The notes under the pieces are model-generated. The model worked only from the letters and a program-made list of their open reading frames with translations. It did not search any database and was not told the DNA's origin. A stretch of 63,890 nt of DNA, the filler included, from Reclinomonas americana ATCC 50394 (lineage: Eukaryota), in NCBI GenBank assembly GCA_048213135.1. It is 9 parts of 2 records of this genome, joined end to end, with 100 filler letters (N's around TTAATTAATTAA, not from the genome) between each part and the next. Parts side by side here need not be neighbours in the genome. Positions count along the whole stretch, not along the records: positions 1 to 24,591 come from PS015505.1; positions 24,692 to 29,902 come from PS015505.1; positions 30,003 to 37,257 come from PS015505.1; positions 37,358 to 40,891 come from PS015505.1; positions 40,992 to 46,405 come from PS015505.1; positions 46,506 to 54,307 come from PS015505.1; positions 54,408 to 56,469 come from PS015505.1; positions 56,570 to 62,508 come from PS015505.1; 1 more part is not named here. One strand, written 5' to 3'. The position numbers and the translations under genes are program-made. Below are positions 1 to 63,890 of this stretch, one piece after another (the stretch's first letter is position 1; each line of letters starts with the position of its first letter).

Positions 1-696
1 TCTGGCCAATGTCGCCGCTGGCCTCGTGAACTACTCGTCGGCCTCGGCCCGCGAGTGGTGGACCCCGAGCGAGGGCGAGCTGTCGCTCGACCGCCACCAG
101 TTGAAGAGCATCAGCTTTGCGAAGCCGTTTGATCAGGTGCCGCGTGTGGCCACCGGTCTGACCCAGGTGCACGCCTCGCGCAACGATCCCGACAACTACA
201 CCGGCACGGTGGTCGCCACCAGCGCCAAGGGCTTTGAGCATGAGTTGCGTACACACTGCTAGTCCATTCGCAGTGATCGGAAACACTTACACACGTGTCA
301 TGTTGCAGGGCTATTGTGCAGAGCAAGTCGCGCGTGCAGCAGCTGGCGTACTCGTGGCTGGCATTCCCGCCAGTGAGCCGCTCCGGCTACACGATGGAGA
401 CGGGCGATTATGCGCTCCGTGCCGATGGCGACTGCGCCAAGATCGAGTTCCCGACGGCGTTCGCTGCCGGCACCGAGGTCAAGTCACTGGTGTTTGCCAC
501 TGGCTGGGAGTTCAACTCGCACGATGACGAGCCGCTCGACTTTGACCTGGCGATCTCCACCACCACTGAGGACTGGATGGAGGTGTGCCTGGTCGGCGGC
601 ACTCGTGGCAACCTGAAGAAGGTGTCCTTCAACTGGGCTGCCTTTGGCATTCCATGGGCCCCCGTCGCCCCGCAGAGCGACGGTTCCCTCGCCTAA
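1..696 (+). CDS. Tandem H-type lectin domain protein (discoidin-like), 5' partial; intron 244-308
   Basis: Two repeats resembling H-lectin: ISFAKPFDQVPRVATGL...LAYSWLAF and IEFPTAF...VFATGWEF...VSFNWAAF. Intron GTTGCG..TTGCAG joins them in frame; TAA at 694-696. Confidence 0.65.
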
Positions 697-1289
697 TCGG
701 CCTGGTATCCTGAGCAATATCTATCCAACGCCTTCTTCTTCTTCTTCTGTTTGTTTGCTGTTTTGATGATGAGCCTGCTGGGTCTGTGCGGGAGAAGTGT
801 GCAGGAAAATACACAGCCATTCAGGCATCCTTCGATCATGAAAAAAGGGCATTGCATGACATTAACTAATCGTTGGGTGCAAGGCACTGCTCAAGAGTGC
901 TTGGGTGACTGCGAAGCGGTGCTTGGAGGGGGCGGTGGCGGTTGCGGTTGTTCTGGTGGAGCGGCAAAGGCCTCGACAAACTTGGACGACGACATCTCCT
1001 CCAACGGTGTGACGGCTGTCAGCGCGCCACCTGGACTCGCCAGCGCATACAGACCACTGCTGCCACCACCCACACCACCACCGCCACTGTGCCCACCCAC
1101 ACCACCACCGCTGCCGTCGCCAAACGGCGAAAACAGACTGCCTGGTACCGAGGCAAGTCGTAACGGAGAGCGATTGGCAGGATGCTGTTGCTGTTGCTGT
1201 TGCTGTTGTGGATGTGACTGCGGCGGTTGTTGTGATGCCTGGAGAGAGTTGCCAGTGAGTGCGATGAGCGCTCTAGAGACCCCTGCACA

Positions 1290-2876
1290 TCATCTCACCT
1301 TACTCGGGCCGAGAGGCAGACTCAGACCGAGTCGCCTACGTTTCGTGGACGGTGCACCGGAGGACTTGTCGTCGTCTGCAGTGTCGTCCGGCGGTCCACT
1401 CGTGGCCACAGTCGACAGCAGATGCACTCCTCCGCCGTTGTGATCGCGCTTGCCGAGAGTGGGAGTCGATTCCGCATGAGGAGTCGGCGTCGGCTGATCG
1501 GAGACGCTAAAGGGGAGCGGCAGGAGCGCTTGTGGAGTGAACGGAGCAGTAAAGCCGGGTGTAAAGGCGGAATCCTCCAGCAGGCGCGCGCTACTGCCGC
1601 CAGCCAGCAGCGGCTCATGAGGGGTGGTTGGATCGGCAAAGTACGAGCGCTGCGCAGTCGAGGCTGCCGCGGTCGCCGCGGGTGCTGGCGCGGCAGTCGG
1701 TGCACTAGGCGCCGGCATAGTGACCGTGGGCACCAGCAGCGGCAGTCCTCTGTTGGCCTGCACTGTGGACGCCGCCTCTGCCAGCAACATGGTCGTTGAT
1801 CCCGACGACACCGGCAGCGGCACAAACGATTGCGGCATCGCCGTGTACCCACTCAGCGCATGCAGTGGTGGCGGCGGCGGCTGAGATGCATGATTGCTGC
1901 TGTTGCCACGCGAGCGCGGCGGTGGCGAAGGTGTCGGCCGACCCGTCGACCGATCATCATCGTCGTCGTCGTCACCGGCGGCGGCGGCGACGGCAGCCGA
2001 CCTCGCCGTGCTGGCGGTCCCACGACCGCGTGTACCCGCTCGTGTAGCTCGTGATCCACGCGCACCATTGGTGGCCGGCTTGCGCTCCGTCTCGCTCTCC
2101 TCCTCCTCCTCATCATCCTCCTCCTCCTCTTCCTCATCGTCGTCTTCGTACTCCTCCTCCGCATCGTCCTCATCCTCGTCCTCATCGTCATCGTCGTCAC
2201 TGCTCGGCTTTCGTCGCCGTCCTTTCCCGCGCTTTCCTGCGGAAGCTGCGGCTCCTCCAGCGGTGCCACCGCCGCGAGCACGCGACGTCCGCTGCGGCGA
2301 CGGCGACGCCGAGGCGGTTCCACTGCGCTTCCGTCCCGTCTCAATGTCGTAGTTTTCCACTCGTCGCTGCTCCATGAGCACCACTCCACCCGCCGACGAC
2401 GATCCCGATCCGCCTTTGCGATTCAGTGCGTTGTGGTACGCATCCAGCAGGCTGGAGGGGTCGTCCTGGATGCAGGAGAGAGTGTGAGAGAGAGAGAGAC
2501 GGAGAATGATGCAAAGAGCGCACACACCGTCGAGCTGAACTCGTGCAGGCGGCGCTTCTCCGACATGACTGCATGTGCAGCGGGGAGAGTGAGAGTGAGA
2601 GTGAGGCGATGAGAGGGAAAAAAGTTCGAAATATGCAGGCGCACCAATGAGAAGCACTTTGGCGTCGCACAGCACCGAGAGCTCCATGGCTTTCTTCATG
2701 AGTCCCTCTTTGCGCTTACGAAAGGTCACTGTTGGTGAAGATGAAGAGAGAGAGAGGGAGAGTGAGAGGCAGTCAATTGTTGTGTTGTGGACGCAGACGA
2801 CGGGAGGAGGCGGTGGCGAACCTGAGCGCGCCTTGTCGGCTTCGATTCGCTGTATCACGATCTTCTTGCGACCCAT
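1290..2876 (-). CDS. MADS-box transcription factor (MEF2/type II-like), 3 introns in the 5' part
   Basis: Spliced: [60 protein letters not shown], followed by an acidic and Pro/Ala-rich tail. GT-AG junctions restore the MADS consensus. Confidence 0.92.
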   Translation of the reverse strand: [528 protein letters not shown]

Positions 2877-3123
2877 TGATGTGAAGTGAGAGAGAGTAGA
2901 GTGAGATAGAGAAGTGGGACTATATGGCTCGCGATCTGTAAACTCTTTTACAGTAGTGTCAACTCAGTTTTTCAGTGCACAGCTGCGATGCACCCCCGGC
3001 GCTGCGGATCCACAACGATTCATTCACCAACAAATAAAGCGGCAGCTGCCTCGATGATCTTCTCAACTCGCATCGCAAATGAGCCAATATTATAGATATC
3101 GAGCACACGACTTGCCATTGCCA

Positions 3124-6100
3124 TTAGTACCCAACACATCCACTGTGTGCACCAACAGTACTCAGTCGACATACATCTCAACGAACTCCCCTTCACATCC
3201 ACTCCACGCAACAGCTTGTGACAGAACGCCCACGATAGAATATCCACATCCTGCGTCACATCACCGACAGCGCCCGTGAAGCCAATGTAGCCGAATCCGC
3301 TGGCGTTGAGGATGCCCTGCATCGCAAGCAACGTCAGCGCCATCCCCTGAAACCTCTCTTGCGCTGCGAATGCATCTCATTCCATACGTACCCGTTGCTG
3401 CATGTGGTGCGTAGAGTACGCGCTGTCCAGCGTCACCTCCACCACCAGTGCCGGCCGTGCAAGATTGTCCACAAACACTGTCAAGCGACCGGCCTTCTCG
3501 AACGCCGGTGGGTGATACCTGTAGTTGCAATTCATAAGAAAATGCATGTGCTTGGCGAAAGCAACAACGACAAAGACGACGAACCACACCCGCACTGTGT
3601 GCACTTCCCCGTCCGACAGATTGGGAATGGACAGCGATGCTCCGAGCAAGTGCGATGTGGCGTGATCCGCAGAGATCGGCACACCCGACAGCGATGTGAA
3701 TACTGCCACACGCAAATCAGTCTCATTATCTCTCTCCACTACACGCACCACCACCGTCAGCAGATTGCTTCATCATACCTGCAACGTGATTGTCTGCATA
3801 GTTCACGTACTCGGTGGCATTGATCCACCAGTTGTCCAGGCCCTATCACCACAGTGATCATGATCAGTATCGACAGACAGTTAGTTTATCAGGCAGCTGC
3901 ACTGCACCCACCTGTTTGGGATCCGTGTACTCCTTGTTGAACTGTGTACGTGTTGTGCACACTGCAGTCAGCAACTACCAAGCACGCATTCCTCAACANN
4001 NNNNNNNNNNNNNNNNNNNNNNNNNNNNNNNNNNNNNNNNNNNNNNNNNNNNNNNNNNNNNNNNNNNNNNNNNNNNNNNNNNNNNNNNNNNNNNNNNNNN
4101 NNNNNNNNNNNNNNNNNNNNNNNNNNNNNNNNNNNNNNNNNNNNNNNNNNNNNNNNNNNNNNNNNNNNNNNNNNNNNNNNNNNNCACACACACTACAAAC
4201 CCAGGTGTCAAACTCGATAGCCAGAATGTTGCTCATGCCCTCGTATCCCAGACCTCGACCGACCGCCGATTGCGGATCTGTTGCCCAGCTGTCCGGCAGC
4301 AGGCCCTGATTGTCCATCGACAACGCCTTTTGCAGCACCAGCGCAAAGCCGTCGCCTCCCGCACAGAATCTACATGTCACATGCGTTGGCACACGCACGC
4401 ACACACACGCACTGCTCCCCCCAACAACGAACCCATCCAGCTCCGTGCACAGACCCGGATTGTGAATGCGGAACTTGAAGCGTGCCTCAAAGCCGTCCTT
4501 CATGTACACTGGATCACCGGCCCACACACCAGAGCGCAGGTTGCGATCGGTCAGCATCGGGACCGCACCGGCCTGTCGTCGAGTCAGTCGCATGACACGG
4601 TTCGGCATTGGTGCGATGTCGTCGAACACAAACTGCGCAATGGAGTCAGAGAAAAAACGCACAGTCTAATACACAGCTCGACAGACACACTGCAGCAGTA
4701 CCTGTGGCAAAATACTGTACAATGCGGACGCGGCGTTTGTGTCCACAGTCACCAACATGCTCAGCGATGTCAAATCGCGCGCTGTCAGCAATAGGCAGTT
4801 GCCCACAGTCACTGACGTCATGCTGTCACCGACAACTTCTACGGCAGCGCCGGGAGCATCCTGACAGCGGAAATCCGTAAAGTTGAAATCTGTGGTCGCA
4901 GTAATCTAATCAGAACAACACACAGCACACTGCTCATCTCTTCTCAACACATACCAAGCCACAGTTGGAACGTGTATTGCGACGGACCACTCTTTTGTGG
5001 GAACTGATTGTCGCCCAGGACACCAACGTAGTACGAGGAGCAGCCGACCGGCGTGCACGAACCTGCATGTACGCCACAATCAGGATCAGTCCGCTGCACC
5101 ANNNNNNNNNNNNNNNNNNNNNNNNNNNNNNNNNNNNNNNNNNNNNNNNNNNNNNNNNNNNNNNNNNNNNNNNNNNNNNNNNNNNNNNNNNNNNNNNNNN
5201 NNNNNNNNNNNNNNNNNNNNNNNNNNNNNNNNNNNNNNNNNNNNNNNNNNNNNNNNNNNNNNNNNNNNNNNNNNNNNNNNNNNNNNNNNNNNNNNNNNNN
5301 NNNNNNNNNNNNNNNNNNNNNNNNNNNNNNNNNNNNNNNNNNNNNNNNNNNNNNNNNNNNNNNNNNNNNNNNNNNNNNNNNNNNNNNNNNNNNNNNNNNN
5401 NNNNNNNNNNNNNNNNNNNNNNNNNNNNNNNNNNNNNNNNNNNNNNNNNNNNNNNNNNNNNNNNNNNNNNNNNNNNNNNNNNNNNNNNNNNNNNNNNNNN
5501 NNNNNNNNNNNNNNNNNNNNNNNNNNNNNNNNNNNNNNNNNNNNNNNNNNNNNNNNNNNNNNNNNNNNNNNNNNNNNNNNNNNNNNNNNNNNNNNNNNNN
5601 NNNNNNNNNNNNNNNNNNNNNNNNNNNNNNNNNNNNNNNNNNNNNNNNNNNNNNNNNNNNNNNNNNNNNNNNNNNNNNNNNNNNNNNNNNNNNNNNNNNN
5701 NNNNNNNNNNNNNNNNNNNNNNNNNNNNNNNNNNNNNNNNNNNNNNNNNNNNNNNNNNNNNNNNNNNNNNNNNNNNNNNNNNNNNNNNNNNNNNNNNNNN
5801 NNNNNNNNNNNNNNNNNNNNNNNNNNNNNNNNNNNNNNNNNNNNNNNNNNNNNNNNNNNNNNNNNNNNNNNNNNNNNNNNNNNNNNNNNNNNNNNNNNNN
5901 NNNNNNNNNNNNNNNNNNNNNNNNNNNNNNNNNNNNNNNNNNNNNNNNNNNNNNNNNNNNNNNNNNNNNCCTCTCACTACTCTCTCTCTCTCTCTCTCTC
6001 TCATACACTCACCGTACGAGTCAAAGTCCTCAGAGCGAATGTCGATCGCCCACGGATTGCTTTCGCGAACAGATGTGAAGTCCCAGTCGCCCACCGCTGG

Positions 6101-9100
6101 TGCTTTGCCGCGCGAAATGTACACGTCGATATTGTCGCCGAGACGCAGATAGTCGATGGTGCGCACCACCACATGCAGATCAAAGTACCTGCACGGCAGT
6201 GAGGATGTGACAGACAGAATGTGGCGAGCAGAAGACACACAAACCGGTGCTTTGGAGTGACCTTGTACAGTGCCATGCGATTGGGGAACCTGAGCGATCG
6301 CGACGAGTGATGAGTTTGTACATGTATCACCACCTCGCTCCTCTCGGGTGAGAACAACACAAAACAGAGGGAGGGAATCAGCTACGCAACACCTCCTCCA
6401 GTGTCTGCATTCCGTTCTCCTTCCACTTGTTGTATACAGGCCACGAACTCACTGGACTCTGCATGTGTACAAATCGATCTCAGAGCACTGCAGCCACTTT
6501 GGTGGTGGCTTCTGCTCACACGTCAAACCTGGAAATCGGTAACATCCAAACCGTCGTCGTGGAACTGTGCCGACAGACTGTTGTACGAGAACAGGCCATT
6601 GCAGACGCCAGCGTCGCTGATGCACACGCCTCGCGTCACCGAGTGCGTGGTGGCTGTGAAGATGCCGAAGGGATTCGTGCCCAGCGGCGCACACCTGATG
6701 CAAGGCGTGTTGTCGGTCAACAAATGTTCCACCCACAGCAAGTCAGTGGCTCTACTGCTGCAACTCACCACCCGCAACCAGATCCGGCCAGCAGCGAGTC
6801 ACCTGTTGCATGTGAGACAGAGAGTCGCGTGTGAGACGCCAAACGTCTTCATCGAGACAACTCGCTCCCATGATACACACTCACCAGCACAGGCTCCACC
6901 ACTCTGCGACAGCCACGATATGTTGGGAAGTGGATTCGTATACTGTGCGCATCGCAGGTGAGCACTTCTAACACGCAGCATGCTGGCGTCACTGATCAGA
7001 TAACATGTGGCATACGTGCCTGACTCGGTCGCAAGTTGATGTTGTACCACTGCACGAGCGCGTCTTCAGTGCGCCCCTTCAACACAAAGATACAAGGAGA
7101 GCACAAACGCACCCCACAGAGGCTGACGAGAAGCGGGTTCGTCAGGCTGCTGATCGGCCAGGCTGATTTGCCATCACTGGCACACACAATGTAAGTGCCG
7201 ACAGTGGAGACGGGATCCGTGATGCAAATGCCACTGCTGGTGACCGGATCGACGACCGCAATGGTGCAAAGATTGCTGGCAGACGAGCACGTTGTATCCG
7301 AAGGATTGCTGGTGATACTGATTGTATCACCGACAGCGACGCCCACATACGTAATCGTCAAAGTGTCACCACCGGTCTCACGAATGACGCGAGGAGAGAA
7401 GGATCCCACTGCAGCCACACAAGTGTGTCACTCACTCATTGCGCAACTATTCGCGTGCGTGACGGTGCCACACATACCCACAGCCAACGGCACTGGCGGA
7501 CTGGCAGAGCTGCCGACGCGGCGCCAGTTGTTTCCGTACGTGGTGGCCGTCACCAGCAGCTGCACGCCGGACTCTTCGGTTCCAGTGGACAAGTCGAGAA
7601 TGTCGCCGTACTCGTATCCAGTGCCGGCCACGTCGATCGAGTCAACAGACGTCACCAATCCTGTCGTACCATCAGCAGTGACAGTGAACGTGGCACCAGT
7701 GCCGTGGCCACCAAAGGTCGTGAACTGCCCGCTAGAGTTGAAACGCCCATCGCCATGGTTCACCAGCTGGACCGACAGCACACCGCCGACCTCCGTGCCG
7801 CCAACAAGGACACACACCGTGTACGTATCTGCCAAAAGAAATGAGCACACTCCGGAGACGAGAAACGAATACCGGCGAGCAAATCTACCTGCCACTGGAG
7901 CGCTCGTGGACACCAATGAGAACGTATTACTCGAGATGGGAAGAGCGACGCTGGGATCGATGCCAGCATGTGGGCAATCCAATCCTGCACCGCCACCAAG
8001 CAATTAACCAACTGGGCGATTTGCAGCGAAAATCGAAGCACGTTCACCACACCACACACCTTCGTAGACCGTGGCAACATCCGTGTCGTCGCCGTAGCCA
8101 CCAACATTGGATAGGGTGAAGGCGTCAGTGCCACCAGTGAACGTCAGCAGCGTCGGCGAGTACGAATCGTAGTAGACTGCATGCATCAAGTTGTGAGTGA
8201 GTCATAGGCATTTCGCCCACCACATGCAAGAGTCGAACCGACAGTGATGGTAGGAGGCGAGGAGAGCAGTGCGCCACCATACGGCGTGTAGCACACGTAG
8301 TAAGTGCCTGGTGTCTGCAACCCAACACCACCCACAGTGATCATCATCTTCACATTTGGTCCGGTGGTCTGCAGAACTTTTGTCAGTATTTGGCGTACGA
8401 AGAAGACACAGCGTGCTCTGCAGTAGCAGCACACAATGTGACGCAACAGAGTCGAGAAACTCCTTTCGCGGACCCGTGGCCAGAATGGGCGACACAGTGC
8501 AGGACGCATCGATGCTGAAATGCACCGTGTCGGTGACTTTCAGACCCACACCGCTCAGCGTCAGCTGTGCGCCAATATCGAATGCGGGAATGCGGGTTGG
8601 CTGCACGCTGACCATGGTAAGTGACGACAAGTCATCTGTGCGCACAGTGGGTCATGTGGCAACAAGTCAGAGCGGCGCATCGCAGCGTCGACGGTGACAT
8701 CCAGTAAAAACGTAACATGCCGACAAAACACCGGATGAGGGGACTTGCACGAGGCTTGATACACCCGCGTAAGAGATGCACAGAGCAAAGTTGGTGCGAG
8801 CCGACAGTCCGCTGCCACCCATGTGTACGTGCAGCTCGGTCTGCCGTCGGGAGGGAGAGCGATGCATGTTCGATGAGGACAGACCATATGGCAGGACTGG
8901 GGAAGCACAAACCTCGTGTGGGTTGGTGAACGAGGTCCCCGTCAATGCATCCAGTGCCACGTCCGTGCATGAAGATACCGCGCCAGCAGGCGTCGCAAAC
9001 ACCTTGTCGACCGTGTGCAAGTTCGCACCGAAAATCACGATGCGCGCGTACGGATCGTTGGCTCTGATCCCCAGTGGCAGCAGTCCGCTGACAGTGGACG

Positions 9101-9735
9101 CACGCAGAGTCCACCCACCGACTCGCCTGTGCGAATGCAGGGAGAGAGAGAGATCAAAGTCTGTCAGCAACGAGCTTCTGAGAAGCACGTGCAGCAATCA
9201 ATATATCCGCTGCGCAACATCTTGTCTCCCGTGGCAAACTGATAGCACACGTAGTAGTCACCGGATGGCACAGAGTCCGCCAGCACGTAGCGTTCCGTGG
9301 ACACGCCCGAGTCACCGTTCACCGCCGGCGTGTCGTCACTCAACGGGACATCGGTTGTCGCACAGCTGGAACTCGTCGACAGAAACACAATGTCATTGTC
9401 GGTGGCGGTGGCCAGCGAGGAGCCAGTGATGGTGATCTTGTCGGGTGAATCCAAGCTGAGAACATTACCACGCACCACCGCCGGCGTGAAGAGTTGCACA
9501 ATGCCGGTGCGCGCTGGCACTGTGGAGGGCGGCGGTGGAGGTCCGCCAGGCTTGCCGGCCTCGACCACAGTGGCGCAACACAGCACGAGCAAGAGCACTG
9601 CTCATGTAGGTCAGCGTCAGCGCATGAGAGAGTGCAAGAAATGCGAGTGAGAGAGAGAGAGAGAGTGAGAGTGAGACCTGCGTATATCCATGGCGTGCGG
9701 TGGTATGTTCGGAATGAAGACGATGCCGCCGCCAT
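3124..9735 (-). CDS. Secreted multidomain protein with C-terminal legume-type (L-type) lectin domain, copy A (multi-exon, gaps inside)
   Basis: Signal peptide (VLLLVLCCATVVEA) and several beta-rich modules with YxVCY motifs. L-lectin motifs: GFEARFKFRI, GGDGFALVLQ, GLGYEGMSNILAIEFDTW, NHVAV, HTVRVWY, GYIGFTGAVG..DILSWAF. Ends FCHKLGCVGY* after the last intron. Confidence 0.8.
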
Positions 9736-9950
9736 CTCACGAAGATACAGAGGTGGAAGCTGTCAGTGTGGGAGTGTTGACGACAAGCGACGTGTGTGCG
9801 TGAATGCGTGCGTGCGCGAAGGTGGGCACAACGAGCAGTGCGTGGAGGGCCACACACAACTTGCAGTCTAATCAATGTCCTGCTGGCCTGTGCGCACCAC
9901 ATAAGTCCGCTTTTGCTGTTTTGCTCGTGGGTGCACCGAGCTGCAGACAC

Positions 9951-10366
9951 ATGTCCTCCGTGTGCCTACCACCACGAGGTGCATGGGTTGCACATTTCAC
10001 AAACGTCGAGCGCGATCACCGTGTCAGAGAGTGGGGATGGTCATCGCCACTCTCCTGTTCCTCGCCCTCTCTCTCTTTCTCGCACTTCCTGTTCACCCCT
10101 GCGACTTCTCGCTTCTCATACACTCCGTGGTCTTCGGCGACAGTGTCGTTGGAGGACGAAGAGGGCGGACTGAGGAGACGATCGGCCTGGTGCGCATACG
10201 ACCTCATTATGCGGAAGAGGCTGGCGGCTGGCCACCTTTCAAGGTCTCTCTGGGTTGTCGCTCGATTTCGTGCGTCCGCTGCACCTCTCTCTCTCTCTCT
10301 CTTGAAAGGAGCGGTCATCGGAACGCTTGTCTGTAGCTTCGCTTGTGTGCGCGCCACTCATCGGTG
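9951..10366 (+). pseudogene. Decayed 5' fragment of the RanBP9/10 gene, carried along by the tandem duplication
   Basis: Aligns by eye to 15762-16258 (start exon, GAAGAGGC..CTGGCCA.CT.TC.AGGTC, GAAAGGAGCGG.CAT.GGAACGC..CCACTCATC), with indels and truncation early in the SPRY domain. Confidence 0.75.
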
Positions 10367-10602
10367 AAGTCTTCTGACCTCGTTTGTCGCGCTAAGCAGC
10401 TGCAGCATGTCTGATTGGCAATGCAGCATGCGGGGTGGCAGGTCACGGAGATTCCTGGACGTGCATGTTGTCGCGCTTCTGCTTGTACTTCAGCATCTCG
10501 ACTGCAAAGACGACATTCGTAACCATTGATGGATTCGATTCATTCATACACGACGCGCAGACCCAGTATTATCGATATCGAGCACACGAATTGCCATTGC
10601 CA

Positions 10603-13600
10603 TTAGTACCCAACACATCCACTGCGTGCACCAACAGTACTCAGTCGACATACATCTCAACGAACTCCCCTTCACATCCACTCCACGCAACAGCTTGTGA
10701 CAGAACGCCCACGATAGAATATCCACATCCTGCGTCACATCACCGACAGCGCCCGTGAAGCCAATGTAGCCGAAGCCGCTGGCGTTGAGGATGCCCTGCA
10801 TCACAAGCAACGTCAGCACCATCCCGGAAACCTCTCTTGCGCTGCGAATACATCTCATTGCATACCCTTTGCTGCATGTGGTGCGTAGAGTACGCGCTGC
10901 CCAGCGTCACCTCCACCACCAGTGCCGGCCGTGAAAGATTGTCCACAAACACTGTCAAGCGACCGGCCTTCTCGAACGCCGGTGGGTGATACCTGTAGTT
11001 GCAATTCATAAGAAAATGCATATGCTTGGCGAAAGCAACAACGACGACGACGACGAACCACACCCGCACTGTGTGCACTTCCCCGTCCGACAGATTGGGA
11101 ATGGACAGCGATGCTCCGAGCAAGTGCGATGTGGCGTGATCCGCAGAGATCGGCACACCCGACAGCGATGTGAACACTGCCACACGCAAATCAGTCTCAT
11201 TATCTCTCTCCACTACACGCACCACCACCGCCAGCGGATTGCTTCATCATACCTGCAACGTGATTGTCTGCATAGTTCACGTACTCGGTGGCATTGATCC
11301 ACCAGTTGTCCAGGCCCTATCACCACAGTGATCATGATCAGTATCGACAGACAGTTAGTTTATCAGGCAGCTGCACTGCACCCACCTGTTTGGGATCAGT
11401 GTACTCCTTGTTGAACTGTGTTTGTGTTGTGCGTACTGCAGTCAGCAACCAGCAGGCTACATGCACGCACACTCATCAGNNNNNNNNNNNNNNNNNNNNN
11501 NNNNNNNNNNNNNNNNNNNNNNNNNNNNNNNNNNNNNNNNNNNNNNNNNNNNNNNNNNNNNNNNNNNNNNNNNNNNNNNNNNNNNNNNNNNNNNNNNNNN
11601 NNNNNNNNNNNNNNNNNNNNNNNNNNNNNNNNNNNNNNNNNNNNNNNNNNNNNNNNNNNNNNNNNNNNNNNNNNNNNNNNNNNNNNNNNNNNNNNNNNNN
11701 NNNNNNNNNNNNNNNNNNNNNNNNNNNNNNNNNNNNNNNNNNNNNNNNNNNNNNNNNNNNNNNNNNNNNNNNNNNNNNNNNNNNNNNNNNNNNNNNNNNN
11801 NNNNNNNNNNNNNNNNNNNNNNNNNNNNNNNNNNNNNNNNNNNNNCTTCTCACTACTCTCTCTCTCTCTCTCATACACTCACCGTACGAGTCAAAGTCCT
11901 CAGAGCGAATGTCGATCGCCCACGGATTGCTTTCGCGAACAGATGTGAAGTCCCAGTCGCCCACCGCTGGTGCTTTGCCGCGCGAAATGTACACGTCGAT
12001 ATTGTCGCCGAGACGCAGATAGTCGATGGTGCGCACCACCACATGCAGATCAAAGTACCTGCACGGCAGTGAGGATGTGACAGAATGTGGCGAGCAGAAG
12101 ACACACAAACCGGTGCTTTGGTGTGACCTTGTACAGTGCCATGCGATTGGGGAACCTGAGCGATCACGACGCGTGATGAGTTTGTACATGTATCACCACC
12201 TCGCTCCTCTCGGGTGAGAACAACACAAAACAGAGGGAGAGAATCAGCTACGCAACACCTCCTCCAGTGTTTGCAATCCATTCTCCTTCCACTTGTCGTA
12301 TACAGGCCACGAGCTCACCGGACTCTGCATGTGTGCCGATCGATCTCAGAGCACTGCAGCTACTTTGGTGGTGGTTTCCGCCGCTTCTGCGACAAACCTG
12401 GAAGTCGGTAACATCCAAACCGTCGTTGTGGAACTGTGCCGACAGACTGTTGTACGAGAACAGGCCATTGCAGACGCCAGCGTCGCTGATACACACGCCT
12501 CGCGTCACCGAGTGCGTGGTGGCTGTGAAGATGCCGAAGGGATTCGTGCCCAGCGGCGCACACCTGATGCAAGGCGTGTTGTCGGTCAACAAATGTTCCA
12601 CCCACAGCAAGTCAGTAGCTCTACTGCTGCAACTCACCACCCGCAACCAGATCCGGCCAGCAGCGAGTCACCTGTTGCATGTGAGACATCGCGTGTGAGA
12701 CGCCAAACGTCTTCATCGAGACAACTCGCTCCCATGATACACACTCACCAGCACAGGCTCCACCACTCTGCGACAGCCACGATATGTTGGGAAGTGGATT
12801 CGTATACTGTGCGCATCGCAGGTGAGCACTTCTAACACGCAGCATGCTGGCGTCACTGATCAGATAACATGTGGCATACGTGCCTGACTCGGTCGCAAGT
12901 TGATGTTGTACCACTGCAAGAGCGCGCCTTCAGTGCACTCCCTTAGCACACAAACAAGGAGAGCACAAACGCACCCCACAGAGGCTGACGAGAAGCGGGT
13001 TTGTCAGGCTACTGATCGGCGAGGTTGCCGTGCCATCACTGGCACACACAATATAAGTGCCGACAGTGGAGACAGGATCGGTGATGCAAATGCCGCTGCT
13101 GGTGACCGGATCGACGACCGCAATAGTGCACAGTTGGCTGGCAGACGAGCACGTTGTATCCGAAGGATTGCTGGTGATACTGATTGTATCACCGACAGCG
13201 ACGCCCACATACGTAATTGTGAGAGTGTCACCACCGGTCTCACGAATGACGCGAGGAGAGAAGGATCCCACTGCGCCCGCACAAGTGTGTCACTCATTGC
13301 ACAACTATTCGCGTGCGCGACATGCGTGAATGTACACGTGCGACACACACACGCACCGACTGCTAGTGGAACAGGTGGACTGGCAGAGCTGCCGACGCGG
13401 CGCCAGTTGTTTCCGTACGTGGTGGCCGTCACCAGCAGCTGCACGCCGGACTCTTCGGTTCCAGTGGACAAGTCGAGAATGTCGCCATACTCGTATCCAG
13501 TGCCGGCCACGTCGATCGAGTCAACAGACGTCACCAATCCTGTCGTACCATCAGCAGTGACAGTGAACGTGGCACCAGTGCCGTGGCCACCAAAGGTCGT

Positions 13601-15591
13601 GAACTGCCCGCTAGAGTTGAAACGCCCATCGCCACGGTTCACCAGCTGGACCGAAAGCACGCCGCCGACCTCCGTGCCGCCAACAAGGACACACACCGTG
13701 TACGTATCTGCCAAAGGAAATGAGCACACCACTGACATGAGATAGTGGCCATAGCGAACAAATCTACCTGCCACTGGAGCGCTCGTGGACACCAATGAGA
13801 ACGTGTTACTCGAGATGGGAAGAACGACGCTGGGATCGATGCCAGCATGTGGACAATCCAATCCTGCACCACCACCAAGCAATTAATTGGGCGATTCGCA
13901 GCGAAAATCGAAGCACGTTCACCACACCACACACCTTCGTAGACCGTGGCAACATCTGTGTCGTCGCCGTAGCCACCAACATTGGATAGAGTGATGGCGT
14001 CTGTTCCGCCGGCCGACGGCAGCAGCGTCGGCGAGTACGAATCGTAGAAAACTACGAGTATCATCAATTTGTGATCATGAGTGAGTCATAGGCATTTCGC
14101 CCACCACATGCAAGAGTCGAACCGACAGTGATGGTAGGAGGCGAGGAGAGAACTGCGCCACCATACGGCGTGTAGCACACGTAGTAAGTGCCCGGCGTTT
14201 GCAACCCAACACCACCCACAGTGATCATCATCTTCACATTTGGTCCGGTGGTCTGCAGAACTTTTGTCAGAATGTGATGCACAGAGACATCTGCGTGCTC
14301 TGCAGTAGCAGCACACAACGTGACGCAACGGAGTCGAGAAACTCCTTTCGCGGACCCGTGGCCAGAATGGGCGACACAGTGCAGGACGCATCGGTGCTGA
14401 AATGTACCGTGTCGGTGACTTTCAGACCCACACCGCTCAGCGTCAGCTGTGCGCCAATATCGAATGCGGGAATGCGGGTCGGTTGCACGCTGACCATGGT
14501 AAGTGACGACAAGTCATCTGTGCGCACAGTGGGTCACGTGTCAAAACAGTATGTTGTCGCAGCGCCTCACATCGCCGACGGTGCCATCCAGTAAAAACGC
14601 AACATGCCGACAAAACACCGGATGAGGGGACTTGCACGAGGCTCGAGACGCCGGCGTAAGAGATGCACAAAGCAAAGTCTGTGCGAGCCGACAGTCCGCT
14701 GCCACCCATGTGGACGTGCAGCTCGGTCTGGTGCGATGGAGAATCGATGTATGTTCGATGAGGACAGAGAAGACCACAATGCGCCTGTGCGGCAAGACTC
14801 ACAACACAAACCTCGTGTGGGTTGGTAAACGAGGTCCCCGTCAATGCATCCAGTGCCACGTCCGTGCATGAAGATACCGCGCCAGCAGGCGTCGCAAACA
14901 CCTTGTCGACCGTGTGCAAGTTCGCACCGAAAATCACGATGCGCGCGTACGGATCGTTGGCTCTGATCCCCAGTGGCAGCAGTCCGCTGACAGTGGACGC
15001 ACGCAGACTCCACCCACCGACTCGCCTGTGCGAATGCAGGGAGAGAGAGATCAAAGTCTGTCAGCAACGAGCTTCTGAGAAGCACGTGCATCAATGAATT
15101 TATCCGCTGCGCAACATCTTGACTCCCGTGGCGAACTGATAGCACACGTAGTAGTCTCCGGCTGGCACAGAGTCCGCCAGCACGTAGCGTTCCGTGGACA
15201 CACCAGCAGCACCGTTCACCGCCGGCGTGTCGTCACTCAACGTGACATCGGTTGTCGCACAGCTGGAACTCGTCGACAGAAACACAGTGTCATTGTCGGT
15301 GGCGGTGGCCAGCGAGGAGCCAGTAATGGTGATCTTGTCGGGTGAGTGCGAACTGTCAACACCACCGCGAACCACGGCCGGAGTGAAGAGTTGCACAATG
15401 CCAGTGCGCGCTGGCACAGCCGCAGTCACATGTACAGTGGCGCAACACAGCACGAGCAATAGCACTGTGGCCAATAAGAATGAGTGAGTGCGAGGGAGAG
15501 CGAGCGTGTGCGTGCGTGTGAGTGAGAGAACACCTGCACAAAACAACGTCGAGTGGTTTGAGTAAGTTCGGAAGGACAGTGGCCGCGCCAT
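10603..15591 (-). CDS. Secreted multidomain L-type lectin protein, copy B
   Basis: Near-identical exon series to copy A with a different N-terminus (MARPLSFRTY..VLLLVLCCATVHVTAAVPAR) and the same terminal exon GCVGY*. Part of the lectin domain falls in the gap 11480-11845. Confidence 0.78.
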
Positions 15592-15761
15592 CTCGCGAAC
15601 TCAGAGGTGGCAGTGTGCCGAAGAGCAGTGCGCGAGTGAGTGTGCGTGTGTGGGCACAGGTGTTCTCAAGCCAGTCTGCGTGTTATGTGGTGACTAATTG
15701 TCCTGTACTTCAGAGTCCCCCGCCTCTGCTGCGACGGTCGTGTGTGTGTGTGTGCAGCCGC

Positions 15762-18235
15762 ATGTCGTCCCTGTACTACCTCCTCGAGGCCCTTGGGTTG
15801 CGTCCAGGCACAAACAACAACACAGCACACACATTCTCTGTCAAACAAAATGAAGATGGCCATCGCCACGATCCTCTCTCTTTCTTCCCCCTCACTGCCC
15901 TCGTTGCACCCTGCACATTCTCCCCTTCTCTCTCGGTGCCTTATATGCGGGCGCACAGGCTGGAGGATCGCAAGACTGCGGCCAATTCATCCAACTCGAC
16001 CTCGTCTTCCTCGTCCACCTCCTCCTCGACTCTCCCCGTCTTCCCTGCCGCACTGTCGACACGCGACAAGGCCAATCTCATTGATGTGGAAGAGGCGGGT
16101 CGTCTGGCCATCTATCGAGGTCAGTCTGTGTTGTCTCTCTGTTTCGCGCGCGCGCGTCTTGTCCTTTGCCTCACTCTCTCTCTCTCTCTTTCTTGTCTTG
16201 GAAAGGAGCGGGCATTGGAACGCGTGACTGCGCGTGCGTACGCTCCACTCATCCGGTGCCGCTCACCTGCGGAATCTATTATTTCGAGGTCAAGATTGTC
16301 AGTCGCGGCCGTCTTCCGTTGCGCTTGCTCTCTCTCGCCCTCGCTCTCTTGCCCTGGTCGCACACTAAAGTCTATGTTGTATTGCAGGTTGATTGGTATC
16401 GGTCTGTGCAGTCGCACTGTGCAGCTTAACAAGCAGCCGGGATGGGAGCAGCATTCGTATGGCTATCACGGAGACGATGGACGCAAATTCTGGTCCGTGT
16501 TTGTCGTTGTTGCTTCTTCTTGTGTGGTGTCGACTCACTCGGCGTGCAGTTCGTCGGGGCGTGGTACCGAGTATGGTCCCACGTGGAACACGGGCGACAC
16601 GATCGGCTGCCTGGTGAACTTTATCACTCGCACCATTGCGTACACGCGGAACGGGAAGCACTTGGGTACGGCAGCAGCGAGCCAGCCTGTGGGTCTATGC
16701 GTGGTGGAGCTGACCAAATTCGTTGTGCTCCCTGTCTCTCTCGCTCTCTTCCCCGCCTGCCGCAGGTGTGGCCTTTGAGGCGTTCTCGGAGGAGTTGTAT
16801 GTGGCGATTGGCATGAACTCGGCCGGTGCTGTGGTGCAGCTGAACTTTGGACAGGAACCATTCGTGTTCAACCTCAAGAACTATGTCGATGTTGAGTCTA
16901 TCTTTCTGTCTCTGTGTATGTGTGTAGATTCGACGCCGACTGACGACCGTCGCAGGAGGCGCGCGGCAATCTAATGGCAGAAATCGAGTGCATTTCACTC
17001 GCAGATATGGCGACCCCGCCACCTCCAGCATCATCGTCTTCTGCCGCCACCGCCGCCTCTGCCTCCGACTTGTCAGCATCCGCATCGGCAATGCAGGTGG
17101 ATGAGCCACTGGCACCGCCCTTTACGCCGCCGCCACCACTGTCCGACGGTCCTCCATCTGGCTCATCGGCTGCCGCCGGAGCAACGCCAACCGTCTCCGC
17201 CGCCATGCACTCGCTGATTCTCGGCTACCTCATCCATCAGGGCTACCCGCAGACCGCCAGCGTATTCGCTCGAGCGTGCAACAGCAGCAGCACCAGTGAG
17301 CTGCTGGAGCATCTGCACTCGATTGAGCACCGACAAGGCATGTTTGTGTCTTCTTCTTGGTCGCCGTCGACGCCGCCTCGTAACTGACTGTCTGTTCGTG
17401 TGTTGCAGCCATTCGGGATCACATTCTGAACGACCGTGTCGACGAGGCACTGGAGCTGTTGCAGCAGCTGTATCCGCGCATTGTGGAGACGCGCACGGAT
17501 TTGATTCTTCGTCTGCGGTGTCAAGTGTTTATTCGCTTTCTGCGTGATTTCCACGAACGTGGTGACCAGGTTCGGTGCACCACCCATCGCTTGTCATTAT
17601 CGGCAGTCCAACTGAATGGTGGTGGTGGTACGCGCGCGCAGTCGCTGCAATTGCGCGCTCTGGCCTACGGTCGGGAGTATTTCAGCGACTGGTCGCGCTT
17701 CTCTGACGAAGACCAGGAGCACCTGAAGAATGTTCTGTCGCTGATCGGCTACAAGAATCTGTACGACAACCCCATGCGACACTTGCTGGAGCCAGTGGAG
17801 CTGATCGAGCTGGCCAACGCCGTGAATGCGGCCATTTGTGGTTTGTCAGGAGGTCCTCCCACTCACGCATGTCCGGTGTACTCAACTGCGTGTTGTGTGC
17901 TTGCGCAGTATCGCTGTGGCAGGCACCAGTGAGCCCATTAGAACAGCTGATTCGCCAAATGTTTGTGACGGTCGACACGTTGGGTCGGAAACCGTTCATG
18001 CAGCTGCAGCATGAAAAGTGGGCGGCGTCGGTGTGTGATCTCACCACCATGCAATGTGCTGTTCGTCACACATGCTTCTCTGACAGCCACTCCACAGGTG
18101 GCGTTGTTGCCACACCGGCAAATCATTACTGGTCGCCAGCCGGAGCCATCATCGTCGCCACCACCACCACTGGTGGCGCCCCCCATTTCGCAAATCTTCC
18201 GCAGTCGTTCCAGCGACGCCATGTGTGAGTCGTGA
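15762..18235 (+). CDS. RANBP9: Ran-binding protein 9/10 (RanBPM/GID1-like; SPRY-LisH-CTLH-CRA); 3' end uncertain
   Basis: SPRY motifs [59 protein letters not shown]; Lis[73 protein letters not shown]. Confidence 0.9.
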
Positions 18236-18297
18236 GAAGGCACGGCTCCGGGCAGCGCCTGCTTGCACAATTTGTTTGCACGCGTGTCAGACTGTAG

Positions 18298-19248
18298 GGG
18301 GGAGAATGTGATGAAGGAGAGGAGCGGAAGTGAGGACACGAGAAAGACGTGGGTCCCGCGCGCACACCAGCGTGGTCTGCCAATGACACTGGTTGGTGCA
18401 GAGCGGGTGTGCTGACACGCTCTCCTGTTGTGTGTTGCAGCCGAGGGTTCCGACGAAGAAAGCAGATGGCTCGCTTACGAAGGGCACGTGTGGTGCGTGA
18501 TGCATTGTCGTCTCGTGTGGGAACGGTGCACTGATGTTGTTGTGTTGCAGGGATGCTGCACGGCGATACGCTGGTCCCCGTTCACAAGTTGCGTGCGGCT
18601 CTGTTGCTCGATGATTTTTTCGTCCGTATACTGACACTTTACTGCCGACCTGTCAGTCTCCACGGCAAGCTCGTTCGAGCATGCAAGCGCAGAGTCTCTC
18701 GATGGGCGCGCAAAGTGGCACTCATGGCCTGCTGGCCCGACTGTTTGAGCGACTGCCCCGTCATCCGCTGGCCGACAGTGCGTCTTGTGTTGCTGTTGAC
18801 GCCCTTTCCTGCATTCTTTGCCGCGTGACTAACAGTTCAACTCTTTGTTGCCACCCGTGCAGACTCCGCGGGAAGGTATCCCCCGCATACGCGCTACGTT
18901 TGGAGTGTACATGTTGTGTGTGTGTGTCACTCATGGGCGTGGCGCGTGTGATGCAGGAGATTATACCCGCCGGATGCCGAAGCAGAAGGAGCGGAGGAGG
19001 GAGGTGCGGCTGGCCCGCGCGCTCCTGCTGGACGTGGCGGAGGCGGAGGCGGAGGCGGCGGCGGCGGCGAAGGAGGTGCTGCGAGTGGCAGCAGCTCAAG
19101 CAGTGTGACATCGCGCATTGTGCGTATGATTTTCGGTCGAGGTGGTGGCAGTGAGGCTGGCGGTGGCGGAGCTGGTGGTGCTGGTGGAGCTGGCGGCGGT
19201 GATGGCGATGACGAATTCATGGAGGGCGACGATGCCCACTGGATATAA
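18298..19248 (+). CDS. Multi-exon hypothetical protein or RanBP 3' extension; reading frame unresolved
   Basis: Plus-strand intron-like segments (e.g. 18588-18656, 18905-18955) and a Gly-rich frame ending DEFMEGDDAHWI-TAA. I could not build one unambiguous model. Confidence 0.3.
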
Positions 19249-19349
19249 TGCACGCAGTAACAATGTCACGACAATTTTTTGTTACAACAGTGTTCTTTAA
19301 TTTGCGGTATTGGCGATTCCAAAAGAAACATAGGACAGGCGGCTAACTC

Positions 19350-22300
19350 TCACACGCCAATGGCATACAACTGCGCACGTTGGGGGGTGAGGGACATGTC
19401 AGCGACGACAACATATCGAGAAGCACTTTCCACTGTTGCAAACCTCGGCCACATTGCGCACACGATTCGCGGCTTCAGCGAGGCATTCTCGGCCTCGCGG
19501 TTGCCGCATGGGGAGCGCCCGGGCGGCCGGAGCAAAATTGTCTACGAGGTTGGGGTCCGACATGGAGCGAGCGAGCCGTGCTTGTATCAACACACTCGGC
19601 GGCGCAGAGGGTCTCGTTCCACGCGACCGTGACTGTGAGGCTCTGTACTCGTTGGCGGTCTCTACCGGCGTTGCACTGCGACCTTGTGCCACGAGCCCCT
19701 CGGCCATGGCACTTGGCGGCTGTACAAACCCCCTCCGAGGCGGCCGTCGTTCTTGCATCGACGGCGGTGGCGGAGGAGCCGGATGTGTGTCGATCCAAGA
19801 CTCGGACGACAGCGGTGACGGCTGTATCCTGGCGGCGACAGTAGCAGCAGCGCGCAACGACATCTGCGGTCGCGTTCATGTCAGAGGGCGGAGAGCGACA
19901 AGGAGCTTGTGGTGCGCACGCAGTGAGGCACACGTAACAATCTCTTGGGCTCGTCGATTGAGCGAGTCATTCACCGTCTGCTGTGTGCGTGGACTGACCG
20001 CGCGTGCTGGTGGCTGCGAAGGTGGTGGTGCCGGCTTGCGTGCACTCATCATAGGCGCCGCTGCATCTCCCAAGTACACGCCAGCCGCCCTCTGTACAGA
20101 CCGCGAGTTGAGCGCGGCCGGCGGAAGTTGCCGCAGTGGCTGCCGTGGCTGCGACGACGGCCGACCGGAGTCACTGCTGCAGCGACAGAAGGGCAGCAGG
20201 AGAAAGCATGTTGGCCACGGACACTTTTGCATCTCAATAAAACACTCGTTCCGCCTCCAACTCACCTGACAGACGGCGATCGTCGTTGCTGACGCACACT
20301 GCTGGTCGGAATGGCGCTCCGCAACGGCGAGATCTTGTGCACCGTCAGGATGGCCCTGGCGGGCGACACACCCTGCGCCGCAGTTGACGCCGTTGATCTC
20401 GCCGATGTCGGCTGTGGTGCAACCGTCGTTGGCGCCACTGGTGCAGACGGAGCCGGCGGCAGTGGTGCGGGATTCACGGGGGCAAAGAGTAGATCGGAGC
20501 GCCGTGGCGATGCAAATCGCCGAGATGGCAACTGCTGTTGTTGCAGTTGCTGCGCCGCCGCCACCGCAGCGACCAAATTCATGGTCACTGGCGATGGAGG
20601 TCGGCGCTGTCGCATGGAAACAACGTTGCTGGACTCGCTGTCGGAGGGCGTGCTGGCCACCGAGCAAATCGACATGGACTGGCGAATCGGTGGCGACTCC
20701 ACTTTCGGGAGGCGCACGTGGTCGACCGACTTGGGCGACTGGGTGGGTGTGCGGGTGGCGAGCACAGAGGTGGCGCCGGGAGACGGCGGTAGGGTGGGGA
20801 TTGACGATGAAGACATGCAGCGATGCAGTGTGCGCGACGAAGCTGCGGGGGCGACCGGTGGATCCGTCATGGCCGCGATCAGCCGCATGGTCTCGGCGAC
20901 CTCCACATAGTCCTCCTCGTCTTCGTCGCCCTCGTCGACGATACGCATCGCCTCGTCCAACTCGCCCACATCCGTGTCCGTGCCGGCGTCCGAGCCAGTG
21001 TACGCTCCCGACGACGTGGTGTAATGCGAGCGTGCCGACGACGATGACCGCGAGGAGGGCCCTCGCGACGAAGCCGTCGAAGGCGCACGTGGTGGTCTCG
21101 TTGACGCATTTCTTCGCACCGGCGACAGCGCCAGCAGCAGGTCTGCCTCCACGGCTGCAGAATGCCGCCGGCGGCGTCCCACTTCGTCTTCTTCGTCATC
21201 ATCATCATCATAATCGTCGTCGCCGTCGTCGTCGTCGTCGTCGCCATCACCATCACCATCTTCGTTGCCGACGCTGCGTGCCGAGGACGACGAGACGCGA
21301 TCGACGCGCGGCGATGGCCGTTGTGACAGGGAGCGCGCCGACGACGAGCCGGAGCGCTGCGAGTTGGCACTGGCGACGGAACGTGACCGCGGTCGCGCTA
21401 GCGTGGACACTCTGCACGTTTTCCCCATTTGCAGTGAGCGCACGACGACAATGGAGAGCATGAATAGAGGACAGCACTCACAATTGTGAATCGGACGGCA
21501 TGACTCGCGTCGCTGCCGTGGCCGTCATGCCCATCGGCAACGTGATGAGCATGGGAGCGGACGGAACCACGTCGGCGTCCATGACGAGCGGCGCCATCGG
21601 CACCGACTGCCGTCGCTTCTTCTTGCGCTTGCCCGACTTCTTCGCCGAGTCGGTGGGTGGCGACTTGCCGCCGGCTCCGCCGGAGGAAGGCGAGCCGTTT
21701 TTCGACTTTTTCTTCTTGCTCTTGCCCTTGCTCTTCTTCGCCTGCTGCCGACGCCGCACGGGCGAACTCGACAGCAAACCGAGACGTTCGGGGTACGCGC
21801 CGAGGTAGATGCGATCGGTGCGGTACCACGAGTGGAACGGGCAGTGCGACTCGCACACGCCGTCCAACCACGTATCAATCGAGCAGTAATACCACACAAT
21901 ATCATAGTACGACTGGCTGACGAACTTGTACGTGTCGTGGATGGAGACGTAGCCGCGCTGATTGCGCGCTCCTGCACCACAGGCGTGAGCAGCAAGCGAG
22001 TGAGCGAGTGGAAGAGAGAGAGAGAGCGAGGCAGACACAGACCAATCGTCTTCTCGCCATCGCCGAGAAAGATCTCCACGTGTGTCATATTATGATGCTG
22101 CTTGCGCCGCTTCTCGGGCTCATAGAAGGTGCCGGAGTAAAAAATGAGATCGCCCGGCTCCAGCTCCTCCACTCGCTTCCGCCGAATCGGCAACGTGTCG
22201 AACTGATAGGCCTGATTCCAGCGACCAAGCACAAAGCCAAAGTCGGCCGCCAGATCGTGCATCACACGACGCACAAGTCCGCAACAGTCGAGAAAGAGTG

Positions 22301-22764
22301 GGCTGTTGTACTCGACACCTTTTTGCAAGGGAAAAAACAATGGAAAAGGGGTAAGCTGGAGCGCATTCGGAACAAACACACACACAACAGGAGAAAACTG
22401 GTTCACGCACGCACGCACACAGAGAGCACAAACCAGGCACACAAACAGAGCGCGTGTGTGTGTGTGAGAGAGAGAAAGAGAGAGGTGAGAGCAAGTGCAT
22501 GTGTGGAGGAATATGCCAAGGCACTTTCACGTGCGTGAGAGTGTTTCTCTTCTCATTTCACTCTCTGCCTCTGTGTGTGCGTGTTAGTGTATGTGAGAGC
22601 GAGCTTACTCAACTTCCCTTGTCCCAGAAGCGCTGCTTGTATGGCACTCCGAGGTACGACTTGGCCGTCTCAATCACCTTTTGTCGCAGACACTGTCGTC
22701 GTGCGAGCTCCACTGCAGAGAGTGCCTTGCTGCCACTACTGCTGCCTCCCTCCTCACGAGGCAT
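19350..22764 (-). CDS. NlpC/P60 (papain-like Cys peptidase) domain protein with long low-complexity C-terminus
   Basis: Spliced N-terminus: LRQKVIETAKSYLGVPY..SPLFLDCCGLVRRV..LEPGDLIFY..MTHVEIFLGDG, matching the NlpC/P60 pattern (G.PY, DC.GLV, PGDL.F, H.GI). Followed by Lys-rich and Ser/Arg/Pro-rich exons; ends LYAIGV*. Confidence 0.8.
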
Positions 22765-22881
22765 GACACTCACTCACACAACAAACGCACACAAATACTC
22801 TCTCTCTGCAACGTACAATTGCAACAGTGTGTGCAACGTCCATGAATTTTCAAGCATTGTACGAGAAAAGTCGTGAAAGAG

Positions 22882-25800
22882 ATGGAGGTCGAGCGGGTGC
22901 TTGATATGGGCGAGATGGGTCGCAAGGCGGTGTATCCTGTGCGCTCGCTGGCCTACAGTCACACCACGGAGACGCTTTTCACTGGCTATGAAGGTCTGAT
23001 CGCTTTCTCTGTTGTTTGTGTTCATTGTCGCGCGCTCGTACTCACGTGTGTGTAAGATGGCTATGTTCGCTCGTGGAAGGTCAACCAGGGGCGTGTGGAT
23101 CGCGTGTACTGTGGGCACACGGGATGGGTGACGGGATTGTTGTGTCAGTTGAGTGATCGCTCTCACACGCGCGCGCGCTCTCTCTCTCTGTGCGCTGACT
23201 CTGTGGTATATACAGTGAGGATCTGGGCGTGCTGTTCTCCTGTTCGGTGGATAACTCGATCTGCATGTGGGGTCGATTGGCCTCGATCTTGCAGATTGAA
23301 AAGGTGAGGGGTGTTTCTCAGCAGTTTCGATTGCGTGTGTGTCTTACTGTGTGGCGCAGGTCCGACAACCGCTGTATACTATGGTGTGGAACGAGCACAG
23401 AGCACACTTGCTGGTGGGCTCGATTGGTAATCTGGAGGTGTGTGCGTGTGTCCGATTCGCACATACCGCTCGGTAAGAAGAGGGAGAGCTCCACCTCACC
23501 TCCACCCATCACAGGTGTATCGTGTGGTGATGCGTCCGCGGCACAAGGGCGATCCGTTTGGTGGAGTCAACACGCCACTACAGCCTGGCATGGCTTCGGC
23601 CACTGGCAGCGCGCAGGGCATGGTCGACATGTCGACTGCTGGTGGTGCTGCAGGTGGTGACACGGATGGGGCGTCGTCGGTCAGTGGAGGTGGTACAGAT
23701 GCGCTGCCGGATGCCGCCTCCAACGGAGAGACCATGTCGGGCACGAAGCAGAGCCTGCTGTTCTTGGAGCATGTGGATACGCTGGAGGGTCACAGTGACA
23801 TTGTGTCGTCGCTCTTTGTGTGCGACGAATCGGTGTACTCGGCAAGCTACGACGGCACCGTGGTCATTCGTGACGCCAGCAACTACAAGCCACTGCGCGT
23901 CCTCACCGACTGCGGGGGTGCCATTGTGCAAATGGGCATGTTGGAGGCGCAGCGCTCGTTCTACACCGCCAACTTTCAGGTGCGACGCGGGGGTGTGTGC
24001 TGTTGTTAATTATGTGTGTGTGCGTCGTCTGACTTTGTATGCCGCAAGTCCGAGATGCGTATCTGGTCCACCAAGAGCTCGTCGACCGATATCGTCTCCG
24101 GCATTCGCGACACCATTTCATCGGTGGCCGTCTCCCACACCACCTCCACCATGTGGTTGGCCACGGGCCAGCAGGTGCCGTTCGTGATTAGCAGCAACAC
24201 TCGGCGGGCCATGACGGAGCACATGGGAACGAACTTTCGACCACCTCCCTCCCACCGTGTGTGCCGTCTGCTGACGCTGCCGACGGGCTTTCGCGGTGAA
24301 AGCACAGAGCGCATCATTGGAGGTTTGTTTAATTACAAAGAATTAAGGCAGTGATCGATTGTGTGCATGCCACTCATTGTCGGGATGCAGGATGCACCAA
24401 TGGCGACGTCATTGTGTGGCGCTACAACTTCCAGGCCTGCACGGCTGTGCTGGGACGGCACGACGACTCGGTGGAGGAGATGGTGTATCGGGTGGAGATG
24501 TCGGCATTACAGCCGCAGGTGGTGATCTTCAGCTGCAGTGGCGACGGCACCATTCGCAAGTGGCTCACCAACGTCGGCTCGACGGACAATTNNNNNNNNN
24601 NNNNNNNNNNNNNNNNNNNNNNNNNNNNNNNNNNNTTAATTAATTAANNNNNNNNNNNNNNNNNNNNNNNNNNNNNNNNNNNNNNNNNNNNCGGACGCCA
24701 CCATGCGCGTGTGGGACACGCGAGTGTTGCGTGATTTTCCGATCCAGACTGTCAAGGGCGATCCCACACAGCCATTCCAAGGGTGTGTTCATCAGCAACG
24801 AGGGATAGGATCCTTCTGCCTTCTGCCTTGCCTTGCCTGACTGCGTGACATACACAGCATGGCATTCGACGAGAAACACAGTCGGGCGGCGACATGGAGC
24901 AACGACGAAACAATTACGCTGTGGGACTTTGTGGTCGGTCGTCGCTTGCGCCGCCTGGACGGGCACCTGGCGCCCATTGCACGTGTGTGCTATGTGCCGC
25001 ACTGCGACAAGTGGGCCAGCATTGCGCACGATCATGCAGTGCGACTGTGGGACGACAGCGGTGTCTGTGTGGCGATGCGCGAGTACCCCAACGACTTCCT
25101 CACCTCCATGTCCATGCTGGACGAGGTGCAACTGCTTATTGTGGCCTCCGTACGCAACCGCGTGCTCGGCTTGCATGTGACACCAGACGGACAGCTACGG
25201 GAGTTTGCCGACTTTGTGGCCTCCGAGGGCAGTTTCCGCACCGTGATTTACATTCGCGAGATGAAGATGGTTGGTTGTCATTCTCAACTTCGAGGTGCCC
25301 GCCCACCCTTGACTCACCCATGACGTGAATCTTAATCATACATGCAGCTGCTGGTCGGTGCCGATGATGGTGGTCTGCGCACCTGGCGTCTCGACAATCC
25401 AGTCGACCCGCCGTACGGTGAGCCACGAGAAGCATGCCTTGCTTGCTAGTTTCCCTCTTGTAGTGACGCTGAAGAGTGTGTGTTCGGTGCGACGCAGCCT
25501 ACTACTCTTCCGCACTCGGCATTTATTCGCGGACCGGCCTGTTTGTGGTCAATGTGCGTTCTGCTCACCTCTTGGCATTGTGGTGTGGTGTGGTGTGATG
25601 TGCACGCTCACATTGTTGTTGTGACACAGGATACGGAGTTTGTGGAGGCTGCGGCAGCCTCGACGGATATCGACACGAATCGTCGATACTCGCAGAGCAT
25701 GACCCAGCATGAGCAGGAGCAACTGGCCGCCCTCACGATTGTCGGTCGACAGTCGTCCAAAAAGGACCTCTCGCGTTCCATGGCCGTCATCGACGGCTTG

Positions 25801-28591
25801 CGTCGTTGCGTGCAAACGATCTTGGATGCCACGCTCTCCCCGCAAGCTGACTCGACCTCGCCACAGGTGCCGAGGAGACAGCAGGGCGAATGAATCTCGG
25901 TCGCACGTGGAGCAACTTGAAGGCGCCAGACTTGCCGAGTGCCGAGTCGCGGGCGGCCGTCGATGACGAATTCGAGTCGGTGGTGTCGGAAGATGTGATG
26001 GTGGACGACAGTTGCGTCAGCATGTGTACACTTCTCCTCATTGACAAGATTAAATCGCTGACTTTGCATGCAGGCCTGATATCAGTCAGTGGCCGTCGCG
26101 CGAGCGGTGGTGGTGTGGCTGCCGTGCGTCGCATGTCGTCGTCTACCGCAGTGGGACGCACGGCGCCCAAGTCGCACGAGTCATCCGCAATGTCGCTGGC
26201 CCTGCGCACACCCAAGAGTGCCAGTGGCACCACCACACCCGATGAATTCGCGAAGAGCACCTCGGCAGCACAGGTAGAACATGGCACAGGGGATGCGTGA
26301 AGCTCTCGTGAGCTCACACCACTCTGCTGTTGCAGACACCGCCGCTGTCGGGACGCAGTGGACGATCGGGATCGCTCTCCCACCGAGCCTCGCAGATCAT
26401 GGCCGCGTTGCGCAGTCGCGAAGGCTCAGCCAGAAGACCGCGATCGGCCTCGCAGGCGGAGAGCGATCGACGGCGCACGGTGGAGAAGCTGGAGAATGTG
26501 GTGTCGGCGGAACTGACCGACATTAACTTGCGCGACTATGTGCCGATGATCACCATGAAGCCCGATACGGTGAGTAGACGAATGCATGTCGTGCGAGTGG
26601 GGCAGGGCGAAGACCTCACGTGTTGCTACGCCGGCACAGGATCGTCGACTGGAGCCAATGATGCGCAAACAGCGAATCAAGGACAAGTTTGAACGAGATC
26701 GCCTGGGTGAGACGAGTCTCCTGCTGCTGCTCCTGTTTCGTTCTCCCTTGTCACTCACGGTTTGTGGACGTGCATGCGCAGCACACAAGATGGGCCACAC
26801 CTCGGCGTTCTACGAGAGAGGGCACTTGCACGACTTTTCCTTCGACGCCCTGTTGACCATCACTGACGATCTGGACAGTCCCGACATTCAGCCTCTGTTG
26901 CGCGCGCCCGTCAGTGTGATGATGATGACGACAATTGTGTTTCAATCTAACTCTGTGCACGTGATGTGTGGCGACAGTGGACTGCCCCGTCCGGCCAGCA
27001 TTCAAATCAGTAGACCACTGAGCGCCAAGTCGAGTCGTGCGGCCAGTCGGTGAGTGGCGCCGTGAGTGACTCCGTATAGCGTGGCGGTGTGCTCATCAGG
27101 TGGCGACATTGCAGCAACGGCACTCCACTGGTGTCTCCGGGACGACGTGGTAGCGAGCAGCCTCCGTCGGCTGCTGAGCGACTGTCAACAGCGTGGGCGC
27201 AGCGCGGTCGCTTGGTGCCGAGTCGTCGACCATCCTAGTGAGTGCTCGCAATGCCTCCAACCCGTGGTGATCGATCCTCACCGTAGGTGCCCTGCCTGCA
27301 GTCTGGAAGCCGGTCACGAAAGGACCAGCTCGCAGCCGTCGCCTTCTCGCGACGCCAGTGCAGTTGCGTGGGTTGCACGTCACCGCCATCGCATCGTCAT
27401 CTCACCTTGCCTGGTATCCTGCAGAACGTGGAAGCCACCAATTCCAGACGCACGGCATCGGCAGTGTTCTCGGTTGACCGCCAGACGTCGTTTGGGGAGG
27501 ACTCGGCCGCGGACCTGCTGTCGGTTGGGTCGGGAGCACCTCGCCGACCATCGTCGGCTGCGATCAACGTGCAAATCAGCGAACCGGAAGGCGTGCGTCG
27601 ACCGCCGTCGGCCTTGATCCGCAGTCGACGCACGTCCATGTCGGTGTCTCCAAAGCACGAGCGGCAGTCATCGGCCGCCACGATCGCCACCAATGCCACC
27701 ACCGGCACCTCGACGCCTGCACCCGAGTCGCAGGCAAGTTCCGAGCGGCGACCATCTTCCGCTCTTCTTCAGGCCGACCATCGACGCATGTCGTCGTTTG
27801 CGTCGTCCACGTCGCCCGACCGTCGACCGCAGTCCGCTGTCGTCACCGGGTCGGCACCCGGCGGCACCGCGATGGAGAGAAGAGTGCGTCCGTGTTGCAG
27901 CAGTGTGTGCGAAAAGTGAGAAAGAATAGCTCACCCGCACCTGCAGCCTTCATCAGCACCGCGTCAGCCGTCCATTCCACGAGCATATCCCGAACTCAAT
28001 CCACCCGTGCGTCAGTTGCCTCCGGGAATGGTGCCGAATTCGAGTCTGCTGGTGAGACAGAGAGTGAGAGAGAGATGGTGGAGGTCGTTGAGCTTGTCAC
28101 TAACTGCATTCTGTGTCAAAAAAAGGCCGTGGCCGGAGCGATTGCCAAGATGAAGAAACCACGCGCCCGCAGCGCGTCGGCGGCCGGACGGGTGAGTGAT
28201 CTCCAGTGCTGTCGCTCTTTCTCGTAAAGTGAAGTGACTGATTGGCTGTTGCAGGCGGCGCGACTGGTGACTGGCGTGACTCGACCGAGCACGGCACAGC
28301 CGCATCGGCCGGTCTCCGGCAATCCAGTCACTCGGCCCGTATCGTCGAGTACGCGACCGAGTGCCACCGCCAGGGAGTCGAGCAGAACCGGCACGACCAA
28401 GGCAACAACCATGCTGACGACGGCGACGGTGGTCGCGGCGGACTCGCAAATGGACTATTGCGGCATGATGGACCTGTTGCAAGCGCGACTGCAGGCGTAC
28501 GAGGTACGCCAGCGTCGATCCCATCCACCCACCACCGTTTCGCGTCCTCGACTGACACGTTCTTGTGGCACAGCGAACGCACATGCCCTAA
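22882..28591 (+). CDS. Large WD40-repeat protein with disordered C-terminus (interrupted by linker 24592-24691)
   Basis: Repeated GH..WD-type units: YCGHTGWVTGL..CSVDNSICMW, LEGHSDIV..ASYDGTVVIRD, LGRHDDSV..CSGDGTIRKW, DATMRVWD, LDGHLAPI..IAHDHAVRLWD. Continuity across the linker is inferred. Confidence 0.8.
24592..24691. other. Artificial contig linker 44N-TTAATTAATTAA-44N (also at 29903-30002, 37258-37357, 40892-40991, 46406-46505, 54308-54407, 56470-56569, 62509-62608)
   Basis: Identical 100-bp structure eight times; the 12-mer gives stops in all six frames. Confidence 0.97.
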
Positions 28592-28706
28592 TGCCTTCCT
28601 TTTGACAACACCTGCCTGTGCCTGTGCCCGCGTGCCCGATGCCCGATGCCTGTTAATCTTCACAACTGTCGATGCTGTACACTACTTCTTTTTCCGCCCA
28701 CCGCCC

Positions 28707-29352
28707 TCACAACAGCGGCTTGAACGAGCCGCCCATCATCGTCCGCAGCGTGCCCTGCGTTGCACTACCAAGTGAATACGTACGGACACAAACTCAACGC
28801 ACTCTCCGCTCTCGAAACGCAACCTCATTGCTCTCTTGAATGATGGCTTTCACTGTCGGCAATCCCAATCGCTTGTGCGCCGTGTATCGATGGCATCCGC
28901 CCCTGCGTTGACGCCCGTGAGACACACACAGAAGACGTGGAGCACAGTGCGACGCAACATGGCAAAGTAGTAGTCGCCGCCCTCCTTGCCGACCACGTGC
29001 AACACTGTGATTGGCGGGATGGTGGCGCCCGTGGGATCCTCTCGCAGGGACTCCATCAGTGACTCCACCTGTGTTTGATCGCACCAGTGAGTGAACGGCG
29101 AGGATGACACGAAGAGAGGAGAGTAAATGACCTTGGCCTCATCCACTGGCGACTGAATCGGCCTGTGTGTATGTTCCACAAAAGAGTGAGTGACACAAGA
29201 CGCAGACAGCGAAGATGGCAAGCAGGTCTCACCGAGTGATCACCCTCATCGGCACCTTCGGCGACGAAAGAACGACAAGTGTCAGAGCGAGTGTGTGTGA
29301 GAGAGAGAGAGAGAACACACACCTCGTGTACTTCTCCTGCGCCGTCACACAT
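28707..29352 (-). CDS. SRXN1: Sulfiredoxin (start uncertain)
   Basis: Spliced: EVHEVPMRVITRPIQSPVDEAKVESLMESL..IPPITVLHVVGKEGGDYYFAMGGCHRYTAHKRLG..ESNEGTLRTMMGGSFKPLL*. Contains the GGCHR active-site motif. Confidence 0.92.
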
Positions 29353-30002
29353 GCTTGGTCTGCTCTCACCAACAACACAACAAGAAAACAATGAAGGCTG
29401 ACTGCAGGTTGTGGGACTCCGACTCCTCCGAGACTGATATCAGGAATATCTGTCTCAACTCCGCACGCTTCACACTTTCGTGGAGACGCGCTTCTCTAGA
29501 ATACGCATGCCACACTGTTTGAAGCAGTGACTTCAAGGCAGCAAACTCCGTCGTCGTTGCGACGTCTTGCATTTTTTGTCCTTCACAAGTTCATCAAATA
29601 AAAAAGAGAGCCCCATCTCAAAAAAATAAGTTTCCCGCTAAAGGGCCCTCGCCAAGATGGAGACCGGCGCGCAGGTTTGGCACACACTCACACACACAAC
29701 TTGCACACACCTCTCGCAGTCTGTGCGTGAGTGCCCTTCACACTGTCGGTTTTGTATCGCGCGCGCGTAGCTGTTCATGATATACTTCGAAACGCTCAGC
29801 TCAATACGTCCTCTATCCACTCCCTCTCTCTCTCTCTCTTACACACACCCACCTCTCTCTCTCTCTCTCCTCCTCTTGCTCACCGCGACACACGACAGTA
29901 TTNNNNNNNNNNNNNNNNNNNNNNNNNNNNNNNNNNNNNNNNNNNNTTAATTAATTAANNNNNNNNNNNNNNNNNNNNNNNNNNNNNNNNNNNNNNNNNN
30001 NN

Positions 30003-33000
30003 CGCCAAGGAAGAGGTCAAGGAGAGGGTCGTTGGACTGGCCCAGCGCTTTGTTCATCGCAACGATGGCGGTGGTGGAGATGGCGGCGGCGGCGGTGACG
30101 GTGACGGTGGTGGTGGTGGTGGAGGTGATGGCGGTGGAGGTGGTGATGGTGGCGGCGGCGGCGATGCCGGCGATTCAGGTGGAGGTGGAGGTGGCGATGG
30201 CGGCGGTGGAGATGCCGGGGCTGGTGGTGGCGTGGGAGACGTTTCCGCGCCGGCTGACGATGCGTCGCGTGCTGATTTCGACGCGATGGAGCCCTCCGCG
30301 CCAGGCGTTCCCGATGACACTGACGATCTCGCGACTGCGGCGATTGCAGAGCCGGAGACACCGGCGGCGATCAGCGTGTCGGTGTCTGCCGCGCCGTCGA
30401 CTCCCGTCATGCCGCGTTCCGCTGCTGCCACGAGGCCTGCGACTGCCGCTGCGGCTGGAGCGCGGTTTGCAGTCGGCAGTGGTGGTGGTGATGGTGGTGG
30501 CGCTGCTGCTGCTGCCGCCGGCGGGGGCGGCGACGATGGCAGTGGTGGTGGTGGTGGCGGTGGTGGTGGCGATGACGGAGAGGTCGATGAGGACATGCAG
30601 GCGCTCTTGGACGCCGCCGACGTTGCCGACGCACGACTGGGCGACGAGGAGATGGTGGGCGAGGAGGCGGCTGCGGACAAGATCGCGTTTGGTGAGTTTC
30701 TCATGAGAAAGAGGAGATAACACTGTGGTGTCACTCACTTCTTCTGCTGAAAAGCACTTGGCGAGCTCGTGCACGAGACTCCCCGTATTCGACGCATGGG
30801 AGAGACGCTGGGTGCCGTGGTCAAGATCGTCGAAAAGAAGTGCATTCGCATCAAGAACGCCATTGAATCGGTGGACAAGTTTGGCGCCGACATGGGTGCG
30901 TCCGTCTGCCCACTTGTGCTTCTCGTGTTCGTGTCTTGCTGAGCACGCTTCCTCCCACATCAGACGACACGTGCTTCCTGCCGTTCTGCACCATCTGGTG
31001 CTGCTACAGGTGTGTTGCTATGAGCGTCTTGGTGGCACGCTGTGTGCACTCGAATCACCACCACTCCTCACAGATACCCGGACATGAAGCGCCTGGGCGA
31101 TCTCGGGCCCATCATCGAGCACGGTGTGTGCCCTCCGAGCCGTCTCCACTCCGCTATCCACCCCTCTCACATGTTGTGTGCGTGGCGTGCAGAGCTGGAG
31201 CAGCTGAACCGCATCGCTCTGCTCCTGCAAAGTGCCATCTCAGCCGCCTCCCTCAACGTCAACATGGAACAACTCGAGAGCGCCTTTAACGTGACCAAGG
31301 AGATCGAGGCGCCGAATGCACGCATGTTTTGGAAGGAGCGCTTCGGACCGCAGGTGAGTGGTGTTGTTGTCGTTGCCGCATCGTGGCGCCCGCCACGTCT
31401 CGATCTCACCCTCGTCCTCTGTGCAGGAATCGAGAGTGCCGTTCGATCAATTCCAAGATATGCACCTCATCAGTGACCGCTCATTTGTGTCTCGCCAACC
31501 GCAGTACCAACGTGTGTGCTCTTTTTCCTTCGTGCACAGGGCTTTTTCCAGTATCTGCGCGACGACTACGGGCACAATCGCTACGTGCAGCTCATCTCCG
31601 ACGGCGTGTCGCCCGTGATTGTGGACCGGCCACTTCTCGACGTGCGTTGGGTCGGCGATTGTTGGAAGATCATTTGCTCGTCATGCTCACTTTGCGGCGA
31701 CACAGTACTTGGAGTGGACACAGAACGCGTCGTGGCCCGGCTGGGCCGACACGCTCAAGGAGCCGCATGTGCTGCTGCAGCGGCTGCTGATGATGTTGCG
31801 TTGTGCGAGGCGTGCCTTGTCGGTCGGTCACACTGTTGTTGCTCACGTCGCGCGTGTAGGGAGGTCGACGACTCGTCTCGTGACGGATTTGTCAGCTTGG
31901 TCGAGTTTCGCAACGCCACTCGCACCATGCGCGAGAAGCTCATTTCCATTGCCATCTTTATTGAGCGCCTTCACAAGGTGCGCACCGCGTTGGCGAAGAC
32001 GTGTGTCCTTTTTCATATCACGCACTCATGATTACATACGACGACACACAGCCGACCAAGTTTGTGCGTGCCTCGGGCAGCAGTTCCTTGTTAACTGCTG
32101 ACCATTTCTCTGTTTTCTCACCTCGATGCTCTCACAGAACTTGTCTCAGTTTCAGCGCGACCAGGTGTGTGTTATCACAGCATTCCGTGTGACTGTTGCG
32201 TCGGTCTCACCCTTCACCTCTTCGCAGTTGCCAGTGGTGGTATGGGTCTACGACGATGTGGGCGATGCGGGATCGCGGCGCGTGAAGAGCCGCCTGGGTG
32301 TTGTCGGCAGCTGGATCCCGCACATGGTGTTTGCGTCGGAGCGCGAGTTTGCCATGAACCGGCTCAATTGCGCCACCAAGCCCATTGATGTGCGACCGAG
32401 TCCACCTCGCAGTCCGCTGCCGCGCTACCGATCAGATGGTGCGTGTGGGAGTTGGTCAGCAACAAGGGATGCGTGTCTCCAACACTCGTGATGCAGACTT
32501 GTTCGTGTCGCGATCGATGCTGCGTCGCACGCCATTCAAGGAGCTTTTGTTGTCGGTGGACGACGTTCACAACGACACCGACGAGCTGGTCCTCCTGTTG
32601 CGACAAGTCATCATTGGTCAGTGTTCTGTGTGTGTTTTTGCACATGTGCAACTCAGCATTTCATCATTCGACCCCGCGCAGAGGCATTCGACATTGTCAA
32701 CTCGTACTGCTGCCTGACGGTGGCCGAGGAGGATTCGCGTACCGTGACAAGTCAGTTGTTTGATGAGGTGATGACGTTGGGGTGGAAATCCATGCTGCAA
32801 ACGTACCGGCCACTGATAGCTGGCGATGATGATCTCCATCTCAGACGGGTGCTGTCGACGAGAGCTTCATGGTGCAGGCGTTCCGACCGGCCTTCTTGTG
32901 GTACACGCAGCATTTCTTCTCACTGGTTCGTGTCACAGTGCATGGCATGTGCGCTTCCCTCCTCACGCATTGACACAATGTGTGGTCTTTCTGCAGCTGC

Positions 33001-36000
33001 CGCCGTCGGATGCCACACTGGAGGATTTTGTGGATCGATGGAACGACGACTGTGAACTTGATTCGGGTGTGTGTCGGCCTTGTTCATCCATCGCATGCGC
33101 ATGCACTCCCTCACTTGATACCCTCGTGTAGACATGGTCCGCGCCAAGAACATGCAGCTGCTGCAAAAGGAGCTGAAGCTGCTGCGCAGCACACTGACCA
33201 ACCTCGGGCTCGACCAGGACGCCAAGGACACGCTGCCGCAGTTGATGAGTCGGCACCAGTTTGCCGAGGCATTCATCAGCCTGTTTGTCGACGAGCTGAG
33301 CGACGAGAAAGAGCTGCCGACGGTGGTGAAGCGTGGTGCTCGCGACCTTCTCTTCTTCCTCTGTTGCGTCACTTTACTGTCTGCAGTGCTGTCAACTCGC
33401 ACCGGTTTCTCACGCAGCGTGGTACGCAGGGCTGTTCCAGTACCCCTTCGATATTCTCAGCTCCACCTTCCGCGACGCGCAAGTTGCCGACATTGACACG
33501 GGTGCGGTGAAGCCGTCGGAGCTGGCGCAGAAAATCGAGAGCGAGTCATTGGAGAATGCCACCGCGCACTGGGACTCGGGTGAGGATGCCACTCGCCACG
33601 CCTGCTTGCTGTGACGTTCACTCTCACTGATCCCTGTCACGCAGTGGTCACTGATGTGGTCAGAAAACTGCTCGTGGACTCCCCGTGGTGTCAGTTCTCG
33701 CGCCTCACCGGCACGCAGTGGGCCAAGTTCTTTGAGCACGAGCACTTGTCGGTGTGTGTTTTGTTGTCATGTTCGTGAGAAAGTGAGTGAGTGTTTGGTC
33801 TCACCTTGTTTTCGACGCATGCAGGCCGACTCTGGCATGTCGCAGTATCAGGCTCTTACTGCCTCGCTGCATGTTGCGTTCGCAAGTGCCTGTGCAGACA
33901 GGTGTCCATTTTTCCTGGCTGCTCACGATTCCCGTGCAGACGACCGCGACCTTTTCGTGGTTCCAGACGGCTGATAAGAAACGCACCACTTCGCTCGTGC
34001 TGTTCTTTGCCATCCCCAGTTTCGTTCGTCCCACAAGCGTGACCCTTGGCCGCGTTATAACAGCTCCTGCGGTGCAGAGCGAGCCATGGGAATCTTTTGC
34101 CCCGGCGATGCAGTGGTCATCAAGGACGGCAACGGCCACGAGGTGACCCGAGTGGAACTCACCGACAAGCACGTACGCTCACTGAGTCCGCTCGGATACG
34201 GCAAATTTATGCTCGTCAACGGTATGTGTGTCAGCAAGCACACACATTCTCGTGGTCGCTGACCTTTTGTGCTTCACGACAGTGCCCTTTTCGGTGGCCG
34301 GGCGCACCGATCTGCACGCCTACAAGATCGAGATGCACCTGACTCAGTTGCGCACGGCGCCTGTGCAAGTCAGCTGCTGTGAGTCTCACTTCCCTCTCAC
34401 TCCAGATACTCGGCGAATCGCGAGGTTTCCACGACCTCGGTGTTGCCGCTCAAGCTTCCCGAGTTCCCCGATGCTGTCAATCAGAATGTGTTTTCCGACG
34501 ATCTAGAAGACCTGTCGAACCATTTGACGGTCAGTGTGCGTCGTCGCGTACTCAGCCTCTCTGCACGCCTGTCGGTGCGTAAAGTGGAGCGTGTGTGAAG
34601 CGTTTCCGTCTGCGTGCGTCAGGTCGTCTCACAGTGTGCGGCGAATGCAGGGCCTGCCCAATCATCGCTTCCTGGTGATGCGCTACGGAGCACATTGCTC
34701 GGCACCAATGGCTCTCGATCCACTGGTCAACGGCATTGGCGAAGTTTTGTTTTTTGCCGCACACGTCACGTGTCGTGCATGCATCACTCACCCGCCCACC
34801 TGCAGGCCAACCTCACATTTAACATTGCGGACGAGCCACTGGGTCTTGCGTTTTACTGCAGCCAGATACCCAACATGGCAAACAAGCCCATCATTGTCGT
34901 GCCGCCGCAACCGGACGCCCATGGCCCCTACACTGGCTACATCACTGTCGAGCTGATTGCTCGATCAGCCGCGCAGGAGCTGATGCTGTCGGCGTCGTCG
35001 CGACTTGGTACGCTGCGCGCGAGACATGTCGATCCACTGCAAAAAAAAAAACTCACAGGAAAGCTCTGTAGGATCAGTGTTGCCGCCGATTGTACCGCCG
35101 GTTGTGCCGCCGATGTCTGCGGTCAGCTCGTTTGTGGCAGAAGACTTGGCGGAGGAGTCGCGGTCCATGTCTTCCCGCAGCGCCGGCTCGGTTCGTGTGG
35201 AAGTGTCGGTCCCCAGTCCACGACCCAGCGTACATCGACGGCGCGTGGCGCTACCGGCGCTCTTCCGATCCATGCTCATCACTCCGGCATCGTTTGTCAC
35301 GGATCTCCTGGTGCCGACGCTGCCACTTTCCAGCTCGATCTCGGTACGTGCGGGAGGGGGGGAGGGGTGGGTGTGGCCGTGCTCGTTTCTAATCCGATGT
35401 GCAGTTGGTGCCGCGCGAAATGTCACCACCGAGCGAATCGTTTGAATCGCACCGCATGCCCATCAGTCACTTGCCGGAAGAAGTACGTTCTATTTCTCGT
35501 GCGTGGCGGTGCCTGGTATTTCATTTGCTCACGTGCATGCGCGCACGTACACAGTTGTACATTTGGTACCGAGTCAAGATGACGGACACGCTCTCGGATG
35601 TGGTACGCATCGACATTAGTCCGTATCACCGCCTGGCGAAGCGTTTTGGCGTGTGCTACCTGCGCAAGTACAGAGTTGAGTGCGGCTGGGTGTGCTGTGC
35701 GTTGTTTCCCTTTCTCGCGATCGGCACTCAATCGCATGCACTCGCGCAGCACAAAGTGCGCATTCAAGTGGGCTCCGACGACATTGCGCCCAACGTGACG
35801 GCACTCGGAACGGTGGCGCTTACGAACGCGCAGTCGGCGCCACAGGATTCGGTGACTATGACGGAGCGTGTTGTCGTGCTCGGCTTCATGGCCGACGATC
35901 GGTACCGCAACTTCAAGGACAAGCTGGTGTTCTTGCCGCCGGGTGCGTGTGTGTTTGTTTTTCAAAGCATTGCCGCCAAAGTCCTCATCTCGCTGCGTGC

Positions 36001-36745
36001 AGATCCCGAGGCGGCAGTGATGTTTGACCGCAACGTTGATCTCGAGCACGAGGCTCGCCAGTTCCTCCTCGAGTTCCAGGTGCGTTCTGTCACAACTCTG
36101 GCTTTGTCCGCTCCTGCTCACCCTTCATTCAGGCACTCACATCGGCCGATTCATCGGCGGGTCACGCCGAGGGTGCGGTTGGACGGCGTGGTGGAGCCCG
36201 CCTGTTCTATCACATTGCCGACCGACGCGGCGAGTTGTGCCAGATTTCGCGCAAGTATATCCGTCCGTGGGCATTCTCGGCATTTGAGTCGGGATCGTTC
36301 CTGCAGGTTTGTAGTTCTCCACCGCCCCACCCCGTCACATACGTGACGCTCACTTTCTCTCCCCAGCTCGGTGTCAACAACTGGTTCGCTATTGTCGGCC
36401 TCATGGCCGAGTCCACCTCCATGCCCGTGCTGGTGTTGCAGAAAGGTGATTGGAACCCACCCTCGCCTTCCTTTTCCCTTTTCTTTGTTTGCTCACCCGT
36501 GGCATCTGCCTGCAGTTGAGCGCGGTCGCGGTCATGCCGGCAACAGAGCCAACCCACGCACTCGCATCGCCGACACGCAAGCTCGCACGACTGCTGCTGC
36601 CGCCGGCTCCGGCTCCAAACCAGCTGCTGCGCATCGATTCGGCGGTGAGATCTGGGGCGGGTACCACGAAGTCGACTTTGAGCGGCTGCTCTGCGGCGGC
36701 TTCCAGAAGTGGTCGCTGTACGTGTATCCAGTTGATGGCGAGTGA
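30003..36745 (+). CDS. Large many-exon protein with Gly-rich N-terminal region and Cbl-TKB-like EF-hand segment; 5' partial
   Basis: Chain of short GT-AG exons. ARMFWKERFGPQESRVPFDQF...VDDSSRDGFVSLVEFRNATR resembles the Cbl EF-hand subdomain. Terminal exon ends SLYVYPVDGE*. Confidence 0.55.
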
Positions 36746-36811
36746 AGCAGTAAACACCAGGCAAACCTTCCGTGTGACAGCATTTGGCGGGAATGTTGTT
36801 TCTCGCTTTCC

Positions 36812-37257
36812 ATGGCCGCGACACGCAAGCGTGAGCGAGTTGAGTACTCTCTATGCGTGTGTCATCATGTGCTTCTGTTGGAGGTGAACAGCGCACCCTG
36901 CTGACACTTTGCGTCATGTGTGCGGCGCATATCGTCATCGCAGGAGGTAGTCGACCTCGACTTGACGCAATGGGAGCCGGAGCTGAAGCGCCCACACACA
37001 GCAGGAGCCGCAGCGACAGCAGTGACTGAGGTGATGACCATTGATGTCGATGCGAGTGATTGTGCGACTCCGCCTGCCTCCTCCGCATCAGCGGCCGCGG
37101 ATTCAATGGTGGTGGAGGTGGTACCGGTGGAGGCCCGCGGAGGAGGTGCAGCAGAGGCGAGCAGGACTCCTCGTCAGTCGCGTGCGGCAAGTGGCGCGCA
37201 CGTGGAGGTGGTGGACTTGGTGGACGGTGATAATCTCGGTGAGCACAGCAGTGTTTA
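36812..37257 (+). CDS. N-terminus of a protein with basic NLS and multiple SUMO-interacting motifs; 3' partial
   Basis: MAATRKRER | intron 36839-36943 | EVVDLDL..EVMTIDVD..VVEVV..VEVVDLVD. Confidence 0.55.
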
Positions 37258-37357
37258 NNNNNNNNNNNNNNNNNNNNNNNNNNNNNNNNNNNNNNNNNNN
37301 NTTAATTAATTAANNNNNNNNNNNNNNNNNNNNNNNNNNNNNNNNNNNNNNNNNNNN

Positions 37358-39209
37358 GCCGCCGCAGTTGCCGTACATGAACAAGCGCGGCAAGAAGTTT
37401 GTTCCCGGCGGCAAGTACGTCAATCCGTATGGCGCGCCGAGTGCGGGCATGATGGGCGCGCCGCAGGCCAGTGGTCCGTCGGCCTACGAGACCCTGGCGC
37501 ACGAGTCCATCAGCTTTACCGTCGACCTCAGCCAGGCGTCGACGCTGTACAATGTTGTGAGGAAGGAAGGTGTGCTCTTTTTCCATGCACTACATACGTG
37601 TCTTGCACGGCGGCTGACAGTGGGGTTGTTGCAGAGGCCCAGTGTGCCAAGTGTCACGTGCGTGGCGCGCTGCAACTTCCGTGCGAGCACTTTTTGTGCA
37701 CCGCCTGCCTGGTGGAGCAGGCTGAGCAGTTGGTGGAAGCCTATGGCTCCAGGCAAAAGCGTCTGGCTGCGGCCGATGCCAAGGCTGCGGCGGCGGCAAC
37801 GACGACGACGACCACCACCACCACCTCCACCGCCGCCACGACTGGCGTCAGCACGAGGAAAAAGGGCGGCAAGCAGAAAAAGGCGGAGCCGCCAAAGCCA
37901 TCGGCTGATGCAGTGCTCAAAAAGGTACGCGTTGGAGATGCATGTACAATGATGCACGCACGTGCTCATTCACTTTGCCGCGGCGCAGGAATTGCTCGAG
38001 TCGGCCAAGGAAATGGCCCGCAAGCTAAAGGAGAAACAGAAGAAGAAGAGTCGAAACAAGGCACAAGCAGCAGTGGCTGCCGCCGCCGCCGCAGCAGTAG
38101 CACCGGGAAGTGGCGACGGTGTCGCGACACAGAAGCAGGAGGTGGCAGAGGAGGAGAAGGCGGACAAGGAAGAGGAGAGCAAGCAGGCGGTGGATTCATC
38201 CGTGGTGGCTGTTGCGTACACTCTCCCTGCCCCTCCCGCCTAACCGGCGTCTCATCTCCGCACGCAGCATCCGATCCCCGACGTTCTCCTGCAGCAAACG
38301 GGATTCGAGTGCATCATTTGCAGAGTTGCGCCTGGCAGCAAGCTTGTCTTCTCGCACTCGCTCCTTGCTCACTCTACGACCTGCTCGCAGCATGTGGTTA
38401 CCGAGTTTGTGCAACTACCGGCTTGCCGTCGAGTGCACGCCTATTGCCTGAAGTGCGCAAAGGCGTCGTTCCCGCCCAACACCAACGTCGGCTCCTGCGC
38501 TTACTGCCGCATGGTGTGTGGGAGGCTGCCGCGCTTTTTGCATTTTTTCGTGCGCCTGTCGCTGACACGCCCTGTCGCAGACCTCGGCACTGCGAGCACC
38601 CATCGAAAAGTACGTGCGACACTGGTCGCCGGATTGTGTGCCGCTCTTTGTCAAGTGCTGTGTGCGCACGTGCCTTCAAGGTCTAGATGTGTACGGTCAT
38701 GTCTCTTGTCGGATTCCCATCGCCACTGACAAAAAGTGTACGCAGCCGTGCCGGTCAACGTGATTGACAGAGCGTTCTCCAAGGAGGAGCAGCAGGCCAA
38801 GCGACTTGGGCAGACAGATCGCGTGCTCAAGCTGCGCGAGTGTCGTCGCGACTACGGGACGTGGCTGTGTCAGACGATTCGCCAGCGCCGTTCGCAAGCG
38901 GCCGCGCAGCAGCTGGAGATGGCGCGCAATCCACCTCCACCGCCGCCGCCGCTTGCTGCTCCTGTTCGGTTTGCAAATGCTCTGCAGCAGCAACTGTCGT
39001 CGGCTATGAAGAAGGCACAGTTCCAGTACCCAATGTTGGCTTCGAGTGGCGGGCACATGAGCTTTTTGTGCGCGTTCGATCACCATTTCCACGAGTTATT
39101 CGACGAGGAGTATGATGACGAGTACGATGACGAGCGCGAAGACGAGTACGACGAGGAGTGCGATTGTGACGAATGTGTGAGAGAGCGAGAAGAGGATGAG
39201 TACTGTTGA
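37358..39209 (+). CDS. RING-finger protein (two RING-like Cys/His clusters), acidic tail; 5' partial
   Basis: CAKC..LPCEHFLCTAC..(long insert)..CIICR, then CSQH..CRRVHAYCLKC..CAYCR. Ends EREREEDEYC*. Confidence 0.65.
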
Positions 39210-39298
39210 TGAATGAAGAAGAAACATTGATTCCACTACATTCGGTTTACAAGTACATCATCACGAGTGAGCTGCTTCGTGAGGGGGCGCGGGGTGGG

Positions 39299-40613
39299 TC
39301 ACCAGCGGCCGGTGCCCATGGTCTCCGCCAACGAGGCCTCTTCGTATTTTCTAATCAAGACGGCTGCGGAACAAAGTAAGAGTGCATTATGGAGGGAGAG
39401 GGGCAGCATGCAACGCACTTCGAGCAAGTCCATTCTCCAGTCGCCCGCGCAGATCCGACAGCGATTCACGTGCGCGCTGCAGCTCACGGCGAGCCCTGCA
39501 CCCGTCGTCAGAGAGAACACCGACAACACTTGCACAGGAGCAGCAACGACGACGACGACGCAACTGTGCCTTGGCGGCACGAGTCCAGAACATGCGTACA
39601 CAATTTAGCACGACCACGGCCTTGCGCTTGCACCGCACCCACAGTTCATGCATATCTCGCTGGTCGTCATCCAGCCACTCCACACCCGACTCCTCCGACT
39701 GTGCGTCCACCGCCTGCCGCGTGATATTGTGCTTGGCCATCCACGCATCCTCCAGCTCGCGCTCATATTGCTCCTGCACTCATCGTCAAGGCGGGCACAA
39801 CAACAAAGCAGCACGACATACACATTGCGTACGAACCGCAAGCTCGCGGTGTCGCTCATAGTCGGCCTCGTCGGGGTCAACGAGACCGCCCAAGTCCAAT
39901 ATCTCCAACGTCGAACGCTGTTGTGTGTGAATGGTGAGCTCATATTTCCGCAGAGAAACGCACTGGAGAATGAATGCTCCTCACCGATCGCGACTTGCTC
40001 AGCTTGTCCTCAATGCGCTTCTTCTCGAGGATTTGCCGCACCAAACGATCATTCCGTTGTCGCAAGATCTATTGTAAACCACTGTGAGAAACATGGAAAA
40101 ACCGACGAACAATTTGCTGCTGATGATAAAGGCAATAATGCGAGTCAGAGTGTGTCGCAGTCGGGTGACAGTTGGGAAATGTGTGAGACACGCGCGCAAG
40201 CAAGGCGCGGAAAGAGGCTCACTGCAGTGGGATACACGAGTGCAAGGGAGAGAGAGAGAGAGTGTGACACAAATAAAGTGTCACTTGCTCTCATATTCAC
40301 TCGCACACTCTCTCACACACACTCGCTCGCTCACACTCGCTCACACGCTCTGTGTGTGAGCACGCACAACAACAACACCAGCACACCCACGAGACATGAA
40401 GAAGAAGAACGCCACGGAAAACCGTCTCTCTTTCTCTCGGTCACTCACTCACTCTCTCTCTCTCTCACACACACCGCTCCCACCACACACCTTGGCAATG
40501 TTCTTCTTGCGCCGATCACACACCAACAGACCGTGCTTGAACTCCAGCGCGTTGGCCTGAAGCTGACGGAGAGCGGTCGAGCCGCCCTCCTCACCCACAC
40601 TCTCCTTTAACAT
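39299..40613 (-). CDS. Hypothetical coiled-coil protein, about 6 exons
   Basis: GT-AG splicing gives MLKESVGEE..NIAK/ILRQRNDRLVRQILEKKRIEDKLSKSRS/RSTLEILD..ELA/EQYERELEDAW..HELARRELQRARESL../TVLIRKYEEASLAETMGTGRW*. Confidence 0.55.
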
Positions 40614-40737
40614 AGTCGCACGTGCTCTCTCTCTCTCACACACACACACGCTCACACACACAGACACGAGAAGACGTATTGCTCCGCGCGATCACTACGA
40701 GTGGAGGCGATCGATCCACCCGGCCAACTAACACTCA

Positions 40738-40813
40738 ATGGAAACGCTCTCCGCCGAGGTTGAGCGCCTTCTGCTGGCAGTCGCCGAGTCGACCAGTGCT
40801 GAGGAGCGACAAG
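40738..40813 (+). CDS. First exon of a truncated gene (helical, METLSAEVERLLLAVAESTSAEERQ)
   Basis: ATG divergent from the 40613 gene, followed by a putative GC donor (AAG|GCATG), a (CA)n tract and then a linker. Confidence 0.4.
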
Positions 40814-40818
40814 GCATG

Positions 40819-40874
<56 letters not shown>

Positions 40875-41084
40875 CCTTCTCTCTCACACACNNNNNNNNN
40901 NNNNNNNNNNNNNNNNNNNNNNNNNNNNNNNNNNNTTAATTAATTAANNNNNNNNNNNNNNNNNNNNNNNNNNNNNNNNNNNNNNNNNNNNAGCGGCGGC
41001 TTGTGCGCGCGGCACTGCGGCGACTGGGATTTGCAGTCGACGACAAGTGATCATTTCACTCTTCTCCACACCACTGCGAGTGAC

Positions 41085-42486
41085 TCAGCGACGCTCGTCC
41101 GTGTCGGTCGCTCGTGAGCTGGCCCACGCTCTGGCGCGGTCCTCTTCGCTCATCGACCGCTCCACATCGGCGTCGCGCGGAGTGTTCAGTGGAGGCTGTG
41201 TGCGGCGACGACCGCGGTCAAAATCGTCAATGTCGGCGTCGGCGTCGCGGAACGAGGGCGGTCCATTGTTGCTGCTGCCCGATTGGAAGGGTGACGGTGC
41301 GCTGGCACTTGACAGTGGCAACAGGCGGAACAGGGTGCTGGCAATGGCGTTGATGGACGTGGAGAACTGGCGACAGGAAGTGGGGGGGAATGAATTGGAG
41401 AGGCAGCGACACGGCTTCTGTTTGCGTGCACGCACCTGATTGTGCACATCGCCGAGCCACTCGAGCTCGTCGAGTCGCCGATCGAGGAAGCCCCATGTCT
41501 CCTTGAATCCGGGACTCCGATCGCGCAGCATGTACACCTCGGTGGCGCCGTAGACACCGGCCAGTGCCGCGCGCTTCAGATACCATTTGTGCTGTGGATG
41601 TGAAGAGTGAGCGAGTGAGTGAGGCGGTGAGCAGCTATGCATCGGACGAAACATCAATCGACGTGTCGCCGCAGTGATGCCAGATCTCGTCGACGAGCAG
41701 CGCGCCCTGTCGCAGACTATCCGGCAGCATTGGTGGCGACGCAAGCAGTGCCATGGCCTGTACACATCTCAGCAACAGACACACCACTCGACAAGGAAGA
41801 CTAGGTGCGCCCGCACCTGCGGCCAGCTGGCCATAAACGGTTCGAGCATGAGCAGCCGCGTTCGAATGCACGACTTGAGGCGATCGCGCACCGGCAGGCT
41901 GCACACCACACACACCACCTCAGCGACCTGCGTGCGTGCTCTCAAGCAAAGAAGAAGAAGAAAGAAGATGACACAACGTGCGGAGATTGGTGTTCGCCAG
42001 CGTCCGCGACAGCTCCAGATTCGACGACTCCACCACGTACAGCGCCAACTCCGCCCCCGCACCTCGCGGGAACATGCCCAGTACCGCCGGCGACAAGTTC
42101 AACTGCGCGAGAGTCAGAGCAGACTGCGAGCAAAGCAGACAGAGAGGGAACGACGACGCAACATCGACAAGCGCCGCCTTGACACTCTGCTCCGACCACC
42201 CATACCGATGCACATGCCCCAGCGCCTTCTCCAGCACCTGCTCGCGACGGCCCTTCCCGCCAGCACCATCAGTAGCACTGCGAGACAGTGAGCAGCAAGC
42301 ACAAGCAGAGACAGAGACAGAGATCAAGTGCTGGTACCGATCGCCCTCGCCCATGGCCGCCGCCAGAGTCGATGTCGACTCGCTGGCGGCTGCTTCTGTA
42401 GCAGACGATGACGTCACAGAGTCGCCAGTGAAGAGTCGAGCGCGTGAGATAAGCCGAGGAAGGAGTGCACTGCGCAAGAGAAGCAT
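41085..42486 (-). CDS. COQ9: Ubiquinone biosynthesis protein COQ9, mitochondrial
   Basis: Transit-peptide-like start; REQVLEKALGHVHRYGWS, GMFPRG, RTRLLML, LVDEIWHHCGDTSID, WYLKRAALAGVYGATEVYMLRDRSPGFKETWGFLDRRL. Confidence 0.93.
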
Positions 42487-42555
42487 GATTGCGAAAAAAA
42501 ACAAGCGGAAATTTCTCACTCTCTTTTTTGTGTGTCATCCTTGTGTGAGGCGATA

Positions 42556-43430
42556 ATGGCGGCGGCAGCGGCAGGCGGAAAGACGGCGGCACCACTGCGG
42601 TGTGTGATCACAGAGAGAGAGTGTGTGGGTGTGACACGTGTGTGTGACATGGCCATGTGTGTGCACAGTGAGATCTCGCGCTTGGAGGTGGCCGAGCACT
42701 GGAAGGACGATGATTGCTGGTTGATCATTGAGGGCAAGGTGTGTGTCTCCCTGTGTGTGTCTCTCATGTGCACACACGCACGTGCGCTGACTTGCTGTTT
42801 GGCAGGTCTTCAACGTGACCAAGTTCCTGCCCGATCACCCCGGAGGCGCAGACATTCTGTTGCGTGCACAGTGAGAGAGTGTGTGCGTGTGTAAGAGTGA
42901 TTTGCTGATGATGCTCATGTGCACACGCGCAGGCTGGTGAGATACGCGTCGCATATCGGAGTTGATGCGCTGTTAGTTAGAGTCACTCACGCCTCCTTGT
43001 GTGTCTTGCGTGACACGCTCGCTGAGTGCAGGAGGAGGTACGCCTATCCTCCCTCTCTCTCCCTCTCACACACGTTGCTCGTGTTCTCATTTGACTAATG
43101 CAATGCAGGGCGGCGGCGATGCCACTGAGGGCTTCCTCAACGTGGCGCACAGCAGCAACGCGCGCACTCAGATGGAGTCGTTCCTCGTCGGCACCGCCAA
43201 GTCCGAGACCGAGGAGGAGAAGCAGCAGCGGCTAAAGATGGTCGCCGAGCGCAGTTCTGTTCATCGCTCTCTGCATGTCTCGTTTGTGAGTCGTTTGCTG
43301 AACCCATTGCCCCACAGGAAAGAAGCTGGCCGCCAACCGCCCCGGTGCCGGCAGTCCCGTGTGGCTCAAGCTGCTCGTGCCGCTGCTCATTGTCGTCTTT
43401 GCGCTGCTCACCCGCTTCATGGGCAAGTGA
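42556..43430 (+). CDS. CYB5: Cytochrome b5, tail-anchored; includes microexons 42933-42936 and 43032-43037
   Basis: EVAEHWKDDDCWLIIEGKVFNVTKFLPDHPGGADILLEEGGGDATEGFLNVAHSSNARTQMESFLVG; C-terminal TM WLKLLVPLLIVVFALL. Confidence 0.93.
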
Positions 43431-44361
43431 GCTCCTTCTTATAACACACTGTTTTATCTCGCTGGATGGGGTGCTGCTGCTGCTGCTGTTGCGACGAGCG
43501 ATGGGATAACCTCCCATTATTCGCCGCCGCCGCCGCACGTTCCCCTGTAGACTCTTTTCTCTCTTTTCTTTTTGCGCCCGCCTGCGCATCGCTCTGGTCA
43601 GTGGATGATTGACAACCATTGCTGGTTTTCCTCAAGCACACCATCCACACAATCGTTCACTCGTTTCCGCACACAAGAGGGAGAGGAGACAAAAATCCTC
43701 TTGGCGTGGCAGCGACACGGGGGGAAAACAGACGACGATAATCAAGTACAGCGCGCACGAGCGCGCGCGACAAAACAACACGTTAACAACAACNNNNNNN
43801 NNNNNNNNNNNNNNNNNNNNNNNNNNNNNNNNNNNNNNNNNNNNNNNNNNNNNNNNNNNNNNNNNNNNNNNNNNNNNNNNNNNNNNNNNNNNNNNNNNNN
43901 NNNNNNNNNNNNNNNNNNNNNNNNNNNNNNNNNNNNNNNNNNNNNNNNNNNNNNNNNNNNNNNNNNNNNNNNNNNNNNNNNNNNNNNNNNNNNNNNNNNN
44001 NNNNNNNNNNNNNNNNNNNNNNNNNNNNNNNNNNNNNNNNNNNNNNNNNNNNNNNNNNNNNNNNNNNNNNNNNNNNNNNNNNNNNNNNNNNNNNNNNNNN
44101 NNNNNNNNNNNNNNNNNNNNNNNNNNNNNNNNNNNNNNNNNNNNNNNNNNNNNNNNNNNNNNNNNNNNNNNNNNNNNNNNNNNNNNNNNNNNNNNNNNNN
44201 NNNNNNNNNNNNNNNNNNNNNNNNNNNNNNNNNNNNNNNNNNNNNNNNNNNNNNNNNNNNNNNNNNNNNNNNNNNNNNNNNNNNNNNNNNNNNNNNNAAA
44301 AGCACAACATAACGCCATGTGGCGTGACCAGAGAGCCATACTGCTGCCACTGCTGCTGCTG

Positions 44362-45055
44362 TTACCGATCCGTCTCCACCTCGTCCAGCGTGAGACCCCT
44401 CAAAAACTCGTGCCACCGCGCTGCAGCATGAACCCCACACTTGTCAGTACACACACACACACCAATGGACATGATGGAGAAGACAACAGACGAGACAAAC
44501 ACACCAGCATGCTCGGCCTTGACAATGTCGAGCGGTGTCCTTCCATCATTATCCTCCCAGCCGAGATCCGCACCCCTCTCCAACAACGCTCTTGCCGTCT
44601 CCAAGTGCCCGCCACCACACGCCCGGTGCAACGGCGTCTTTCCGTCGTTCTTTGGCGCATTCACCTCCGCCCCGTACTTGTCAATCAGCAACACGGCAAT
44701 TTCTGTGCGCCCATAAATGGAGCACCCATGCAGCGGCACTCCACCCGACGCCTGCGTGTGATGCACACTGTTGCCGAGCGCAATCAGCCGCTCCACCAGC
44801 TCGCTGTCGTTGTCGCGAATGGCGTAGAAGAGTGGAGTCTGATTGAAACTGCAAAGACCGAGGGATGTGTGTCAGTTGGCCATGATGAACCAAGACATGA
44901 ACAGAGAGAGAGAGAAGGAGGCACAGGTAGGTGTGTGTGTGTGTGCGTGTGCAGGCGTACCTGTCAAGCGCAGTGGGCGGAACGCCTCGATCCAACAACT
45001 CCCGCACTTGATCCGTGTTCCCAGCAATCGCACACTGCAGCAGCTCTGCTCGCAT
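44362..45055 (-). CDS. Ankyrin repeat protein (about 4 repeats; start adjacent to a gap)
   Basis: LLQCAIAGNTDQVRELLDRG, QTPLFYAI, GVPLHGCSIYG..GAEVNA, GKTPLHRACGGGHLETARALLERGAD, GRTPLDI. Confidence 0.88.
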
Positions 45056-46341
45056 GTGTGTGTAGTGAGAGAGAGAGAGAGAGNNNNNNNNNNNNNNNNN
45101 NNNNNNNNNNNNNNNNNNNNNNNNNNNNNNNNNNNNNNNNNNNNNNNNNNNNNNNNNNNNNNNNNNNNNNNNNNNNNNNNNNNNNNNNNNNNNNNNNNNN
45201 NNNNNNNNNNNNNNNNNNNNNNNNNNNNNNNNNNNNNNNNNNNNNNNNNNNNNNNNNNNNNNNNNNNNNNNNNNNNNNNNNNNNNNNNNNNNNNNNNNNN
45301 NNNNNNNNNNNNNNNNNNNNNNNNNNNNNNNNNNNNNNNNNNNNNNNNNNNNNNNNNNNNNNNNNNNNNNNNNNNNNNNNNNNNNNNNNNNNNNNNNNNN
45401 NNNNNNNNNNNNNNNNNNNNNNNNNNNNNNNNNNNNNNNNNNNNNNNNNNNNNNNNNNNNNNNNNNNNNNNNNNNNNNNNNNNNNNNNNNNNNNNNNNNN
45501 NNNNNNNNNNNNNNNNNNNNNNNNNNNNNNNNNNNNNNNNNNNNNNNNNNNNNNNNNNNNNNNNNNNNNNNNNNNNNNNNNNNNNNNNNNNNNNNNNNNN
45601 NNNNNNNNNNNNNNNNNNNNNNNNNNNNNNNNNNNNNNNNNNNNNNNNNNNNNNNNNNNNNNNNNNNNNNNNNNNNNNNNNNNNNNNNNNNNNNNNNNNN
45701 NNNNNNNNNNNNNNNNNNNNNNNNNNNNNNNNNNNNNNNNNNNNNNNNNNNNNNNNNNNNNNNNNNNNNNNNNNNNNNNNNNNNNNNNNTGAGAGAGAGA
45801 AAGGGAGAGAGAGATGGCAGGAACGTGCTGTGTTCTATTGCGTTTCGAGTGAGTGAGTGAGAGTGTGTGTGTGAAGGAAGGGGTTTGCCTGCTCTCGACA
45901 CACGCTGCTCTATGAGTGGACTGTGGACAATCGATTGGTGTCGGCGCGGAACAACTCCCGCCGCATGGGGTGGTTTTCGTTGTCTGTCGCCTGCAGTGTG
46001 GCATGCGTATGCGTGTGTGTATAGTAGTGCATGATGAGTGGAACGGCAAATGGAGTGCCATCTTCAGGAGGTAAGGGTCACGAATCATGAAGATTGATTG
46101 GAGCCGTCCACGCGCGCGCCACTTGCCTTGTGGTGTGGCCTTTGCGTTGTTGTCTGAGTGTGTCTCGCATTGACTGCAACTCGTTGTATGCATGTGCGTC
46201 CTTGCATGGCATCGGCAGTTGCACCATGAGCATCATGATTGGCGTGCGCGTGCTCGTGCAGTTGTCATGAAGAAGCACACATAAAGCAACCTCTCACTCT
46301 CTCTCTCTCTCTCACACACACACATACACACACGTATTCAC

Positions 46342-46393
<52 letters not shown>

Positions 46394-46857
46394 ACTACTA
46401 CTACCNNNNNNNNNNNNNNNNNNNNNNNNNNNNNNNNNNNNNNNNNNNNTTAATTAATTAANNNNNNNNNNNNNNNNNNNNNNNNNNNNNNNNNNNNNNN
46501 NNNNNACACACTAAAGACAACCTACCTCACTCTCTCTCTCTCTCTCACACACACACATACACACACGTATTCTACACAAACTACTCTCTCTCTCTCTCTC
46601 TCTCTCTCGCTCACTCTCACTATCAATCATCACCGAAGATGGTCGCACACAATCCACAATTCATCATCCCGTCATCATGCACTTTGCAAACTGTAATACC
46701 ACGGACTTGGACACCCTTTCTCAACACCTCCCCAGTCCTTTCCGCCCCGAGAAACACGATGCGAATCCACGATCTAATTCATCGTTCTCGACGTCGAAAC
46801 GGTCACCATTCGCGCGCAAAAAATCTCACATTTTCTTTGTGTTTTTCTGAGAGGAGA

Positions 46858-49800
46858 TGACAAGCCGCAGTGGAGGCGCCGCTGCAGCAGCAGCAGAGCA
46901 ACAGTGGGAACAGTGGGAGCTGGGAACGCGGCGCAGGCCAGCACCAGCACCGACGGCCTCGCCCGACGACGACACCGCTGGCGAGCAAGGGAGCATGGAG
47001 ACGCCGCGTTGGGCGCAGCCGTTCACGCGCATCGTGATGGACAGCACCGACGGCGAGGAGAGTGGTATGGCGCCGACTCTGTTGGCCGGCGGTGCCGCGC
47101 TGGCCATTGGTGTGTCGGCTGTGGGCGTCGCCTTTTCGAGACAACTCTTTCGCATGTTCTCGCCCGCGTCGTCTTCGTCGACCACCACCACCACCACAAG
47201 GACGTCGTCGGTGGCGGTGACGACTGGCACCTACGGCATCCATCGCCAGCAGAGCGCCGTCGACGACAGTGAGAGCGGTAGCAGCGAGGAAGAGGAGGAG
47301 GACGAGGAGGAGGAGGAGGAGGAGACTAGCGTGCCGGTGATTGTCAGCACGGATGGTGAGTGTCTGCGTGCTCGTGACATGCCCGTGTGTGACCCCCACA
47401 TGCTCATTTTCATTCTCACGCCACGCAGGATCGCCGGTCGCCGGCATGCACATGACCGACATCATGGCCGCGTGTGGCAGCGGGCTCGGTCGCTGGCCGG
47501 AGGAGTCGGGCGACGATGAGGACGATCCAGTCGAGGTCGTCACCGCCGGCCTGGAGGGCGACCAAGACGTCACGGTCGACTTGGTCTACCTGGACGACGA
47601 CGAGGAGAATCGCGGCGAGGTGGAGGTCGTCGTTGTTGTCGATGATGACGACGAAGAAGAAGAGGAGGAGGAGGAAGACGCCAGTGCCGAGCTGAATCGC
47701 AGCATGGTGATGGAGTCGGCCTCCAATGCCGAATTCACTCAGCGCGACGAGGTGTCGACGCTGCACGAGAGTGTCGACAACAGCGGCAGTGTGGGCAATG
47801 TCGACGACGACGACGATGACGACGAAGACGACGAAGACGAAGCAGACGAGGGAGAAAGCAATGATGACGACGACGATGCTGACGACGATGACGACGATGG
47901 AGGTGACAACGGAGGCGCGGCACTTGCGCAGCCGGTGCACCAGAAACCGTTCGCGAACACCAACGCGGTTCTGCTCGATGAGATCTCGTCGATTGGCAGT
48001 GAGGACGACAGGCCATCGGTGCCAGCCTCATGCGACCACATCAAGCCGCTTATCGCCATTGCCACCGCCGGCAACACCCTGTCAGTGTCGCCCAGTCTGG
48101 AGGAGGTCGATGCCGTCGAGGAGCAACTGGAGTCGTGGTTGGCCGAGGTTTGGCGGTCGACGGTTGCAATTCGTTTTCTTCTTTCACTGACTGTGCATCG
48201 ACAACAGATTACACCACCGGGCACACCTGCGTATGCATATGTCGACGGTTCAGACGACAGCAGCGAGCCGTCGCCGTTTGGTGTGGCTTCGCAGTCGGCG
48301 AGCGCCAGAAAGGTGCAAAGTGTCTGCCTGTTCATTTCACTTGTTGGTTTGCGAGCCCAGCTGACAGTGAATCGCAGGCGCGAGGCGATGTGGCGACACC
48401 CATTGTGTATCACGACTCGGGCAGCAAAAAGTACCAGCGTCTCGCCATGTCTGCTCCACGCACCCGCACATTCTCCACGCTCACTCTGAGCAGGTGCCGT
48501 TGCCGCTCGTCACACACTCTCTTCGTACTTCTCTGCTGACACTTCGTCTGTTGTGACAGCCCACCGACACCGCAAAAGCACGACGTGTACAACATTCCCG
48601 AGGCCTCTGCGTGGCACTTCCCGTCCTTCCGCGACCTGATCAGTGCGTCTACATATGCAATTGCTGGTCTCTCGACGGCGCTAATCCGTGTCGTCCAACA
48701 GCATCCACCATTGCCTCCATCCGTGAGACATGCGCGGCATCGCGCAAGGGTTGCGTGGTGGTCATTGAGGGTGCGCCGGGCAGCGGAAAGACGGCGATTG
48801 CCCAGGCGCTCGCCGAGCACATGCGCACCGACGGCGACTTCCGCGGATGCGGTCTGTTCCTCAACGTCCGCGGTGACACGCCGACCGAAGAGATGGCAGT
48901 TGTGTGCATGTGTGTCGCTCCCTTACAACCGGTGGACTCCCCCACTGACCTCTGTGCGCACGCGTGCAGCCGGCCGACGCGCTGCAAAAGCTGCTGGACG
49001 ACTTTGATGTTCCGATTGAAGAGCCCGACAATTTTGAGTGGCTGGCCCGCACGTTTACTGCACAGACATACACGTCGGACGCCAAACGCCGACACACTGT
49101 GGTGCTGGACAACGTGGCCACCTCCGATCTGGTGCTGCCGTTCTTGCCCAAGTTCCCGGCCGCCATGACTGTACAAAATGGTGACCCTGATCGCTTTTCC
49201 ACGGTGTCGCCATCGTTCTCAAGCTGACGCGAGTGTGTTTCTTTGCAGGTGTGGAGTTCTCGGGACCCTTGACCATTGTGACGACGCGTGTCAGTGGGCT
49301 GGCGGCACGCTTGCGTCTCACTGCGCCGTCCACGCCAGTGATTGGCGTCATTGTGCCGTCCATCAAGCGCACTGATGCCGAGGCCTTTGTGCACGACGTG
49401 CTGGTCCCTGGCGGATCGTTGCGTGTGTGATGCGAAAATCCACTTTGCATAAAAATCAGTCGCGCTGACTGACTGACTCTCTTGTCGCCGCAGAAAACAT
49501 GCCACGGCCGCCGAGGAGGTTCTGCTCAAGTGGGTGCGTGACCCAATGCACCCGCCGGTGCAGCCGTTCCAGCTGGCCGCCGTGGCTAAGTTGCTCGCCT
49601 CCGTATCCGTGGGCGACAGTATCCTCAGCCCGGGGAGCCCTCTGCGCAAGCTCACCATGTACCACGTGGAGCACGCGTGCACCGACGCATTGCAGCACCT
49701 GCTTGCCAAAACCATTGGCAGCCTCGACGAGATTGAGCGACGCGCGCTGGTGTGCGCTGTGGCCCTCGGTCCGTCGTTCTCCGTGAACGCGCTGGGCCAC

Positions 49801-52800
49801 TTTGTCTCCGGCACCTCGGATCCGCTGCCCAAGCGCAGCAAGTGCGTACCCAGTGTCGCAAAAAAATATCGCAACGAGACGCGTGATTGTTGACGTTGTT
49901 TATTGTCGTTGCAGAATCGGCAGCAACAGTCCATTGGTCGCCCGCGATAGTGACATGGATGCACTGTTGCGTCTGTGTCTTGCTGGTTTGAGTCGCTCGC
50001 CGTCTTGCTGCTGACACTACATTTGCGGGCTGCAGTGGTGCCGGATCATCGTCGTCCTCGTCGTCGTCGTCTGCGCACGCCTGGCAACAGAGGTAGGCAC
50101 ACTGCACGCGTGTGTGTGTGCAGTCCGCCGTGCTCGTGTGTGGCTCACTGTCGTTGTTGCACAGTGCGCCGACGCAGACATCGGCGACATCACCAAACGA
50201 CCGATCGGCGGTCGACGAAGCCTTGTCGCGCACAGAGAGGTACAGCCAGCATTTGTGGTTCTTGACTTTACATGGCGCTGACTCTTGTGTGCTCCTTGTG
50301 CAACACAGCGCATGTGGCGACTCGGCACCCACTCGAGCACGCGAGGTGCCGCACTTGCCGATTGGCTCCAGCTCCATCAGTTCGCCCGCCGCGCAGTGTG
50401 TGGTCGACGCTGTCGAATCGTTGCTGCACTGGGGCATTCTGACGGAGAGTAGGGTGGCTGCACCAACGGCCGAGGCCGCCGTCGCCAGTGACAGCAGCAG
50501 CAGCAGCAAGTCGGACACGCCGACCTGTTTGTTCGAGGCCACACGCCGCTACGGCGCACAGTCGCGTGGCAGCAATGGCGCCAGCAGGTCTGCCGGTGAG
50601 GCGAAGCGCCCCGTCAACTACAGTGCAGTGGACGAGAGCGTGGAGCCGCGCGTGGGCGAGACAACAACGGAGGATGCGGAGGAGGGTGGCGATTTTGAAA
50701 GCACGGGTGTTGAGTTGGAGACGAATCCGCTGTTTGCGCAGTTTGTGGCCAGCGAGTGGGCCTCGACCTTGCGACGTGTCTCCAAGCGCGTTTGCCTGGA
50801 GCAGGTCGAGTGGGTGTACGAGTGGTGCCTGCGGCGGGACGACCAGGATCTGCAGCAGCGCCGCGCACTCACCGCTTCGCTGGACCACTTGTGGCAGGCA
50901 CTCTCTACCTTCTCGTTCGCCGATCTGCCTGAGAGGACATGGGTGTTGGCCATGTGGTGCTTCTGCCGTGTGACGGGCGACCCGCTCACGCCACCGCACC
51001 GACGACTGGCCGAAAGCTTTTGCAAGGTGAGCGACGATGTGCGTCGTCTCTTCAGTTGACTCTTTCGCCTCAATCCACACCTGCTTCTGTGCAACAGATG
51101 TGTCAGTGTGCGCTCCCGACGGTGCAGCTCGGTGTGGCGGCCGAGGCTGGCCGGCCGGCGGCGGGTGGAGAGAGCTCACGATGGGGCCTGCTGCGCCAGT
51201 GGGCTGGTCTTTCTCGCCTTCTCGGACGCGTCGAGGAGGCTGCCAAGCTGCTGCGCATCTGCTGCCGTTGGGTGCGACCGCTCGACAGCACTGCATGGGC
51301 CGCCACGCAATCCGATCTGGCACTGACACTGTGCGAGTTGAATCAACCGGCCGAGGCTGAGGTCTGTAGTATGCAAGGCTGTGTGTCGCGCAGTGGACTG
51401 ATGCATGCCGTGACTTGCACAGACTCTGTACCGCGAGGTTCTCCAACACCAGGAGCGCCATGCGCTGCTGCCGGAGGCTTTGACGACGCGCGCCGCCATT
51501 GGCACAGCACTGCGAGTGCAAGGCCGACGGGAGGAGGCGGTGAGCGAGTACAAGGCGTGTCTGGGCGAGTGGTCGACAGCGCTTGGCATGCCCAACAGCA
51601 CGGTGGCACTCCGAACGCGACACAGCCTCGCCGAGACCCTGCATGAGCTGGCGCGCTTCCCCGAGGCCGAGACCGAGCTGCGGGCGTGCTGTGAGGGTCG
51701 CCGTCGCGTTCTCGGACCGCTGCACCGCTCGACGCTGGCCACTCATCGCCGACTGGCCATGACGCTGCGCGCCATGGGCCGGCTCGGTGAGGCCACCAAG
51801 GAGCTGCGAACGTTGGCACACACGCAACAAAAGTCGTTAGGTGCCGAGAATCCCGACACGCTGTCTACGCTGGCTGATCTCGGTGAGTGTGGTCATTTGC
51901 AACGAAGGGGGGGAGTGCACCGAGGGTTGTGAGTGAGAAAGGGCAGAGATGGGGGATGGGAGGCGTGTGGCGTGGCTCTTTCTCTCTGTTGTGTGGGATT
52001 TCTTACTGGAGCTATGTTTGTGCCGTCAGTGTTTCTGGGTTTCGACTGACGGGAGAGGAGCGTGGAGGATGCAGAAGGAGAAGAGAGAGATGAGAAGGAG
52101 AGGGACAGTAGTGGGCCGGAGGTGGTTTAACTTGTACAGTTTGTGTGTGATGAGGAAAGTTGTTGTATTCTTGTTTGCAAAAGGGAAAATGTACCGTGAG
52201 TGGTTAATGATGACAACTCATCTCTGCCTGCGTGTGTGCATGCACAGCCGTGTTGATGGCCGACCAGGGAGACTTGAACGGGGCCGAGAAATTGGAGCAG
52301 CGAGTCGTGGCGGCGCGCAGCAAGACACTCGGACCGAATCACCCCGACACCCTGGCCACCATGAGCAATCTGGGTGTGACACTGCGTGATTCTGGTCGCA
52401 TGGAGGAGGCGGAGAAGGTGCTGTGCACGGCGCTGGAGGGTCAGAAGCGTATTCATGGCGAGCACCACCCCGAGACCATTTGCACTGCTGTTGCGTGCTG
52501 CGTTTTTCTTTGTACTCTTTCGGAGGACGCTGACGGTGTTGCTCCACACATTCCCATGTGCAGCACCAACTGGCTGTGCTGATGCGCTACACTGACCGCG
52601 TGGGCGAAGCCGAGCGCCTCCTGCTCTGGTGCCTGAAAATGCAGGAAGAGACGCCCGAGGTCGACGAGCTCACCGTTCTCGCCGCGCAACACGACTACGC
52701 CGTCACACTGCGATACCGTCACGCCAACAAGGAGGCCGAGAAGATTCTGCGTTTTGTGCTCAACGCACGCCAGCAGTTGGTGAGAGCATCCGTATGCGTT

Positions 52801-53659
52801 GTGTGTGTGTGTGTGCTCTTACTCTTCAACCATGGCACTCAACCCTTGTGTGCACTCGCAGCTGGGTTCATCGCACCCGGAGACGCTGGCCACGCTGCGA
52901 CAACTGGGCGTCACTCTGCGCGACATGCAGCGATGGGACGAGAGCCTGCAGCTGTTGCAGCAATGCGTGGAGCGATGGGAGCGTGTGCACAATGGCAACA
53001 AGGCGCACCCGACGGTGCAAGCCGCCAAGCGCGACATGGCGTCTGCACTGGCCGCCCGTCGTGAAGCTCTGCCACCACCGGCGCCGAGGCCCAACAGTGC
53101 AGCGGCTGCCCCTGCCAAGGACACGCGAGCCCGAACACCGACATCAGCCATCGCCCCTGCTGTGCCCTCTGACAAGGACGTTGTGCGGACCGCCATTGCA
53201 ACGACGACGACCACGACCACGACGACGACTGCGATGACACCATCGACGGCGGCACAACGTGCCGAGCAAATGCGCGATCACCTGGAGGCGGAGATCAAGA
53301 GGCTGAGCGATGTGCTGACCGCCGGCTGCGAGTTTGGCACGGAGGTGCGTTTCTGTGAGCACCAGACAAGCGTGTTGCAGGTACTTACCTCTGTGTTTTT
53401 TTCTGCGCAGGCCAAGACGCACTACAAAAAGGCACGCGCGCTCTTTTGCCTGGATCGCATCGAGGAGAGCGAGGAGGAGTGCGTCACTTCGCTGCAGTGC
53501 GACGATGTGGTACGTCGTAGCGTGTATTCCATCGCCATGCCGGAAACTCACCGACGTACATCGCCACAGACGCAGTCCACCGTACGCCTCATCGAGCAAC
53601 TGCGCCATCGCATCCAGCGACGTCGCGAGGAGCTCACGGTGCTGACGGTCGAGATCTAA
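46858..53659 (+). CDS. NLR-like STAND P-loop NTPase (NB-ARC-like) with C-terminal TPRs and acidic/TM N-terminus
   Basis: Walker A GAPGSGKT, Walker B TVVLDNV, sensor-1 IVTTR. TPRs of the kinesin-light-chain type (LGPLHRSTL, LGAENPDTL, LGPNHPDTLATMSNLG, LGSSHPETL). I traced continuous splicing from the ATG to the P-loop. Confidence 0.75.
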
Positions 53660-53817
53660 CCAAGCCTCATTTCATTGTTTATTTTACCCTTTTTCTCCTC
53701 CTCTCTGTATCTCCACTTTGCACGTGCGCCGCAGTGTGCCAGAGGCCACTTGATCCCGAAAAAAAATAAACACCAGACCATTCGCAAACAGGACCGCACA
53801 TTGCAGCGACAGACAGA

Positions 53818-54307
53818 ATGGTGCGCTGGCGACACTCATCTCCTCGCCCTTTTTGCTGCTCACACAACAGCTCACACTACGTGTGTGTGCATTCTCTCCG
53901 TCTATCTGCAGGAACTGTCACGTGTGGTGCCGACCTCGCACGAGGAAATCATCCACGATGTGGCGTACGACCACTACGGGCGTCGCATGGCGGTGTGCTC
54001 GTCGGACCTCAGCATCAGTGTGTTTGACTGTCAACCCGACGGAGAGTGGGTGCAGACGTACAAGTGGAAGGTCGGTGTGCATGCGCATGAAAGAAAAAGG
54101 AATGTGACATGAACCCTCATGCATGCATGCATGCACGCGCAGGCACACATGCGCAGCACATTCAAAGTGTGCTGGGCGTACCCAGAGTACGGCCAGATCA
54201 TTGCATCGTGCTCACATGATCGACATGTGCACATTTGGGAGGAACCAGGTGGAATGCATCTCCCCTTTCTCGCTCTCTCACTCACTGCTCACTGTGTGTG
54301 CTCGTGT
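53818..54307 (+). CDS. SEH1: Nucleoporin/GATOR2 subunit SEH1, 3' partial
   Basis: M|ELSRVVPTSHEEIIHDVAYDHYGRRMAVCSSDLSISVFD..WK|AHMRSTFKVCWAYPEYGQIIASCSHDRHVHIWEE. Confidence 0.85.
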
Positions 54308-54407
54308 NNNNNNNNNNNNNNNNNNNNNNNNNNNNNNNNNNNNNNNNNNNNTTAATTAATTAANNNNNNNNNNNNNNNNNNNNNNNNNNNNNNNNNNNNN
54401 NNNNNNN

Positions 54408-56469
54408 TCCGCAACCCAGTGTGGTCGACGTGGAGCCGAGAGTTGGCCCCACCACCGGCGGCACACCTGTGATTGTGACCGGTGCTGGATTCTCCCGCTT
54501 GTACAATACTACGTGTCGATTTGGTGACACCCAAGTGCCAGCTTCGGTGCTCACGAACTCCAGCGTTGTGTGCGTGAGTCCTCCACATGCGGCGGGTGTG
54601 ATTTCTGTTGAAATCAGTGAGGATGGTCGCGCGTTTTCCAACAATCGAACGACATTTATGTACGTTCCGTGCCCGCCTGGGCACTTGTGTCATCGTGGTC
54701 GGATTGAGCCGTGTGGTGTGGGCTCGTACGCAGCAAATGTTGAGATTGCTGCGCTGCCGCACAACTATGATCAGCTGAACTGTACTCTGTGTCCGCCTGG
54801 GACGTATCAGCCGTGGCGTGGACAGACATCCTGCTGGCCGTGCCCCGTCGGATCTGTGTGTCCGTATTCTGGCATGGCTGCTCCAGTGACGTGTCCGCCA
54901 GGTGCCATCTGCAAATACATTGGTCTCGCGCTGTCGAACCAAATGTGCATCTCTGGGTATTACTGCCTGGCAGGCACCTTCACCACGTTGCCGAATGCGA
55001 CGGTGGCAGAACGTCCGTACCAGTGCCCTGTGGGTACCTACTGCCCTGGCGGAGCGCGGCAAAATGCGACCGTCGTGCTGGACTTTAGCACACCGCAGCC
55101 GTGCTTCGGTGGCTACAATTGCCTTGCGGGTTCAGCCTCTCCGTTCGGCAAGGAAGCGTGTACCCCGGGTTCATTCTGCCCTTCGTCGTCTGCTGGCACT
55201 TTCAGGCAGCCGTGTCCACCCGGCTCGATGTGTCCGGATTCTGGCATGGTCACTCCGACCCAATGTCGGCCGGGTACCTACCAGGATCTGTACGGCAAGT
55301 CGACATGCAACAAGTGTCCGTTCGGTTTCATCTGCGCTGGCTTTGGCAGCGCGAAACCACAGCTGTGCCCCGCGGGATACGTGTGCGATCAGTCGGGCAT
55401 TCGATTTGCTCTGAAGCGCTGCCCTGTTGGTCACTATTGTCGCCGAGGCACCACAACTAGCAATCCGCTGGACACCACTGTTCGCGTCCGTCCTACTCCC
55501 TGCCTGGGTGGCTCGTATTGTTTGGATGGTGTCGGTAGCTCTCTGGCGGTGGAGAATGATTTCCGCTACGCGCAGCCGTGTTCTGCTGGCACGTTCTGCT
55601 TGGGTGGCAGCTCTACCACCTTGGGCTCTGGTTTGTGTCCCACCGGTCATTACTGCCCGAGTGGCACATTCAACCCCATACCGGCACCCAAGGGCACCTT
55701 TGTGCGCGTCCAAGGTGAAACCTCTCCGCGACTCTGCGCCGCTGGCACATACGCTGATTCTGTCGGAACCGTGGATTGCAAGCCGTGTCCTTCAGGCCAC
55801 ACGTGCGAGATGGAGGGTACCATTTCACCCGTACTCTGCGATGCTGGATATTACCGTTCAATCAACGACACCTCCATTTCGTGCATCCCGTGCCCGCAGG
55901 GCACATATTCGGATGTTCGTGGCATTGTGCACGTAACGGACTGCAAGGACTGTCCAGCTGGTCGCGTGTGCGGTCACGAGGGCATTCCGAGTGTGGCGGC
56001 GACCTCGCCTTGTCCTGCTGGATATGTGTGCGATAAGCGGACCACTTTGGGTCACATGTTTGATGTGCAGTGCCCTGCCGGTTACATTTGTGATGATGGC
56101 ACTTCGCCGTCGACGCGATTCAAGCATCTGTGCGATCCAGGCTACTACTGCCCGAAGGGCACCTCATCTCTCACGGCGTCGTCGTTTACCTGCGAACGCA
56201 ACTACTACTGCGAGCGCGGCACATCGGAGCGTTTCCCATCGGACACCAGATGTCCGACGGGTACCAGCTCGCGACCAGGTAGCAAGACTATTGATGACTG
56301 CCAGATTGACTACGACTACATTGAGCGCACGTGTGGCTACATTGTCAGCGTGGACCCGATTGCGCGCGACCGCATCGATTCGGGTATTGAGTGGGAACTT
56401 ACGTCGAGCGGCAACCTCACGGTGTTCACCTTGCCGGCCACGTACACGGCAGTGTTGCATTTCAACTTT
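54408..56469 (+). CDS. Internal fragment of a large extracellular protein: IPT/TIG domain plus many GCC2/GCC3-like (ephrin-receptor-like) Cys-rich repeats
   Basis: Open throughout the contig. VEPRVGPTTGGTPVIVTGAGF..CRFG..CVSPPH (IPT), then repeated CPxGxYC units. Confidence 0.85.
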
Positions 56470-57097
56470 NNNNNNNNNNNNNNNNNNNNNNNNNNNNNNN
56501 NNNNNNNNNNNNNTTAATTAATTAANNNNNNNNNNNNNNNNNNNNNNNNNNNNNNNNNNNNNNNNNNNNGGTACGAACGAGAGAGAGAGAGAGAGAGAGA
56601 GAGGGGGGAGGGAGAGAGGTAGAGAGACAGGGAAAGGATGGGAAGATTGAATAGAAGGGAGAGGAATTGAGAGAGAAGAGGAGAGGGGAGAGAATCAGAA
56701 TAGATCTCGCGCCACCTGTTGCGATTGTTTAGTGATGCGCACACTCACGCAAATCACGCCAGTTGCGCTTGTTGTCACATGTCATGAATAGAATATATAA
56801 CATGGGAGAAGAAGGAGGAAGAGAGAAGGAGGAAGCGAGAAGAGACAAAGGAAGAGAGAAGAGAAAAGTGACGAAGAGAGAAGCAGACAGAAGGGAGAGC
56901 GATGGCTGAGATAGAGAAACAGACGGACAGAAGAGCGTGTTTGTGATACAAAAAAGAGCCTGTCGAGCAGTCATATGCGTATGCTGAATGGTTCTGCACC
57001 GTGTGGCGAAAGCGAGGAAGAGAGAAGAGAAAACTGACGAAGAGAGAAGGAGATGTGAGCGAGAGCGATGGTGAGATAGAGAAACAGACGGACAGAT

Positions 57098-58298
<1,201 letters not shown>

Positions 58299-58448
58299 AC
58301 AGAAAAGAGTATGCCGAGCAGTCATATGCGTATGGTGAATGGTTCTGCACCGTGTAGCAGTTTTTATAAGCGAGAATGTGGAGTGCAATCGTGCTGCTTG
58401 TCAAGTGCAGGTTGATGAAGAGAAGGAGAGATTGGGTATGAACGGAAG

Positions 58449-58860
58449 TCTCTCCTTCTCTCCTCTCCTACTCTTCTCTTCTCTTTCTCCTTCCTCCTTC
58501 TCTCCTCTCCTACTCTTTCTCTTCCCTCTCTTTCCTTCTCTCTCTCATTTTTCCTTCTCTCTTTCTCCTTCTCCCACTCTCTTTCCTTCCCACTCTCTTT
58601 CCTTGTCTCTCTCCTTCTCTCCTTCCTTCTCTCTCTCTTTTCCCTCTCTCTTTCCGTCCCTCTCTCTTTCCTTCCCTCTCTCTCTCTCCTTCTCTCTCTC
58701 TCCTTCTCTCTCTTTCCTTCCTCTCTCTTTCCTTCCCTCTCTCTTTCCTTCCCACTCTCTTTCCTTTTTCCTTCTCTCTGTCTCCTTCTCTCCCTCTCTC
58801 CCTTCTCCTTCCCCCCTCCCTTTTCCTCACTCTCCCTTTCCCCTTCTCCCTCCTCCCATT
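58449..58860. repeat. Polypyrimidine (C/T) low-complexity intronic tract; a similar tract lies at 60470-60630
   Basis: Almost exclusively C and T over about 400 bp. Confidence 0.9.
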
Positions 58861-58878
58861 GCTCATCTCTTGTCACAG

Positions 58879-61800
58879 TGCGAAGTCGGCAACGCACCCT
58901 TCTTCCGTCGGTTTCTCGCCGCGCTGTTTGGACGCAACCGGCTGCACATTTTTCGCAGTGCAAATGCGTTTCTCACCCTCGGCACCGTCACCTCGCTGTG
59001 CATGGTCGACAAGGAAGGCATTCTGACAGATGTGCGTGTGGGATTTCTCCTGCAAGTCGCAATCCCTATTGGTCGCTCATTTTTTTGTGCCTATTCTGCA
59101 GCACTATCCGGTGCCGGAAAAGGTCTATATGCTACACGAGAGTGACGATGAGGAGGGCGATGAAGACGACGAGGAGTACGAGGAGGCGGAAGAGGTGACG
59201 GTGGAGGTCGCTGAGCAAGAGGGCCCACCCGACGGAGGCGAGGTGGAGGGAGAGGGCGAGTATGAAGAGGGCGAATACGAGGAGGGCGAGTATGAGGAAG
59301 ATGAGGAAGAGGAGGATGAGGAAGAGGAAGGAGAAACGACAGAGGAGGAAGGCGGCGGCGGCGGCGGCGGCGGTGAAAAGGTCGTTGCCGCCACTGCTGC
59401 AGCAACTGTCGCCGCCGCCGGTGTCGATGACGAGGATGACGCGCGTGCACCCACCGACATCTCCATTGAGATGGACGAGGCGCCGGATGTGGAGAACGCC
59501 GGTGTTGCTGCTGGCGGTGTTGCTGACGACGAGGATGATGAGCACCGATATGCCGACGATGACGGGACTCTGCAGTCGGCACCCCCGCGTGAACACGGTG
59601 CGCTCTGGATGCCATTTCTCTCTCTCTCTCTCCTCTTGTCGTCTCAATGTTTTTCATGCATCGACAGACGGCGAGCTGGAGCCATCCGGAGGTGGACCGA
59701 GTCTGCCGAGTTGCGTCCATGTTGAACATCGCAGGCAGATGTTCTTGTGGTGCTCACGAATCGCGCAGCATGGGGCGGCAAGGCACGTNNNNNNNNNNNN
59801 NNNNNNNNNNNNNNNNNNNNNNNNNNNNNNNNNNNNNNNNNNNNNNNNNNNNNNNNNNNNNNNNNNNNNNNNNNNNNNNNNNNNNNNNNNNNNNNNNNNN
59901 NNNNNNNNNNNNNNNNNNNNNNNNNNNNNNNNNNNNNNNNNNNNNNNNNNNNNNNNNNNNNNNNNNNNNNNNNNNNNNNNNNNNNNNNNNNNNNNNNNNN
60001 NNNNNNNNNNNNNNNNNNNNNNNNNNNNNNNNNNNNNNNNNNNNNNNNNNNNNNNNNNNNNNNNNNNNNNNNNNNNNNNNNNNNNNNNNNNNNNNNNNNN
60101 NNNNNNNNNNNNNNNNNNNNNNNNNNNNNNNNNNNNNNNNNNNNNNNNNNNNNNNNNNNNNNNNNNNNNNNNNNNNNNNNNNNNNNNNNNNNNNNNNNNN
60201 NNNNNNNNNNNNNNNNNNNNNNNNNNNNNNNNNNNNNNNNNNNNNNNNNNNNNNNNNNNNNNNNNNNNNNNNNNNNNNNNNNNNNNNNNNNNNNNNNNNN
60301 NNNNNNNNNNNNNNNNNNNNNNNNNNNNNNNNNNNNNNNNNNNNNNNNNNNNNNNNNNNNNNNNNNNNNNNNNNNNNNNNNNNNNNNNNNNNNNNNNNNN
60401 NNNNNNNNNNNNNNNNNNNNNNNNNNNNNNNNNNNNNNNNNNNNNNNNNNNNNNNNNNNNNNNNNNNNNTTCCCCTCCCTTCCCTCCTCCCTTCCTCTCC
60501 CTCCTCCCTTCCCTCCCTTCCTCCCTTCCCTCCCTTCCCCTCCCTTCCCTCCCTTCCCCTCCCTTCCCCTCCCTTCCCCTCCTTTCCCCTCCCTTTCCCT
60601 CCCTTTCCCTTCCTCCCCTCCCTCTCACACTTTTTGTGTCTCCCAGATTACTGAAGCCTCTCGGCCTTAACTGCATCCTCAACTCGCTGTGGACACTGGA
60701 GAATCCCACATCGGAGCTGACGGATCCGCAGGAGTCCATGACTGTGACGTGGGGCCGTTGCGTGGCGGAATGTGATGTTTTCATGCCACCGCCGTTGCTT
60801 TACTCACAACCGTGGTGTCGCCGCAGGATATCTGTCGCTTCTGGGCCGCGAGATTGGATTCACCGAGGAGGTGCTGAACATGTACCCGTTGCAGCGCAAG
60901 GTGCACATGTTTGCGTTTCCCAAGGTCTGTGCTCCATCCTCCATTGTGACTGGCGGTGACGGCGAGTTGACAATACTTCGGTGCAGGAACACGTCCAACA
61001 GCGTCGCACCTCGTCTGTGCGGAAGCGCATGCACATCATGAGCCTGGTGGTGCGCGATCCTCTCGGCGGCTACCAACTCATGTCGCAGGGATCACCCGGC
61101 ATTCTACTCGATTACTGCACTCGTGCGTTGTTGTTATTCCCCTCTTGTGTAGCTCAAGCGCGTGCACTGACCACTGATTGCGGCAGAGTACTGGGACGGA
61201 TCGGATCTGAGAGAGCTGACGCCCGATGATCTCGACGAGCTGCTTGACGTGTACACGCGCTGGGTGGACCAGGGCGACTACATTTGTGTGGCATTCGCGT
61301 TGCGTAGAGTCACACAGTCGCAGGTCGGTGCTGATCTGCTGACTCGAACACACAGCTACAAGCCGCTCGTCAACGACGCGTCGGGCTCGCTGTCGCGCAA
61401 CGTGGAGAGCGGCACCGATGCGGAGATTCGTTTCGACGATTTCGGCAGTCCGCCAACGCCGCTCACTGGTCCGTCGGCGAACGCCTCGGCCAACGCGTCC
61501 GCATCGGGAACCGGCTTTGCGCCATTTGCTACGGCGGCGGCCGACGACGCCTCGGAGCCTGTATCATCGACGGCGACCGAGTCGATGGAAGGTGTGCATG
61601 TTTTTCATCTTCCCAGTGAGCGCCGCGTCCGTTGTCTCATGCGCTGGCAGTTTCACGCATGCGGGCGCCGGAGCGCTTCTGGCGCACCCTGCAGCGTGAT
61701 CAGATCTTTATTGGGTGCGGGGACTGTGGTTTTTCGTGGCCTCACGTGGTGTTTCTGCTGACTCTTTGTTTCTGCGCACAGCATGATTGCGATGCGCAAG

Positions 61801-62508
61801 CACCCAAAGGCGCGACTCCGCAAGTTCATCGAGGACATGGACAGCGCTGGTGAGAGACAAAGAGACAGAGATCACGTAGAGGAGCCTGCGCTCACTGCAT
61901 GACGTGCAGGAATACGCTTCACCTACTTTAGCAACGCCAACGAACGACAGACACGCGCATTTGCCTCGCGGCTCGGTCTGGAGACAGGCTGGAACTGCAT
62001 CATTTCACTGCGCGAGGAGGACAATGCGTACGAAGATCACGACTTGAAGGTGTGATGCATGCGCCTGCGTTGTTTGACCCTGCTGGAAACTCACTCCCGA
62101 CGCACAGGCCCGACTGCCACGCGGTATTCCGGCCATCCGCGAACACATTGTCCACACCGACAATGTGCCACTGCTGGTCTCGCTCTTCTCCAACGCCACC
62201 GCCGACACCTCGGAGGAGATGGTTTGTGTGCAATCAATAGGGAGTGAAATCCTTTCCTATCTCACTCACCCATTTCCCCGCAGATCTCAGTGCTGCAAGA
62301 GAACTGCGAGGTGGTGTGCTGCGTCGGCTCCTCGCTGAACTGGACCAATTGCGGTGCCTTTACGCAAGCCGACGTCTCCATTGCCATTGATCCGTCCGTG
62401 TCGGTGCAGGAGGTGAGTTCTCTCCTCTTGCATCACACTTTCTCTCGGAAAGAGTCTCACCATGCAAACAGCGATCATTGGTGCAATTCACACCGATTGC
62501 TCGCATTG
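58879..62508 (+). CDS. TMEM94: TMEM94/ERMA (P-type ATPase-like membrane protein), partial
   Basis: LGTVTSLCMVDKEGIL, PEKV, LKPLGLNCILN, LGREIGF, YQLMSQG..LLDYC.QYWDG, AFAYKP, QIFIGM, GIRFTYFS, LGLETGWNCIISL, ARLPRGI..DNVPLLVSLF, QENCEVVCCVGSSLN, ADVSIAIDP. Confidence 0.92.
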
Positions 62509-62608
62509 NNNNNNNNNNNNNNNNNNNNNNNNNNNNNNNNNNNNNNNNNNNNTTAATTAATTAANNNNNNNNNNNNNNNNNNNNNNNNNNNNNNNNNNNN
62601 NNNNNNNN

Positions 62609-63890
62609 TATGTTGAGCGGCAGCTCAAACACTTGCGGCTCGCCGGCGCGGAACTCGATCGAAACGACCGTCGATCCGCGCGGCTCCAGCACACCCTCGT
62701 GAGGCGTGATGGAGAATTCCACCGGCAGCTCGGTGGCCCGCTGCAACTTCCAGCGCACAGCAATGTCGGAGGTGCTCTGCAGCGTAAACGTCTTGGTCTC
62801 ACGGAAGAGACGCATGAGGCGGCCAAAGTGCAGCTGATTGACGTCCACTTGCACCGACGGCGTAGCGCCAATGCACGAGATGGGGAAGCGATACACCGTT
62901 GGGTTGTCCTCCACCACGGCCACCAGTGCGTTCTACAAGCACACACAGCGACACAAGGTTGAGTAAGTGAGATCAACAACATCGTGCAATATAATAGGCT
63001 GAGCACTGACCTCCATCAAGCGAGCCTCACGTGGGTACGCGCGCACGAGGACGTCCTGCGTCTCGTCGACGCCCAAATCAAGAGCCGGCGGCCACACCGT
63101 AAACGTGGACTTGACACCCGGCACCGCCGGCTGCTCAAAGTCGAACATGACATGGCACGGGAACAGTCCGTTGTTGGTGACACGGAATCGCTCAATGTTT
63201 TGCGAGTGGTGCTGCGGCAGCTCGTTGAGCGGCACGTCGGGGTTCGGCGCGTCCTTGCCAATCAAGAGCGGGCCGAATTCGAAAGCACTCCGGTTGATCA
63301 CATACTTGTGCGACACGTACGACTCGGCTGGCCGTGAGCGGACCTTGGAGTAGAACACGTTGCGGTAGTCGTCGTTGATTTGCGGGTACGCGCACACACC
63401 ACCGCAGACAAGCGGGAACTCCTGCTCGCGGTTGACCAAGCCAAAGCCAAGCACATGGTCGAATGAGCCGGGCTCGCGCGACGCAAACCGAGCACACAAC
63501 TTGATGCTCGACTTGGCCGGAATGACCCACCGCGTCTGGCCCTCACGCAACACGAACGAAGCCTCCGACGGAGCAGACAGCGGATCGGTTTCTGCGACCA
63601 CGTCGTCACCACCCGGCGCACCCTTGGCCGACGAGACCGCAGTGCCCGGTCGGGTACCGCTCGCTGTCTGCGGCGGCGCTGGCAGGGCACTCGGCTGCAA
63701 CGGCTCCGGCGTCAAGATCGAGAAAACGGTCGCTGGTCGACGTGGCAGACGCTCGCGCGGCATCACAATTCGCTGCTGCACCAGAGGCCCTGGAATGACG
63801 GCAACATCCGCGACCAGTTCCTGCACCGGAGAAGAAAAGATGCGTCAGCTTGGATTGCATGCTCGACGGAGAGGGAAAGCAAAACAAACC
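62609..63890 (-). CDS. HYDIN: HYDIN (axonemal central-pair protein), internal fragment
   Basis: TRWVIPAKS, GVCAYPQINDDYRNVF, KYVINRSAFEFGPLLIGK, VRAYP, VEDNP..FPISCIGATP..LHFGRL. ASH-like beta domains. Confidence 0.88.

Follow-up and report, generated by a model that had tools for sequence, protein, structure and literature searches.

How does a spliceosome recognise an intron whose 5′ splice site seems to carry one nucleotide too many? The question arises from a window of Reclinomonas americana ATCC 50394 DNA (63,890 nucleotides, made up of nine parts of two records of assembly GCA_048213135.1 joined end to end with 100 filler letters between parts; all positions count along this whole stretch), in which predicted introns starting with the ordinary GTNNG are accompanied by a recurrent set starting with GTTGCGT or a close relative. 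The evidence collected here identifies the GTTGCGT-type donor class as real, frequent and tightly defined, and places it among the known shifted or bulged 5′ splice-site registers as a variety not described before. We give a probability of about 0.6 to the reading that these motifs mark short GT-AG introns cut before the first G and handled by the ordinary spliceosome. The motifs concerned would be GTTGCGT and, less often, GTTGCGC, GTTGAGT, GTTACGT and GTTTCGT, and the donor would amount to GTGCGT lengthened by a single U behind the GU, so that the conserved G/U would lie at +6/+7 and not at +5/+6.

The intron set was predicted ab initio from this window with a self-written, self-trained gene parser restricted to GT or GC donors and AG acceptors, and three parses were compared: a signal-free first pass, a parse with a flat donor model, and the full self-trained model. 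Already in the signal-free pass, 6 of 83 introns start with GTTGCGT (∼0.4 expected) and one with GTTGAGT. Under the flat donor model no heptamer starts more introns than GTTGCGT (21 of 203, 0.89 expected), and 21 of the 36 copies present among the ∼8,200 GT sites of the window are chosen as donors. The self-trained parse distributes its 212 introns over GTNNG (137), GTTG[ACT]G (30), other (39) and GC (6) donors, and a stricter subset of 97 introns gives 71, 12, 12 and 2, respectively; the "other" group is probably mostly noise. Class introns are spread over 16 of the 24 intron-bearing gene models of the self-trained parse, and their share of 26–30 in 212 (∼12–14%, about 1 in 8) becomes 28 of 186 when one of two paralogous copies is left out. 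At the level of the bare motif, GTTGHGT has 69 matches on both strands compared to 39.12 ± 6.11 expected from 100 dinucleotide-preserving shuffles, none of which reached 69. Where Pfam or PDB matches establish the coding strand of a gene span, 12 copies of GTTGCGT are in sense and 3 in antisense orientation. A simple test of ORF compatibility is uninformative, being passed by 65% of all GT sites.

The predicted GTTGCGT-type donors are thus used far above chance, and they form a discrete class that is no product of independent positions: independent position frequencies predict 0.38 GTTGHGT donors, and 26 were observed. A prior sequence-only reading of the window had proposed a frequent, tightly defined second donor class, a description that is borne out and even understated the case; the refuting outcome which it had named, a motif no commoner than independent positions imply, failed to appear. 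Its claim that the conserved G/T is moved one base inward likewise agrees with the data, for 32 of the 70 donors lacking G at +5 carry +6G and +7T. Among these 32, the extra base at +3 is T in 31, the middle three bases are TGC in 27, and the complete heptamer is GTTGCGT in 23. With GC at +4/+5 in 27 of 30 class donors, the class is far more uniform than an ordinary donor plus T would predict. All 20 coordinates proposed in that reading do start with the motif on the strand given, including the GTTGCGC at 16318; usage as donors is 4 of 20 in the signal-free, 13 of 20 in the flat-donor and 14 of 20 in the self-trained parse, with 15797, 36839, 48899, 61299, 3212 and 10691 skipped by the last.

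Apart from the donor itself, the two sets of introns look much alike. Median length is 70 nt in the class and 66 nt in ordinary introns, CAG acceptors are found in 27 of 30 and 122 of 137, respectively, and interior composition is similar, a likeness which argues for one machinery serving both classes. The loose branch-like motif CTRAY occurs in the last 30 nt of 12 of 30 class and 36 of 137 ordinary introns; k-mer enrichment upstream of branch-like motifs is weak. Assignment to U2-type GT-AG introns is consistent with a GT start and an AG end in all 30 class introns (in a parser permitting GT/GC-AG only) and with six junctions that restore a conserved protein with exact spacing, plus one that does so conditionally. 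U12-type introns have the 5′ consensus RTATCCTT together with a branch motif near the 3′ end; this assignment was rejected, class donors being unlike RTATCCTT and acceptor-side features matching those of ordinary introns. An introner or repeat family was rejected as well, interior similarity among the 30 introns being limited to two paralogue pairs (4 reciprocal matches). The clearest difference lies on the exon side, where position −1 is G in just 1 of 30 class donors compared to 98 of 137 ordinary ones (p about 1e-12) and T in 17 of 30. Ordinary donors of the type GTNNGT show weak identity at +3/+4, with T at +3 in 26 of 137 and C or T outnumbering A at +4, and the commonest of them in the window is GTGCGT.

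The position of the cut was assessed by the spacing of the encoded proteins, with solved structures, Pfam profiles, 54 COQ9 relatives and a 42-residue repeat as references. Cleavage before the first G is supported by this comparison at six junctions (244, 16318, 28958, 41652, 42162 and 52490). The Pfam scan was run on 471 stop-free ORFs, each of at least 75 aa; a TIG/ephrin-receptor-like ORF is also present in the window. In an H-type lectin gene, the intron at 244..308 (plus strand, 65 nt, GTTGCGT, in all three parses) lies in a domain whose Pfam H_lectin positions 2–51 match the upstream and 52–67 the downstream ORF, the downstream half weakly (E 0.18); by codon count, profile position 47 is the last upstream codon, 48 the split codon and 49 the first downstream codon. 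A RanBP9/10-like gene has an intron in its SPRY domain at 16318..16387 (plus strand, 70 nt, GTTGCGC), supported by spacing to structure 5jia_A: upstream residue 35 aligns with 86 and downstream residue 2 with 90, and the three positions between, 87–89, are exactly taken up by upstream residue 36, the amino acid of the split codon and downstream residue 1. The same gene carries a predicted intron at 16891..16955 (plus strand, 65 nt, GTTGAGT, flat-donor and self-trained parses). The exon upstream of it aligns with RanBP9 as far as residue 235 of 5ji7_A, and a search of the downstream exon against PDB gave no RanBP match; for the CTLH exon, a longer homologous protein was sought and not found, and no metagenome locus was confirmed.

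In the sulfiredoxin gene, the intron at 28903..28958 (minus strand, 56 nt, GTTGCGT) places upstream residue 35 at residue 67 of 3cyi_A (1xw3_A aligned over 36–67) and downstream residue 1 at residue 70 of 1xw3_A, leaving 68–69 to be filled by residue 36 and the split-codon Met immediately ahead of the GGCHR motif. The earlier proposal of a cut before the first G at this site is therefore matched by exact spacing against solved structures. A further predicted sulfiredoxin intron lies at 28755..28823 (minus strand, 69 nt, GTTGCGT, flat-donor and self-trained parses) and has a short downstream exon. COQ9 provides two junctions, judged by alignment with 54 relatives of 230–420 aa among the 150 matches listed. 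At 42103..42162 (minus strand, 60 nt, GTTGCGT), the alignment shows neither gaps nor insertions peculiar to this COQ9 for 14 residues on either side of the junction. At 41592..41652 (minus strand, 61 nt), the variant donor GTTTCGT, with +6G and +7T and no GC 3 nt downstream, puts Pfam COQ9 position 25 at the last upstream and 26 at the first downstream codon, gap-free against the 54 relatives. The ordinary COQ9 junctions at 41816 and 41435, taken as control, also pass the alignment test; COQ9 exons 3 and 4 gave no match in PDB.

In a NACHT-TPR gene, the intron at 52490..52563 (plus strand, 74 nt, GTTGCGT) falls within a TPR repeat that after splicing comprises 42 residues and aligns ungapped with the preceding uninterrupted repeat (score 70), whereas a cut moved 3 nt downstream gives 43 residues, requires a gap and lowers the score to 61. 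The cytochrome b5 intron at 42859..42932 (plus strand, 74 nt, GTTGCGT) would fit too, on one condition. The last complete codon upstream corresponds to Cyt-b5 profile position 38, and the first Gly of the GGGDAT exon to position 43; an exact fit over the four positions between requires micro-exons at 42933–42936 and 43032–43037. The cut claimed for cytochrome b5 on conserved spacing is thus confirmed only on acceptance of these micro-exons, which are 4 and 6 nt long. The acceptors of 244, 16318, 28958, 42162 and 52490, the five that were read, have no AG 3 nt upstream, so a compensating shift of the 3′ end is unavailable at those junctions. Class introns fall in all three reading phases. Cleavage at the second GT (+6/+7) was considered and dropped, the frame being broken at the checked junctions.

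Other predicted introns extend the class with varied parse support. On the plus strand, these are GTTGCGT introns at 38211..38267 (57 nt, all three parses), 33363..33417 (55 nt, signal-free and self-trained, absent from the flat-donor parse), 31795..31859 (65 nt, flat-donor and self-trained), 49418..49493 (76 nt, self-trained only) and 18588..18715 (128 nt, self-trained only, in a weak gene model). On the minus strand, the GTTGAGT donor of 22319..22613 is in all three parses, the intron being modelled at 295 nt with an uncertain acceptor, and a GTTGCGT intron at 39496..39564 (69 nt, self-trained parse) belongs to a gene model devoid of homology support. The self-trained parse adds plus-strand donors of the class at 25805, 26011, 33873, 49966, 59710 and 60757 (25805 and 60757 also found by the signal-free parse), 26897 and 34347 (GTTGCGC), the ambiguous 23139 (GTTGTGT), and the variants 34019 (GTTTCGT), 34744 (GTTTTGT) and 43254 (GTTCTGT). 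Among the skipped sites, the reading of 48899 (GTTGTGT) is ambiguous, given the ordinary donor GTGTG that follows in frame 3 nt downstream. The TMEM94 site marks a candidate in-frame intron at 61299..61355 (plus strand, GTTGCGT, best acceptor at 57 nt); lacking stops and having a length divisible by 3, it cannot be called by a coding model and is used by no parse. On the minus strand, GTTGCGT and the best acceptor at 70 nt define a candidate intron at 10622..10691, with a paralogous site at 3143–3212. There the parse took GTTCGT 26 nt downstream (a 44-nt intron), and the model of copy B overran into a neighbouring MADS-box gene; since the parser model ran wrongly into that gene, the introns first proposed at 3212 and 10691 appear the more plausible.

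Microsatellites of GT and GA occur in the window, as does a tandem gene duplication. Paralogue A (12156..15115, minus strand, self-trained parse) has four predicted class introns, with donors at 15115 (GTTGCGC), 14603, 14329 and 12256 (GTTGCGT), and paralogue B (6290..8716, minus strand) has donors at 8716 (GTTACGT), 8447 and 6390 (GTTGCGT). Three of the paralogue A donors are unchanged in B at the aligned positions 9218, 8447 and 6390, of which the B model uses the latter two and takes a donor at 9188 instead of 9218; the fourth corresponds to the GTTACGT at 8716. Identity between the copies is 83.7% in predicted introns and 95.5% in the remainder, hence the introns diverge faster. One pair of paralogous donors differs by G to A at +4 (GTTGCGT compared to GTTACGT), so that the role of +4 resembles that of +3, a purine position, in ordinary donors.

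In the reading we prefer, the same spliceosome most likely handles both donor classes. Pairing of U1 with the GCGU core, followed by that of the U6 ACAGA box, would be displaced inward by one nucleotide; the register would be either wholly shifted or have a U bulged at +2/+3, and the first GU would still be positioned at the catalytic centre. We infer this pairing register, and that no dedicated snRNA would be needed. The extra U adjoins U+2 in 31 of 32 donors, which fits the +2/+3 bulge. The almost complete lack of G at exon −1 agrees better with the wholly shifted register. Loss of the −1 G is not predicted by a simple bulge model, and T at −1 is predicted by neither register. With the textbook 5′ end of U1, which may differ from the organism's own, predicted pairing energies average −1.0 kcal/mol for the class and −6.1 kcal/mol for ordinary donors. 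In this prediction 18 of 30 class sites fold one step shifted (two or three pairs) and 1 of 30 canonically, and the C found at +5 in 27 of 30 class donors would be a mismatch to the textbook U1. Pairing predicted to be so weak would be compatible with recognition by a variant snRNA or by some other factor.

A dedicated variant snRNA is unlikely. This would be an additional U1, possibly joined by a variant U6, complementary to GUUGCGU, so that different RNAs would serve the two donor classes, loosely comparable to U11 and U6atac acting on U12-type introns. It would account for a nearly invariant seven-base motif, for pairing with the textbook U1 close to nil and for the sharp difference at exon −1, and the preference for C or T over A at +4 of ordinary donors hints at a non-textbook snRNA pairing region. 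However, length, acceptors, composition and the loose branch-like motif resemble those of ordinary introns, the extra U next to a U is explicable by a bulge without any new RNA, and the 5′ ends of U1 are highly conserved across eukaryotes. An Rfam scan of the whole window gave zero matches, from which a U1 or U6 gene appears to be absent from the window.

Flexible spacing, read for the most part at steps later than U1, is improbable. In that case GU-N2-GU and GU-U-N2-GU would be equally acceptable to the U6 ACAGA box, to U5, to Prp8 or to some other protein, and U1 pairing would be of minor importance for both classes. The weak +3/+4 identity of ordinary GTNNGT donors, with its share of +3 T, and the weak predicted U1 pairing of the class speak for it, as do human cases in which U6 and not U1 sets the cut site (PMC4856993). 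Middle bases should then vary as they do in ordinary donors, yet TGC strongly prevails. Very improbable is the explanation by GC-AG introns cut 3 nt downstream, between GTT and GCGT, with GTT exonic. The two cut sites are mutually in frame, so the reading frame alone cannot separate them, and GC donors do occur in most eukaryotes. But the downstream cut would add one residue at 28958, 16318, 42162, 244 and 52490, where spacing is already exact, and cleavage before GC is thus contradicted at five homology-checked junctions; the GTTTCGT at 41652, devoid of the GC, passes the identical spacing test. Moreover, GTT would need to be invariant exon sequence across three phases, and GCGTNN lacks the strong consensus that GC donors usually carry. 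Almost no credence is due to an artefact, whether of composition by chance, of a family of repeats or introners, or of circularity in the self-training, even with a parser trained on its own output and with the microsatellites and tandem duplication noted above, given the motif excess over shuffles, the choice of the class already by the signal-free and flat-donor parses, the junctions checked against homologues, its persistence on removal of one paralogue copy and its sense-strand bias.

Our study has importance in that, with ∼1 in 8 predicted introns starting GTTGCGT, the splicing machinery would have to read routinely a start that is very rare in humans. Shifted or bulged U1 pairing is a rare exception in mammals, known mostly from minigenes. 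An organism with a single exact sequence of this type as its most frequent donor heptamer would offer a natural system for asking how the cut site is fixed despite U1/U6 pairing displaced by a nucleotide, whether variant snRNAs arise in evolution to match a class of donors, and how such a class originates and spreads. Gene finders trained on GTNNG will misplace or miss about 1 intron in 8 in this genome. Full-text searches found no description of GTTGCGT/GUUGCGU as a donor class, although a genome paper on the lineage might hold one. Doubtful, but of wider consequence, is the idea of two discrete 5′ splice-site codes used in parallel. The GUUGCGU class would then have a U1 and/or U6 variant to itself, or the spliceosome would be adapted so as to accommodate one more nucleotide from the cut to the U6 pairing; if true, 5′ splice sites would be recognised in a third way, different from those of U2-type and U12-type introns.

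Among known systems, the closest are the shifted and bulge +2/+3 registers of Roca and co-workers, both experimentally demonstrated in human cells (Tan et al. 2016, PMC4856993). Common features are the extra U after GU, the G/U displaced by one, the cut at the first GU and the U2-type GT-AG context. The human share is 68 predicted (54 curated) bulge +2/+3 sites among 201,541 (∼0.03%), in agreement with the earlier statement that bulged-register sites exist as a minor class in mammals, compared to ∼12–14% of predicted introns here; the core is GCGU here and AAGU in human, G at exon −1 is avoided here, and U1 pairing of the present class is a prediction. Tandem donors 3 nt apart, as in STAT3 exon 21 (PMC11162779), keep the frame with either cut. 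The GTTGTGT sites at 48899 and 23139 are true tandem donors of this kind, with GTGTG 3 nt downstream; by contrast, the downstream site of GTTGCGT and GTTGAGT is GC or absent, and homology spacing favours the upstream cut alone. Like U12-type introns, the class is a minority with a tight 5′ motif beside a looser major class. Unlike them, it has an unrelated motif, shows no distinct branch or acceptor features in the predicted introns, and is far commoner than the ∼0.36% which PMC4856993 gives for U12-type introns in mammals.

The introns that begin with GTTG[ACT]G, mostly GTTGCGT, are most likely ordinary short GT-AG introns, with a donor that would represent the organism's favoured GUGCGU plus one extra U behind GU. 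The intron calls rest on the sequence of the window, on homology and on published work; the gene models are our own predictions from one 64-kb window that includes a duplicated gene, obtained with a generalised-HMM parser in which coding sequence is modelled with a period of three, intron length is limited to 40-400 nt, donors must be GT or GC, and acceptors must be AG. A signal-free pass, seeded from Pfam-supported ORFs only and run without a splice-site model, gave 83 introns, 6 starting with GTTGCGT (∼0.4 expected) and 1 with GTTGAGT; GTTGCGT constitutes 36 of the ∼8,200 GT sites in the window. The self-trained parse gave 212 introns, comprising 137 with ordinary GTNNG donors, 30 with GTTG[ACT]G, 39 with other GT donors and 6 with GC. 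Rerunning the trained model with flat donor scoring made GTTGCGT the most frequent donor heptamer, starting 21 of 203 introns and accounting for 21 of its 36 copies in the window. The class is present in 16 of the 24 intron-bearing models and, without one of the two paralogous gene copies, comprises 28 of 186 introns. As judged from the DNA, its share appears to be about 12-14% of predicted introns, nearly all of one sequence, and this figure could be somewhat higher or lower, since the other GT donors are probably mostly false. Clear errors among the gene models include antisense models and one in which a lectin-like gene is fused to a MADS-box gene.

The sequence-only reading had proposed a frequent, tightly defined second donor class, and the counts bear this out: the two strands together hold 69 copies of GTTGHGT as compared to 39.1 ± 6.1 in shuffles, and 26 GTTGHGT donors are seen where independent position frequencies predict 0.38. 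Among the 70 donors lacking G at +5, 32 have G at +6 together with T at +7, and 31 of these 32 have T, the extra base, at +3. All 20 individual positions proposed by that reading carry the motif (GTTGCGC at 16318); as donors they hold in part, the full parse taking up 14 of them, the flat-donor parse 13 and the signal-free pass 4.

Outside its 5,011 N, the window consists of eukaryotic DNA of ∼58% G+C, densely filled with genes that in our models have many, very short introns (median length 66-70 nt). Pfam matches in stop-free ORFs fix the strand for about a dozen genes, including H-lectin, SPRY/LisH/CTLH, WD40, NACHT/TPR and TIG/ephrin-receptor-like genes on the plus strand, and MADS-box, COQ9, ankyrin and CFAP65-like Ig protein genes on the minus strand; an Rfam scan of the window gave no matches. 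An artificial linker, N44-TTAATTAATTAA-N44, with stops in all six frames, is found at 24592, 29903, 37258, 40892, 46406, 54308, 56470 and 62509, so that the window is made up of nine or more short contigs strung together, and genes flanking a linker are not necessarily neighbours. At 53649-54219 (plus strand), our model runs on from the NACHT-TPR gene into a short stretch of WD repeats that by eye resembles the start of Sec13/Seh1 and probably belongs to a gene of its own, interrupted by the linker at 54308. The MADS-box (SRF-type) gene at 2790-2880 (minus strand), wrongly joined by our parser to the upstream lectin-like gene, appears by eye to have its own ATG near 2877.

A tandem duplicate of a large secreted lectin-like gene (minus strand, 10560-15417 and 3081-9520; 92.7-96.6% identity) provides a check on the intron calls. 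The predicted introns diverge faster and hold most of the indels, with 83.7% identity and 75 gap columns in 1,128 as compared to 95.5% and 7 in 2,471 for the remainder. Three of the class donors are conserved in both copies, and at a fourth one copy has GTTGCGT where the other has GTTACGT, which is the purine exchange to be expected if +4 acts like +3 of ordinary donors.

Class donors have C at +5 in 27 of 30 cases and T at +7 in 26 of 30. The exon's last base is G in only 1 of the 30, compared to 98 of 137 ordinary donors, and T in 17 of 30 compared to 24 of 137. Ordinary donors read G|GTG(T/C/A)GT; their +4 base is more often C or T than A, and 26 of the 137 carry T at +3, preferences that are unusual for pairing to textbook U1. 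Against a textbook U1 5' end, which may not be the organism's, predicted pairing averages -6.1 kcal/mol for ordinary donors (canonical register in 112 of 137) and -1.0 kcal/mol for class donors (register shifted by one in 18 of 30). The near-invariable U beside U+2 would fit a 'bulge +2/+3' register, and the scarcity of G at -1 would fit a fully shifted register in which G+1 lies opposite U1 in place of the exon's last G. Recognition by a variant U1 or U6, or by a reader other than U1, stays alive as a rival because the weak predicted pairing, the mismatch of the +5 C to U1 and the preference for T at exon position -1 are all unexplained; that T is accounted for by none of the pairing models considered.

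At 48899 and 23139 (plus strand), GTTGTGT holds an ordinary GTGTG donor 3 nt downstream and in frame, and these two could be tandem donors instead of class members. For the class at large, the alternative is a GC donor 3 nt downstream (GTT|GCGT, with GTT exonic), which is in frame, so that protein spacing alone can decide. Flanking exons were therefore aligned separately to unbroken references and residues counted across the junction. In sulfiredoxin (28958), where the sequence-only reading had placed the cut from conserved spacing, residue 35 of the upstream exon matches residue 67 of 3cyi_A (36-67 for 1xw3_A too) and the downstream exon begins at residue 70 of 1xw3_A; one residue plus a split codon fill 68-69 exactly, directly before GGCHR, confirming the placement. 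RanBP10 (16318) fits exactly, the 35th upstream residue being 86 of 5jia_A and the 2nd downstream 90. In COQ9, the last codon before 41652 is Pfam profile position 25 and the start after it position 26, and the GTTTCGT variant there offers no GC alternative. Aligned with 54 COQ9 relatives of 230-420 aa among the 150 matches listed, the class-type junctions 42162 and 41652 show no private gap, likewise the ordinary junctions 41816 and 41435; the junction with another GT donor, 41974, has one. In the H-lectin gene (244), profile position 47 is the last upstream codon, 48 the split codon and 49 the first downstream, with a weak downstream half. Splicing at 52490 in the TPR gene yields a repeat of 42 residues, gap-free against its neighbour; the GC alternative comes to 43 residues and requires a gap. 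The cut likewise claimed for cytochrome b5 (42859) stands conditionally, because it fits the Cyt-b5 profile spacing from HPGG to GGDAT only with two candidate micro-exons, 42933-42936 (4 nt) and 43032-43037 (6 nt, both plus strand); read through without them, the protein runs ADILLRAQ and then stops. Among the junctions testable by spacing, none contradicts a cut before the first G.

Class introns match ordinary ones in length, CAG acceptor and interior composition, and occur in all three phases; the loose CTRAY motif lies within the last 30 nt of 12 of the 30 class introns and 36 of the 137 ordinary ones. They share no interior sequence beyond paralogue pairs and are thus not an introner family.

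Literature searches on motif and register returned nothing relevant, and a genome paper on the lineage could already report the class. Tan et al. 2016 (PMC4856993) describe both the bulge +2/+3 and the shifted register as proven for human cells. The registers themselves being known, the new element lies in how large and how sharply defined the class is: the same paper counts 68 human bulge +2/+3 sites (54 curated) among 201,541, whereas the donors described here appear to make up ∼12-14% of predicted introns and are nearly one sequence.
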